Shown: positions 1 to 64,000 of the stretch, piece after piece | Numbering within the stretch: the first letter of the stretch is position 1 | Layout of the letters: the number at the start of each line of letters is the position of its first letter | Assembly: GCA_964016885.1 (NCBI GenBank) | Contig: OZ024745.1 | Location: 132,866,001 to 132,930,000 of the forward strand | From: Eledone cirrhosa | Taxonomy: Eukaryota | Length of the DNA stretch: 64,000 nt | Direction: 5' to 3' | The notes under the pieces: generated by a model | The model's database searches: none | The model's input: only the letters and a program-made list of their open reading frames with translations | Told to the model about the DNA's origin: nothing | Position numbers and translations under genes: made by a program

Positions 1-316
1 TATGTAGGACTTGTTGGGAAAGGACAAATACCCGCGTAGCTCGTTAAGAGCTGACGGATTGATGTTAAAACTAGGATGAGGGGTAGGTGGATGTCTTAAT
101 GTCATGTAGCTTCATCCCTAATGTTCAATATGTTTTGTTGGAAGGCAGCGATGAAACACTTCAAAGGTGTCAAACACCGAAATAAGGAATATGATGATGC
201 CACAATTGAATGAAATAAATGAGTATTTATTATTCGGTTCGCAAGTGTAATTCTTCTAGAACATGATAGATTGCTGATTAATATTGTTGCTTGCAAACAT
301 TCATTCATAGATACAC

Positions 317-447
317 ATATATATACATACATACATACATACATACATACATACATACATACACACATACATGCATACATACATACATACATACATACAT
401 ACATACATACATACATACATACATACATACATACATACATACATACA
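317..447. repeat. (CATA)n microsatellite; second tract at ~1056-1134
   Basis: Direct reading of the sequence; explains the MYVC/HTYI pseudo-ORFs. Confidence 0.97.
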
Positions 448-789
448 TCGTGGCTGCCAACTCGTTTTCGAGTACGGCCACTACTTTATATCCATGTAGG
501 AGAAGCCCTACTGATGCGCTGAACGAGTGTGACTTTCTAGTCCACCCAGCGATTTGAAAACTCTGGTACAAACAAAACACTTGTGACAATTATTGACACA
601 TAGTGCTTGGCCCATGGTACCATGTGACGACAAGTGCAGAGAGATCTCCAGGTATAAAGCAATGCCTGTGCCGTGAAGCTTTTATAGTGAGCAAAGGCAC
701 TGCACAAAGCCAATCCCACTCTCTTAACCAAAATGATATTTACCAAAAAGAAGAACAAGTCAACATCATTGGATACCACAGAGTTGCAG

Positions 790-1055
790 ATGTTATATCA
801 GAGTTTTCCTTCTCCTAGAATTCTGCCTTTACAAAGGCTAAGGGGTCATCTCTCCCGGTGATTTTGGATGGCCATTGACTCTTAAGAGCTCCTTTTCCCT
901 TTGACAGGTTTTGATTTTAGTCCTGCAGGATGTCCAAAGTCACCCTCCTCAACATGAAACCTTGGTGGAGTTGCCAGTTTAGTCGCCAACGACCCGACCA
1001 TAGGAAAGGTTGTACTGGGATACGTGTTACCAGTAGCACCAAGTAGTGACCTGGA
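790..1055 (-). mobile_element. Probable 5' UTR fragment of an RTE-clade LINE
   Basis: Minus strand contains CTAGGAGAAGGAAAACTCTGA, a motif I recognise from RTE 5' regions; no ORF support. Confidence 0.35.
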
Positions 1056-1136
1056 CATACATACATACATACATGCATTCATACATACATACATTAATAC
1101 ATACATTCATACATACGTACACACATACATACATAT

Positions 1137-1345
1137 TCTGCCCTCAATATACTTTCAGATGATGTGATTATTGGGGCACTGGGATATGTTAGTAACAGCC
1201 TCAGTACAACCCTTGTGAAGCTGGGCTTCACAGAAACAGAGATAACACAACTAGTTAGGAAATTGCAAGTACAGTCCATTAATGGAACAGTAGAAATATG
1301 TAAAGCAATCCAAAAATTCTGCATCTAATAACTGCGTGTACTTAT
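1137..1345 (+). mobile_element. C-terminal fragment of an RLE-type non-LTR retrotransposon (third family, distinct from A and B)
   Basis: 1164-1328 translates VIIGALGYVSNSLSTTLVKLGFTETEITQLVRKLQVQSINGTVEICKAIQKFCI*, matching the RLE C-terminal (P)VIIGALG...LQ...GT pattern also seen in families A/B; abuts (CATA)n. Confidence 0.6.
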
Positions 1346-1351
1346 GTAACA

Positions 1352-2600
1352 CCAGCAACTACAGTGGGATCTCACTGACTTCACTTGCGGCAAAGACTCA
1401 AACAGGATGATACTTAACAGGATCCTGCCATAGAGGAAAAGAAGCTCGGGGACAACCAAAGCGGATTCCGAGAGGGAAGATCAACCACCGGTCACATCCT
1501 GGTGCTAAGGAGAATATTAGAGGTAGCTAGTGCAAAGATCCTTCCTGCGGTCATGGTTTCCATTGGCTTTAGGTAGGCCTTTGACTCTGTGGAACGTCAC
1601 TGCCTGGTGAAGATCTTACAGACTTATGAAATCCCCAAGAAAATAGTGGACCTGATATCAATGCACTACACCAACACCAGAGCCCAAGTCATTACACCTG
1701 ATGGAATGACAGAGTTCTTTAAGATACTGGTTGAAGTGTTCCATGGAGATACATTGGCTCCCTACCTTTTTATCATCGCAGTGGACTATTGTATGTGCCT
1801 TGTGCTGGAGAAACACCAGGACTCTGACTTTACTATAACACTGGCTCAGAGCAGGAGAGTTAAGGCTAAAAAGATATCAGATGCTGAATTTGCTGACGAC
1901 ATAGTTCTGGTGACAAACACAGTGAAGGAGGCAGAGGAGTTGTTGCAGGAGGTGGAGATGTCTCGATGGGTGTGGGGCTAAGAATGAATGAGATGAAGAC
2001 GAAGTATCAGGTAGAAAACATTGAGAAGCCATAGAAGATTATGAATGTAGGCGGGAAGCCGCTAGAATTGGTTGAGGACTTCCTGTTTCTGGGAGCAAAA
2101 ATTGGGAACACAGAGCATGATGTGTTTGTGAGGAAGAGCAATGCTTTGGTGGCTTACCACAGTTTCATTTCAGTATGGATTTCAGACCCTTGTAAAGACC
2201 TGAAGATACTCTCTTCATTGCTGCAGTGGAGTCTGTGCTACTGTACGTGTCTGAGACTTGGACACTGACGATGAAACTCACTCAGATGGTGGATGGGTGC
2301 TACACAAGAATGCTGAGGATGGCTCTAAACAGGACGAACAACTCAAAGCCGTACGGGAGCCTCCCAAACCTCAGCTCGAAAATAACACAAAGGAGACTGG
2401 GATTAGCTGGACATGCTCACCGATATTCAGAGTTGACACTGCATTCAGTACTCCTGTGGGAGCCCCTACATGGACACACTAGATGAGGGAGACCGAGGCT
2501 GACATATATTGATGGCCTCTGTGATACGCAGGATATGGCGGTGATTATGAGGGACAGAGACCGCTGGAGAGAATTCGTCATGGATCTCAGGAACCCCCGT
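1352..2600 (+). mobile_element. 5'-truncated, decayed RTE-clade LINE (RT domain to 3' end)
   Basis: Frameshifted RT motifs NYSGISLTSLAAK, QSGFREGRSTTGHILVLRRILE, GDTLAPYLFIIAVDY, FADDIVL, then ESVLLY.SETWTLT...YTRMLRMALN...RRLGLAGH. Confidence 0.88.
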
Positions 2601-2949
2601 AATATATATATATATAAGTGTTGAAGTTTCCGTTGAAAAGTCATATATATATACAATTAAAAATCGGAGTTAAATACTCACGTTAATCTACTATAATCTA
2701 ATGAGCTCAAGGATTAGATTCCGGGTTCTTTATAAATCAGTATATAGAGAGAAATGCACAAAGAGGTATGTGTTTAATCATAGGGGATTTAGAATCACCA
2801 GTGTGAAGAACATATTGTCTACCAAAGGAAAGGAGAATACAGATCAATTAAGAGAATAAATTAAAGTATATAATGTTTATTTTGAAAGCCAACGGTGAGT
2901 TCATTCATAATTGATATGTGAACAAGGGTTACGCTTGAGGTTTTCAGAT

Positions 2950-4020
2950 ATATCAACTTTTTCCACAGAGACAATTATTAATTTCAGAGAAGTAAATAAT
3001 GGTAATATCTTTCAAAATAGGGTCCTACGACACATTGCACTGATTGTAGCCCTCCTCTGTCCATCGATCCTATATTACTGCAGATAATTCCACAAACAGT
3101 CCCGTGGAACGAGATTATATACCTTTTCGGGGTCAATGAAACAAGCATACATTTCTTGTCAATACTCTTACGATCTCTCAAATATCTGCTGCAGTGTGAA
3201 TGTTTAGTCGACTGCGCTGCTTCCTGAGCGAAACACACTTTTCGCCAGCTTACTTGAACTCGAAATATCTCTTTGCCAGATATTTAGATAGTACAGCTTG
3301 GCTCATGTGATCTCAGCTACTGAGATGCTAGTTATCACTCCCAGATGCACCTCATCTACATGAGAACCTGTGTTTCGACCGGGTATAGGCGATCAACAAA
3401 TTGTTTTCTCCACCTCGCGAGCGTCTACATCTCTGAAACGACGCGTTCCTGATACCACATGAGGTGGTGGTGGGGGGGGGGTGACTGATTGTGAAGTCGG
3501 TGGATGGACTGCTAAAAAGATTTATTTGTTTATCTGAAGTAGGATTCCAGGTTAATCCCTAAGTTCACCTATGTCTTAACAGTGGACGCGTTTACTGTGT
3601 ATGCTGCAATATTTAGTACCTACGTGTACCGCATGTACAACAAGGGAGACATATTTCCAAGTCAACGTTTGTAAACCTTCTTCTTTAATCGGATTGCGTT
3701 GTTGACCACTTGATTAAACCAAGTTGTCCTCCACTCGAGGCCACACCAAGCCGCTTTTCTCCACAGCATGTAACAGCTGAAGCAGATTTCGTAGCTCAAA
3801 AGTCGCCACTCTGTTTCAACGCCCTCAGTTTGCTGAGATAGCACTCTAAATTTGAATGCAATAGTATTTTCATACTGGTCCTGGTGCCTCATCAATCAGC
3901 GCTTACAATTTATCATATTGTTCAAGGTGGGTCTGTCAGATTTGTGGGCTTCCTTGTCTTTAAGTAGTTTCCTTTACAAGATAACTAGATGGCCGTCAGT
4001 TGACAGCTCGGCTCTTTACA
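2950..4020 (-). mobile_element. Decayed RTE-clade LINE ORF2 fragment (linker plus start of RT)
   Basis: Minus-strand remnants TTWFNQVVNNAIRLKKK, TLARWRKQFVD, LQQIFERS..QEMYACFIDPEKVYNLVPRD (cf. FVDLEKAYDRVPR); 3340-3440 resembles 12860-12960. Confidence 0.65.
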
Positions 4021-4262
4021 TAACATGAACAGCCAGAGATCAGAGGCAATAACAAAATCCGTTATTGATCTCTGTACTCAATTCTTCTTATACCATATTT
4101 ATTTATAGATGTCTTTGTTATATATACAGACGTTGAAATCAGATTCATCCCAGTTTAAAATATATACTATTCTCATAATCAAATGACACAGGCAAAAATG
4201 CGGAATTTGCCACGTAACGCATGTGTAAAATAATTTCATTTCATTATAGTTGCACCTATATT

Positions 4263-4332
4263 TGCCATTCGATAAAATAAAGTACCAGTAATGCACTGGG
4301 TAATTGCTGGCCTTGTGCCAAACGTAGAAACA
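4263..4332 (+). mobile_element. SINE family S1, 5'-truncated, 20-bp TSD
   Basis: S1 3' half flanked by ATTATAGTTGCACCTATATT at 4243-4262 and 4333-4352. Confidence 0.9.
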
Positions 4333-7300
4333 ATTATAGTTGCACCTATATTATCGAGAGCAAAAGAAAGAAAGGAATTCTAAATTTCAGAGAATTTTAG
4401 AGTTACCGTGACTATGTTAAAAAATAGCTCAGAATAGAAGTTAAATGGAAATATCACTGATGACGATAACATAGAAACACGTGTTACCATTTTCCATCGG
4501 CCACATAGGTAGCCGTAATATGGCCAGTGCTTACATTTCTCACGTACACAGAACCCTTGTATCTATATCATACATGAACATATCGTATTTCCCTTTATAA
4601 CACACGCGCACACACATACGCACACACCCACATATACATGTAAACACCACACACATACACACACACACATATATATATTTATATACATATTTATATATAT
4701 ATATATATTGGTGTGTGTATAGATATAAACATAATCTTTCAGATATAAATGTGCCCATGCCTGAGAGTATGCGTGTACGAATGCATGGTGTATGGAGAAG
4801 ATGATTTATGGCATATGAGATAATAATTGTCAGTGATAATACACGATTTATTTAATGACTTGTCATAAGAAATATGTTTCTTGAAAAAGATATGTACCTT
4901 TAACTATACGTTATACAGATTAATGCCGACATTTTCCTTTTTGCCTTGAAATTGTTTGTGAGAACAGCAACAGCAAAAGTTGTAATTTAGAAATAATATT
5001 AGCATTTTTATTGTAATGTATATGTAATAATATATTAAACATAATACTGTGTAAAACAGGTATAAGGACAGATCTATTTTGATACACACAGATATATGTG
5101 TGTGCAGATATTTTTCGTTTTATAGTAACGTATATTCATATATTCGCGGTTATTAAATTATCTTTGCCACATAGCATGTGTTTTGTACAAAGCTGTAGAG
5201 GTTTAGACAATTAACCCTTGTTATTAGAAAATTTAATTGCTCTAACCTTTGGTCTTTCAATTACCTACTACAATAAGAATATATCTACACTTTAAATGTG
5301 TTCCCATCTACTGACCTTCATCGGACTCCAAGAAAAATTGTTGTAAGTACAATAAAATATAATTTCTATCTTATCTAATTTTCTGAGTCAATCAAATTTT
5401 CAAATAAATCTGAAAAAATTATCATTGTATTTTATACAGTACCGTAGTTTTTCCTTTAAATGTTCGACAGTGTTTCTGATATTACAAGGAAATATCTCAA
5501 TCGAACCGTGTAAATGGAATCTGTAACAATTTCATGCAATCTATATTTTATTACTGATGTGTGACTTTTGCGTTTGCCCAGCGCATTTAATCAAATATTT
5601 ATTGTCTTCCGTCTTTACAATACAACGTGTGTTAAATTTTTCTTTGTAAACTCAATAACGCTTACAAATATAATTTTCTTAATATTTATGAAAAATACAA
5701 TTCTATCATGTTTATTTTCCTAAATATTTAAATATTCATAACAACATGCATGTGGCAAATTATCTCAGAAACATATTATATTTGTTTCTCTAAATAAGGA
5801 AATAACAGTATTAGGAAGATGTATATTTAGAGAAATCCTGTGAAATACAATAGAAATATAATAGATTTTGCCGATATTTTTTCCGGTAATCATGTTCATT
5901 CTATATTTCTATTTTATATCAAATCATCCATACAGATATAGTTAAATAATTTTGAAAGTTGGAAAAACTGTTGTTGATCTAGAAACAGATTATATTATAG
6001 CTGGCTAACAACCAAACGAAAAATTAGTATCATACAAACGAGAATCTTCCTATGAATCTTCGATAAAGTAAGGAGAGAAACCTGTGGTAACTTTCTGAAG
6101 TAATGTAATAATTATAATGTTCGTAATAAAGAATGGACATTTCCTAGTTCATTATTTCAGAAACGTACGCTTCCTATTTCATATTATTCGCTAGTAATAT
6201 AACCAGTGATTCACAGTTTTGAGAGAATCTTTATCTAACTGTAATAAGAAAACATTTTTGAATTTTAATACATTATTTTGAAATTAAACTAGTATTTCGT
6301 GATTCATTAACCAAGACGATGACTGTGAGAATGTAGGCTGGTGAATGTTAAAATAAACAGGAGAGTCGAAAATATCAGAAAATATTTAGCCCGAGGACCT
6401 AAGAAAGATTGCAACTAGTTCCCACTACAATGATTTATATAACCAAGACTATAAACAATATTCCAAGTATATCTTGTAAAGTTTATATTTGATTAAGTCT
6501 CTTTATTTTATTTATTATATTTTCCGTTCATTATTCAAGATTTAAATTTATTCCATAAATTAAAACTAAATTGAATTTTCTAATTTCAGAATTTACAAAT
6601 TCATTTCGAAATTGTATTATTATATATATTAAGATATATTTTCATAATCATCGAATTTAATAATTTTGATAATTATGTTTTAATACGCAAAACACAAATA
6701 TGCACCCAATTAAACTTAATCAGTTCAACTTGGCAACATATGTCCTGAAATTGTTTAACATTTTCAGTATTCTGTTGAACGCATATAAGCATTAACACTG
6801 CATAACGCGTCAGCAGACGTCGTTCTTCAAAACCTCATACATACTCTAATTCCTTCAAACGTGCTAAATTAGAAATATCCAACAGGCATATATCACAACT
6901 GAAAATACACAACACAGCATTATGAAGACGAACCAGAAAAATCCAACAATGGAAAGATGTGATTACTCGAAAAAACATGGCTCAATATATTTCCGAATCA
7001 ATAATTATAACCGAAGAAGGTAGGACTTAGTCGTAGAGGTTATTCGAGCATATATTGAAAATAATTCACAGGGACGCCTATTCATTAAACCAACCGAGTC
7101 GTCATTCAAAACGAATCGCTCCAAGACAGGACTGGCTTATCGGATATGCATCAATACATTCAACTTGTAATGTAATAAATCTTAGGTGACACGAAGTTAT
7201 TTCGGCTCTAATGATAGAGTTGTTAAACCTACAAATCAAATTAAATTGAAGCAAAAATTGTAATAGATAAATGCATAAAATACCTCACGAAACCTTATTT

Positions 7301-9048
7301 AAAAACTAATTATTTCGTTATTCAAATTTGATATTGTAAGCAATGTATAGCTATATAGTCGACATTTACTGCTTATCTAACACACCATATTTCGTGTAAA
7401 ATCATAAAGTCTGCCATCAAAACGTCTTTGTATGTCTTTAATGTGTGCGTCTCTGTAAATCTATAGAATATACTATAGAGCATATGATGTAAACCCGTTC
7501 GACGTCTATAATCTGTGTACCAATCATCTACACACGAATCTCTGCTTTTCATCTATATGATAGTAATTCTTATATTCTTAAACATAGAAGAAAAAAGATG
7601 TTCTATGTCTCCTCGGTAATAACAGTTTTAAAAGTTGCTGCATTTCTTTTGTGCCATACACTTAAATGCTGAAAGCTATATTTCCGAAATCTTATAATGA
7701 AACTTAATACAGTGATCAATTTCCTAAACAATACGTCAATTCTCCGCCATGTTCAATAAATTATCCAAACTTTTATTAACCATCAAAGGAATAATTAAAG
7801 GCAGCATCCATCACAAGAACAATGTTGTACTAGAACAATTAGCTGAAGCACTTATATCAAAGACGTAAAGCAGTTTCACTAACGTAATACTCTTTTGAGA
7901 AAATGGATAAATTAATAGAAGAATAATACAAACCATTGATAAAAAAATTACAATAATGCCAAAGTCATTTCTGAACAACTAACAATGGTACGCTAGTCCA
8001 TCGATGTAAAACCTATTCGTCTAAAAATATAGTTGCGGTTTTTGTCAAAGGAACTATAATGAATAACAAAAATGCTAGGGGCATAAACAAATATTGAATG
8101 AACTGTTCACTTTCCATTCGTGATTCACATGCTTCCAATGAATTCATTCAAATGATGTTCACTATTATTTTGTGTCAAATGTTTGGAATCAAGTAAAATA
8201 AATGAAGTATTCGTTTGAAATATCTAACTATATTAGTCACTTCCAATCAGCGTTCCTTTATGCCTGCGACAGACAATTAATAATTTACCATAGGTTTAAG
8301 CTGATGTACAAAATTAATTGACTTCACAAAATTAAATAATTCACTTAGATAGACAACACTTCAAATATGTACTTCTACATACATACATTGTAACTCCATT
8401 GTAACTGCTTAAATCTATTTATAGATATTTAGTGTTGTACTTTGAATGGGTCATTCTGCCAATTAACGCACGGACACCTATTTTTTCTGCTATATATTTA
8501 TTACACTATGATAGTGTCTGTAACGTATATTTACGTCTGGTGGCTGCTATATTATTAAGCAGCTGTCTATGTTGTTAGGTGGGTGTGTTGCAGTGTTGCT
8601 TAAATTTCCTTGTGAGTGATTTTAGTTTTATTTTCATATGCTTATCTTTTTGCTTCTACAAATATTTGGACGTCTGTGTAGTCTAAGTTTGTTGTCTGTT
8701 CATGCATGTAATTATTAAAGGTGTTTTTGTGTGTGTTTCATGTATGTATTCGTGGTTATGTAATTTCTTTCTGGTCTATGTCATGCGTAGTGGCGAGTAA
8801 AACCTTATTTAATCCTCGCTATTGAATTACTGCTAAGGCAATCACTCTGTGAGTGTTTATGGTGGTTTTGTCACTCCACTAATTTTGGTGTGTTGGGGTT
8901 TAAAATCTGCTTACAATATGTCAATCACTTCTGCAATCTTTCAGAATCTCACGTACTTTCAACATTCTTTATTGGGTCAATAGGTTTATGTACGTCTTCT
9001 TGTAGAATTAGGAATGCCTATTTAATTTCATTATTTTCGCTCCAATTG

Positions 9049-9227
9049 GATTGGCAGTATCCTTAGAAGGTCTGACGCCATGCTTTGCAGCAAAGAGTGG
9101 CTTCCCTTTATGGTCTGAGTTCAAATCCCGCGGAGGTTAACTTTGTCTTTCATCCTTACGAGGTCGATAAAATAAAGTACCAGTAATGCACTGTCTAATT
9201 TCTGGCCTTGTTCCCAAAGTAGAAACA
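9049..9227 (+). mobile_element. SINE family S1 (tRNA-derived head), near full length
   Basis: A-box-like TGGCAGTATC, B-box GAGTTCAAATCC, 3' end CCTTGTTCCCAAAGTAGAAACA; imperfect 19-bp TSD ATTATTTTCGC...AATTG at 9030-9048 and 9228-9246. Confidence 0.9.
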
Positions 9228-9479
9228 ATTATTTTCGCCATAATTGTCTGACAACCATTCGATTTCTTTTACGGTCTTTCCGTCTTTATAAATTTCAGGG
9301 GTGGCATCCCACTGCATTTCAAGCATACTGGTTTTTACTAATCCAGTTTTAACTAATTTGCACACACTAACGTTGTTGTCTCCAAAGTCATTTTGGCTGC
9401 GCTTGACGAGTGACTTTCAGTCACAACATTCAAGCCGATGTGATTAGAAATAGAATTTACCTAAAGCGTCAGTTCTGTG

Positions 9480-9955
9480 ATGATCATGTTGAGACCAGCG
9501 AGCGAATGCTTAAGGCTGCATTGAAGGAAGAGATAATAGACCATAGATAATAGATCAAATAAACAAGTAACAACCTGAATGAAAACAGAATTCAGAGATG
9601 CACAGACATGGGACTGGTTAAAAAAGGGGGAACCTTAAGAACGCTACTGGCCGAATGCAACTAACTGTACAGGAGCAAGCCCTTAGAAAGAAGTGGGTGG
9701 ATATCATATTGACAATGATGTGGTTAGCCCGCTGTGGAGAGAGAGGAAACTGAAACACACATTGGTCCTGAGTATGAACACCTAGCCCAGTCTCATTATA
9801 AAGGATTGGGTCTTGGTATCATAGGACAAGTGATACAAACTAAGTAATTTGCTTCTTTCAGAGAAATTGTATTAGCATAAGCCAGAGTTGGTGATATAAA
9901 ACGATCAGGTAAAAGTGCTATGGAATTTTAGGATACAATCAGACAGAATGTGGAT
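9480..9955 (+). mobile_element. Old internal fragment of R4/Dong-like family A
   Basis: Decayed RDAQTWDWLKKG...QEQAL...HLAQSHYKG...DQVKVLWNFRIQSD, colinear with the ORF at 25340-26560. Confidence 0.8.
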
Positions 9956-10249
9956 GGAATATTGTCCGTATAGTTAGTCCTGACTTCCTTATACGCCAAC
10001 GTTGACCAATTTATCCTGAGTGTCGAGCATTCCATGAGCTCTTTTGGCTTTAGGTAGTCTCACAGTATTTTAGATGCGAGTAAAGGCTGTCTCTGGAAAA
10101 CCTTGTTTTGCGGGCCTGGGAAACGTACCAAGTTGGTGATTGGTGCAAATAAAACAACCAAAACACTGAAATATGTCGAGCAACATTAAGGGCAATAATT
10201 CTGTATCGTGCTTCGCGAGGAATATCACGTGACCAAATCAGTCGATAGA

Positions 10250-10590
10250 CTTTACCGAAGATGAATTGCAGTCTCCATCCAACGCTGTAGGAAGTGGTAA
10301 TCAGCTTTTGACTTGTCTTGGGAGGCGTGGAATGGATGCGCATACGTTACGTATTCTGAGACCCCAAACAGGATCAGGAAGGGAGTAACTTTGCCCAATA
10401 ATATGTTAGTTTTAAGGACGAGAAGCTCATATGCTACCGGCTAGATATAGTCCGGGTTTGCTCAACAAATTTCCGGGTCCCTGTTGCAGTAGATTTGGAT
10501 GGGTGGTTTTTGAACTTTAAACAAATGACTTTGCAGTGTTCAGCCTGTCCATTTGCATTCTGAGATGAAATCCCGCCGAGATGTGTTAAG
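10250..10590 (-). mobile_element. Possible decayed Ty3/Gypsy integrase fragment
   Basis: Minus-strand FH..NANGQAE (cf. YHPQSNGQAER) followed by TPFLILFG..IR (cf. SPAELLFGR.IR); frames broken. Confidence 0.35.
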
Positions 10591-11782
10591 ATGTCGATAA
10601 AATATGTCGATAAAATATGTCGATAAAATATGTCGATAAAAAATATAGCCCCACTCCAATATTGGAGTTGATATAATCACGTAAATTGCTAGAATTGTGT
10701 TAAAATTAAAACTTCTCGTATACATATTTGCAGCAGTTGAGACTGTCATTAACTTTAACAGACATTGGTAAACTTCATTATGAACCTTCTCGTCTAGCTT
10801 TACCTTTCCTGCTTTAATGAATTGGATGTTGTGAGATAATTATTCGTCACAAACATTTTCATTTCCGAAGTTTTTATAATGATAGTTAGTAGCAAATCTT
10901 AAATCTGTACATAGTGTTTTCCCTACCCCTTAATATTGTATAAATAATACCCCCTTCAATAAAGATTGAACCAATCGTTACTCGAATCATATTCATCCTT
11001 AACATTCTCTTCTTTTACTGCACACTGGCGATTTTAGCTTCTATTCGGACATAGTTTGCATGCTCCATTATTGAATGTGTTTACTTTAATGCCGGTTCAC
11101 CTGTTAAAACCCGCATTCTACTTATTGGCAAAGTTCGTTGGCTCTTGCTCGGTGTTGGTACATCAACATTACTTAAATGGGATTTCTGTTTCGTAGATAT
11201 GGTTACAAAGTAAGTACATGGCAAAGTTAATGCCTATAACACTACCAATCCATTCAATACAGAGCTTAGATAATCCATGTAGAAATGGTGACAATCTACA
11301 TTTATGATTCAACCAACTAACAAAAAGCTGAAAATATAAAATGTTTTCATGTGTTTAAGTGTGTCACAAAGTATTCCAACAAGTCATTGTATATATTCTA
11401 TTTATAAAAATGTATATATAAATATATACATTTCGTTTCATTCTCTGAAATGTATACTTACAAATATATATGAGTAGGATTTCAAATGAACTCTTTGAGA
11501 GTATAGAAAGGCAAAGCGCTTAGTTTAACACATTATCACTGAACACTCTAGTATAAATCTATATAAGCATATATTTCTGTATGAGTGTGTGTGTGCGAAC
11601 GCGTGTGCATGTGTGTGTATATCTGTGCGTGTGTGTGTGTGTGTGCGTTTGTATGTGTGTGTATGTGTGTATGTGTGTGCGCGTGTGTGTGTGTGTGTTA
11701 TCTTGTTTACTGGAAAACCAAGTCAAAGATTACTTCAGGTATGGACTGATCTAACAAAGATATGCCGTTAGATTTATTTTAC

Positions 11783-12093
11783 TAGTGCAGCTCAGTGGGA
11801 GCTACCACCTCCCGAGGGCATCGGGAAGTTCCAAGGGAGGTCTTGGGCATAAGGTGGTGCTAGAGGGAGGTAGAGATGATATAATAGTATATCAAATATC
11901 AAATGATACATATATATAAATATAGTAAACAGAAATATGTGTAATATCTATGTATACTTAGTATATATACATTATTTATTATATATCATTTACAATTTGC
12001 ATGTAGGTAGGTCTCTGCAAATAGGGTTGGGGATGCTGACAGTACTACGTGGCCGTGAGGGGGTGCGGTGCCTCAAACGTTCGAGAACCTCTG
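11783..12093. mobile_element. Possible hAT-like MITE remnant
   Basis: Right end reads CAGAGGTTCTCGAAC on the minus strand (Charlie-like terminus); left TIR poorly preserved, no TSD seen. Confidence 0.25.
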
Positions 12094-12374
12094 TAGCTTA
12101 TAATGGATTCGATTGCAATTTTATAAATCTCTCAGCACCCATACCAGAGACTACAAATGAATATACCAACTTGGTATAATGGATGTGAAAATAGATTGTT
12201 TATGCGGATTAATACTTTCATTGTTGAAAAGTAGGTGGAAGGCGTTCAACCTTACATAGTTACGACGCTCAATATTAATCAAAACTAAAACTCAAACTGC
12301 GAAGTAGAAATTGGCAACATTTTAAAAAATTAAAAAAACCTACTGTAATTAATTTGTATGATGTATTATCGGCA

Positions 12375-12376
<2 letters not shown>

Positions 12377-12441
<65 letters not shown>

Positions 12442-12601
12442 AGCCTACCTACTTCTCTATCCATATAACATTCTATCTGTCAATCCCTACATATGTGTGT
12501 GTTTGTATGTTTGTGTGTGTCTGTATGTGGGAATGTGTGTCTGTATGTGTGTATGTATGTGTGTATGTATGTGTGTATGTATGCGTGTGTGTGTGTGTAT
12601 G
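12377..12601. repeat. (TCTA)n followed by degenerate (TG)n microsatellites
   Basis: Direct reading. Confidence 0.95.
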
Positions 12602-12691
12602 TTTGGCTAAGAGTCCGCTCACTATTAGTATGATACTTTGAGCAAGTGTCCGAGTGTGTACTAAAGATTCGGTGTTATCAATGTCTCATGA

Positions 12692-12782
12692 AGGGCGGTG
12701 GATTGGCAGTATCGGTAGAGGGTCGGACGCCATGCTTTGGAGCAAAGAGTTACCGCCCTTGCTTGCTGAGTTCAAATCCCGG
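12692..12782 (+). mobile_element. SINE S1 head only, truncated after the B box
   Basis: GGGCGGTGGATTGGCAGTATCGGTAGAGGGTCGGACGCC...GAGTTCAAATCCCG. Confidence 0.85.
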
Positions 12783-13310
12783 ATTTCATCCTTTTCCAGC
12801 GGTTTGCCACATTTCAGCACTTTAACAGGGGTAACCCTTGCCTCAAAGAGATTAGGCACCGCTCCCAGATGGACCTCATGTACGTCACAAGATGCTATTG
12901 TGATCGGGTTTAGGAGATCAGCAATATATTCGCTCCACCTCACGAGGATCTACCTCTCTGATGAAGTTAGGTAGGTCCGCTACTTCTCCGAAATGAGAGC
13001 TGACAGCTCCGATGCTATGGTCATGTGGTCATATGGTTAGAATGTTTAAAAAAAAAACTGGACAGATTTTACGGCAAAAACCAACCGACAGGAGACCTAA
13101 CTTGGCTGGTCTCACTTGGCAATCCAGCCGGATCAGTTGGAGTCGGTTGCTTCTGACAGGAACCGCTGGAAGGAGTGTTTGAGGACACTGTCCTCACGGC
13201 CCTCTCAGGAATAAGTGGGTGATGAAGAAGAAGAAGAAGAAGAAGAAGAAGAAGAAGAAGAAGAAGAAGAAGAAGAAGAAGAAGAAGAAGAAGAAGAAGA
13301 AGAAGAAGAA
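12783..13310 (+). mobile_element. RTE LINE insertion: inverted internal ORF2 piece (12783-12960, minus) plus forward 3' end with (GAA)n tail
   Basis: Minus: RWSEYIADLLNP...VKVLKCGKPLEKDEIR; plus: LRCYGHVV..RM...RNRWKECL, followed by (GAA)n at 13224-13310. Confidence 0.65.
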
Positions 13311-14624
13311 CAACAACAACAACAACAACAACAATAATAACAACTATATTTACAGTATTGCATATAGTATATTTCTTTAAAGATCAAAAAGTAGGTGAAA
13401 GGTTCAACAGCTATTTGAGGTTTATAGCCAAATATTATACATATAGGACGGATGGTTGATGGTATAGGACTACTTTAATTTACTTCGATCTGTTGTATTA
13501 TGTAAATTCGTCGCAGTAAACAAATCCATGAATTTATAGAATTGAGATGAATGCTTCAGGACAACAACAAACATAAGGAGAGTATATATTTAACGTGGCA
13601 CTCTTGAGTTTAGAAAACAGCTTACCTGGAAGAAACATGAAAGCAAGAAATTAGAAATATCTGTAAATGCAACTCGGATAATTCACAGCACAATACATTC
13701 TACTGCTGGAAGCCAAACACAAACAAGGAATATTTCGAACTGTGTTTTACTTTTTTCGCAGGCTTAACATATAAATCAGATGTTTTCTTGATGGTACCAC
13801 AAATAATACTTTTTAGTATAAAAAGATAAACAGGAAAGAAGGGAATTAAGCAATCTCCAACGTAGTGTATATTTAATATTACGGCCGTGTTGCTATGAAA
13901 AATGCACATCTGACAATAGAAAAATAAATGAAGCACAATAAATATCAGACAATTTTACAATTTATAGTGACGGTATACTTTTCTGAAGGAACACAACAAA
14001 TGATATTTCTCTGGGGCTTATAGCAAACACGATTAATATAGAAATAATCAGAATTCAAATTACAAACCACTTCAAAAATATACAAAACATTAGAGATATT
14101 ATTCACGCAGCCTTTCATTCACTACAATAAACAAACAAATGTAAATGTAGCGGGAATAGTTGTAAAATACAAACAAAAATATATAGATATCTTTATAAAT
14201 ATATGATACAGCTTTTGAGGAAAGAGGGAAACAATATGTCTAATTAATGTAATAATAATAAAAAAAAAATAATGTCTCTAATGCAATAATGTTTACATTT
14301 GTCTTTGGGGAGAGAGACGTAGGGACATTTTGAGTGGAAGTTTTAAAACGATGGTAATTTATAACGGAAAGGTATTGATTGTAAACGGTAAAACATAACA
14401 TGGTCCGATTAGTGGCTAGACACATTGTTTTAAATAAAGAGCACAAATATCAAGGGAGATAATAATGAGCGAAAAGAGCACGTATTTTCTGTTAAGCGTG
14501 GTCTCCTTCTAAGTAATTACACTTACATTATAATCATTGATTCGTGCCATTTCCGTGACTCAAATTTACGTTTTTATGAATATAATGAGATCGGCACCTT
14601 TGAACTCAAATTCACATTCCATGT

Positions 14625-14670
14625 GAAGAAGCTGATGAATATTTGACCGAAAGGGTAATGTTACCTCTCT
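14625..14670 (+). ncRNA. Candidate degenerate minimal hammerhead ribozyme motif
   Basis: CTGATGA(14632)-atatttgacc-GAAA-gggtaatgttacc-TC with a near-palindromic helix III. Confidence 0.35.
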
Positions 14671-15130
14671 ATCCTTTTAAACTTGACCACGAAAAACCTA
14701 TGTAAAAAAATATACTAGAACCCGCAAATCTGAAGAGTCTGAAAAATATGTTTGGTTGGCACAGACTACATCTTACGCAAGAGGCTTTTGATGCGATAGC
14801 TTCACACACACACGGTGCATTCTTCTTCATAACTTATACATACGATTCTGTAGTAAATCATTAATAATATGACACAATTAATTCAGAATATTGGTTAGTC
14901 GATTATTATCGAACTGGATATGACTACGTTTATATAATTGGCAGTCAAATTATCCCTCTCATCTTCAAAATCTCTCCTAGTTTACATTCGATATACTAGA
15001 CCCTTAATAAAATGGTATACGTCACATTGCAGATGATCAGCCGACCCTACGACATATATAACAAGTCGTGATGTGATGTTAGACTCTACTGAAACAACAG
15101 ACGATACAATAAAGTAAAAACAGAAATAAC

Positions 15131-15314
15131 TGATTCTACATTTATCACAAGGCCAGCAATTACCCAGTACATTACTGGTACTTTTTTATCGACCCCGTAA
15201 GCATGAAAGGCAAAGTGAACCTCGGCGGGATTTGAACTCAGACCGTAAAGGGACGTAACTATGCTGGAAAGCATGGCGTCCGACTCTCTACCGATACTGC
15301 CAATCCACCGCCCT
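15131..15314 (-). mobile_element. SINE S1, full length, 17-bp TSD
   Basis: TSD GTAAAAACAGAAATAAC at 15114-15130 and 15315-15331; A/B boxes intact. Confidence 0.92.
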
Positions 15315-15465
15315 GTAAAAACAGAAATAACGAAAGAAAAACACAACCAAGCAATACATAGGTAGGCTAGAACAGAGTTTTACATCCAAAACAAGTACAC
15401 TTGACTTTGTACAGTCTCGAACAAGTACACTTGACTTTGTACATGAAACCTTTGTAAACATAAGA

Positions 15466-15855
15466 ATAATTGTTTCTACTTTTGGCACAAGGCCAGCAAT
15501 TATATCAGTGTATTACTGGTACCTTATTTTATACACCCCGTAGGATGAGCGGCAAAGCTAACAACCTTTGGTCTTGAATTCAGAACGTAAATACACGAAC
15601 CTATATACCGCAAATCACGTTGTCTTACGCTCTATCGTCGTGAATGTAATAATAGTAATGGTTTCTGTTTAAGGCACAAAGCCAACATTTTGAGGGAAGG
15701 GAAAGTCGATTAAAGCAACTCCAGTGCGTGAGTAATACTTTAAATTATGAACCCCGTAAGGATAATAGGCAAAGCTATCTTTGTTTAGTCTTGAACTCGA
15801 AACCTAAATAAACGAAACTATATACGGCAAAGCATATTGTCCAAGGCTCTACCAT
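15466..15855 (-). mobile_element. Two head-to-tail older S1-related SINE copies (~15466-15640, ~15655-15855)
   Basis: Each has the S1 3' end (TGTTTCTACTTTTGGCACAAGGCCAGC; GGTTTCTG..AAGGCACAAAGCC on +) and the ACCCCGTA(A/G)GAT..GGCAAAG core. Confidence 0.75.
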
Positions 15856-16509
15856 TTTAAATGATGATAATAATGACTTCTATTTTATATAGTTATTTCT
15901 TTTTCGGATATTTATTATAAAGGTACCATTATATTTATCCACATAGAAAGCATGTTCATATTCCATCTTGAAAAGAAAATAGTTTATGCCCTCAGTTGCT
16001 ATTAAAGAAAGTCTTTTGTAATATAGTGTGCTGTAAAAATAGGCATAAATTTAAGTGCTGTCAAAAAGGCTTATTAGTTTGCTGACTTTAATACGATCTT
16101 TCCATTATCATCATTCTCATTTTAGCTTTAGGTTCAGAAAATAGCTTTTTAATCAGGGTATATATGTGTGTTGTTTTTGATAAAAACAATTTATATCAAA
16201 GTAGGAACAGAGCTTTTAGGCCTCCTATGAATACAATATATAAAGACATCAACGTTTTCTTTCCGTGAATAATTAGTTTTGATGTAGTACAGTTCCAGAA
16301 ATATGCTTAATGTAAAGAAATGAAGAATGTTTAGTGAATTGTTATGTTAATACAATAAGGAGGAAAATATGGGATATTTGTCGTCAGATGCCGATTTAAT
16401 ATATTATGAAATATCAGTTAAAACACTCAATCAGTAATGCAGTATACTCTACACATGGTTGTTAATAGTCAACGTTTGCACTAAAGGTAAACGTTTTGAA
16501 TTTCCTATG

Positions 16510-17768
16510 TACGACACTGTAACGCAGCCCTTCATTGATGTATATAGGCGTGTTGGTCTTGACCTTGTCTGCACGTAAAGTTTGGTTTCAACATTGATTG
16601 TATCAGTCATGAGTTATCGTTGCCTATGTACAGATGTGTTTATAACCTCTGTAACGTTTGCGATGCAGGAAAACATCGAATAATGGTACGTGATCAGGTT
16701 TTTGTGAACGCAACAAATATGCCACCGAATTATATAAATATTTAACACAAGCTTAAAGAGTTGCCACTCTATCGATACGTAAGCATAAGTGGCACAAAGC
16801 TTTAAACAGGAACCGGGAAAATATTGAGGAGGAACTTCGTTTGGGGAGGCCAATCTCGTCAACAAATGAAGAAAATTTGGAAGTATTGCGAGTAGGGATT
16901 GCTAAAAATCACTAAATAATTTTTAGGGGGATTACAGAAGAAATGGACTTGCATGAAAATACAGTTCTCAGAGGTTTAACAGGCCATTTCCACACGCGAT
17001 AATGTGTGCAAAACTAATGCAAAAACACTTGTCTGTGGAGCACAAAGCGAAACGGTGGGAGATTTGTCAAGATTGAATGAAAATTTCGAAATTGAGGCAA
17101 ATTTCCTGGATAAAGTAATAACCGTAATTGAGTCATGGGTGTTTCAATATGATCCAGAGACAAAATGGGAAAATAAGGACTGTCGTACGAAAATTTCTCC
17201 TACTCGATGAAAGCTTGCAGGAATCAAGGTGAAAACGATGATTATCATTTGCTTCAAAAGTCGTGTTATTTTTCACAAAGAATGTTTACCTTCAGGGCAG
17301 ACAGTTAATCGCCCATTCTACAAAGATGGCTTGAAAGGACTTCGAAAATGGGTGCATCGAGTCCAAAAGAATATTGCAGAAGATTAAGAACTAGACCACA
17401 CGGTGCCAGCTCAGACAGCATTTTTAATTAGAGAAGCTTTAGCAACGAAAAACATCCCCTCACTTCCGTATGCTCCCTACAGCCTAGATCTAGTTCCGCG
17501 TGATTTCTAACTTTTCCCTGATTTGAAATCAAATTTAAAGGGACATCATTTTAGTACTCTTTAACACATTTAAAAAATTGTATCCGACGAGCTAAGGGCA
17601 CTCACAGAAAATTACTTCCGGTACAGATACGATGAACGGGAATAAATGTTGAAACAATATTGTGACTTTCCAAGGGTCGTATTTTGGAGGAGCTGACTGG
17701 AAATTTCATGTACGTTTAATAAACATTTAAATAAAACTTCAGTACTCTTACTTTTGGGACAAACTTCG
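16510..17768 (+). mobile_element. Decayed mariner-type DNA transposon
   Basis: FLDKVITVIESWVFQYDPETK, KVKTMIIICF, GQTVNRPFYKD, PYAPYSLDLVPRDF*LFPDLKSNLKGHHF; right TIR-like end TTACTTTTGGGACAAACTTCG-TA; left boundary uncertain. Confidence 0.85.
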
Positions 17769-18320
17769 TATAGAAGATTTAGTAACACTTAATTAATAAG
17801 AACTTTTTAATTGATTTGAATATTATAGCAACAGTTATCTAACCGCAATAAGAACGTAAGATTTGATATAAATCATTATATGAAATTGTTATATTTCATA
17901 CAAAATTATCTAACTTCATCGTAAATTTGAACAGTGCCTTCCGAAGTAACACAAAAAAACTTTCGTCTTTCAGATCATTAGACACACAAGTATTCCACAT
18001 AACTTATACTGCTTTAATTTTTTATAAATAGCAAAGTAATTACTGATGTTTATTTGAGGATTAACAACTAGTTAAATGAATGATGGTGCTTAGTTTACTA
18101 ACAACATTTTTAAATATGAAGATGTATACTCTAACTTATCTATGTTAGAAATTTGTACGAAACAAGTTACATCACCGACACATTTTTTTTTTTTTGCTGG
18201 AGAATGAGGCAGACAAAAACAGGACAGGAGTAGTGCGAACCACGATTGCAAATGGTTAGACTAAACTGGGATATTTACTCTATTTACCGGGAGTTGAACC
18301 AACACCCTGATATGAGTAAT

Positions 18321-18512
18321 TATTGATTTCTGGTTTAGGTACAAGGCAATTTTGTTTTGGAGGGGGGAGTCGATAAAACCGTTCCAGTGTGTTACTGGTA
18401 CTTTATTTTATCGACCCTGGAAGGATCAAAGGGAAAGCTAATATTGGCGGGGTTTGAACTCACAACAGCATGTTGTCTGTCACTCTACCGATGCTGTCAA
18501 TCCACCGCCCTC
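18321..18512 (-). mobile_element. S1-related SINE variant
   Basis: Head GGGCGGTGGATTGACAGCATCGGTAGAG on minus; flanks TGATA(T/C)GAGTAAT at ~18308 and ~18514. Confidence 0.8.
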
Positions 18513-19473
18513 ATGATACGAGTAATTAATAGAAAGAAATTCAATTGACATTTGTTTGTTATTGACGATGGCTGCGAACATAGAATTAATTTCACTGATA
18601 AGTATAAGTATAGATGATCTGTTATAAGATCCTAGCATGCGTGATGGTATACTTTAGAGGTTGGATAGAGGTTGGATAGAGGTTTTCTACGAAATTAATA
18701 AACCATAAATGATATTCCTGTTTAACAATAACATATCTGTGTATATTACTGATATATATTTCGGTATTTTGTGTGGCTTTTGTTGTGCTGATTAATAATT
18801 ATTACACCATATTACGAAGTCTCTTTATAGCTGTTTAGCCTTTACTGAGACTAATTCCTATAACATCTGGGAATGTTTACACAGATTCTACTGAATATTC
18901 ACATCATAACACCTTATAAAACATCGGGGTAATAATATGAGATATATCTGGAAAAGGAAAACAAAAGAAAAACAAAAGAAAATAATAAATAAATAATTAT
19001 AGAGAAACATACAAACACATATTTATAATTTTGTTTCACTTTCTGAATTGAACCAAAAATAAAGCTGGCGATTCTCATAACTTAAAAAAAATATATCTAC
19101 ATTTTCATTATATTTCAGTGATTTTCGTTTTCGATTTTGCGAGAAATATCGTTCTATTTGTGGAAGATGTGAATAACACATAGAAACAACTCAATATTAA
19201 TATTGTCTAGAGTTTAAAAGAAAGATATCTTGTGTATCCATAATTAATTTAGATATATCTATTACTTGAAACCATTCGGTTTAATAATCTTAACTAGACT
19301 TCTAATGATGGTATTTGCATATGTCTTTACACACACAGACATACACGCATACACACACACAGACATACAGAGACACACACAGACACACACTCACACACTC
19401 ACACGGACACACACATGCATACACACACAAACATATATATATGACCCTCTCGAAGTACAACTATATATATATG

Positions 19474-20105
19474 TAAAGCTGAGTTTTTCGAATATTAATA
19501 ATAATATTCGATTCGTTTACAATTGCGCAAACAGCCGCTTCAAGCCATGTCAGTAGAATGACCCCACCGTTCTTGCTCTTGTGTTGGTATATAAAGAGAA
19601 CGGCAGACATGACGGGGCCATTCTACTGACATTACTTAAGAGACTATTTGCATAATTGCAAACGATTCAAAGATTATTATTAATATTCAAAAAACTCAGA
19701 TTTACATTTATTGTATTCAGCCATGTAGAGCGATAACTATTTGTTAGTTATATGACTATGGCAAAGTCGGCCATTAATCGTTCGTATACATGAGCTGACT
19801 GGCTCATCTGCTGATATGCAAATTTGGCTGATCAGTGGGTCTGCTAATTTGAAGATCTCACTGATCAGGCAGTCTGCTAATATGCAAATGAGGCCCATCA
19901 GACGCTGAATATTCCAGAAAATATACATTTTCACTAGCTCTGACAGTCGGCAGGTAAATAAACAGTATACGGTACTGATGAAAGCTAATAACCCTGAACA
20001 TTAGTGTTTGCTGTGCTGTTTATATGCCAACACAAGGGCAAGAATAAGGGGCAAATTCTACTGACATGGATTAAGATGCTGTTTGCATAATTGCAAAAGT
20101 TTCGG
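19474..20105. mobile_element. Penelope-like terminal-repeat remnant with inverted arms and a degenerate hammerhead
   Basis: 19474-19565 inverted vs 19615-19710; 19520-19597 inverted vs 20018-20100; CTGATGA(19975)...GAAC-ATTAGT-GTT with flanking helix I. Confidence 0.5.
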
Positions 20106-21029
20106 ACCCTTGTGTTTCATCATAAGATAGATTGAGAATAAGAATATTGAAATATAAAGATAGAGAGTGAGAAAAGAAGAAACAGAAAGAAATTCGGAGA
20201 AAAATCAGGCGTCAGTTCCGTCAGCCATATATATAAGATATTAAGAAGATAGAAGCCCTACTGCTAAGTTTAAACCCAGATATATTCCAGCCTGGGTGTG
20301 TTTGTGTCAATATATGAGTGTAAGTATGTTTATATGTCCGCGGGAGTATAGGAGGGTTAATAATTAAATACGTTGTGTAGTCATGTGTACGTAAGTGAAT
20401 TTATTTGTTAATATAAAACATCTCGTATGTTTGTGGGACCAGGCATGCGTTTATGCACGTATAGAATAGAGTGAGTGATGGCCAGTGGGATCATCTAATT
20501 AATTGAATCGAAACTGGTAAATCACTTATTTTTCTACAAGCTATAGCTATTAATAGCATCTTATTGGCGATATAAGTCAAAAGTTGAAGTATCAAAGTTA
20601 TTTAGGATAGACTGTAATTGATGGCAGGAGATGGAAAGGGCATATGTGGAGGTGAGGGTATGAGACAAAGAATAATTTCTAAACAGGATTCAATTTACGA
20701 ATGTATGCATCAATGAGTTAGGGGAGAGGAATAGTTATAGGTCAGTTGGTGAATGTATGTATTTCATGCGCTTATAGATGTTGGAATGTCCGGATAGTTA
20801 GACATAGTATGTAGCAGATTTTTCTGAAGTGAGGGGTAGTATGGCCTATTGAGAAGTAATATATCCATGGGTCAATAAAACATCGTGAATACTCAAATGA
20901 ATAAACAAACACATAACCACCCTCTCTATCTCTTTCATTCTGTATACACAATCACACGCACATATATATATATAGTTTTAATATAGAAGATATTCTAGAG
21001 GACTAGAACTGTTTCATTCGTAAGAAATC

Positions 21030-23690
21030 ATCAGGTTGCTTTTCGCCATCTGAACACAGACCTCTATGCTGATAAGACCTCTTCCACCTTTAGATCTCTT
21101 TAAGTAGAGTCTATCAAAATCACTCCTCTTGTGAAACATGTTGTAGATAGTCAATAGCTTCCTAGTTTTCCTATACATTTCTTTTTGTTCAGCAACATTC
21201 CATCTCAGAATTCCCGCACTGTACCTAATAATAGACATAGCTCGAAAATTTACTGCACTTAAGGCATTCCTACTGTTCAGATTTGACTTTAATACGCTCC
21301 TTTCTCTCCGAATGTATTCATATCTTATCAATTCCTTCACTTTTTTGTTCTTGATGTCATCAGCCTCCAGAACACCCAAATACATGTATCCTTCTTCAGT
21401 GTCAAGTTCCTTTATCATCTCACCTGTTGGTACCTGGATTCCGTTGCTTCTGCTCAATTTACCCCTCTTCATCACAATGACTCCACACTTACTAATACCA
21501 AATTGCATACATATATCATTGCTGAAAATACGGACAGTGTCAACAAGTACATATAACTCCTTCTCACTCTTCCCGAAGAGCTTAAGATCTTCCATGAAGA
21601 GGAGGTGATTGATGGTAAGCTCTCCCTTTCCAACTTGTATCCTGCTCTCACCTTTCGCAGTATAATGGTCACGGGCATCACGCCAAGGACAAACAACAGA
21701 GGGGACAGACTATCTCCCTGGAAGATACCTCTCTTGATCTTCACGCCTCCCAAGGATTCTCCAGCTGATGTTAACTCTGTTTTCCAGGGCTTCATACTTT
21801 TGCCCAACAACTGTCTGATGTTATCTGCCACCTTGAAGATCTCTAGGCTTTTGGTGATCCAAGAATGAGGCACCATGTCAAATGCCTTTTGTAGTCTATC
21901 CATCCCATGGCAAGACCAGTGTGTCTCCTTTGCCATCTTATCAATAAGTAACTGGTCCTTTGTACCACGTGACTTCTTTCGGCATCCTTTCTGTTCGTCC
22001 GGTAACAATTTGTTTGTGTGGAGGTGATGGTAGATTTCCTCAGACATAATGCTTGTCAACAGTTTCCACATTACGGACAGACATGTGTTAGGTCTATAGT
22101 TGGTAACATCATTACCCTTGATTCGGTCTTTCATTACCAGAACTGTGGTACATTTTGTCAACCACTCTGGTACCTCACCCGACATCAAGCAGTCATTGAA
22201 CATGGTTGTCAATTTCGCGTGGAGGGATGTTATATTTTTAATCCAATACCCCTCCACAGTTTCTGGGCCTAGTGATTTCCAGTTGGTTATGTTTTTGGCC
22301 TGCCCCTTAAGAGTTTCAACTGTGATACTCAAATCAGTTTGTTGGTATGCCTGTTCACTAATATCCTTTTGTACTGTCTCAATCCTCACTGCCTGGTCAT
22401 TATGTTTAACATCCTGCTCCCATATTCCTCTCCAGAATGTCTTAGTTTGTTCCGCCTCAGGGATCAAGTCGTTGCCTCTTTCTTTCTCTTCTAGCTGTCC
22501 AAACAGCATCTTCTGGTTGTTGTCGAACATGCGGTTCTGTCTATACTGACTGATTCTGTTCTCGTATCGCCTAATTTTTTCACTCTTTGCTACATTACGT
22601 TGCTTCAGTTACTCTATGATAATATTTAGCTTTTTCCTCCTAGTTTTGTACTTTATTTCCAGTCGATTTTTAGTGTCTATGTTTTTTAGTGTCCCATTCA
22701 GTAGGGACTCAAGGTTTCCAATGGCATTTCCTTGATTTGACCATTCAGTCGTTTCTTCCACCAAGGTTCTGATCTTTCTTGTTTGTTGTTTCATCTCGCT
22801 TTTATGCCAAGTAATTTCCTCACCGCATTTGCTGTTGCTTTGAGGATATTGTTGCACTGGTGAAGGCGCCTCGCCTCAAGGTATGGGATGACTTTGTTTA
22901 CCTCAGCTGTTGTTTGTTTTAACTTTTTCCTGTCTACAAATCTTAGTTTCATAGGTTTCCCACTATCATTGTTCAATTCATCTACCACTAAGTTTAGGAT
23001 AACTAAATCTTGTCCTAGCCCGTCAGCATTCATCTCCTCAATGGCCGTATCTTTGTTCCAGGTATTATTTATTTCAGCATTCAGATCATTGTCTGCTTTG
23101 GATGGTTCCTCCGTTCTCTCAACCTCTTCACATTCATTTCCCACTGGCTCGTTTGCCTGGCATACTCCACACTGCATTTCCAACCTAATCTCTCTGCTCA
23201 GTTCCTCCAGTTCCAGCTCGCTTATCCACCCATTAGTTCTTATTACCCGAGCCTCCCCGGCCAATTTGTGTTCATCTAATTTAAATAGACCAATCTCGTT
23301 CCAGATGTTATGCATCCGTTTCCTATAGCCTTTCTCCTTGGGGTTACTCTTCAGGTAACATTGCATAACAGTTCTATTCAATTCTTTCGTCCAGTTGGTT
23401 CTGGTCCCTTTCCTTCTTCTTCTTCCCCCGACACCAGCAGTATTTGGTTGACAGCCAGGTCCCTGCTGCTGAGCCAGGGAGCACCTGTTGGGTGAAAGTC
23501 TGTCACGTGACATTCTAGTCTCCATTTCACCGTTATTGGAACTGTTTAGGTTCGACATTTAAACACACTTATCGAGGATTGGCGAATGTATGGTTACATA
23601 ACCACCGGTGAATTACTTGTCTCCGGTGGTTTCGTCACTCCACGTGACTTTTGTGTGGCATTATCACGCTGTAGACGAACCCAAACAAAC
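21030..23690 (-). mobile_element. R4/Dong-like non-LTR retrotransposon, subfamily A2: 5' UTR, N-terminus and RT present, 3' end lost
   Basis: ATG at 23558; Myb-like RTNWTKELNRTVMQCYLKSNP..GYRKRMHNIW; RT motifs [22 protein letters not shown]; frameshifted; ends before the zinc knuckle. Confidence 0.92.
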
Positions 23691-23879
23691 AAACAAACAA
23701 ACAGGCAGAAAAACCCCCCAAAATGAATAAGCATAAGTTTCATTGTAATGTAGTGTTTGAATGTCTGACTTAGTTTTTCCCTTCCCTTCTCTGTCCGTCC
23801 GTTTGTTTTTCTCTTCATTTTTATTTCCTTTACGTTTTTCGTTGTTGCTGTGCTGCTTTGACTTTGATTTTTTTTTTTA

Positions 23880-24690
23880 CAGTCTATTTATATATTTTGA
23901 TGTTTTCCTCTTTTAGTTGGAATTCTACAATGTAGCAGGGGATAGCGGGAGAGAATAGCGGCGGTAGTGATATTGAGGCAGCGGCGGCGTAGGCGGTGCT
24001 GTGCTAGCAGCAACTAGCAGGAGGTAGTGGGAGAGAATAGCGGCGGTAGCGATAGTGAGGCAGCGGTGGTGGTGATGTGGTCGTATTACTGTAGTGATGG
24101 TGTTGAAGTTGGAGTAGAAATTTGAGTCGACTTGACCAGAGTTTTCATCGTGGTAGTGGTGGTGGTATTGGTGGTGACATTATCTTTAGTGAAATTACCG
24201 TTAGTCGTGTATATGTGTTGACATTTACCCATAATATTGGAATTAAACATTTTGTTAAAACTAAAACTTGAGGCAATAGTAATAGTAATTATTATTATTA
24301 TTATGCTGAGATTGGTGGTGGTGGTGAAATTGCCGTTATCGGGCTGTTGTGTTTAGTGTACACAGCGGGGTGATAAGGTACGTGGTGTATCTGGTTTCTG
24401 ATATTGGTGAAATTGCTGTTATTTGGCTGTTCTATATAGTGTAGACAGAGGGGTTTTCTTCCATTTATAACCATTTTCTTTTTGAATATAAAATGTATAA
24501 TACAAAATTGAATATTTGAGCGATATAACAATATATTGCGGATCCGAATTCTTTGGGACTCAAGCTGGATGTTTTATGCAACATTTGTACTAAGAATTGT
24601 TATTTCATAATTGATTTAAATATGTTAAAAAATTAAAACTTACGGGATTGATTTCTCGACCTTCTATCCACCATGTGTGTCTTCTTCCCT
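23880..24690. repeat. ~0.8 kb unit X, copy 1 (paralog at 41436-42116)
   Basis: Colinear similarity from TCTATTTATATATTTTG through a GGT-rich block to GTCTTCTTCCCTTA. Confidence 0.85.
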
Positions 24691-24742
24691 TATAATAATA
24701 ATGTGATAATAATAATGTCTCACATTATTATTGTTATTGTTA

Positions 24743-25240
24743 TTCCTTGAATCTCAGTCATTGATGTTGGTTAACTGGAAAGTCCGTTGGATTGAATATC
24801 AAGCCACTACCTGCAGCCTCAGATATTCAGGACGTATCGGAGGGTTCTTGCCGTTCCAAGCAAGCATGCCTTTTGAAGCGTTCCAAAAAGCGTGAAGGGG
24901 CCGATTTTCTTTAACCATCCCTGGAAACCTTTGGAGATAGTCCCCAGTGCGCCTATGACAATCGGGATCACTTTGACTTCATGGCAGTTCCAAATCCTTT
25001 TCACCTCCCACTTTAGGTCCTGGTATCGGTTAATTTTCTCCCTCTCCTTCTCTTGCACTCTCGTGTCGAACGGGCAGGCCACATCCACAATCAGGCACGA
25101 TCTTTTTTCTTTGTCCACAACCACCAGGTCAGGTCTATTGTGTTCCAGTTTTTTGTCCGTCTGTATCCTAAAATCCCACAGCACCTTTACCTGACTGTTC
25201 TCCATCACCGCCTCTGGCCTATGCTCATACCATTTCTCAG
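24743..25240 (-). mobile_element. R4/Dong-like family A1 copy 1, 5'-truncated (RLE domain plus 3' UTR)
   Basis: RPDLVVVDKEKRSCLIVDVACPFD...EKINRYQDL (PD-(D/E)xK RLE); (TAA)n tail. Confidence 0.96.
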
Positions 25241-25263
25241 TATTATTATTATTGTTATTGTTA

Positions 25264-26566
25264 TTCCTTGAATCTCAGTCATTGATGTTGGTTAACTGGA
25301 AAGTCCGTTGGATTGAATATCAAGCCACTTCCTGCAGCCTCAGATATTCAGGACGTATCGGAGGGTTCTTGCCGTTCCAAGCAAGCATGCCTTTTGAAGC
25401 GTTCCAAAAAGCGTGAAGGGGCCGATTTTCTTTAACCATCCCTGGAAACCTTTGGAGATAGTCCCCAGTGCGCCTATGACAATCGGGATCACTTTGACTT
25501 CATGGCAGTTCCAAATCCTTTTCACCTCCCACTTTAGGTCCTGGTATCGGTTAATTTTCTCCCTCTCCTTCTCTTGCACTCTCGTGTCGAACGGGCAGGC
25601 CACATCCACAATCAGGCACGATCTTTTTTCTTTGTCCACAACCACCAGGTCAGGTCTATTGTGTTCCAGTTTTTTGTCCGTCTGTATCCTAAAATCCCAC
25701 AGCACCTTCACCTGACTGTTCTCCATCACCGCCTCTGGCCTATGCTCATACCATTTCTCAGAATGTGGTAGATTGTTTACTTTGCACAGGTGCCAGTGGA
25801 TCACCCTGCCCATCACATCGTGTCTCCAGCCCTTATAGTGGGTCTGGGCTAGGTGTTTACACTCGGACACAATGTGAGCCACAGTCTCCTCTCTCTCTCC
25901 ACAGATCCTGCACAGTGGGCTAGCCTCCTCCTTGTAGATATGGTGCTTCAACCACTTCGTTTTGAGGGCCTGCTCCTGCGCAGCCATTAGCATTCTTTCT
26001 GTAGCCTTTTTGAGGTCTCCTCTTCTCAACCAGTTCCATGTCTGTGGATCTCTAAATTCAGCTTTCTCAAAGAAGGTACTATGAAGGGATTTTCCCTTAA
26101 GGCTGCTCTTCCTCCTTGATGTTATTTCCTCCTTGGATATCCCCTGGCCTACTGTCCCCTCCTTCAGTACAGCTCTGAGCATTGGCTCCTTACTATAGGT
26201 CACGTATTTGTATAGGTTGTTTTTCTCCATCTGAACACAGTCCTCTATGCTGATAAGACCTCTTCCACCCTCAGTTCTCCTTAGGTAGAGTCTATCGACA
26301 TCACTCCTCTTGTGGAACATGTTGTAGATAGTCAATAGCTTCCTAGTCTTCCTATCCATTTCTTTTTGTTCAGCAACATTCCATCTCAGAATTCCCGCAC
26401 TGTACCTAATAATAGACACAGCTCGGGAATTTACTGCGCTTATGGCATTTCTGCTGTTCAGATGTGACTTCAATACGCTCCTTACTCTCCGAATGTATTC
26501 AGTTCTTAACAATTCCTTCATTTTTTTGTTCTTTATGCCATCAGCCTCCAGAACGCCCAAATACTT

Positions 26567-26570
<4 letters not shown>
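25264..26570 (-). mobile_element. R4/Dong-like family A1 copy 2, 5'-truncated, intact 406-aa reading frame
   Basis: RT thumb GGRGL, CCHC knuckle [21 protein letters not shown] domain; (TAA)n on both sides. Confidence 0.97.
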
Positions 26571-26607
<37 letters not shown>

Positions 26608-26620
26608 GTTGTTATTGTTA

Positions 26621-26831
26621 TTCCTTGAATCTCAGTCATTGATGTTGGTTAACTGGAAAGTCCGTTGGATTGAATATCAAGCCACTACCTGCAGCCTCAG
26701 ATATTCAGGACGTATCGGAGGGTTCTTGCTGTTCCAAGCAAGCATGCCTTTTGAAGCGTTCCAAAAAGCGTGAAGGGGCCGATTTTCTTTAACCATCCCC
26801 GGAAACCTTTGGTGATAGTCCCCAGTGCGCC

Positions 26832-26834
<3 letters not shown>
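26621..26834 (-). mobile_element. R4/Dong-like family A1 copy 3, ~210 bp 3' stub
   Basis: IGALGTITKGFRGWLKK...YVLNI* plus 3' UTR between (TAA)n tracts. Confidence 0.95.
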
Positions 26835-26865
<31 letters not shown>

Positions 26866-26871
26866 GTTATT

Positions 26872-29370
26872 ACTCCTTGAGTCTCAGTCATTGATGTTAG
26901 TTAACTGAAAAGTTTGTTGGAATGAATATCAAGCCATTACCTGCAGCCTCAGATATTCAGGACGTATCGGAGGGTTCTTGCTGTTGCCAGCAAGCATGCC
27001 TTTTGAAGCGTTCCAAAAAGTGTGAAGGGGCCGATTTTCTTTAACCATCCCTGGAAACTTTTGGAGATAGTCCCCAGTGCGCCTATGACAATCGGGATCA
27101 CTTTGACTTCATGGCAGTTCCAAATCCTTTTTACCTCCCACTTTAAGTCCTGGTATCGGTTAATTGTCTCCCTCTCCTTCTCTTGCACTCTCGTGTCGAA
27201 TGGGCAGGCCACATCCACAATCAGGCACGATCTTTTTCCTTTGTCCACAACCACCAGGTCAGGTCTATTGTGTTCCAGTTTCTTGTCCGTCTGTATCCTA
27301 AAATCCCACAGTACCTTCACCTGATCGTTCTCTATCACCGCCTCTGGCTTATGCTCATACCATTTCTCAGAATGTGGTAAACTGTTTACTTTGCACAGGT
27401 GCCAGTGGCTCACCCTGCCCATCACATCATATCTCCAGCCCTTATAGTGGGTCTGGGCTAGGTGTTTACACTCGGATACAATGTGAGCCACAGTCTCCTC
27501 TCTCTCTCCACAGATCCTGCACAGTGGGCTAGCCTCCTCCTTGTAAATATGGTGTTTCAACAACTTCGTTTTGAGAGCCTGCTCCTGCGCAGACATTAAC
27601 ATTCCTTCTGTAGCCTTTTTAAGGTCTCCTCTTCTCAACCAGTTCCATGTCTGTGGATCTCTAAATTCAGTGTTCTCAAAGAAGGTACTTGAAGGGATTT
27701 TTCCTGACGGCTGCTCTTTCTCCTTGATGTTATTTCCTCCTTGGACATCCCCTGGCCTATTGTCCCCTCCTTCAGTACAGTTCTGAGCATTGGCTCCTTA
27801 CTATCAGTCACGTATTTGTGTAGGTTGTTTTTCTCCATCTGAACACAGTCCTCTATGCTGATAAGACCTCTTCCACCCTCAGATATCCTTAAGTAGAGTC
27901 TATCGACATCACTCCTCTTGTGGAAAATGTTGTAGATAGTCAATAGCTTCCTAGTCTTCCTATCCATTTCTTTTTGTTCAGCAACATTCCATCTCAGAAT
28001 TCCCGCACTGTACCTAATAATAGACACAGCTCGGGAATTTACTGCGCTTATGGCATTTCTGCTGTTCAGATGTGACTTCAATACGCTCCTTACTCTCCGA
28101 ATGTATTCAGTTCTTAACAATTCCCTCATTTTTTTGTTCTTTATGCCATCAGCCTCCAGAACGCCCAAATACTTGTATCCTTCCTCAGCGTCAATTTCCT
28201 TTATCATCTCACCTGTTGGTATCTGGATTCCGTTACTTCTGCTCAGACTACCCCTCCTCATCACAATGACTCCACACTTACTAATACCAAATTGCATACA
28301 TATATCACTGCTGAAAATACGGACAGTGTCAACAAGCACATCCAACTCCTTCTCACTCTTCCCGAAGAGCTTAAGATCGTCCATGAAGAGGAGGTGATTG
28401 ATGGTAAGCCCTCCCTTTCCCAACCTGTATCCTGCTCTCACTTTTCGCAGTACACTGGTCAGGGGCATCAGGGCAAGGACAATCAACAGAGGGGACAGGC
28501 TATCTCCCTGGAAGATACCTCTCTTGATCTTCACGCTTCCCAAGGATTCTCCAGTTGATGTCAACTCTGTTTCCCAGGACCTCATACTTTTTCCCAACAA
28601 CTGTCTGATGTTATCTGCCACCTTGAAGATCTCCAGGCTTTTGGTGATCCAAGAATGAGGCACCATATCAAATGCCTTTCTGTAGTCTATCCATCCCATG
28701 GCAAGATCAGTGTGTCTCCTCCTGCAATTCGCCATTACCATCTTATCAATAAGTAACTAGTCCTTTGTACCACGTGACTTCTTTCGGCATCCTTTCTGTT
28801 CGTCCGGTAACAAGTTGCTTGTGTGGAGGTGATGGTAGATTTCCTCAGACACAATGCTTGTCAACAGTTCCCACATTACGGACAGACATGTGATAGGTCT
28901 ATAGTTGGTAACATCATTACCCTTGGTTCGGTCTTTCATTATCAGAACTGTGGTACCTTTTGTCAACCACTCTGGTACCTCACCTGACATCAAGCAGTCA
29001 TTGAACATGGTTGTCAGTTTCGGGTGGAGGGATGTTATATTTTTAATCCAATACCCCTGCACACCATCTGGGCCTGGTGATTTCCAGTTGGTTAGTTTTT
29101 TGGCCTGCCCCTTAAGAGTTTCAACTGTGATACTCAAATCAGTTTGTTGGTGTGCCTGTTCACTAATCTCCTTCTGTACTGTCTCAATCCACACTGCCTG
29201 GTCATTATGTCTAACATCCTGCTCCCATATTCTTCTCCAAATGTTTTAGTTTGTTCCGCCTCAGGGTTTAAGTCGTTGCCTCTTTCTTTCCCCTCAAGCT
29301 GTCTAAAAAAGCATCTTCTGGTTGTTGTCGAACATGCGGTTCTGTTTATACTGACTGACTCTGTTCTCTG
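26872..29370 (-). mobile_element. R4/Dong-like family A1 copy 4, 2.5 kb, 5'-truncated, frameshifted
   Basis: Full RT ([42 protein letters not shown]), zinc knuckle and RLE. Confidence 0.97.
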
Positions 29371-29446
29371 TTATTGTTATTATTATTATTATTAGTAGTA
29401 GTATTATTATTATTGTTGTTATTGTTGTTGTTGTTATTGTTGTTGC

Positions 29447-29504
<58 letters not shown>

Positions 29505-29625
29505 GGTGGTGGTGGTGGTGGTGGTGGTGGTGGTGGTGGTGGTGGCGGCGGCGGCGGCAGCGGCGGTGTTGTTGTTGTTGTTGTTTTTATTACTAAAACT
29601 TCTACTACTACTACTATCATCATGA
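29371..29625. repeat. Compound trinucleotide microsatellite TTA/TAG/TTG/GTG/GCG/CTA
   Basis: Direct reading; source of poly-N/T/P/L/V pseudo-ORFs. Confidence 0.97.
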
Positions 29626-29884
29626 TCATTGCGTTGACATAGTGTTCCTGCTATGTCTAATGGACACAATTGCAATACGAAATAAAGAAACCTACACGCA
29701 GTAGCTGCAGGTGTGTCGCTGATAAAAACTTATTCAAGATTGATGACATTACATACATTAAACAATTGCATAATATATGTTCACCCTAACGAATCGAAAG
29801 TTGCACATACAGTATGGTCAAGCAGTGAAATTGTGAAGGGAAGCAACGGTAGACAGACTTGGAGATACACATTGACCAGCGAAG

Positions 29885-29944
<60 letters not shown>

Positions 29945-30355
29945 CAGAAGGGATATTCAATTTGTTGGTAATTCAACAAATATAAATGTTTATAACTGAT
30001 TCAGAGCACTCAACAGTTTTCTGGACTATAATATACAATGATATTAAATAAATCGAAACTATATTTATAAAAGCAAATTTATTCTGTTATATATATTTCA
30101 AGGGTACTAAAATGTTGTTACGCTATCATCAGATAAAATACCAAGTTTGTTTCATAAAGTTTGACATAACCAAGGATATCCACGGATAACTTGAACCGTT
30201 AAGGTATATTCTCCTTCATTATGTCAAAATTTATAAAACACACTTCGTATTTTATCTGATGATAGCGTACCAAAAGTTTGGTACCCCTGAAATATATATA
30301 ATAGAATAAATATGGTTTTATAAAAATAGTTTCCATTTATTTAATATCATTGTAC
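29945..30355. mobile_element. Fold-back element (~140-bp imperfect arms, ~30033-30355) with a minimal hammerhead motif on each arm; Penelope-like terminal repeat
   Basis: Plus: TATTTTAT-CTGATGA(30256)-stem-GAAA(30289)-TATATATA-ATAGAATA; mirror copy on minus at ~30080-30140; abuts (TA)n. Confidence 0.7.
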
Positions 30356-30984
30356 ATGCATATTAAAAATATAGACATGTTAAAATACCAAATAAAGTTG
30401 TTTCACTTTAAATCGAAAAACAATAACTGATTAACACATTTAATCGATTTTCACTGCTATTTGACCCTCCTGCAGACGGCCTAATTGCTATCTAAACAAC
30501 CACAAAGAAATAGGTAACACCTTATCATCTTTATTAAATGAACGTACTGATTTGAATATTATTTGCACTTATGTAGGAACTCAATTAAAACATATTTTGT
30601 TGTGTGCTATGAAGCCGAAGAATATAAAATTGTATATATAGAGAATAGTGGTAAGATATGCTGCATGAATTGTATATAAATGTATACATCTTTCCTATAT
30701 AGACATGTAAGTATGCTAAATATGCGCATTTTACTGTACATTGAAATATAATTGCTATACACGCTTTCAGGTGAAATCCCAACTAGGATTGAAAATATAT
30801 TAAATATTGTTATCCCTTTTTTCGATTTACCAAGGAATACTTATATTTGACATATTAACATGTTTACTTTTTAAAATACGTGTAATTTTATATACACATT
30901 TACACCGACAGAGTTACCACTGTTCTCTATATATACAGTTGTAACTCTATCATATTCGTCAGCTGTTAACACATAACTGTAGGC

Positions 30985-31190
30985 TGGGTTGTGTTCTTGA
31001 GCAAAACACTTCATTTCACGTCGCTTCATTATAGTAAACTGAAAATGAGTACCAGCAACAGCTGGGAGATTAACCCTGCAATGGAGCGGCGTCTTATCCA
31101 GGGAGTGATTCTTGTACTTTCAGCCGGTTCCCGCCATGAAACCCGGATAAGCACTACCCTAAAGAAACTTCTGTCTTGAAAGAGACTTTG
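30985..31190 (+). mobile_element. Second SINE family, central and 3' region
   Basis: TGTGTTCTTGAGCAAAACACTT...AACCCTGCAATGGAGCGGCGTCTTATCCAGGG resembles conserved central domains of invertebrate tRNA-SINEs. Confidence 0.6.
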
Positions 31191-32224
31191 CACTTTTGAT
31201 TGCAGCAACTACGGCAATAATATTTATACGTCCCTGAACATTTACAATATTCTTTATAAGTACATTTACATTCCATTTTAACAGTTTTCATCTTGGATTT
31301 TCATTAAAACTGTTTTTATTGGTGAATATAGTTTGCCACACTTTAAAGTAAGAGTAGCAACGCTCTTATACGTTACATTACTGATATCTGTCAAAAGAAA
31401 CTTTACAATATTCACTTATCCCCATTCCTAAATAAATGCCTCAGTAAAAAAGAACTGTTATCCTCAACAAACTGAAATTTTATGTAACAGTTTTAGAAAG
31501 CATTCACACTTTCAGTTGTGATCAAACCTGAATGTAACTCATCTCATTCCCTCCTCAATGGAAAATTACAAGGTAAGCCACCACATAACTTTCAACACTC
31601 GGTATATGTTTCAGTTCTATGATACTAAGGTTATTTACTCTTCTTTTAGAAATATTGTTCGGTGGCTGGAAGCACATCAGCTATTCTTCATACACTCTGG
31701 AAGAAGCAAGCCTACTTCAATCGCTGAACAAACATAAATGTAATATAAGCTTAAATACTTTTAGATGTTCGTTTTTAAATATAAGGTTATTAGTTTTGAA
31801 AATTATGATCTTATTAGCGATTGAATTTCATTTCGTTTATTAAAACATGATCACAGCGACTATAATGATTTTTTCTTTTAAGGTCATGTTTAATACTTAA
31901 GAAATGTATCTACATATACTTCGAAGTTATTGATGTAACATTTCAAGTAAGCAAAACGAGAAAACTTGGTGGTGGCCGTGACGCGATCAATGAAATTCTG
32001 CTGCTAGAGATTGAAATAATATGTAACATTGTGAAGCAATTAGATGAGCTTTCCAGGTGAATGTACATACGGTATTTTTAATTTACCATATGTTGTAATC
32101 TGCAATCACAAGTAGATATCGTTTATGTGTGTGATAGCTCACACCTATGCAGGTTTAGCTGGCCTCTTCCAAGGTATATCTTGTTGGAAGTATCTTGGGT
32201 GATTTATTGATAGGCACACCAGTC

Positions 32225-32376
32225 CTATCATCTCATTTCTACAGTTGAGTAAACTGGAGCAACGTGAAATAAAGTGTCTTGCTCAAGGAAACAACACATC
32301 ACCCGGTCCAAGAATTGAACTCACAACCTTTCGATTGCAAGCCCAATTCTCTAACCACTAAGCCATGCGCTTTCAC
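32225..32376 (-). mobile_element. tRNA-headed SINE (not S1)
   Basis: Minus strand: A box TGGCTTAGTGG, B box GAGTTCAATTC, then TTCCTTGAGCAAGACACTTTATTTCACG as in 30985-31190. Confidence 0.8.
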
Positions 32377-33269
32377 CTAGATACGTTTTGTATTGCTTCG
32401 TATGATATTTTTCAATTACGCCTGAGATGATTTTATAGGAATCTGATCTCAAACATATATATTTGAAACATATCCGTATATTTTAAAATGGCTCCAATCA
32501 CTATGTCAATACGTTATTGCTGCATTATATATACAAGATGCTAGAAGAGTGTATAACATGTGTATCTATATTTACATAGAAAACTATAACAGTTAAATTA
32601 ATAGGTTGAATTGCGTAATTTCTGCTCTGAAAGAACTTTAAATCACGGTAATTGTACATCTCTAAATTATTGTTCACCTTACGATAAATATTTCCCAGAC
32701 GTATACGTACAAGAGACGAGTATTTTGTACATTTTCATGTTAAATCAGCCAATCCAACTATGTTATTTTATCATTATAATTGTACACACTATACACTAAT
32801 CTTGCAACGATCATGTATTCCAGTAAGGGTATTGTATAACTCTAAACTCCATTCATAAACGATTGTATTTGATCAAAATATCAACAATTATTTAGACAGG
32901 CAACCCAAATAAGTAGGCTCTTGATAAATGTAGACATCACTTCAATTTAGCTTTGCAAAATTATTCCTAATTTATTCTAGATGAACAGCCAATGAACTCA
33001 GTCATCCAAAACCGTTTGGAGTTTTAGTATATTGAAAGCAAACAGTAAGAATAAATTGATGTTTATGAACGATTTAACGCTTCAATTTCTTCAGCGTTCT
33101 TCATTGCTGATATAAAACAAAAAACGGATTCTTCCGCTAAATGTAAAGTAGCGAGAAACCAATTTCTTCTATTTTCTTTTTATATGTTTGCCCCTCAAAA
33201 CATTTGAACATTTTTAATATCTTTAATTATTTTCTGCTATTATATCTAGACCGCTTTTTAAATTAGTCG

Positions 33270-33353
<84 letters not shown>

Positions 33354-33371
33354 ATATATATATATATATAT

Positions 33372-33692
33372 ATATTAATTCAAAATATTAATAAATATAG
33401 ACATTCATGTGATCAAATATATTTTCTTATATATATTTCAGAGGTACTGTGCTGTTTCCTCAGTTGAGGTATGTCAGACATCAATTCATTTTATCTGATG
33501 AGGACGTACTGAGGAAACAGCACAGTATCTCAAAAATATATATAATAAAATATATTTGATCACATGAATGTCTATATTTATTGATATTTTGAATTAATAT
33601 TAATAACTCCAGAAAACTTCTTTGTTGAGTGATTCTAATCTATTGTAAAACTATATTCATTTATTAATCAATGAACCTTGTTTAACATTTGG

Positions 33693-33695
<3 letters not shown>
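33372..33695. mobile_element. Fold-back element (~93-bp arms, 33372-33464 / 33508-33600), same family as 29945-30355, with hammerhead motif
   Basis: CATTTTAT-CTGATGA(33495)-GGACGTACTG..CAGTATCTCA-AAAA-TATATATA-ATAAAAT; left arm retains GAAA; TCCAGAAAA..TGTTGAGTG flank shared with 29990-30030; lies between (CT)n(TA)n and (TA)n. Confidence 0.7.
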
Positions 33696-33748
<53 letters not shown>

Positions 33749-34116
33749 CATGGCGGATACCTAAATGTATTCGTGAGTAAATAATAGCTGAGAGAAAACA
33801 GTGGAGATATTGTCTTTGTTGAGACTGTATCTTCGTCACTTCAGCTCCCTAGAACTACGGACAGTACATAGTATTCTCAGATGTATATATCTACTGATTA
33901 GCCTCATTTACATATCGAACGATTTTACGTCCGGCTTTATCGAACATTAAAAGGTAGAATGTGGTTTTACACTTAACATGGTGGATACCTAAGAGTATTC
34001 GTGGGGGAATGACAATACTATTATAATATTAATAATATTACATTATTATAATATTAATATTGTTGTTATTCAATCATGATTACACAGAGAGAGACACTTG
34101 TATATATACACACACA

Positions 34117-34168
<52 letters not shown>

Positions 34169-34189
34169 CATACATGTATTAATTACTGA

Positions 34190-34529
34190 CGCCGATAAAA
34201 TAAAGTTCCAGTAGCACACTGGGGTCAGTTTATTAAACTGACCCCAGTCTTTCGGCCCTCCCCAAATTTGTCCGCCTTGTCTCTGAATCAGAAACCATTA
34301 TTAAGGGCGGTGGATTGGCAGTGCGGTAGATCGTCGGACACAATGCTTTGCAGCATTGAGTTACTCCGCTTTATGATCTGTGTTCAAATCCCTCCGGAGT
34401 TAGCTTTGTCTTTCCTCCTTCCTCCTTATGGGGTCGATAAAATAAAGCAGCAGTACCGTACTGGAGTCGATTTAATCGATTTCCACTCTCCACAAATATC
34501 TGGCATTGTGCCTATACTAGAAATCATTA
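34190..34529 (+). mobile_element. Two tandem S1-related SINEs (3' half 34190-34302; full copy 34304-34529)
   Basis: First ends AGAAACCATTATTAA and is directly followed by head GGGCGGTGGATTGGCAG; second ends AGAAATCATTAC. Confidence 0.85.
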
Positions 34530-34530
34530 C

Positions 34531-34984
34531 TTGAAAGGATTGAAGACGGACACTTTCCTCTTCGGCGAATTTCTGATTAACTTTTTCAAGTTTCACTTGA
34601 AGAGGAAGATCAGGGTGGAGAGGCAAGTGCTGTCTTGTAGTAAGTTTGTTGAACGGGAGGTGAAAGTGGTGAGTCTGCTCCGAGTGAACGGGTCTGCTCT
34701 GAGTATGCGCCTGTAGACTGAGGGGGGGGGGTCTGAGAGAGCACTTGCCCTGGTGGTTGGGTAGCCGTTGTCTTTTGTGTGGTTCTCGCCATGAGTGACT
34801 CTCGGAAGTTTCCCCACCATTGGGGAATTTTTGTTGTTTGAATTTCTTAATATATTTATGTTGTTTTTTGTTACAACCCTTTTTACCCGAACCAAACCCA
34901 CTTTGTATCGTCCTGCACCGTTCTGTGCCGTCTCTAATGTCTTTCTTCATGTAAGCCCTTGTGGCCAATAAAGAAACCATTATT
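34531..34984 (+). mobile_element. Tx1-clade LINE 3' fragment (older subfamily)
   Basis: LKGLKTDTFLFGEFLINFFKFHLKRKIRVE aligns to the C-terminus of 42237-43799; 3' end AATAAAGAAACCATTATT. Confidence 0.9.
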
Positions 34985-34992
34985 CTTATTAT

Positions 34993-35207
34993 ATCGGTAG
35001 ATGGTCAGACGTCATGATAAGCATCATAGAGTTACGGCCCTTTAAGAACCCAGTTCAAATCCCACCGGGGTTAAATTTGCCTTTCATCCTTACGGGGTCG
35101 ATAAAATAAAGTATCAGTCATGCTCTGGGGTCTATTTAATCGAATTTCCCCTCCTCCAAAAATTGCTGGCCTTGTGCCTATAAAAGATACAATTATTATT
35201 ATTATTA
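34993..35207 (+). mobile_element. S1-related SINE, slightly 5'-truncated, with (ATT)n tail
   Basis: B box AGTTCAAATCC, S1 core, 3' end GGCCTTGTGCCTATAAAAGATACAATTATTATT. Confidence 0.88.
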
Positions 35208-35701
35208 CAGTTGCATTTAACTTGCTTTATGTTCATACGAGTTATCACCAAGTCACAACCAGTGACCTCAAGAGACAACAAGTTCCGCCATGTTCAAGAA
35301 AGAACATACATGCACACACATACATCTTTAGGTGTTTATACTTGTGATGTAATTATATTGACAGAATCTAACTTAGTATATGGGCAGTTCCCTTTAGTAC
35401 TATATTTTGTATTTCTCCTATACGCGGGTTTCCTGGTATTTGTGATAAGTAATCATTAGCCCCCTTACGTATCATTCCTAGAGCACCTACAACCACTGGT
35501 ATTGTTTTAGTTGTCAACTTCCACATTTTTCCAATTTCTATCTCCATGTCTTTATACTTGCTCAATTTTTCAGATGTTTTTATAGATACATTCTTGTCTA
35601 TTGGAACGGACATATCAATTAGCAGGCATACCATCTTTTTAAAGTCCTTCAGTATTATATCAGGTCTATTTGCATCTAATTTTTGGTCTGTTTGGATGCT
35701 A
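35208..35701 (-). mobile_element. R4/Dong-like family B copy 1, 5'-truncated
   Basis: RPDIILKD..CLLIDMSVPID..EKLSKYKD..IPVVVGALG RLE plus 3' UTR, between (TAA)n tracts. Confidence 0.93.
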
Positions 35702-35714
35702 TTATTATTATTAT

Positions 35715-37156
35715 TTGCATTTATCTTGCTTTATGTTCATACGAGTTATCACCAACTCACAACCAGTGACCTCAAGAGACAACAAGGTCCGCCATGTTCA
35801 AGAAAGAACATACATACACACACATGCATCTTTAGGTGTTTAGACTTGTGACGGACATATCAATTAGCAGGGTACCCTCTTTTTAAAGTCCTTCAGTATT
35901 ATATCAGGTCTATTTGCATCTATGTTTCGGTCTGTTTGGATGCTAAAGTTCCACAAGATTGAGATGTGATCTTTTTCATGTATGGGAGGTGGTTGATGCT
36001 CCCACCAATTCTTTTGATGGGTCAAGTCAAAATGCCTACACATTATCCAATGTATGTAATGTGCAGCTCTGTCATGCCTGTTTAGGTATTCGGTTGGAGC
36101 TATAGGACTGCACATTGAAATTATATCGTCAATGGTCCCTGGTTGTTTTTTACATACACGGCATAATGGGTTGCATCCATTTTTTAATGTTGGCTTGATA
36201 ATTTTTTGTTGGCAGACACTGATCTTGTACTGATATAATCAGTCCTTCAGTCTCCGATTTCAGTCCAGGGGTTGCGAACCACTGATGGGTTAAGGTTTTG
36301 TCAACATCAGGATTATTAGCTCTTTCTGGGTATTTTCCATACAGAGGTTTGTCTTGCCATTTCTTAGCCGTAGCAGTTCTTTCTTTGCAGTTACTTTTAC
36401 CTGTTTTGCTTTTTCTGTGTTTTCCATTTCAGCAGTAAATGGGACTTCTGATATGTGTAGTCCATTACTGTATCTTTGTGCATCTTTTGTAATGGAATAT
36501 GATCTTTTGGTGCTTTCGTGTTTCAAAACGAGTTTGATCATCCAATCATGTGATTCCCTTAGGTATGTAGATAATCCAATTCCTGCAATTTTTCTACGCA
36601 ATATCTAACTGCATTAACCCACGTCCTCCTTCTTTCCTAGGGAGATATATTCTATCTGTATCTGCCTTAAGGTGATGCATTCTGTGCATGGTTAAGAATT
36701 TTCGAATTTTTGTATCGAGCCTACGGATCTCTGTGCTTGAACAGTTGATGACATTGTAACTGTAGGTTACTACTGGTATGGCAAGCGTGTTTATGGCATC
36801 GATAATATACCTTGCATTCAATTCCGTTCTTAAGATTGCACTTACTCTGCGGTAACATTCCTTCCATATCGTTTCCCTCATTGTCGAGTGCTTGATTCCT
36901 CTTGTTTCCTCTTGATCAAGTTCTCTTATCACATTCCCCCGATCAAGATTAATGTCTGAACTTTTCAACAGCTTTCCTCTGGTGAACGTTGCTTTGGCGC
37001 ATTTATCTAGTCCAAACTCCATTTTAATGTCATCACTGAACAGCCCCACAGTGGATAATAGCCCTTGCAATTGTTCATCATTTTTTGCAAATAGTTTCAG
37101 GTCATACATGTAGAACAAGTGATTAATGGTTTTGTCATAGACTTTATATCCATGTT
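35715..37156 (-). mobile_element. R4/Dong-like family B copy 2, 5'-truncated, internal deletion at ~35850
   Basis: FYMYDLKLF, GGRGL, zinc knuckle region and start of RLE; same 3' UTR as the other B copies. Confidence 0.93.
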
Positions 37157-37188
37157 ATTATTATTATTTATTATTATTATTATTATTA

Positions 37189-40100
37189 CATTTGCATTTA
37201 TCTTGCTTTATGTTCATACGAGTTATCACCAAGTCACAACCAGTGACCTCAAGAGACAACAAGGTCCGCCATGTTCAAGAAAGAACATACATATTCACAC
37301 ATGCATCTTTAGTGTTTAGACTTGTGATGTACTTATATTGACAGAATCTTCCTTAGTATATGGGCAGTTCCCATTAGTACTATCTTTTGTATTTCTCCTA
37401 TACGCGGGTTTCCTGGGATTTGCGATATGTAATCATTAGACCCCTTAGGTATCATTCCCAGAGCGCCTACAACCACTGGTATTGTTTTAGTTCTCAATTT
37501 CCACATTTTTCCAATTTCTATCAACAGGTCCTTATACTTGCTCAATTTTTTCTAATGTTTTTATAGATACATTCTTGTCTATTGGAACAGACATATCAAT
37601 TAGCAGGCATACCGTCTTTTGAAAGTCTTTCAATATTATATCAGGTCTGGTTGCATCTATTTTTCGGTCTGTTTGGATGCTAAAGTTCCACAAGATTGAG
37701 ATGTGATCTTTTTCAAGTATGGGAGGTGGTTGATGCTCCCCCAATTCTTTTGATGGGGCAGGTCAAAATGCTTACACATTATCCAATGTATGTATTGTGC
37801 AGCTCTGTCATGCCTGTTTAGGTATTCGGTTGGAGCTATAGGACTGCACATTGAAATTATATGGTCAATGGTCTCTGGTTGTTTTTTGCATACACGGCAT
37901 AATGGGCTGCACCCATTTTTTATTATGTTGGCTTGGTAATTTTTTGTTGGCAGACACTGATCTTGTGCCGATATAATCAGTCCTTCAGTCTCCGATTTCA
38001 GTCCAGAGGATGCCAACCAATGATGGGTTAAAGTTTTGTCAACATCAGGATTGTTAGCTCGCTCTGGGTATTTTCCATACAGAGGCTTTTCTTGCCATTT
38101 CTTAACCAGTTTCTGTAGCAGTTCTTTCTTTGCAGTTACTTTTACCTGCTTTGCTTTTTCTGTGTTTTCCATTTCAGCAGTAAATGGGACTTCTGAAATT
38201 TGTAGTCCATTACTGTATCTTTGTGCATCTTTTGTAATGGAATATGATCTTTTGATGCTTTCGTGTTTCAAAACGAGTTTGATCATCCAATCATGTGATT
38301 CCCTTAGATATGTAGATAATCCAATTGTTGCAGTTTTCAACGCAATGTCTAACTGGATTAACCCACGTCCTCCTTCTTTCCTAGGGAGATATATTCTATC
38401 TATATCTGCCCTAGGGTGATGCATTCTGTGCATGGTTAAGAATTTTCGAATTTTTGTATCGAGCCTACGGATCTCTGTGCTTGACCAGTTGATGACATTG
38501 TAACTGTAGGTTACTACTGGTATGGCAAGCGTGTTTATGGCATCGATCCTATTCCTTGCATTCAATTCCGTTCTTAAGATTGCTCTTATTCTGCGGTAAC
38601 ATTCCTTCCTTATCCTTTCCCTCATTGTCGAGTGCTTGATTCCGTCTCCTTCACAAACACCTAGATATTTGTAAGTTTTTTCTTGATCAAGTTCTCTTAT
38701 CACGTTCCCCCGATCAAGATTAATGTCTGAACTCTTCAGCAGCTTTCATCTGGTCAACGTTGCTTTGGCGCATTTATCTAGTCCAAACTCCATTTTAATG
38801 TCATCACTGAACTGCATCACAGTGGATAATAGCCCTTGCAATTGTTCATCATTTTTTGCAAATAGTTTCAGGTCATCCATGTAGAACAGGGGATTAATGG
38901 TTTTGTCATAGACTTTATATCCATGTTTTGTTTCATTGAGCATTTTACTTAATGGTATAAGTGCGATGCAGAATAAAAGCTGTGATAAAGAGTCACCCTG
39001 AAAAATTCCACAATTAATATTAACTTCTCCAGCTTCCAGTGATTTTGTTTCACTATTCAAAAGGAGTGTCGTTTTCCATGTCTTCATACTGAATGACAAA
39101 AACCTCCTGACAACGGCGGATACTTTGAAAATCTCTAAACATTTTTCAATCCAACTGTGTGGCAAACTATCAAATGCTTTTTTATAATCTATCCAAGCAA
39201 TCGATAGATTTTTGTGTCTATTATGACAATCTTCCAGTATCATTTTGTTAACCGAAGCTGATCCTTACAGCCATATGAGCCTCGTTTACACCCTTTCTGC
39301 TCAATGGGAAATAGGTCATTTGTTATCAGGTGGTCATATGTGTATTCAGTTAGGACTGATGTTAAAATTTTATACATTGTGGTCAAGCAAGTTATCGGTC
39401 TGTAATTTTTGGGATTGTTTGTCTCATCATTCCTCGGAAGCAGGAATGTAATGCCGTTAACTAGCCATGAAGGTATCTTTTCTGGCTCCTTAACTATTTC
39501 ATTGTAAAGTTGGGCTAACAGCTCATGAGACTCTGTGAAGGCATTTATCCAAAAGTTTTGTATTTTGTCTTTTCCTGGGGATTTCCATTTGCTGGTTTTT
39601 CTTAGAGCCAAGCGCAACTGTTCAACTGTTATATTTTCCCATGTTTGTTCCTCAAGGTGAGCTGTATCTTTCATTTGTCTGTCTATCCATGGGGCATGTA
39701 TGTTATGAACTTTTTCTTCGGCCCAGATCTTTTCCCAGAATTCTTGCACTTCCTCCTTGGGTGGTATTGATTTAGCAGTTATTGTTGACTTACCAATTTT
39801 TCTGTAGAAGTTTCTTTGGTTGTTTTTGAACATATTATTGTCCTTATAGAATCTAGATCGTTTTTCAAAGCGCCTTATACGAGCAGCTTTGGCCGACACT
39901 TTTTGCTTGATTATTTCTATCAGCATGTCTATGTCACATGTTGATTTTATACTGTACTTTATTTTCAATTTTCTAAGTTTAGTTTGTTTAACATGTTCAC
40001 CTACTTTATAGTTTGTTAAAATTTCTATGTCAGATCGGAGAAGGTTTATTTGGCGATTGATGTTTTCTTGCCAAGTAGATTTCTTGTGGGAATTCCTTTG

Positions 40101-41160
40101 TTTCTTCATCTTCACTCCACATAAGTGAGTGGTGACTTTAGCCGATGCATAATAGAGATGATTTAAATCAGTAATGTTTAGTTTGTTTGTGATGATAATG
40201 TTTTTGAGAATTATGTTAGTCTTGTGTATTATCTTTTGGTTTTGTTTGGAGTTCTAGATCTTAGGGAGGGTGTCTTGTTTCCCCATGTCAGATTCTTTCA
40301 TTTTCATCCATTCGATCATAATTCCAATCTTCAAGTTGGCAAGTTCATTCTCATTCATTTCTTTATCATTTACGATCTCATTATTTTCATTTGGAGTTTC
40401 ATCCTGAGCATGCACTCCCTCCACTTTTTCGATCCTTTCTCTAATTTGTTCTGTTTCCAGTGATTCCGCCCCAACCCTGGGATTCGAAGTGTTACAGTTT
40501 ACCTCGTTTTCACTGACACATGTTTCATTTTCCCTTCGCTGACTTTGTGCTAATAGCTTGATCTGATCAATTTCTATATCAGTTAGTAACTTTTTTCTTA
40601 CAATATTTCTTCGTATGTTGGCTAGTTAGTTACTGTCAATATAGCCTCTGTTTTCGGGATGTTCCTTTTTCCAGTTGATATATGTCTGTTCTGTATTCGA
40701 TGTATTTGATGGGTAGTACATGGCAGTGTAGAAAGCCTCAAGGACTTCTTTATTATCTTCCCTTGACCATTTTTCTCTCTTTTTCTTTGGATTTCTTGGT
40801 GGTGAGCATGGAGGGCCAACAGTAGGATTATTCCGGTTATGGGAGGTCTCCAGCTCCGAAGTGATGGGAAGGTTTGAACCATTAGCTGATTTTTCGACCC
40901 CAGTCTGGTTCCTCTCTGAGCGACGCGGCCCTTTTTTACCCGGGTGACGGCTGATCCGGTATGAGATTTTATCATTAGACATTTACTTTATTTTTTCGCG
41001 TTTTATCCTTATCCGCCAAGGGGTAATCATTTCGTGTTACCACTTCTAGAACGAGTGTCAACCAAGACTAGAGGGGTCGTTATCCCCTAGAGACACGACT
41101 ATTCCCTGCCGGCCGCCATCCCGGTATTTCTTGGTCACGGGGTTTTCTTTTTGTTGTTTT
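37189..41160 (-). mobile_element. R4/Dong-like family B copy 3, apparently full length (~4 kb), ORF broken by a few frameshifts/stops
   Basis: ATG 40982, Myb-like REKWSREDNKEVLEAFY, RT (NYRPIT, WIDYKKAFD, GIFQGDSLS, FYMDDLKLF), CRVCKKQPETIDHIISMC, RPDII...IDMSVP; stop at 37333; (TAA)n tail. Confidence 0.96.
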
Positions 41161-41227
41161 TTTTTAAATTGTTATTATCATGAGTGGTTCCTTAATGTGA
41201 ACATTGCGTGGCTTAAGAATGAAATTA

Positions 41228-41282
41228 TTAATAATTGTCTCCACTCCAGGCACAAGGCCAGCAATCACCCAGTGCATTACAA
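41228..41282 (-). mobile_element. SINE S1 3' stub
   Basis: GGCACAAGGCCAGCAATCACCCAGTGCATTAC on +. Confidence 0.75.
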
Positions 41283-41435
41283 TAATATAATATACTTTTT
41301 GTTGTAGTTGGCTGTTATTGTTGTTGGCTATGTCGGTGGTGGTGCCGGGGCTTTTTATATTGTTGGTGAGGAAGGGGTGAGCCAGCAGTCCCATAGTTGT
41401 TGATATTGTCGTTTGGCCTTGGCCAGGTCACTAAG

Positions 41436-42115
41436 TCAATCTATTTATATATTTTGCTAGCCTCTCCCTTGTCTAGTGATACCGCCATCTTCCCCTTTCT
41501 CTCTCAAGTTAACAGGGGAATAGTGGTGGTAGCATTGAAGGAGTGGTGGCGGCGGGGAGATGTGGGAGACAGTAGCGGCGGTATCGATACTGAGACAGTG
41601 GTGGTGGTGGTGATGTCGATACCGAGGCAGTGGTGGTGGTGACGTGATCGTATTACTGTAGTGATGGTGTTGTAGCGGTGGTAGCAATGAAGGAGTGGTG
41701 GCGGCGGTGATGGGATAGTGGTGGTAATGATGGCAGTAGTGAGTGGTGGTGATGAAATTGCCGTTATCTGGCTGTTGTGTTTAGTGTACACAGAGAGGTG
41801 ATGGGGTAGGTGTTGTATCTAGTTTCTGGTATTGTTTGGCTGTTCTATATAGCGTAGACAGAGGGGGGGGGGTTCTTCTTCCATTTATAGCCATTTTCTT
41901 TTTTGAATATACAATGTACAATACAAAGTTGAATATTTGAATATTTGAGCCTTATAACAATATATTTTGGGTCCGAATTTTTTGGGGCTCAAGCCGGATG
42001 CTTTACGTAGCATTTGTACTAAGAGTTGTTATTTCACAAATGATATAAATGTTAAAAATTCAAAACTTACGGGAGCGATTTCATGACCTTCCGTCACCTC
42101 GTGCGTCTTCTTCCC

Positions 42116-42116
<1 letters not shown>
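41436..42116. repeat. Unit X, copy 2
   Basis: Colinear with 23880-24690; ends GTCTTCTTCCCT directly into (TTA)n. Confidence 0.85.
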
Positions 42117-42152
<36 letters not shown>

Positions 42153-42153
<1 letters not shown>

Positions 42154-44059
42154 TCGATAGGGTCGACCATCGTTACCTAGCGGCAGTCCTGAGGGCGGCT
42201 GGCTTTGGGCCCGTCTTCAGAGGCTGGATCGCTGCCATGCACAGCGACATCTGCTCTGTGGTGAGAGTGAACGGTCACCTGTCGGAACCGTTCAACATCA
42301 TGCGCTCGGTCCGCCAAGGATGTCCCCTCTCGTCCCTCTTGTACGTATTGACTCTCGAGCCATTACTGCACAAACTGGAGACGTTGAGGGGGGTCCCGCG
42401 CGAACTAGGATGCGGAAGATCCGTGTCAGCATATGCGGACGATGTCACCGTAGTGGTGTCGAACGCCAAACACATCGAGGCGATCGGCACTACACTAAGA
42501 GAATACGAAGCGGTGACAGGAGCAATGATCAACCAGGAAAAGTCAGTGGGCCTGCAGCTCGGCACCTGGAGAAGCAGGTCCATGCCGTCCAACAGCGTCG
42601 TCGGGCGCTGGACGGACGGACCGGTTAAATTGCTAGGGGTCTGGTTCGGTCCGGACCTCCAGACGGACAAAAACTGGGACGAGGTGACGAGCAGGGTGGC
42701 TTCTCTCACCCAGAAATGGGCGGAGAGGAAGCTATCACTGAAAGGTCGAGCGGAGGTGGCTAACGCGTACATCGCGTCTGTCATCTGCTACCGCCTAACC
42801 GTCGTACCTTGTCCTAAGCCTCGCCTGACTGCGCTGGAGCGTTTGCTCTTTCGCTTTTTGTGGAAGGGACGTGCTCCGATGGTCAGGCGGTCCATCTGTT
42901 GTCAACACCCGCTACGTGGAGGGCTGGGCATGCGGTGGCTGATGATGCGCAGGCACGCGCTCAGGCTACGACATCTCCACCTCTTCCTCGACGGTGATCA
43001 GGTGTGGTCGCCGTTTGCTAGACGCGTTTTTCCCCAGCTCGTTTCCTTGACGGAGCTGCAGTCCTGGGTCAAGCGAAGACCGAGAGGGAGCGCCTGGAGA
43101 CTGGAATGTCTTCAGGCGCTCACAGCCCTCGACCAATCGGGCAATGTGATCGGTGGAAACTCCACCTCGGCGTTCTATAGAGGATTAGTGGAGGGGAAGA
43201 GCGACGACGTACTTGGGGAAACTCTAGGCGTCGACGAAAATCAACTAGCCAATCTCTTCGGAAGAACTTTCGGGCCGGGGCCTATGGACAACTTCCAGAA
43301 ATCTCTGGCCTGGCAGTGCTACCGAGGAGCCTTGCCAGTTCGGGATAAACTCTACAGGCATGGAGGTGCCGTCATCCGGGCATGTCCGAGATGCGCGCAG
43401 GGCGACGAAACCGTCCTGCACGCACTCGTCCAGTGTCCGAAAATTGCTGACTTGTGGGTTTATGTCGAACACCTGCTGTCGCGTTTAGGACGGATCCAGC
43501 TATCATCTGAGTCTATCGTGAGGATTGCCCCGCCCTCCTCCTTTAGCCGGGAAGGGCAGGCAGTTTTTATCTGTCTGGTGGCCATGGCGAAAGAGATAGT
43601 ATGGTGGACACGTTTGAAAGGGCTGAAGACGAGCACTTACCTCTTCGGTGATGCTCTGATTGACTTTTTCAAATTTCATTTGAAAAGGAAAATCAGAGTA
43701 GAGAAGGAAGTGCTCTCTTTCCAGCATTTTGTTGAAAGATGGGTGAGAGAAGCAAGAATGGCCCGAGTGAATGGGCCGACTCTGAGTATATATCTGTAAA
43801 CTAAAGGTGGAAAACTGGGAGAGGGCACTTGCCTTGGTGGTCAGGGTCATTGTGGCTTTTTACTGGGCTTTCTCCACAAATGTCCCTCCGAAGTCTCCCC
43901 CCTATTGGGGAATTTTTCATTGTTATTTTCATTGTTATTTTTGTTACATCCTCTGTTTTTGTTTTTTTACACGCAGAAATGCCCATTTGTACCGTCCTGC
44001 ATTGTCCTGCACTGTCCTTAATGTCTACTTTATGTAAACCCTTGTGGTTAATAAAGAAA

Positions 44060-44061
<2 letters not shown>
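42153..44061 (+). mobile_element. Tx1/L1-clade LINE, 5'-truncated, uninterrupted ORF2 portion (RT plus zf-RVT), flanked by (TTA)n on both sides
   Basis: FDRVDHRYL, SVRQGCPLSSLLYVL, YADDVT, KLLGVWF, RKLSLKGRAEVAN, CPRCAQGDETVLHALVQC; stop at 43799; AATAAA then (ATT)n. Confidence 0.95.
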
Positions 44062-44124
<63 letters not shown>

Positions 44125-44130
44125 GTTATT

Positions 44131-46076
44131 ACTCCTTGAGTCTCAGTCATTGATGTTAGTTAACTGGAAAGTTTGTTGGAATGAGTATCAAGCCACTACC
44201 TGCAGCCTCAGATATTCAGGACGTATCGGAGGGTTCTTGCTGTTCCCAGCAAGCATGCCTTTTGAAGCGTTACAAAATGCGTGAAGGGGCCGATTTTCTT
44301 TAACCATCCCTGGAAACCTTTGGAGATAGTCCCCAGTGCGCCTATGACAATCGGGATCACTTTGACTTCATGGCAGTTCCAAATCCTCTTTACTTCCCAC
44401 TTTAAGTCTTGGTATCGGTTAATTTTCTCCCTCTCCTTATCTTACACTCTCGTGTCGAATGGGCAGGCCACATCCACAATCAGGCACGATCTTTTTTCAT
44501 TGTCCACAACCACTAGGTCAGGTCTATTGTGTTCCAGTTTCTTCTCCGTCTGTATCCTAAAATCCCACAGCACCTTCACCTGATCGTTCTCTATCACCGC
44601 CTCTGGCTTATGCTCATACCATTTCTCAGAATGTGGTAAATTGTTTACTTTGCACAGGTGCCAGTGGATCACCCTACCCATCACATCATGTCTTCAGCCC
44701 TTATAGTGGGTCTGGGCTAGGTGTTTACGCTCGGATACAATATGATCCACAGTCTCCTCTCTCTCTCCACAGATCCTGCACAGTGGGCTAGCCTCCTCCT
44801 TGTAAATATGGTGTTTCAACCACTTCGTTTTGAGGGCCTGCTCCTGCGCAGCCATTAACATTCCATCTGTAGCCTTTTTAAGGTCTCCTCTTTTCAACCA
44901 GTTCCATGTCTGTGGATCTCTAAATTCAGTTTTCTCAAAGAAGGTACTATGAAGGGATTTTTCCTGAAGGCTGCTCTTTCTCCTTGATGTTATTTCTTCC
45001 TTGGACACCTCCTGGCCTATTGTCTCCTCCTTCAGTACAGTTCTGAGCATTGGCTCCTTACTATCAGTCACGTATTTGTGAAGGTTGTTTTTCTCTATCT
45101 GAACACAGTCCTCTATGGTGATAAGACCTCTTGCACCCTCAGATCTCCTTAAGTAGAGTCTATCGACATCACTCCTCTTGTGGAACATGTTGTAGATTGT
45201 CAATAGCTTCCTAGTCTTCCTATCCATTTCTTTTTGTTCAGCAACATTCCATCTCAGAATTCCCGCACTGTACCTAATAATAGACACAGCTCGGGAATTT
45301 ACTGCGCTTATGGCATTTCTGCTGTTCAGATGTGACTTCAATACGCTCCTTACTCTCCGAATGTATTCAGTTCTTAACAATTCCTTCATTTTTTTGTTCT
45401 TTATGCCATCAGCCTCCAGAACGCCCAAATACTTGTATCCTTCCTCAGAGTCAATTTCCTTTATCATCTCACCCGTTGGTATATGGATCCCGTTACTTCT
45501 GCTCAACCTACCCCTCATCATCACAATGACTCCACACTTACTAATACCAAATTGCATACATTTATCACTGCTAAAAATACGGACAGTGTCAACAAGCACA
45601 TCCAACTCCTTCTCACTCTTCCCGAAGAGCTTAAGATCGTCCATGAAGAGGAGGTGATTGATGGTAAGCCCTCCCTTTCCCAACCTGTATCCTGCTCTCA
45701 CTTTTCGCAGTACACTGGTCAGGGGCATCAGGGCAAGGACAAACAACAGAGGGGACAGGCTATCTCCCTGTAAGATACCTCTCTTGATCTTCACGCTTCC
45801 CAAGGATTCTCCAGTTGATGTCAACTCTGTTTCCCAGGACCTCATACTTTTGCCCAACAATTGTCTGATGTTATCTGCCACCTTGAAGATCTCCAGGCTT
45901 TTGGTGATCCAAGAATGAGGCACCATGTCAAATGCCTTTCTGTAGTCTATCCATCCCATGGCAAGATCAGTGTGTCTCCTCCTGCAATTCCCCATTACCA
46001 TCTTATCAATAAGTAACTGGTTCTTTGTACCACGTGACTTCTTTCGGCATCCTTTCTGTTCGTCCGGTAACAAGTT
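44131..46076 (-). mobile_element. R4/Dong-like family A1 copy 5, 5'-truncated
   Basis: 470-aa frame with RT and zinc knuckle, then RLE with stops; tail-to-tail with the Tx1 copy across one (TTA)n tract. Confidence 0.96.
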
Positions 46077-46087
46077 TATTATTATTG

Positions 46088-48676
46088 TTCTTTGAGTCTC
46101 AGTCATTGATGTTATTTAACTGGAAAGTTTGTTGTAATGAATATAAAGCCACTACCTGCAGCCTCAGATATTCAGGACGTATCCGAGGGTTATTGCTATT
46201 CCCAGCAAGCATGCCTTTTGAAGTGTTCCAAAAAGCGGAGAGGGACCGATTTTCTTTAACCATCCTTGGAAACTCTTTGAGATAGTACCTAGTGCGTCTA
46301 TGACAATCGGGACCACTTTGACTTCATGGCAGTTCCAAATCCTTTTTACCTCCCACTTTAAGTCCTGGTATCGGTTAATTTTCTCCCTCTCCTTCTCTTG
46401 CACTCTCGTGTCGAATCGGCATGCTACATCCACCATCAGGCACGATCTGTTTCCCTTGTTTCAAAACCACCAGGTCAGGTCTATTGTGTTCCAGTTTCTT
46501 GTCCCTCTGTATCCTAAAATCCCATAACACTTCACCTGATCGTTTTTTATCACGGACTCTGGCTTATGCTCATACCATTACTCAGAATGTGGTAAATTGT
46601 ATACTTTGCATTGGTGCTAGTGGATCACCCTGCCCATCACATCATGTCTCCAGCCTTCATAGTGAGTCTGGGCTAGGTGTTTACACTCTGATACAATGTG
46701 AGCCACAGTCTCCTCTCTCTCTCCACAGGGCCTGCTCTTCCGCAGCCATTATCATTCCTTCTGTAGCCTTTTTAAGGTCTCCTCTTTTCAACCAGTTCCA
46801 TGTCTGTGGATCTCTAAATTCAGTCTTCTCAAAGAAGGTACTATGAAGGGATTTATCATGAAGGTTGCTCTTTCTCCTTGTTGTTATTTCCTCCCTGGAC
46901 ATCCACTAGTCTATTGTCCTCTCCTTCGGTACAATTCTGAGCATTGGCTCCCTACTATCAGTCACGTATTTGTGTAGGTTGTTCTTTCCATCTGAACACA
47001 ATCCTCTATGCTGATAAGACCTCTTCCACCTTCAGTTCTCCTGAAGTAGAGTCTATCGACATCACTTCTCTTGTGGGACATGTTGTAGATAGTCAATAGC
47101 TTCCTAGTCTTCCTATCCATTTCTTTTTGTTCAGCGACATTCCATCTCAACATTCCATACTCCAGCAACATTCCATACTGTTCAGATGTGAGTTTAATGC
47201 GATCCTTACACTCCGAATGTATTCAGATCGTATCAATTCCTTCATTTTTTTGTTCTTGATGTCATCAGCCTCCAGAACACTTACATATTTGTATTCTTCT
47301 TCAGTGTCAATTTCCTTTATCGTCTCACTTGTTGGTACCTGGATTCCGTTGCTTCTGCTCAATTTATCCCTCTTCACCACAAGTACTCCACACTTACTAA
47401 TACCAAATTGCATACATATATCATTGCTGAAAATACGGACAGTGTCAACAAGCACATTCAACTCCTTTTCACTCTTCCCGAAGAGCTTAAGATCGTCAAT
47501 GAAGAGGAGGTGATTGATGTTAAGCTTTTCCTTTCCCAACTTGTATCCTGCTCTCACCTTTCGTAGTATAATAGTCAGGGGCATCACAGCAAGGACAAAC
47601 AAAAGAGGGGACAGACTATCTCCCTGGAAGATACCTCTCTTGATCTTCACGCCTCCCAAGGATTCTCCGCCCGATGTTAACTCTGTTTTCCAGGACTTCA
47701 TACTTTTACTCAGCAACTGTCTGATGTTATCTGCCACCTTGAAGATCTCTAGGCTTTTGGTTATCCAAGAATGACGTACCATGTCGAATGCCTTTTTGTA
47801 GTCTATCCATCCCACGGCAAGACCAGTGTGTCTCCTCCTGCAATTCCTCATTACCATCTTATCAATAAGTAACTGGTCCTTTGTACCATGGCATTTCTTT
47901 CGGCATCCTTTCTGTTCGTCCGGTAACAAGTTGTTTATGTGGAGGTGATGGTAGATTTCCTCATACACAATGCTTGTTAATAGGTCTATATTTGGTAACA
48001 TCATAACCCTTGGTTCGGTCTTTCATTACCAGAATTGTGGTACCTTTTGTCAACCCCTCTGGTACCTCACCTGAAATCAAGCAGTCATTTAACATGGTTG
48101 TCGGTTTCGGTTGAAGGGATGTTACATTTTTAATCCAATACCCCTGCACACCATCTGGGCCTGGTGATTTCCAGTTGGTTAGTTTTCTGGCCTGCCCCAA
48201 GAGTTTCAACTGTGATACTCAAATCTGTTTGTTGGTGTGCCTGTTCACTAATCTCCTTTTGTACTGTCTCAATCCACACTACCTGATCATTATGTCTAAC
48301 ATCCTGCTCCCATATTCCTCTCCAGAATGTCTTAGTTTGTTCCGCCTGAGGGATCAAGTCGTTGCCTCTTTCTTTCCCTTCAAGCTGTCCAAACATCTTC
48401 CGGTTGTTGTCAAACATGCGGTTCTGTTTATACTGACTGACTCTCTTCTCGTATCGCCTAATATTTGCGCTCTTTGCTACAATGTGTTGCTTCAATTCCT
48501 ATATGATAATATTTAGCTATTTCCTCCTAGTTTTGTACTTTATTTCCAGTCTATTTTTAGTGTCTATGTTTTGAAGTGTCCCATTCAGTAGGGACTCAAG
48601 CTTTCCAATGTCATTTCCCTGATTTGACCATTCAGTTGTTTCTTCCACCAAGGTTCTGATCTTTCTTGTTTGTTGT
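46088..48676 (-). mobile_element. R4/Dong-like subfamily A2 copy, 5'-truncated, heavily decayed
   Basis: RT HLLFIDDLKLF and RLE remnants; diagnostic residues shared with 21030-23690 (KELIR, GGVKIKR, TIILRK). Confidence 0.94.
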
Positions 48677-48691
48677 GTCCTATTATTATTA

Positions 48692-49512
48692 TCTTCGGAA
48701 GAACTTGTTGTGTCCTATTATTATTATCTTCGGAAGAACTTTCGGGACGGGGCCTATGGACAACTTCCAGAAATCCCTGCCCTGGCAGTGCTACAGAGGA
48801 GCCTTGCCAGTTCGGGATAAACTCTACAGGCATGGAGGTGCCGTCAGCCGGACATGTCTGAGATGCGCGCAGGGCGACGAAACCGTCCTGCACACACTCG
48901 TCCAGTATCCGAGAATTGCTGACTTGTGGGTTTATGTCGAACAACTGCTGTCCCGTATAGGACGGATCCGGCTATCAGCTGAGTCCATCGTGAGGATTGC
49001 CCCGCCCTCTTCGTTTAGCCGGGAAGGCAGTTTTTATCTATTTGGTGACCATGGCGAAAGAGATAGTATGGTGGACACGTTTAAAAGGGCTGAAGACGAG
49101 CACTTACCTCTTCGGTGATGCCCTGATTAACGTTTTCAAATTTCATTTGAAAAGGAAAATCAGAGTAGAGAAGGAAGTGTTCTCTTCCCAGCATTTTGTT
49201 GAAAGATGGGTGAGAGAAGCAAGAATGGCTCGAGTGAATGGGCCTACTCTGAGTATGTGTCTGTAAATTAAAGGTGGAAAACTGGGTGAGGGCACTTGCC
49301 TTGGTGGTCAGGGTCACTGTGGCCTTTTACTGGGCTTTCTCCACAAATGTCCCCCCGAAGTCTGCCACCTTATTGGGGAATTTTTCATTGTTATTTTCAT
49401 TACATCCTCTGTTTTTGTTTTTTACACGCAGAAATGCCCATGTGTACCGTCCTGTATTGTCCTGTACTGTCCTTAATGTCTACTTTATGTAAACCCTTGA
49501 GGTTAATAAACA

Positions 49513-49516
<4 letters not shown>
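48692..49516 (+). mobile_element. Tx1-clade LINE 3' fragment with (TTA)n tail
   Basis: Colinear with 43255-44061; head-to-head with the A2 copy. Confidence 0.95.
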
Positions 49517-49560
<44 letters not shown>

Positions 49561-49622
49561 CCTCATTATCAGTAGTATCAGTAGTAGTAGTATTAGTAGT
49601 AGTAGTAGTAGTGGTAGTCGTT

Positions 49623-49680
<58 letters not shown>
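49517..49680. repeat. (TTA)n grading into (TAG)n
   Basis: Direct reading. Confidence 0.95.
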
Positions 49681-49681
<1 letters not shown>

Positions 49682-50784
49682 TCTTGTACCTGTTATTGTT
49701 TTTCTGTTAATTCATTTGCTTTCTTTGATTTGTTGAGTAAGGTTACATTACTATCTGTTGCCTTCCCTCTATTTATTGTATAACAGCATTTCCAATTAAC
49801 TTTTCTACTGCTTAGATATTAATGATATATATTTCTCTCCAACTAAATCATCTGATATAATTTCCCAGAAGTAATATTCCATTCGGTTTCCAATCTGATT
49901 AGTTTAGTAACACTGTTAAAAGAAATATTTCCCGGTTAATCTAATTGAAACTATCGATATTAAGATGTTGAGCCGGAGTTAATTTAGCAAATTTTAGGTC
50001 AGTGACACAGTTACAAGTTTGTAAATGTCTGACAAATATAGTTTCAATCGCGCGGGGACTATTTTATAGGGCTGTTTAATTTATCTTAAATAAACTGTAC
50101 AATTGACACGTGCTTACTTCTGTATGCTCCTGTAGTATTTGGACAGATACAAGTAAAACATATTGACATTAAGCGAAACAATATACATTCACTGATATTT
50201 GTTTTGATAATTTCATCTTACGCAAATTAACGGATTTCACAACTATGAACTATATTTAACCAGTTACTACTCACTCATTTCATCTAAAGAACAAGTATCC
50301 CATATAAAGTATTTATCTACAATACGCTGCTGATTATATTTGACATATATTCAACCTACATGCATTGATAACTCCACATGTTTTCATACGAAGAATATGA
50401 TATTTCAATACCAAAAATGTGTTCTTCCCGCTCCACATAATGACGTAATTCTCCTCGCATACATTTTCCTCATTTCAAGAGAACATCTTCACGCAATACT
50501 GTTATGCCTTCCTGTTTCAGAAAGGCAATATTTAGTCATACTATTTTTTAAATATATACATCTGCGTCTAGAGATTGATTTTTCTCAGTTTCAGATGACC
50601 ATGCTTAGAGGAAAGCAGAAATATTTTACTTAATCGTTTAATCTGTACAAATAATAAATATTTGCTCTAAGGGTTCATGTAAACTTGTATATATATCTAC
50701 ACTCCAAATTTACATTTCACCAACATTCTCGTAGTTTCTTAATTATGATTTATGTGTTATACGTTAATATGTGACTAAGGAATG

Positions 50785-50968
50785 ATGGATTGGCAGTATC
50801 AGTAGAGGGTCGGACGCCATGCCTGACGAAAAGAGTTACGTCCCTTTACGATCTGAGTTCAAATCCCGCCGAGGTTAACTTTGCCTTTCATCCTTACGGG
50901 GTCGATAAAATAAAGTACCAGTAATGTACTGGGTAATTGCTGGCCTTGTGCCAAAAAGTAGAAACAAT
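50785..50968 (+). mobile_element. SINE S1, near full length
   Basis: A/B boxes; 3' end GGCCTTGTGCCAAAAAGTAGAAACAATTATT. Confidence 0.92.
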
Positions 50969-52242
50969 TATTTTTATTAACGCAATTCACACCCATTATT
51001 TGTTGTTTTACATAATAGACCTCTACACATACCTTTATGTTTAGACTTACATTTCAATTGTTATTTACCCTCTGTTTCATTTTTCATATATAATTTCACG
51101 CCTGTTTGAAATTTGCTGGCTGAATTGAAATCAAGGATTTTGTGTCCATGAGTATATAACTACTGAATCTGTTTAAATTTGAATACAGGCGTAAAAATAA
51201 TGACATGGAATGGAAGTTTCGGGAAACGTTATGTTGGTGTGTTATTATCTTCTGATTGAGAAGTTTAAATGTGTCACTGATTTGATGATGATTAATGACA
51301 GACGTACATACGCTAAGCTAAATGTCGTTATGAGAGAAATATGTATTAAATAGTTAGCAAGTATAGCCTGATGGCAATAAAGTGTTAATTAGTTTAGCCA
51401 CTTCAAAAATAGAACTGTTTGTTCCATCAACCTACTGTTTAATCGTCACTATTTATGTACCCAATTGAATTCAAAAGTCCACTAAATTATAGAATAAAGT
51501 TATCCTCTGAGCACATGTTAGATATTCCTAGTGTTGAAGAATTAGGTTTTGAAATCTCTATTTTAAATATTTACCAGTTGCTAGTCTTTATTTTATTTTT
51601 AGGTACCTGTAATATCCTTGATATATTTGTCCCATCCAAGCCTTAAAGTCAAATTAATCACTTAGCATGCGTTGTAAATATTCATCTATCTTCCTTTCTC
51701 AAGTTTTGGAACAAGCCTAGTTAAAACACTCAACGATATTACCGAATTACATCATCAGAATCATTGATGTGGTCTCTGGGTATTCTTATTAAATAGCATC
51801 AACCACTCCAAAGCGTAACTTTTCCCTTTAGATAAATAAAATCATTGGACTCCGGCAAGCTGTTGACACTACAAAAGCTCAATGGAATACTATTCTCATA
51901 TTGTCGAGTTAAGCTATAAAAACTGACGTCATTGACTGCATACAAAACAAAAGAACGAAGAGAATAGCATGACCACACACCATTTTACACATGTGTTTCA
52001 GTCAACAAATGTGCTCTTTTCTCATTATATATAACGCATGCAATTGTATATCACCCCAAACAGCCCACGATCTATTCAGCTTTAATTAAAACATGCTACG
52101 GAGAGGAAATTTCTACACACGTTCGTTTCTAACGATGTTGATTTTCATCTGTTCAAATTGAACGTAAACTGCATTAATTTCACGAGGTTACTAGTGTCAT
52201 AAAGAATGTCCATAATAAATTGTATATAATGTAATATAATAT

Positions 52243-52429
52243 AATTGTTTCTACTTTTTGGCACAAGGCAAGCAATTACCCAGTACATTACTGGTACATT
52301 ATTTTATGGACCCCGTAAGGATGAAAGGCAAAGTTAACCTCGGCGGGATTTGAACTCAGAATGGCAAGGGCCGTAACTCTATGCGTCAAAACATGGCGTC
52401 CGACCCTCTAGCGATACTGCCAATTCACC
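52243..52429 (-). mobile_element. SINE S1, near full length
   Basis: Reverse complement of the S1 consensus; flanked by ATAAT-type repeats. Confidence 0.92.
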
Positions 52430-52987
52430 TATAATATAATATGATTAGTGGGCCACTAAGTCAGAGTTTAAGAATAATAAATGTGTATATGAAGATATAT
52501 ATATATACAAGCACATATAATACTTTGATATGCAATAAAAATACGGGACGCCTTGCCTCCGAAGGAATTTTAAAAAATCATAACGTCGTTATTATAAAAT
52601 AACCAGTATATTCGGAAAGTATAAGAAAAATCTGTTTCAGGATTAGTTAATCTTTCAACAAAGACACACTTAGAACATGGAAGAGTTTATAGTCTTCAAA
52701 ACATTTTGCATGATGACATGCTGGAGACGCTTAATTCCATATAGTAAAACATGAGCTGGAAGAGGTCATTTGCATATATTGCTAGCTTGGCTGGTTAAAA
52801 TTGATGGGCAGTAGCACTAAGACAGCGAGTAAACTTAATAGAGGTGTATATAAAGACATATATAAACATATGTTCATTAGTTCTAGACCTATTATATATG
52901 TTAAATATGAGTCTTCATAGACACCCCAAATATAATATGATATATTATAATGTATACATATATATATGTATATACACACACATACAT

Positions 52988-53017
<30 letters not shown>

Positions 53018-53018
<1 letters not shown>

Positions 53019-53175
53019 GTAATAATAATAAATGTTAAGACTAAAATCCAAAGAGGGCTCGATAAGGATAAATATATATCAAATATATAAGAACCCTAGA
53101 GCAAATATTTATTAAAACACCAGATTAAATTTTAAGCAAGGAATCGCTGCTTTCACCCTTAACGGGATCTTCTGT
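53018..53175. repeat. Two-module repeat; rearranged paralog at 56895-57062
   Basis: Module B (CAGATTAAA..AAGCAAGGAATCGCTGCTTTCA..TTAACGGGATCTTCTG) is direct in both copies; module A is inverted and on the other side in the second copy. Confidence 0.8.
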
Positions 53176-53187
53176 ATATATATATAA

Positions 53188-53250
<63 letters not shown>

Positions 53251-53471
53251 TATGTATATAATGTATATATGTTTGTATATGATGTATATATGATATGTGT
53301 ATATATATATATGTGTGTATATATATAATGTATATATATATAGAGAGAAAGAGAGGGAGAGAGAGAATGCGAAGTAGTTGTAGATGTTAACATCCTTCAT
53401 TGATAAAGCTCTGATACATATTTCAATGACGACAAGGGCCACGTAATTTCACGGAACTAGTGTCATGATCT

Positions 53472-53575
<104 letters not shown>

Positions 53576-53713
53576 GGGTAGATAGATATATCTGAATGAT
53601 GTCCCTTGTTACAGTAAGATATATTTGATAAAAGCGAAATCTTCTCTGGCGGCTGGTATTATTTATTTATTCAACTTTTAAAATTATATCGGTATTTATA
53701 TTAGTATTGAGTC

Positions 53714-53796
53714 AGGGCCCGACAGCCGACCTCTTGCAGCTTTGACAGCAACTTCCAGCTTGTCGAAACGGCAAGAGCCCAGCCATCGGGCTCTCA
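53714..53796. repeat. Decayed hairpin related to the 58385 family
   Basis: GTCGAAACGGCAAGAGCCCAGCCATCGGG with an imperfect inverted left arm. Confidence 0.55.
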
Positions 53797-54557
53797 TTCA
53801 CTCTTGTATTTAACTTCAGTATTTAATGACATGACATGCTATCATGCAGCTATATTAAACTTGATAGTAATTGCCTTCTTCTTAGAGAAGAGAGGAATAA
53901 GTATTTCTTATGTGCCACGATGGACATTTAGAAAGGCAAAATGCAATCTTCTTATTTCTGTAACGATAGTCGATCTCAAATTGTTTGACAAAACCCACCT
54001 TCCAATTACTGAAATATATCACAATTCACTAAATAATATAATATAAATAATATAATAATTTTTTTCAAATCACTACAGTATAGTAATTTGTTTTTATTAT
54101 TATTTCTCATTATTTTTCAAGCGATTCTATTACACTAGAAGTTTTCAATTAAATAACACATTTTTTTTATGACATCCATATGAGGTTTTGACATCTTGTA
54201 TCATATTACTTTATTGCAAAATGTATTGTCCTCTCGATAATAATCCTTGTGTTTCAATGAATATCTTTCGGAGACATTCTCAAAGTGAATTATAACTATT
54301 TGAATAACACAAACGCTAAGAGTGGTATCTAACGAAATTTGGAATATCAGTTATTAGAAAGGCCCCCATTCAATATATGACCTTCTCATTAAAATGTTTT
54401 CTATGTAGATAAGAAATAAAATAACAACTTAGAAATACATTTATTTTGAAAGTAAATGCAATTATCCTTATAACGTAAATGTAATTATACGTAACCCAAA
54501 ATATAAGAAGATACACTGACAGTATAGTTATCTTCTGTCAGGAAACAACAACAAAAA

Positions 54558-54624
<67 letters not shown>

Positions 54625-54651
54625 TAACCACTACTATTACTACTACCAACA

Positions 54652-54905
54652 ATAATGATTTCTTTATTAACCACAAGGGTTTACATAAAGTAGATATTAA
54701 GGACAGTGCAGGACAATACAGGACGGTACTAATGGGCATTTCTGCGTGTAAAAAACAAAAACAGAGGATGCAACAAAAAATAACAATGAAAAATTCCCCA
54801 ATAGGGGGCAGAATTCGGAGGAACATTTGTCTCCAGGCGCTCCCTCTCGGTCTTCGCTTGACCCAGGACTGCAGCTCCGTCAAGGAAACGAGCTTGGGAA
54901 ATACG
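54652..54905 (-). mobile_element. Tx1-clade LINE 3' UTR joined by deletion to an internal ORF2 piece
   Basis: [17 protein letters not shown] identical to the 42-44 kb copy; 3' end AATAAAGAAATCATTATT then (TAG)n on minus. Confidence 0.9.
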
Positions 54906-54912
54906 TGTCTAG

Positions 54913-55157
<245 letters not shown>

Positions 55158-55829
55158 CCTACTTACATACATATATAAGTGCTTCCCTCTCGCGTTTGAA
55201 GTCAGAGATAATAGATTTTTTCACACATGACAATGAGGGTTATTACATCCCTATAAACATATAGGTGAACTTGAGCACGAAATTACTGTGAATAAAGTAT
55301 ATTTGTTCTCTTATCAAACAATGGACTCTAAAAATGACCATCACATTTAAATAAAGATATTTATTTCGCAAACATATATCTTCTAAATAACACAAACAAT
55401 ATTTTTTGTCTCCGATTTCATTCCAAACTTTATAAGTTAATTGTCTTGGGAATAATATAAAGGGTTTGTGTCTAATAATATAAGACTTAGACTTTGTTCC
55501 ATACGTATTAACACTACGTATATTTGTTTTTCTGTAGAAAAATATTGCTAGTAATAAGGTCGTTAAAAACAGTTTATAATGTTGACAATCATGAAGATAT
55601 CCATGTTAATAGTGTCTCACCAGACGACATTTATTGAATAAATGTACACTTGTGTGTATTGCAATGTTCTTTTACTTCACCTTCCCAACATTTCTAGCAT
55701 TACCTCTCACTCCATGTAGTAACAACACTCTTACTTTAACTTGTAGCTCATTACACTTATCTCCCATTTATATTCTATCCTAAGATGTCGAACATGAGAC
55801 ACAGACAAATGTACCAATATCAAAGTATT

Positions 55830-55871
<42 letters not shown>

Positions 55872-55872
55872 T

Positions 55873-56128
55873 AGTGGGCACTTGACCTGGTGGTCAGGGT
55901 CACCGTGGCTTTTTTCAATGGGCTTTCTCCACGATAGCCCTCGGAAGTCTCCCCTCTATTGGAGAATTTTTCATTGTTCTTTTTTTGTTACATCCTCTGT
56001 TTTTTTTCGTTTTTTATTTACACGCAGAGATGCCCATTTGTACCGTCCTGTATTGTGCTGTACTGTCTTTAATGTCTAATTTGTGTAAACCCTTGTGGTT
56101 AATAAAGAAAGCATTTTTATTATTATTA
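55873..56128 (+). mobile_element. Tx1-clade LINE 3' UTR stub with (TTA)n tail
   Basis: Colinear with 43820-44061. Confidence 0.9.
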
Positions 56129-56308
56129 TTGGCAGTATTGGTAGAAAGGTCGGACATGCTTTCCAGCGTAGTTACGTCCCTTTACGATCATAGTTCAAAT
56201 CCCACCGAGATTAACTTTGCCTTTCATTTTTTCGGGGTCGATAAAATAAAGTACCAGTAACGTACTGCGATAATTGCTGGCCTTGTGCCAAAAGTAGAAA
56301 CAATTATT
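56129..56308 (+). mobile_element. SINE S1 directly following the Tx1 (TTA)n tail
   Basis: TTGGCAGTATTGGTAGA...GGCCTTGTGCCAAAAGTAGAAACAATTATT; followed by (CAT)n. Confidence 0.92.
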
Positions 56309-56345
56309 AATTATCATCATCCCCATCATCATCATCATCACCATT

Positions 56346-56395
<50 letters not shown>

Positions 56396-57073
56396 TATTA
56401 AAATTGCACTTTGTATATCAACAGATAATTTAACCAATAATGTTGCTAAGTGTTGCGTGTTTTCTTCACTAAGACATGTCTATCTCTCTCTGGCGTCTAG
56501 CTGTCTGCAAAGTTTTTCATTTTTGCCAAGCGGTTCTTGTGAAGCAGACCTTAGTGTGTATCTTGTGAAACCTGGCCGAATGCGCGTTGCACAGTTCACT
56601 GTCTAGATGAAATTACAGTTCATTGCCAACTTTTGAGTAATCACGTTATTGACAGTCTGTTGATCGGAGATGGTACAATTATAGCTTAATGATTCACTTT
56701 GATTCATACATGTTCGGAGGAACCATTATCTGCAACACACTCAATATTAGCCAGAGTGTCAGGCATACATGCCAGCCACACAACATACAATTCATTATGA
56801 ATGTTGGTAAGGCTTCTACAATATATTTTTATTCTCTGTATCTTTGTTAATATATATATATCTATATATATATATATATATATATATTAATTTATTGAAA
56901 TAACAGATTAAAGTTTAAGCAAGGAATCGCTGCTTTCAACCTTAACGGGATCTTCTGAAATATATGTATATATTTGCTCTAGCTTTCTTCTATATTTGAT
57001 ATATATTTAGCCTTATCGAACCCTCTCTGGATTTTAGTCTCCACATTTATTATTATTACTATATATATATATA

Positions 57074-58377
57074 CAGGGTGTGGCATAAAAACTGTTACAA
57101 AATAAAATGCAAATAGTTCTTGGAAAAAACATTTATTTCAAGATTTGACTTCAACAAATAGTAAGTAATATACTATTAAACAACTGCCCAAAAATGTATT
57201 CGAAATGCTTTCATCTAGCTCTCACTACTGCTCGAAGACTTGTAGGAAAGTCTTCGATGGCTGCAAGAACAGTTTCCATGGGTATTTTCTCCCATCATTT
57301 ATTCAGTTTTGATTTTAGAGTTTCAATATTTTGGCTAGGAGTAGAGCAGGCTTCACTCTCAAGAATTGACCATAAGGAAAAATCGAGAGGGTTGAGATCA
57401 GGTTATGTCGGAGGCCACTCTTCCTTACTGATCCATGCAGGACAATGGTCTCTACACCACTGTTGTGTTACGCAAGCAGTGTGGCTCGTCGCTCCATCTT
57501 GTTGGAGAGTCCAAATGTCATCGTCATAAACAGATATGCACAATGGCATCAGTGCTCCTTCCAAAATATCCTTTATGCAAAGTTCTTTGTTAATTTTAAC
57601 TCCTTGAGACACAAAAATCAGAGGAGACTTCCCTCTTTCAGAAATGGCTGCCCAAGCCATCAGTGATGCTGGTTTCCCTGTTCTGAATACTTTTCCTACA
57701 CTTGAAGGAATTGATTTGAGACTTTTTGCAAGTTTTCGATCATTTTGATGATTGTGAGACTGCTGCACAGTGAATAACTTCTCATCTGTAAAGGTCATGT
57801 TTTACAGCGTGCCTTCCTTGATACTGTCCAATAATAGTTTAATTCTTGAGAGCCTATTTTCAATTGTGGCTGCAGAAAGAAGCTGCCTCTTTTGGAACTT
57901 ATAGGGGGACATCCCCAGATCATCTCGACATATCCTCCGTATAGTTCTCGGCGATGTTTCTGCTTCTTCCGCCATTTTTCTCATGGACCTTCTTGGATTA
58001 CGCCTTATTTTTTCCCTCACACTTTTAACAAGTTTTGCTGTTCTTGAGGTGCGAGGGTGTCCGGATTGAGGTCTGTCTTTGGGTGTGGAAGTGTCCTTAA
58101 ATTGATTAATTGTCCTTTTGATCAACATTCTATTGATATTAAGAATTTTCCCCAGTTTAAATATCTTGGGTGGAGTCAGGCCTTTTTCATGCTTCTCTAT
58201 AATGAACTTTCTTTTAAATTCTATGGACATTACAAATAGTTAATGGAGTAATTTTCTGAAAAATAGTTAATATGGTTATAGTGCATGGATTTGATACAAA
58301 TATATTAGTTATATTAGCAACATAATGTATTTTTAAATTGATTTAAAACTTTGTAACAGGAATTATGCCCCACCCTG
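57074..58377 (-). mobile_element. Full-length Tc1/mariner-superfamily element, DD37D (maT) type; transposase pseudogene (58230 to ~57190)
   Basis: ~28-bp TIRs CAGGGTG(T/G)GGCATAA...CTGTTACAAA with TA TSD; FTDEK, QQDGATSH, WPPT*PDLNPLD with 37 positions between the last two Asp; several in-frame stops. Confidence 0.93.
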
Positions 58378-58384
58378 TAGATAT

Positions 58385-58571
58385 ATAGGAACGAGTAGGA
58401 CACCGACGGCTGAGCTCAAGCCGTTTCGACGGCTAATTCAGAATTAGCCGTCGAAACGGCTTGAGCTCAGCCGTCGGGGTCCTACTCGTTCCTATTACCC
58501 ACTCTACTACCCTAAGTATTGAGTACTTTGGTGCGTTATGGTCCACCTGGTTCCTTACCACATTTCCTTCG

Positions 58572-58572
<1 letters not shown>
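58385..58572. mobile_element. Short (TA)n-flanked element with a near-perfect ~110-nt hairpin containing a hammerhead-like motif; relatives at 58648-58725 and 60803-60912
   Basis: Arms of ~55 bp around 58440; each arm has GAAA-CGGC-TTGAGCTCA-GCCG-TC; distal end TGGTGCGTTATG..CCA.CTGGTTCCTTACCACA shared with 60867-60900. Confidence 0.7.
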
Positions 58573-58652
<80 letters not shown>

Positions 58653-58730
58653 AAAAGAGTCAAGACTCCGATGGCTGAACTCTCTGACCGTTTCGACAAC
58701 TAGATCCGAACTTTCGAAACGGGTTGATTA

Positions 58731-58783
<53 letters not shown>

Positions 58784-59711
58784 GCGTTACTATAGCTAAA
58801 AAGTCGTCGTAATTTAGTGGATATAGTTTTGATTAAATAATATAAGGAGGAAAATGATTGTAATTGAGGTGAGATTACATACGACCAATGGTGTGCCAAT
58901 AGAAATAATGAGAAGGAAAATTGAGAAATCAAGCATCTTATATAGAATGTTGTCATCGGGGAATTATTTAATTTTGCTTTAAACTTCATCATCTTAGACG
59001 GTTCTTATGTTAGTTATAGTAATATATTTTCATGGGATCTAATGTACATATTCAATATAATTTAATGCTTTGAAATTAACTCCAAATGAATATATTGTCA
59101 TCATTAGTGAACCAAGCAAAGGACGAAAAAGCTTGGAATTATACTGTATAGACAATATGTAATTATTTTATTAACCGATTGAACCAATATTTTCTAAGAA
59201 TTAACCTTTATTTCTAGCAGATCTAATGAATACTTGGTCTCAACGTTGGCTTTTACTTGCCTCAAGAACGCCGGAAGAAGGATATGGACAACGAACATCT
59301 CTTGATTAGGTTACCTTATGTATAAGAGTCCGGGAAAGGTTTCAAGTTGAGGGGCTATTATATTTTCGGGAATAGAAGAAATGTGTATTAATTTTTATAT
59401 CAGGCAGACCATTGACATCATATTATTATAGCAATTGAAGTTTGCAAATTTTGAAATGATGTAGACTAATTTCATTAGTTATGGCCACCATTCTACAATA
59501 ATTTCTAGAGAGGCTTGCTATGATATGTTTTCTATAATTAATACAATGGTCTCTCGTTGATAAGATAGACAGGGATTAATTAGTAATTTATCTTATGCCA
59601 TTATGTCTATTCATGCGTATACACATAGAGATGTAATAAAATTAATTAAATAATGTATGTTGCAGACATTAATTACTAATTTTATATTTAAACCACCGAT
59701 AAAATAAAATG

Positions 59712-60588
<877 letters not shown>

Positions 60589-60919
60589 AAATTATTGTTA
60601 CAATTGGGTATATTTAAAAAAAGGAAAAGAATGACATCACTTGTAGTTCTAAACAATTTTATTTTATTTTATATTATAATTTTACAATTTGGTTTTGTAG
60701 ATATCTCTCTCTCTCTCTATCTATCTATATATATATCTATATCTATATATATATATATATATATATCTATATATATATATCTATATATATATATATATAT
60801 ATATAGGAAAAATATGACCCCGACGGCAGAGCTCAAGCCGTTTCGATGGCTATTTCAGGACTATTCTGGTGCGTTATGATCCATCTGGTTCCTTACCACA
60901 ATTCCTTTGTTATATATAT

Positions 60920-61613
60920 ATTAGAAAGTGAGGTTTTTTTTACAAAATGAAAAATAACCGAGGTGTCCTACACGAGTGAAAGTGTAAAGAAAAAAGATGA
61001 AATCGAAAATGCAACTGGAGTCTTATTTTAAAAAAAATATATATATTTATTTGGTTCCTTTACCGGTTTAGCAGTTCTTCTGCTTTTCAAAAGTAGAGTT
61101 GAGATGGAGGGTCTGTGGTTTTTCTCACATCTGGATGGTCTCTGAATGTTACTTGTTTTATATGGAAAAAGTGGCTCGAAATGCCAGGTTTTTCGAGAAG
61201 TAATTTGATTGGTTGGTCAATAATTATAATAAATTTCGCGCCAGTTCGCGTTACAAAGTTCTTCAAACAAGGGAGGGGGGTCACAGTTTTTTTCATATAT
61301 GAGTGTTTGAATTTCTTTTTACTTAAAAAAAGGGGGGCTCACGAAGGCTTTTTTTAAATAAACGTAATTTGATTGGTTATGAATTAAATTATGACTGTTA
61401 CGTGAACAAGTTTTCATTAAATTTCGCGCCCTTATTTGGAAATCTATTCTGTAGCCTTTTTAGAGAATTTTATGCCAAGTAAAGATAATGGTCAAGAGAA
61501 ATTGGATGGGAGAATTGTTCTGGTTCAGTGAATATGGTTAGTTCGCTGGGGTGTCAGAATTCAGATTTTCTATTGAATAAAGAAAGTAAAGATATGTATG
61601 TTTATTTGTGTGC

Positions 61614-61648
<35 letters not shown>

Positions 61649-62235
61649 TGTGTTGTGTGTGTGTGTTTGAATTTCTTTTTACTTAAAATAGGGGGGCTCA
61701 TGAAGGCTTTTTTTAAATAAACGTAATTTGATTGGTTAAAAATGAAATTATGGTTGTCACGTGAACAAGTTTTCATTAAATTTTCGCGACCTTATTTGGA
61801 AATCTATTCTGTAGCCTTTTTAGAGAATTTTATGACATGTAAAAGATAATTGTTTCTACTTTTGGCACAAGGCCAGCAATTAACGAGTAGATTACTGGTA
61901 CTTTATTTTATCGACCCCGTAAGGATGAAAGGCAAAGTTAACCTCGGCGGGATTTGAACTCAGAATGGCAAGGGCCGTAACTCTATACGTCAAAGCATGG
62001 CGTCCGACCCTCTACCGATACTGCCAATTCACCAAAAGATAATGGTCAACAGAAATTGGATGGGCGAATTGTCTGGTTCAGTGAATATGGTTAGTTCGCT
62101 GGGGTGTCAGAATATACTTTAAAAAAAGGGGGCTCACAAGGGCTTTTTTTTTAATAAACGTAAATTGATTGGTTATGAATGAAATTATGGCTGTCACGTG
62201 AACAAGCTTTCATTAAATTTTCGCGCCCTTATTTA
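60920..62235. repeat. (TA)n-flanked element with internal ~270-360-bp tandem units
   Basis: Units at ~61300, ~61660 and ~62120 (partial; related at 61200) share GGGGGCTCA, TTGATTGGTT, ACGTGAACAAG and TTTCGCG. Confidence 0.8.
61851..62033 (-). mobile_element. SINE S1 with 10-bp TSD; empty site preserved in the neighbouring tandem unit
   Basis: AAAAGATAAT at 61841-61850 and 62034-62043; uninterrupted AAAGATAATGGTC at 61481. Confidence 0.95.
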
Positions 62236-64000
62236 TATATATATATATATATGCATATACAGCAATCATTTATATATTTATATAAATTCTATCGGGAATC
62301 TCATTGTTACTTATATAAGCGCGATCATTGCTTGCGTCGAACGCTAATGGATAATTTTAAGTAATTATTCATGTCATATTCACCAAAACCAAATTCTATA
62401 TTTTCAATATCAAGCAGTTAAACTTTTGAACTCTGATAGAATCCTATGAACTCAATTCCATAGTATTTAAAAATAGTCCATTGACAGGTCAGTCGATGAA
62501 TTTTACATGTAACAAGACTACTTGTAGCATACAAGTCGTAGAGTTTAGATTTGCAACAGGGCTCAAATTTATGATTCGTGTTTGGATGATTATTGTTCGT
62601 TATCTTTGCGAAGTCAAAGATCGTCAATAACTGCCAATCGAGCTTTTCCTCTCATTGCATTCATATCATTTCAATCGGCGTTCAATTGACATTTCGATAT
62701 AACTAAATTGGCTCCAAAGTAGTTGGAGTTATATTTTATATTTGACGAGCTAGGGCGTAATTCACGATTTCTTTTACATAAGAGCAGCTAAGAGCATTCG
62801 ATTTAATTTATATGCCTATTAGTGTCAAATTTCGTAATAATATCATGTTAAGAATTTTAGACGTTTCATTCAAACTGTGAACGCCATTTTGATGGAAATA
62901 CCCAATCATTTTCTTTTTAAAAGAAAACCAAAATTTTAAAGAATGCAGATATAATTATCATATCCTTTCTCATACAATCTCCAAGGGAATACTTTATATC
63001 TAATTGGTAGTATTACCGACTGTATCTGATATTTAATGACATAGTTTAGTGTTAAGACAAGGTGGTATTTTTTTCCCAGGCCGGGAATTAAGCATTTCGG
63101 TAATGTATTTTTCACTATAATTTTCTGATTATATGCGTTAAAATACTTTAGTGTAACGGTCGCATATCGGTGACGGTGAAAATGTTGCACACAACAACAT
63201 CTCTGAATGCATATAAAAAGACAGAACTAGCTTGCAAAACTACATTGAATATGATAAAACATCTGGTTAATATGCTTCGAGATAATGTTTCTTCTATTAA
63301 ATTGTCCATATATATGGCATTTCTAGCTTTCAGCTATCATCATTCTATTGCTGATTTAAGTATCAATACTGAATAAAATTGGTAAAAAATCAAAGTGTAT
63401 AACCATATAAACGGTCAGAAATACAGCAGAATTATTGTTATGAAATAGAAATATGTTCTTGTTTAAAGTCTACAAGTATACAAGAACGGCTGCTGTCGAA
63501 ACCCTATCATGTGTGTGAAAGTAGTTTCCGTGTACGCAATTTTAAAGGGAGACGCGCATACACACACGAAAATAAGTACACACGTATGTACACAAATACT
63601 CATATTCCAACACACACACACACATATACACATATATATCTATATATATATATATGAAAAATATGTACCAGTAAAATGTGTTTGTGTAGATAAGTGTACA
63701 AACGAAAATAAAAGATTGCTTACCAAGGTATTTTTCTCACCAAGGTCCTTGTATGTTACACCAATAGTCCAATAAGAGGGATCAGATTATAGTATCCAGT
63801 TTGAAGATCATGGAGTAATAATATTTTTAAATGTAAAGGAAAAACAAATACTAGACGTGAAGTATAGAAATATTTTATCAAAAGTTCGTTCTTTAACATA
63901 TGTTTCAATAGAATATAAGTTTTCATAGCGCTGGTTGCATAATAATATTATTATTAAGGCTATTAATTAGGATTATATTTAATATTGCATTTCGTCAGAA

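Follow-up and report, generated by a model that had tools for sequence, protein, structure and literature searches.

Retroelements of unrelated groups stand one after another, with short (TTA)n repeats between them, in a 64-kb stretch of the Eledone cirrhosa genome (OZ024745.1, 132,866,001-132,930,000, from a 3.0-Gb assembly; the whole stretch analysed is referred to here as the window). The question raised by this locus is how such trains arose. An earlier note on this DNA had proposed that R4/Dong-like LINEs of the RLE type, Tx1-clade LINEs of the APE type and a SINE all share one (TAA/TTA)n microsatellite and regenerate it with their own tails. Our analysis makes it probable that the trains consist of stacked copies of two R4/Dong-like families (A and B) and a Tx1-like family (T) that are seated in (TAA/TTA)n in fixed, opposite orientations, and that they were built by serial target-primed insertion. 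The LINE guild consists of these three families from two unrelated groups and is general in the Eledone cirrhosa genome; the SINE is a looser passenger.

Organisation of the window

The copies in the window were established by self-BLAST and by direct reading of the letters. The first train (21033-29368) comprised A0 followed by A1 to A4, arranged head-to-tail on the minus strand and ending at a compound microsatellite. A0 (21033..24690; 92% identical to the near-intact A ORF region) had a complete 5' end with a 5' UTR of approximately 1.1 kb, and lacked about 950 nt of its 3' end together with the tail. At the irregular junction that followed (24691..24736), short inverted (TAA)3 pieces were read before the A1 tail. 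A1 (24737..25243; 99.4% identical to A2 over 520 bp) and A2 (25245..26567) were both 5'-truncated; A2 had (TTA)3 on its left and encoded a CCHC motif and an RLE-like C-terminus. A (TTA)12 tract with A3, a 223-bp 3' fragment (26568..26833), and a (TTA)10 tract with the 5'-truncated A4 (26834..29368) completed the series. The compound microsatellite (TTA/TTG/TGG/GGC; 29371..29616) was likely the original host target of this train.

The second train extended from 34.2 to 49.6 kb in the order SINE, T1, SINE, B1, B2, B3, T2, A5, A6, T3, (TTA)14 and (AGT)37. It began on the plus strand with a complete tRNA-type SINE (34304..34532), preceded by a SINE 3' fragment and with A- and B-box-like motifs visible. 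T1 (34531..34978), a 3' fragment of a divergent Tx1-type subfamily (69% identical to T3), and a second complete SINE (34992..35207), which ended in a (TTA)5 common to the B1 tail, followed on the same strand. The minus strand then carried the 5'-truncated B1 (35208..35701; 94% identical to intact B), (TTA)4 with the truncated B2, which had an internal deletion near 35851 (35702..37154), and (TTA)11 with B3 (37155..42115), a full-length B with an interrupted ORF (98% identical to intact B). B3 and T2 stood head-to-head across a (TTA)12 tract (42116..42151) that was common to the 5' end of the former and the 5' truncation of the latter. T2 (plus strand, 42152..44061), a 5'-truncated young Tx1-like copy with RT and zf-RVT, was 99.7% identical to an intact 6,030-bp genomic copy; it lay tail-to-tail with the 5'-truncated A5 (minus strand, 44126..46075; 97%) across a common (ATT)20+ tract (44062..44131). 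Next came (TTA)3 with A6, an older truncated A with deletions (minus strand, 46076..48680; 88-91%), and a 35-bp tandem duplication over the A6 5' end, (TTA)3 and the T3 5' start (48670..48741). T3 (plus strand, 48727..49560; 92%) was an older truncated Tx1-like copy with (TTA)14, and its tract was continued by an (AGT)37 microsatellite (49571..49681) that is likely a host compound repeat.

The nine R4/Dong-like copies (six A and three B) and three Tx1-clade copies counted in the earlier note were all found in 24690..49560, with four A copies at 24724-29368 and two at 44123-48680. A0, a seventh A copy outside that range, extended the first train leftward. Three trains had been described; only two were found, since 41140-42115 proved to be the 5' UTR of B3, which is full length to 42115. 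Most of 30 B 5'-end loci had this sequence ahead of their B body, and the second and third trains are therefore one. The B3 5' UTR partly resembled the A 5' UTR and contained a 50-bp SINE fragment. Of the "several SINEs" of that note, two were complete copies (34304 and 34992).

Direct reading of the junctions showed at least three perfect TTA units at 11 of 16. Of the other five, the SINE fragment/SINE, SINE/T1 and T1/SINE junctions had one or two units or an interrupted tract, the A6/T3 junction had three units within the 35-bp duplication, and the fifth was that with the inverted (TAA)3 pieces at 24691-24736. The statement that every element ends in the same repeat was correct only strand-wise, as A and B have (TAA)n on their own strand and T and the SINE have (ATT)n, and the SINE tails were mostly of 4-8 nt.

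Among the copies in the window, identity to intact genomic copies ranged from 88 to 99.7%, which suits insertions that took place at different times. That the trains are artefacts of assembly is most improbable. Among the reads and contigs on 41000-43400, which were rich in these families, there was no spanning piece and no empty site, which speaks neither for nor against the assembly of this locus. The copies differ by up to 13% and have distinct truncation points, and the same junction types recurred at dozens of loci spread over many contigs; one of the 40 evenly placed windows (L323) had them as well.

The repeat tract as a target across the genome

Genome-wide 5' junctions were sampled from the best 30 hits per query, with the window's own copy and obvious duplicates removed and long copies extended; young copies are therefore favoured, and the numbers of candidates (530-2,086 per query) are minimum values. 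Under a strict rule of at least three repeat units ending no more than 8 nt from the 5' junction, a tract was present in 20/28 A, 19/28 B, 13/14 young T and 22/28 older T-like copies, and in 0/24 copies of a control SINE with a CA-type tail. The background, measured as at least three ATT units just upstream of a random position, was 0.14% (20,000 draws in 400 kb). The earlier note had made its reading depend on (TAA)n enrichment in the genome-wide 5' flanks, and enrichment over this background was found.

The 5' end was not visible in the strict count for 12 young T copies, one older T copy and one A copy; when seven of these young T copies were examined further, a tract was present in 7/7. 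Distinct full-length T heads from all of the loci collected ended in ATT in 59/60 cases, as did 23/23 heads of a second T subfamily whose ORF1 is different, and 56/60 of the former had at least 17 nt of perfect repeat. In favour of the target explanation, most of the A and B junctions counted were 5' truncations, where no RNA leader can be present. The strict rule was missed by 8/28 A, 9/28 B and 6/28 older T-like copies. By eye, approximately three of the A misses and five of the B misses had a tract slightly further upstream, and the others joined inside other elements or without a tract. Truncated older T copies passed the strict rule in 6/12 cases, or eight by eye, the remainder being inversions or joins within other repeats.

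Many junctions had 1-3 nt of microhomology with the tract. This would fit unspecific insertion of elements that carry their own tails, with the 5' tracts due to passive retention or to microhomology joining in repeat-rich DNA, as would the SINE, which needs ATTAT only. Such an origin is nevertheless very unlikely, given a tract at about 70% or more of the 5' junctions compared to 0.14% of the background and 0/24 control copies, the strict polarity of the elements, and T copies outside tracts that have no tail.

Polarity and co-clustering were observed directly. Of 112 copies, 53 had a guild LINE no more than 130 bp from their 3' end (A 17/29, B 15/28, T 12/26 and older T 9/29); a LINE neighbour was found at the 3' end of 1/29 SINE copies and 0/24 control SINE copies. 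One polarity rule, by which A and B read (TAA)n and T reads (ATT)n, was kept by 53/53 of the 3' neighbours: A/B pairs and T pairs faced the same direction, and A/B faced T in the opposite direction. The single exception, on the 5' side, was a B head abutting an A copy in the 'wrong' orientation (L088/L369). The sharing of one microsatellite by RLE-type LINEs (A and B) and APE-type LINEs (T) that had been proposed was thus borne out, at both junctions, genome-wide and in common clusters.

In 40 evenly placed 10-kb windows (400 kb), there were 14 merged tracts of at least six units. Seven of these long tracts touched guild LINEs and a further three touched the SINE, so that 10/14 in this small sample touched one of the four families. 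Since 7/14 touch guild LINEs, random choice among tracts would be enough for approximately the 47% clustering observed, and no extra attraction is needed.

It is unlikely that the trains arose mainly from single events, such as template jumping or read-through multimers, or from later unequal recombination. A1, A2 and A3 are 98-99% alike and head-to-tail, and there are near-identical 6-kb T tandem arrays, some of which have one non-ATT spacer in common although they lie on different contigs; some runs of a single family, but no more than these, are probably due to template jumping or recombination. These processes cannot give mixed-family neighbours on opposite strands, which made up 20/53, nor can they give the 88-99.7% range of identity in one train or the tracts 5' of solitary copies.

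For serial insertion, we infer the strand that is nicked, the specificity of each endonuclease and the order of events. In the standard geometry of target-primed insertion, priming would take place on the TTA strand for A and B and on the AAT strand for T, and these are also the strands that they are predicted to nick. Repeat would be left on both sides of each insertion, turning one tract into two, and the next element may land beside the previous one. This is the likely reason why the LINEs accumulate in trains: a split tract offers the next element two sites where there had been one.

Probable renewal of the target and the place of the SINE

Target duplications were directly observed at four T insertions with informative flanks at non-tract sites (L069, L167, L085 and L159), where they measured 19, 16, 17-19 and 15 nt, respectively, and started ATTATT right after the last base of the element, with no tail added. 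The T and SINE duplications together ranged from 15 to 21 nt. Because T has duplications without an added tail and the SINE has tails of 4-8 nt, their 'tail' is mostly target DNA, and the proposal that each insertion recreates the target with its own tail failed for both. For A and B both flanks are repeat, so a duplication cannot be defined and the origin of the tail is inseparable from the target.

In T, extra repeat would come from the target duplication of 15-19 nt, and possibly also from a repeat-bearing 5' leader, rather than from a long RNA tail. The 18-nt floor at the T heads fits the duplication length, and an added RNA leader is possible. Of the paired full-length T copies, 8/54 had an interrupted 3' tract, and none of these interruptions was mirrored at the 5' side; later mutation can explain this result, since two precede A tails, two share one array and 4/60 heads are interrupted.

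Identical flanks at distant T loci were considered as 3' transductions. This explanation was mostly rejected; an evenly placed window (L338) has the same flank with no T beside it, and the common flank is another repeat with internal (ATT)n. Spacers common to T arrays on two contigs may reflect read-through.

The SINE had been included among the tract-targeting members, which was not upheld. At least three ATT units lay upstream in only 6/29 top hits and 4/24 copies from evenly placed windows, its single LINE neighbour has been given above, and its preference was for ATTAT only, not for tracts. Duplications of 16-21 nt were found in 11/29 top hits and 9/24 evenly placed copies and mostly started ATTAT, with one mismatch at most in a search run without a shuffled control. 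Perfect tails were only 4-8 nt in 23/29 genomic copies.

In shuffle tests of the last 22 nt of three SINE ends, the third of which was chosen for looking similar, there was a match to the T1 end (p = 0.0013, 0.004 and 0.0003) and a weaker match to the T2 end (p = 0.10, 0.015 and 0.002). There was no match of these 22 nt to A, B or control ends (p of 0.72 or more). A T-type LINE is likely to be the driver of the SINE, because strand polarity, duplication length and the ATTAT start are common to the two. T-type enzymes would mobilise the SINE with a looser choice of site (ATTAT), and it may act mainly as an occasional seed.

The SINE presumably resembles Meta-domain (MetaSINE) SINEs. In this superfamily a tRNA-derived head is followed by a 66-bp Meta domain. 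According to the available text of PMC11481361, bivalve Meta-domain SINEs were matched to Nimb and CR1-Zenon tails, and the match to the T-type end is just 22 nt; the SINE could thus be driven by another LINE that also ends in ATT-like units, such as Nimb/I or CR1-Zenon. This possibility is doubtful, as strand polarity, duplication length and the ATTAT start are as in T, and it is compatible with the LINE guild and with the preferred explanation for A, B and T.

A wider reading may be put forward tentatively and with somewhat less than even confidence. An undescribed and currently active Tx1-type lineage may have evolved an (ATT)n endonuclease, converging on the Dong target from the opposite strand. 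The SINE would seed ATTAT sites, these would grow longer through the duplications and through a repeat-bearing 5' leader, and the four families could together form a self-feeding system behind most long AAT microsatellites of the genome.

T would extend Tx1-type specificity to a new target, (ATT)n. The guild would provide a natural pair of unrelated endonucleases reading one simple repeat from opposite strands, and the intact T and B copies permit in vitro tests. It also suggests how retrotransposon hotspots form locally and why AAT microsatellites are linked to LINEs in genomes of this kind, which is relevant to marker design and assembly, and a Tx1-type partner is proposed for an abundant SINE.

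Family identity and comparison with known systems

The domain content of the families was observed directly. The intact B ORF was of 1,216 aa (locus L369) and the A frame of 1,045 aa (locus L351), and the two proteins were 39% identical. Each was a single long ORF with RT, in which RVT_1 was the sole domain and there was no APE. CCHC and RPD..D..EK..KY motifs were read in both, as in the C-terminus of R4/Dong elements, and the latter we take to be a PD-(D/E)xK restriction-like endonuclease motif. The (TAA)n target at the 5' junctions also agreed with R4/Dong. The B protein matched R2 proteins only, over residues 450-1160 and reaching the RLE region, and homolog searches with A and B returned no sequence named R4 or Dong. 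No Pfam hit to an N-terminal Myb/SANT domain was obtained for A or B at E up to 1; its published detection required HHpred (PMC7998251, available text).

The intact 6,030-bp T copy had an ORF1 with a CCHC knuckle, read in translation as C-x2-C-x4-H-x4-C, and an ORF2 with APE, RT and zf-RVT; ORF1 gave no Pfam hit, and the best PDB match of ORF2 was human L1 ORF2p (E 1e-52). A CCHC knuckle in ORF1 is typical of Tx1. Two ORFs, with an APE-RT-zinc knuckle ORF2 nearest to L1 ORF2p, and a target preference with target-site duplication agree with the L1 group and Tx1 clade; there was no sequence named Tx1 among 54 T homologs. One short hit to an Octopus sinensis protein was obtained. Because the homolog searches gave no named references for a clade tree, "Tx1-like" rests on architecture, and "R4/Dong-like" on architecture and target.

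The Dong elements of insects, molluscs and cnidarians insert in (TAA)n (available texts of PMC3812793 and PMC7998251), and a 5' HDV-like ribozyme has been reported for Dong and R4 (PMC3774820, in part). Like Dong of Bombyx mori, DongAg, DongBg and Darwinula Dong1/2, A and B have a single ORF with RT, CCHC and RLE and use (TAA)n. Unlike the known Dong / R4 elements, they are two coexisting lineages, with a 5' UTR partly in common, that are interleaved with an APE element. The accessible portion of PMC13282606 places Dong-R4 and L1-Tx1 among the recently active LINEs of Octopus vulgaris and describes TE hotspots in that species without a tract-sharing mechanism.

Tx1 families with microsatellite targets include Kibi on (TC)n, Koshi on (TTC)n and crocodilian elements on (TTCC)n/(TTTC)n (PMC4494074, available sections). 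T, too, is an APE element of the L1 group with two ORFs and a microsatellite as its target; it differs in using (ATT)n, which is also the tract of Dong. The literature searched contained no Tx1-like family that targets (ATT)n; Repbase and Kojima and Fujiwara 2004, which lay outside that search, may list one. The same sections of PMC4494074 propose Tx1-Mar as the driver of SINEU from a common target preference. There, as for T and the SINE, a Tx1 family is the proposed driver, but the target is a Mariner element, whereas the Eledone SINE is of the tRNA type with a short 3' match to its LINE. In RTE elements, duplication starts match the microsatellite-like 3' ends (PMC6007223, excerpted text), and the available parts of PMC8869645, PMC3747384, PMC10294476 and PMC4824008 report nothing on shared microsatellite targets.

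The sharing of a target by RLE and APE elements, which the earlier note had taken to be new, is already published for U2 snRNA genes, where Utopia (RLE) and Keno (Tx1, APE) converged on one site (PMC4640811, available text); such a pair on one microsatellite was not found in the literature searched, with Repbase outside that search. As in A/B and T, an RLE element and an APE element evolved one target in parallel. Insertion consumes the U2 target, a gene of low copy number, whereas the simple repeat persists on both sides, and A/B and T, unlike Utopia and Keno, face opposite ways.

TRAS1 and SART1, both of the R1 clade, resemble A/B and T in being two families that use one repeat in opposite directions. 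Their target is (TTAGG)n (PMC7265360, as available). Both are APE elements and telomeric, whereas A/B and T have different endonuclease types and occupy dispersed tracts. Since Dong on TAA, target sharing by RLE and APE elements and sharing in opposite directions have each been published, the Eledone guild is an extension of these concepts and no new kind of system.

Probable recent activity, tandem arrays and subfamilies of T

Young copies of T, the Tx1-like LINE family, were mostly full length and at least 99% identical (loci L095-L110 and L392-L398), and both ORFs were intact in at least one of them; these properties point to very recent activity of T. T insertions were found repeatedly in a multi-copy repeat of no assigned class, which carries internal (ATT)n tracts (L338:850-1150 and the flanks of L005, L009 and L016).

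Full-length 6-kb T copies were also arrayed head-to-tail, at G000:C28:122873877-122898000 (L091-L094) and at L386-L389, with 99-100% identity among the arrayed copies. The spacers were either an 18-nt (ATT)6 or longer non-ATT sequence, and certain of them were found again on separate contigs. The arrays and their recurring spacers could reflect recombination, read-through or assembly effects.

A second T subfamily (L376, L377, L379, L384 and L385) had ORF2 from position 2265 in common with T and the same (ATT)n target; its 5' end and ORF1 region differed. An ORF1 swap is possible.

The 5' UTRs of the R4/Dong-like families A and B

Approximately 400-480 bp of 5' UTR was common to A and B at about 80% identity (window 24315-24689 versus 41743-42115), despite a protein identity of only 39%; this disparity suggests an exchange of 5' ends between the two families. 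The B 5' UTR also contained a 50-bp SINE 3' fragment (window 41231-41280), a fixed component in many genomic copies.

The control SINE and further elements in the window

The second SINE family, which has a CA-type tail (window 32125-32380, minus strand; L222-L245), served as the control; its duplications were shorter, as judged by eye.

Two T fragments were located at 54657-54912 and 55869-56308, beyond the range covered by the earlier note (24690-49560); one terminated in an (ACT)n tract, and the other was followed by (TTA)4 and a SINE. An old A-related fragment, with about 70% identity to A, was present at 9581-9954. Degenerate sequence at 57060-58000 resembles a Tc1/mariner transposase and may be a remnant of one.

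Follow-up and report, generated by a model that had tools for sequence, protein, structure and literature searches.

The 64,000-nt stretch of Eledone cirrhosa contig OZ024745.1 analysed here (the window) contains, between positions 29945 and 33695, inverted repeats that carry motifs of the minimal type I hammerhead ribozyme. What kind of element are these repeats, and could their hammerheads act where they now lie? A reading made from the letters alone (the sequence-only reading) had described two related fold-back elements without open reading frames (ORFs), Penelope/retrozyme-like and associated with (TA)n.

Architecture of the two fold-backs

The interval is not one element. It holds two separate fold-backs, E1 (29943-30357) and E2 (33367-33693), each with arms pointing outward, and the 3 kb between them contain SINE-like pieces and an older palindrome (Table 1). 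A single 3.7-kb element with terminal repeats was considered and rejected: the outer arms are ~65% alike, as against 88-93% for the inner pairs, and the middle is without a coding trace. Each fold-back combines one short arm with one arm bearing an 88-nt tail that runs into (TA)n, and (TA)n is found at three of the four ends. Mismatches affect 17 of 146 arm positions in E1 and 7 of 98 in E2. That the two elements are related, as had been proposed, is borne out by their homologous tails and by the stretches following the predicted cuts (145 and 149 nt), which align with a score of 111 against a maximum of 91 in 500 shuffles. Two hairpins are predicted within the E1 tail. The E1 unit, 30177-30357, measures 181 nt, and the predicted cut is 57 nt and 145-149 nt away from the ends of the elements.

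Table 1. Positions of the E1 and E2 features in the window
Positions	Strand	Feature
29888-29942		(TA)n adjoining the E1 tail, likely insertion target
29943-30030	-	E1 tail, 88 nt, confined to one arm; homologue of the E2 tail
30031-30176	-	E1 long arm, sense leftward
30080-30140	-	Type I hammerhead motif, mirror copy (E1 long arm), full core
30177-30211	+	E1 centre, unpaired, 35 nt; sequence that naturally precedes the right arm
30212-30357	+	E1 short arm, sense rightward, ending 57 nt past the predicted cut
30248-30308	+	Type I hammerhead motif, best copy (E1 short arm)
33352-33375		(TA)n tract behind a (CT)n tract, short end of E2
33367-33464	-	E2 short arm; GAAA intact, G12 at 33439
33465-33507	+	E2 centre, unpaired; helix I 5' strand and core CTGATGA (33495-33501)
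33488-33551	+	Type I hammerhead motif, second subfamily (E2)
33508-33605	+	E2 long arm, sense rightward
33606-33693	+	E2 tail, 88 nt, on a single arm only
33694-33747		(TA)n adjoining the E2 tail

The elements are also without coding capacity, as the sequence-only reading had it: no open reading frame was found to begin in the repeat, each of the four arms is broken in every frame, and no scanned frame between 29686 and 35456 has a Pfam match. The same reading had suggested looking for a linked ORF for a GIY-YIG nuclease or reverse transcriptase (RT) of Penelope-like elements (PLEs), and none was found among the 149 frames scanned of the 357 in the window of at least 55 aa. Protein comparisons gave best hits of 66% identity, and a candidate exon returned no homologue.

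Hammerhead motifs and their predicted folding

Every feature that had been claimed for the best copy is present at its place: a helix I of 8 bp with one G.U, the core CTGATGA (30256-30262), helix II (30263-30288), GAAA (30289-30292), the self-complementary ATATATAT forming a palindromic helix III (30292-30299), and an AUA triplet with the predicted cut after 30300. The mirror copy that had been reported on the opposite arm of E1 likewise exists on the minus strand, with its core at 30132-30126 and its predicted cut after 30088; its helix I has one mismatch and its helix II is decayed. Both E1 arms thus hold the core CUGANGA, GAAA and the UH triplet in type I order. The E2 copy, originally placed at 33487-33551, agrees with its description in having a 7-bp helix I, a helix II that is different yet pairs, and a mutated G12. 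On this long arm both G12 (at 33533) and position 11.1 are A. A type I motif is present on three of the four arms; the E2 short arm starts within helix II and so carries only the 3' half, and because G12 is A at 33533, E2 has a whole hammerhead set only across its two arms. The 8-nt self-complementary stretch of helix III occurs in all four arms, and a common variant of loop III (30296 A>G) is still self-complementary. Helix I consists of A and U only and pairs, with no two-sided change.

A search with a hammerhead descriptor, one of the checks originally proposed, gave one strict type I match in the 64-kb window, where 200 block-wise dinucleotide shuffles of the window lead one to expect 0.01 (helix I of at least 8 bp) or 0.00 (minimal form, helix I of at least 7 bp). 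A relaxed scan, run without a shuffle control, returned three matches in the 64 kb, all within the arms of E1 and E2. No Rfam hammerhead model scores the motifs, and no hammerhead family appears among the 40 matches or the 3 matches reported at E values up to 10. Weak Rfam matches to microRNA hairpins and snoRNA boxes were dismissed as falling below their cut-offs. The pattern had no match in viral contigs or prokaryote genomes; its four matches in metagenome contigs were set aside, none being homologous to the E1/E2 family and one (L003) being an AT-rich phage-like or bacterial stretch.

The motifs depart from the consensus at the base of helix II. The G10.1-C11.1 pair is absent, its place being taken by U.U in E1, by A-U in 43-62% of the depth in read run X1 and by G.U across the E2 arms. 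Since U.U at this position has precedents, 14 of the 26 Hydra-clade motifs listed having a U on either side of helix II (PMC8557442), we regard it as marking a variant and not as excluding the fold.

Folding predictions suggest that the present copies are inactive. Within a fold-back the hammerheads occupy opposite strands, so that no single transcript can bring them together as a dimer. Because the antisense arm comes first in any read-through transcript, the motif would be trapped in a hairpin of 98-146 bp. In both E1 and E2, a long hairpin is predicted to enclose the hammerhead and keep it from cutting. In the modelled monomer, helix I pair probabilities do not exceed 0.02, and the helix III duplex of a dimer is predicted to be weak (-3.2 kcal/mol).

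The family in sequencing reads

In sequencing reads the E1 family lies thousands of times above single-copy depth. In run X1 the summed depth of E1 bins is 35,000-2,200,000, compared with 11.5 in the adjoining single-copy stretch, a ratio of depths that is not equal to copy number; depth is also far above single copy in the E1 tail. At 15 of the 17 mismatched arm positions of E1, 30054 and 30355 among them, other copies carry the letter of the opposite arm, and the differences between the arms are mostly private mutations, that is, decay of E1. The core positions are untouched on either arm in the 40 variant rows listed of 128.

Covariation had also been suggested as a check. Three of the eight helix II pairs are changed on both sides between E1 and E2, and a third subfamily, from runs X5 and X6, has two further pairs changed on both sides; a C-C mismatch following three pairs is kept in helix II of all three subfamilies. 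The comparison confined to the window comprises three rows, two of them from one insertion, and there the two-sided changes in helix II are not above the shuffle control (228/500).

Reads also bear on how copies end. The joint at 30176-30177 is present in several other copies of the E1 family, and depth falls from 27,000 at 30217 to ~2,700 at 30173. Because of this drop, and because the listed joints lie at many places, the inversion junction must differ between copies. Among the listed junctions, those at 30084 on the left arm (equivalent to 30304), 30305, 30306 and 30307 lie within 7 nt past the predicted cut. Loose read ends show TA-rich flanks at the long end and at the short end; at the tail end these flanks are mixed (agreement 0.53-0.57) and are not the 5' part of the unit itself. 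Molecule ends at 29959, 29970 and 30228 in RAD runs were discounted as biological ends, all being located at AATT sites. Within the 64 kb, the arms of E1 and E2 match nothing else, and neither has a same-strand neighbour of its subfamily.

A second, decayed family occupies 19467-20097 of the window; its arms start at its own predicted cut.

Relationship to Penelope-like elements

We consider it probable that E1 and E2 are decayed insertions of a high-copy, ORF-less unit of ~180 nt with an 88-nt tail, likely the pseudo-LTR (pLTR) of a PLE, whose hammerhead would have to dimerise in order to cut the source RNA and is, by prediction, silent in these copies. High copy number, covariation in helix II, the one-sided tail and head-to-head inversion all favour the Penelope-like, (TA)n-associated assignment originally made. 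As in PLEs, the hammerhead sits within a terminal repeat of ~200 bp, close to the 3' end, an inverted 5'-truncated copy stands head to head in both elements with junctions that vary between copies, a tail is present on one end only (88 nt, against 30-40 bp in print), and insertion is into (TA)n, at three of the four window ends and at TA-rich loose ends elsewhere.

Published systems offer close parallels. Animal PLE pLTR hammerheads (Cervera and de la Pena 2014, PMC4209133) have in common with these motifs CUGANGA with GAAA, a long helix II, a palindromic helix III, a U-rich 5' flank and mostly ORF-less scattered copies, and include minimal hammerheads on opposite strands 100-700 bp apart; the present motifs differ in having no G10.1-C11.1 pair, in the C-C mismatch after three helix II pairs across three subfamilies, in a helix I of 7-8 bp of A/U, and in a helix III that is itself a TA repeat. 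Insertion in (TA)n is typical of the Neptune, Naiad and Hydra clades. Endonuclease-bearing PLEs of the Hydra clade and others that target (TA)n, such as Penelope-13_HM (Craig et al. 2021, PMC8557442), resemble E1 and E2 in their (TA)n target bias, in a hammerhead ~100-200 nt from the 3' end, in inverted 5'-truncated copies that put hammerheads on both strands, and, in the 14 of 26 Hydra-clade motifs noted above, in the U that flanks each strand of helix II at its base; unlike them, E1 and E2 lack an ORF and have the longer tail, the Hydra-clade helix III is a stem of 3-4 bp, and the listed Hydra-1_oBim motif is another sequence. In Adineta vaga, Pen2a-type pLTRs of 181-218 bp contain TATATATA, occur head to head as inverted pairs with an optional tail at one end, and suffice for integration in trans (PMC3846280). 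Those pLTRs enclose an ORF or captured DNA, with target duplications of 8-10 bp, whereas here the inverted pair stands alone and any duplication would be hidden in (TA)n.

The structure of E1 and E2 may have arisen as follows. A PLE RT with a GIY-YIG nuclease would nick a TA tract, and cDNA would be primed from one of two start sites, yielding a long end with the tail or a short end without it; in PLEs the tail corresponds to the sequence separating two RT start sites (PMC11167929). The inverted 5'-truncated copy could then stem from a fold-back or a second priming event. Where a source transcript contains two copies on one strand, the self-complementary AUAUAUAU would pair between their hammerheads to form helix III. 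Whether the sources were ORF-less master copies moved in trans or an ORF-bearing element of which these are simple 5'-truncated ends is close to evenly balanced, with a slight leaning toward the former. Cephalopod Naiad elements (Obim, Ovul, Omin) and Hydra-1_oBim were rejected as parents, their readable consensus sequences having no match to the motif; inspection of the 3' ends by eye also gave none, although a motif split across a line end could hide one.

The "retrozyme-like" half of the original assignment does not hold in its strict sense, that of head-to-tail units each with a hammerhead, because E1 and E2 are inverted pairs. It seems very unlikely to us that they are scattered remains of a non-LTR retrozyme, whose head-to-tail unit is freed by hammerhead cleavage, circularised and reinserted through rolling-circle reverse transcription. 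A unit of ~270 nt with low GC would fit monomers of ~300 bp (PMC7229834), and animal non-LTR retrozymes are short, non-coding, low-GC, PLE-derived elements with a type I hammerhead; they originate from pLTRs and leave behind solo monomers (preprint 10.64898/2026.07.22.740005). They are, however, defined by tandem units and circular RNAs, and there is no tandem joint among the rows listed; the mixed flanks at the tail end and the lack of a same-strand neighbour argue against them as well. Long inverted arms, TA flanks, high copy and the presence of the E1 centre in one other contig (row 30174-30177) would suit a MITE or foldback DNA transposon, built by chance from hammerhead-bearing sequence and inserted at TA, in which the palindrome moves whole. 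The 88-nt tail is one-sided and the termini are therefore not inverted repeats, the centres of E1 and E2 differ, and the junction varies between copies, so that we give this explanation very little weight. Helitrons end in CTRR, and Helitron-type ends were excluded by the absence of this terminus.

Equally little credence goes to a mobile or PLE-related repeat in which a conserved promoter or TATA region mimics a hammerhead in AT-rich DNA. Its appeal lies in the missing G10.1-C11.1 pair, the missing Rfam match, a monomer without the hammerhead fold, and the interpretation of TATATATA in pLTRs as a bidirectional TATA box (PMC3846280). Both core boxes, their spacing, the UH triplet, the closure of helix I and two-sided changes restricted to helix II are needs of a hammerhead and not of a promoter.

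An extension of the Penelope-like reading appears unlikely: the family would be an ORF-less "Penelope SINE" of very high copy number that has a hammerhead variant of its own and in which cleavage defines where the RNA to be copied starts at its 5' end. The variant would be recognised by a constant C-C mismatch in its long helix II and by a helix III that is a TA repeat like the insertion target. In favour of this reading are the few junctions within 7 nt past the predicted cut and the arms of the second decayed family, which start at their own. For one PLE in vitro, hammerhead cleavage was not found necessary for transposition (PMC11167929). If the "Penelope SINE" reading were true genome-wide, a map of junctions would be a fossil record of in vivo cutting of the transposition intermediate by PLE hammerheads.

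We found no published report of this repeat family, which is apparently unreported and very abundant in an octopus-like genome; repeat annotation would probably label such pieces unknown repeats or MITEs. The family extends the known association of PLE ends with minimal hammerheads, inverted pairs and TA targets. Its huge size and its division among covarying subfamilies make it useful for defining a hammerhead variant missed by Rfam, and its junctions can test the role of hammerhead cleavage in PLE transposition. Where copies of this type are transcribed, they would yield 100-150 bp of double-stranded RNA, on which editing or small-RNA pathways might act.

Hammerhead motifs and architecture of the two elements

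The finding spans two separate fold-back elements, E1 (29943-30357) and E2 (33367-33693). A strict type I hammerhead descriptor matches the 64-kb window once, in E1, whereas 200 block-wise dinucleotide shuffles put the chance expectation at 0.01 hits per window when helix I is at least 8 bp, and at 0.00 when the minimal form (helix I of at least 7 bp) is sought. A relaxed scan returns this motif, its E1 mirror and one motif in E2. The motif details of the sequence-only reading hold, including the predicted cut after 30300. A covariance model built from the three motifs added one match, on the opposite arm of E2 (32 bits, E 0.0002); the remaining 18 of 22 matches score at most 20 bits. Rfam holds no hammerhead model that matches the E1 or E2 motifs.

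In E1 and E2 alike, the two arms are joined head to head with their hammerhead sense facing outward, and the inversion point lies upstream of the hammerhead in E1 and within helix II in E2. One arm per element ends about 57-61 nt past the predicted cut, while the other extends 145 nt (E1) or 149 nt (E2) past it, via an 88-nt tail into (TA)n. Three of the four element ends carry (TA)n, and E1's short end adjoins a low-copy piece of greater age. The stretches that follow the predicted cut are homologous (global score 111; mean 59 and maximum 91 in 500 shuffles). E1 and E2 are about 63-68% alike, so they represent different subfamilies.

Features of the window
Feature	Position	Strand	Details
E1 arms	30031-30176 / 30212-30357		17 mismatches/146
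E1 hammerhead	30248-30308	+	strict and relaxed scans
E1 mirror hammerhead	core 30132-30126	minus	relaxed scan
E2 arms	33367-33464 / 33508-33605		7 mismatches/98
E2 hammerhead	33495-33544	+	relaxed scan; G12 position is A
Older low-depth palindrome	30353-30943		arms 30625-30723 and 30843-30943, ~70%; third related piece 30353-30463; TATATA motif and one minus-strand CTGACGA, no full hammerhead
Separate fold-back repeat	19467-20097		77% fold-back (19467-19711) and further copy 20005-20097
Decayed type I hammerhead-like motif	19968-20015	+	lacks A15.1; likeness to the arms of the 19467-19711 fold-back begins about at the predicted cut site of this motif
LINE remnants	21014-29245, 35368-40987, 44694-48516	minus	stacked, at least 2 families, amid tracts of (TAA)n, (TTG)n and (TGG)n; some 3' parts in tandem repetition
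RT + zf-RVT frame	42087-43799, 48660-49118		570 aa, with shorter 3' copies
RTE-like RT piece	1577-1981		
Tc1-like transposase	57403-58239		broken
tRNA-like SINE copies	30985-31160, 32232-32370, 34193-34530, 34957-35200		first two mutually inverted over 67 nt, 79%
111-bp palindrome	58385-58495		97% perfect; GC-richer family with nested hairpins, beside (TA)n tracts; also 53762-53793, ~58650-58720, 60799-60898; GAAAC present, no CTGANGA box
Possible small exons	31560-31745	+	two, with GTAAG and TTTTAG signals and a 77-nt intron; no homologue found for the frame
Inverted ~200-bp pair	50786-50979 / 52232-52427		91%; copies 1.1-1.3 kb apart
Inverted ~200-bp pair	54627-54821 / 55939-56142		83%; copies 1.1-1.3 kb apart

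Comparison of E1 with E2 shows two-sided changes at three of the eight helix II pairs, against 0-1 in slid controls; across the three rows compared, of which two stem from a single insertion, this covariation does not exceed the shuffle control (228/500). The RAD runs, from other individuals, contain a third subfamily, seen as a loose-end consensus (5,740 and 7,933 reads, possibly from few loci; agreement 0.94-0.96), which together with 30284 C>T forms a different helix II with two pairs changed on both sides. All three subfamilies share a helix II of three basal pairs, a C-C mismatch and a further stem. Its base is U.U in E1, A-U in 43-62% of the depth of one public run (X1) and G.U across the E2 arms, but never G-C, unlike the published consensus (PMC4209133). 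U stands on both sides of helix II in 14 of 26 Hydra-clade motifs of Penelope-like elements (PLEs; supplement of PMC8557442), and a U.U base occurs in an axolotl motif (PMC7229834). In loop III, the common variant 30296 A>G remains self-complementary by way of two G.U pairs.

Probable relationship to Penelope-like elements

PLE-type ends with a hammerhead are already known as a kind, and the assignment of E1 and E2 to this end structure, with a hammerhead variant, is well supported. Their shape is what a PLE insertion would leave behind. Published parallels include inverted pseudo-LTRs joined head to head, with a one-sided tail and with TATATATA inside repeats of 181-218 bp (PMC3846280); insertion into (TA)n, together with 5'-truncated copies in inverted orientation (PMC8557442); hammerheads paired on opposite strands at distances of 100-700 bp (PMC4209133); and a tail matching the interval that separates two RT start sites (PMC11167929). 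The elements had been called non-autonomous, Penelope/retrozyme-like and (TA)n-associated. The Penelope likeness and the (TA)n association hold, whereas tandem retrozymes, as defined in preprint 10.64898/2026.07.22.740005, are argued against because the loose ends listed at the tail end consist of varied TA-rich flanking sequence and do not continue into a further unit.

RT frames lie elsewhere in the window (1577, 21-29 kb, 35-48 kb, 42087-43799). No GIY-YIG domain was found among the 149 of 357 stop-to-stop frames (at least 55 aa) scanned with Pfam, most known-LINE-block frames and low-complexity frames being set aside, and Pfam matched nothing in the 22 frames lying within 29686-35456. Every reading frame of the arms is broken. 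We infer the enzymes and parent element of E1 and E2 by analogy.

The family is absent from the literature searched; Repbase, Dfam, the Zenodo library of PMC13282606, a PMC4209133 supplementary file and subscription papers may hold it. Literature searches on cephalopod hammerheads and PLEs returned only the Naiad/Hydra paper and a giant squid genome, in which 235 Rfam hammerhead-1 loci were counted (PMC6962438). Cephalopod PLE consensus sequences in the available part of the Naiad supplement do not match E1 or E2.

Abundance, decay and junctions

Of seven public runs, four contain the stretch or a portion of it; they come from one study, and the best of them may derive from the source of the window itself. 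These four were aligned at 80% likeness to 29945-30960, which covers E1. In X1, summed depth is 35,000-2,200,000 over E1, whereas the adjacent single-copy stretch has 11.5; such values do not equal a copy number, but they imply that at least thousands of related copies exist. RAD reads from two other individuals give the same depth profile. At 15 of the 17 E1 arm mismatches (including 30054 and 30355) the letter of the opposite arm is present in other copies, and thus the two arms were alike when inserted and decayed afterwards; of the remaining two sites, one has a third letter and the other does not figure among the variant rows listed. At the 0.0036 per million years quoted in PMC13282606, and if the host is treated as octopus, E1 would be roughly 18 My and E2 roughly 10 My old. 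Family letters repair E1 helix II (30287 C>T, 99.6% of depth; 30276, 30108, 30114, 30118) and helix I (30086, 30304), and core positions of both arms are untouched in the 40 of 128 variant rows listed.

Depth falls from 27,000 at 30217 to about 2,700 at 30173 and the joints listed (15 of 41; 12 of 33 for those with letters between) are scattered over many places, so the position of the fold-back varies. The E1 centre recurs in one contig. Four of the 12 listed rows with letters between are joined at 30176-30177, a hint that the unit has a defined 5' boundary and is 181 nt long. A few listed junctions begin right past the predicted cut (30084, 30305, 30307), as does a loose end at 30306 in three contigs; they are the basis for a rather unlikely reading in which hammerhead cleavage would set the 5' end of the copied RNA, with rows too few to decide. 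The separate repeat at 19467-20097 does not align with E1 or E2 and looks like a second PLE-type family.

Predicted activity and genomic setting

The monomer motif is not predicted to adopt the hammerhead fold (helix I pair probabilities at most 0.02), closure of the 2-bp helix III costing a predicted 2-3 kcal/mol. This is the state expected of PLE motifs, which require two same-strand copies sharing the palindrome (PMC4209133; review PMC6765202). The two motifs of each fold-back occupy opposite strands, and transcripts reading through from either side are predicted to form an extended hairpin (-137 to -180 kcal/mol) burying the E1 motif wholly and the E2 motif from helix II onward. Both copies are therefore predicted to be dead ends, with hammerheads that are probably inactive at their own loci.

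The window is AT-rich animal DNA, rich in microsatellites and retrotransposon remnants. We take the long minus-strand LINE remnants to be Dong/R4-like and the 570-aa frame Tx1/L1-like; the SINE pieces are presumably octopus-like. The repeat mix agrees with the set of active families given for Octopus vulgaris, 31 of them Penelope-like (PMC13282606). Elsewhere, a hammerhead-like pattern in an AT-rich, phage-like metagenome contig (L003, 947-1003), at the start of a 155-aa frame adjoining a transposase-like 395-aa frame, is probably a chance match.
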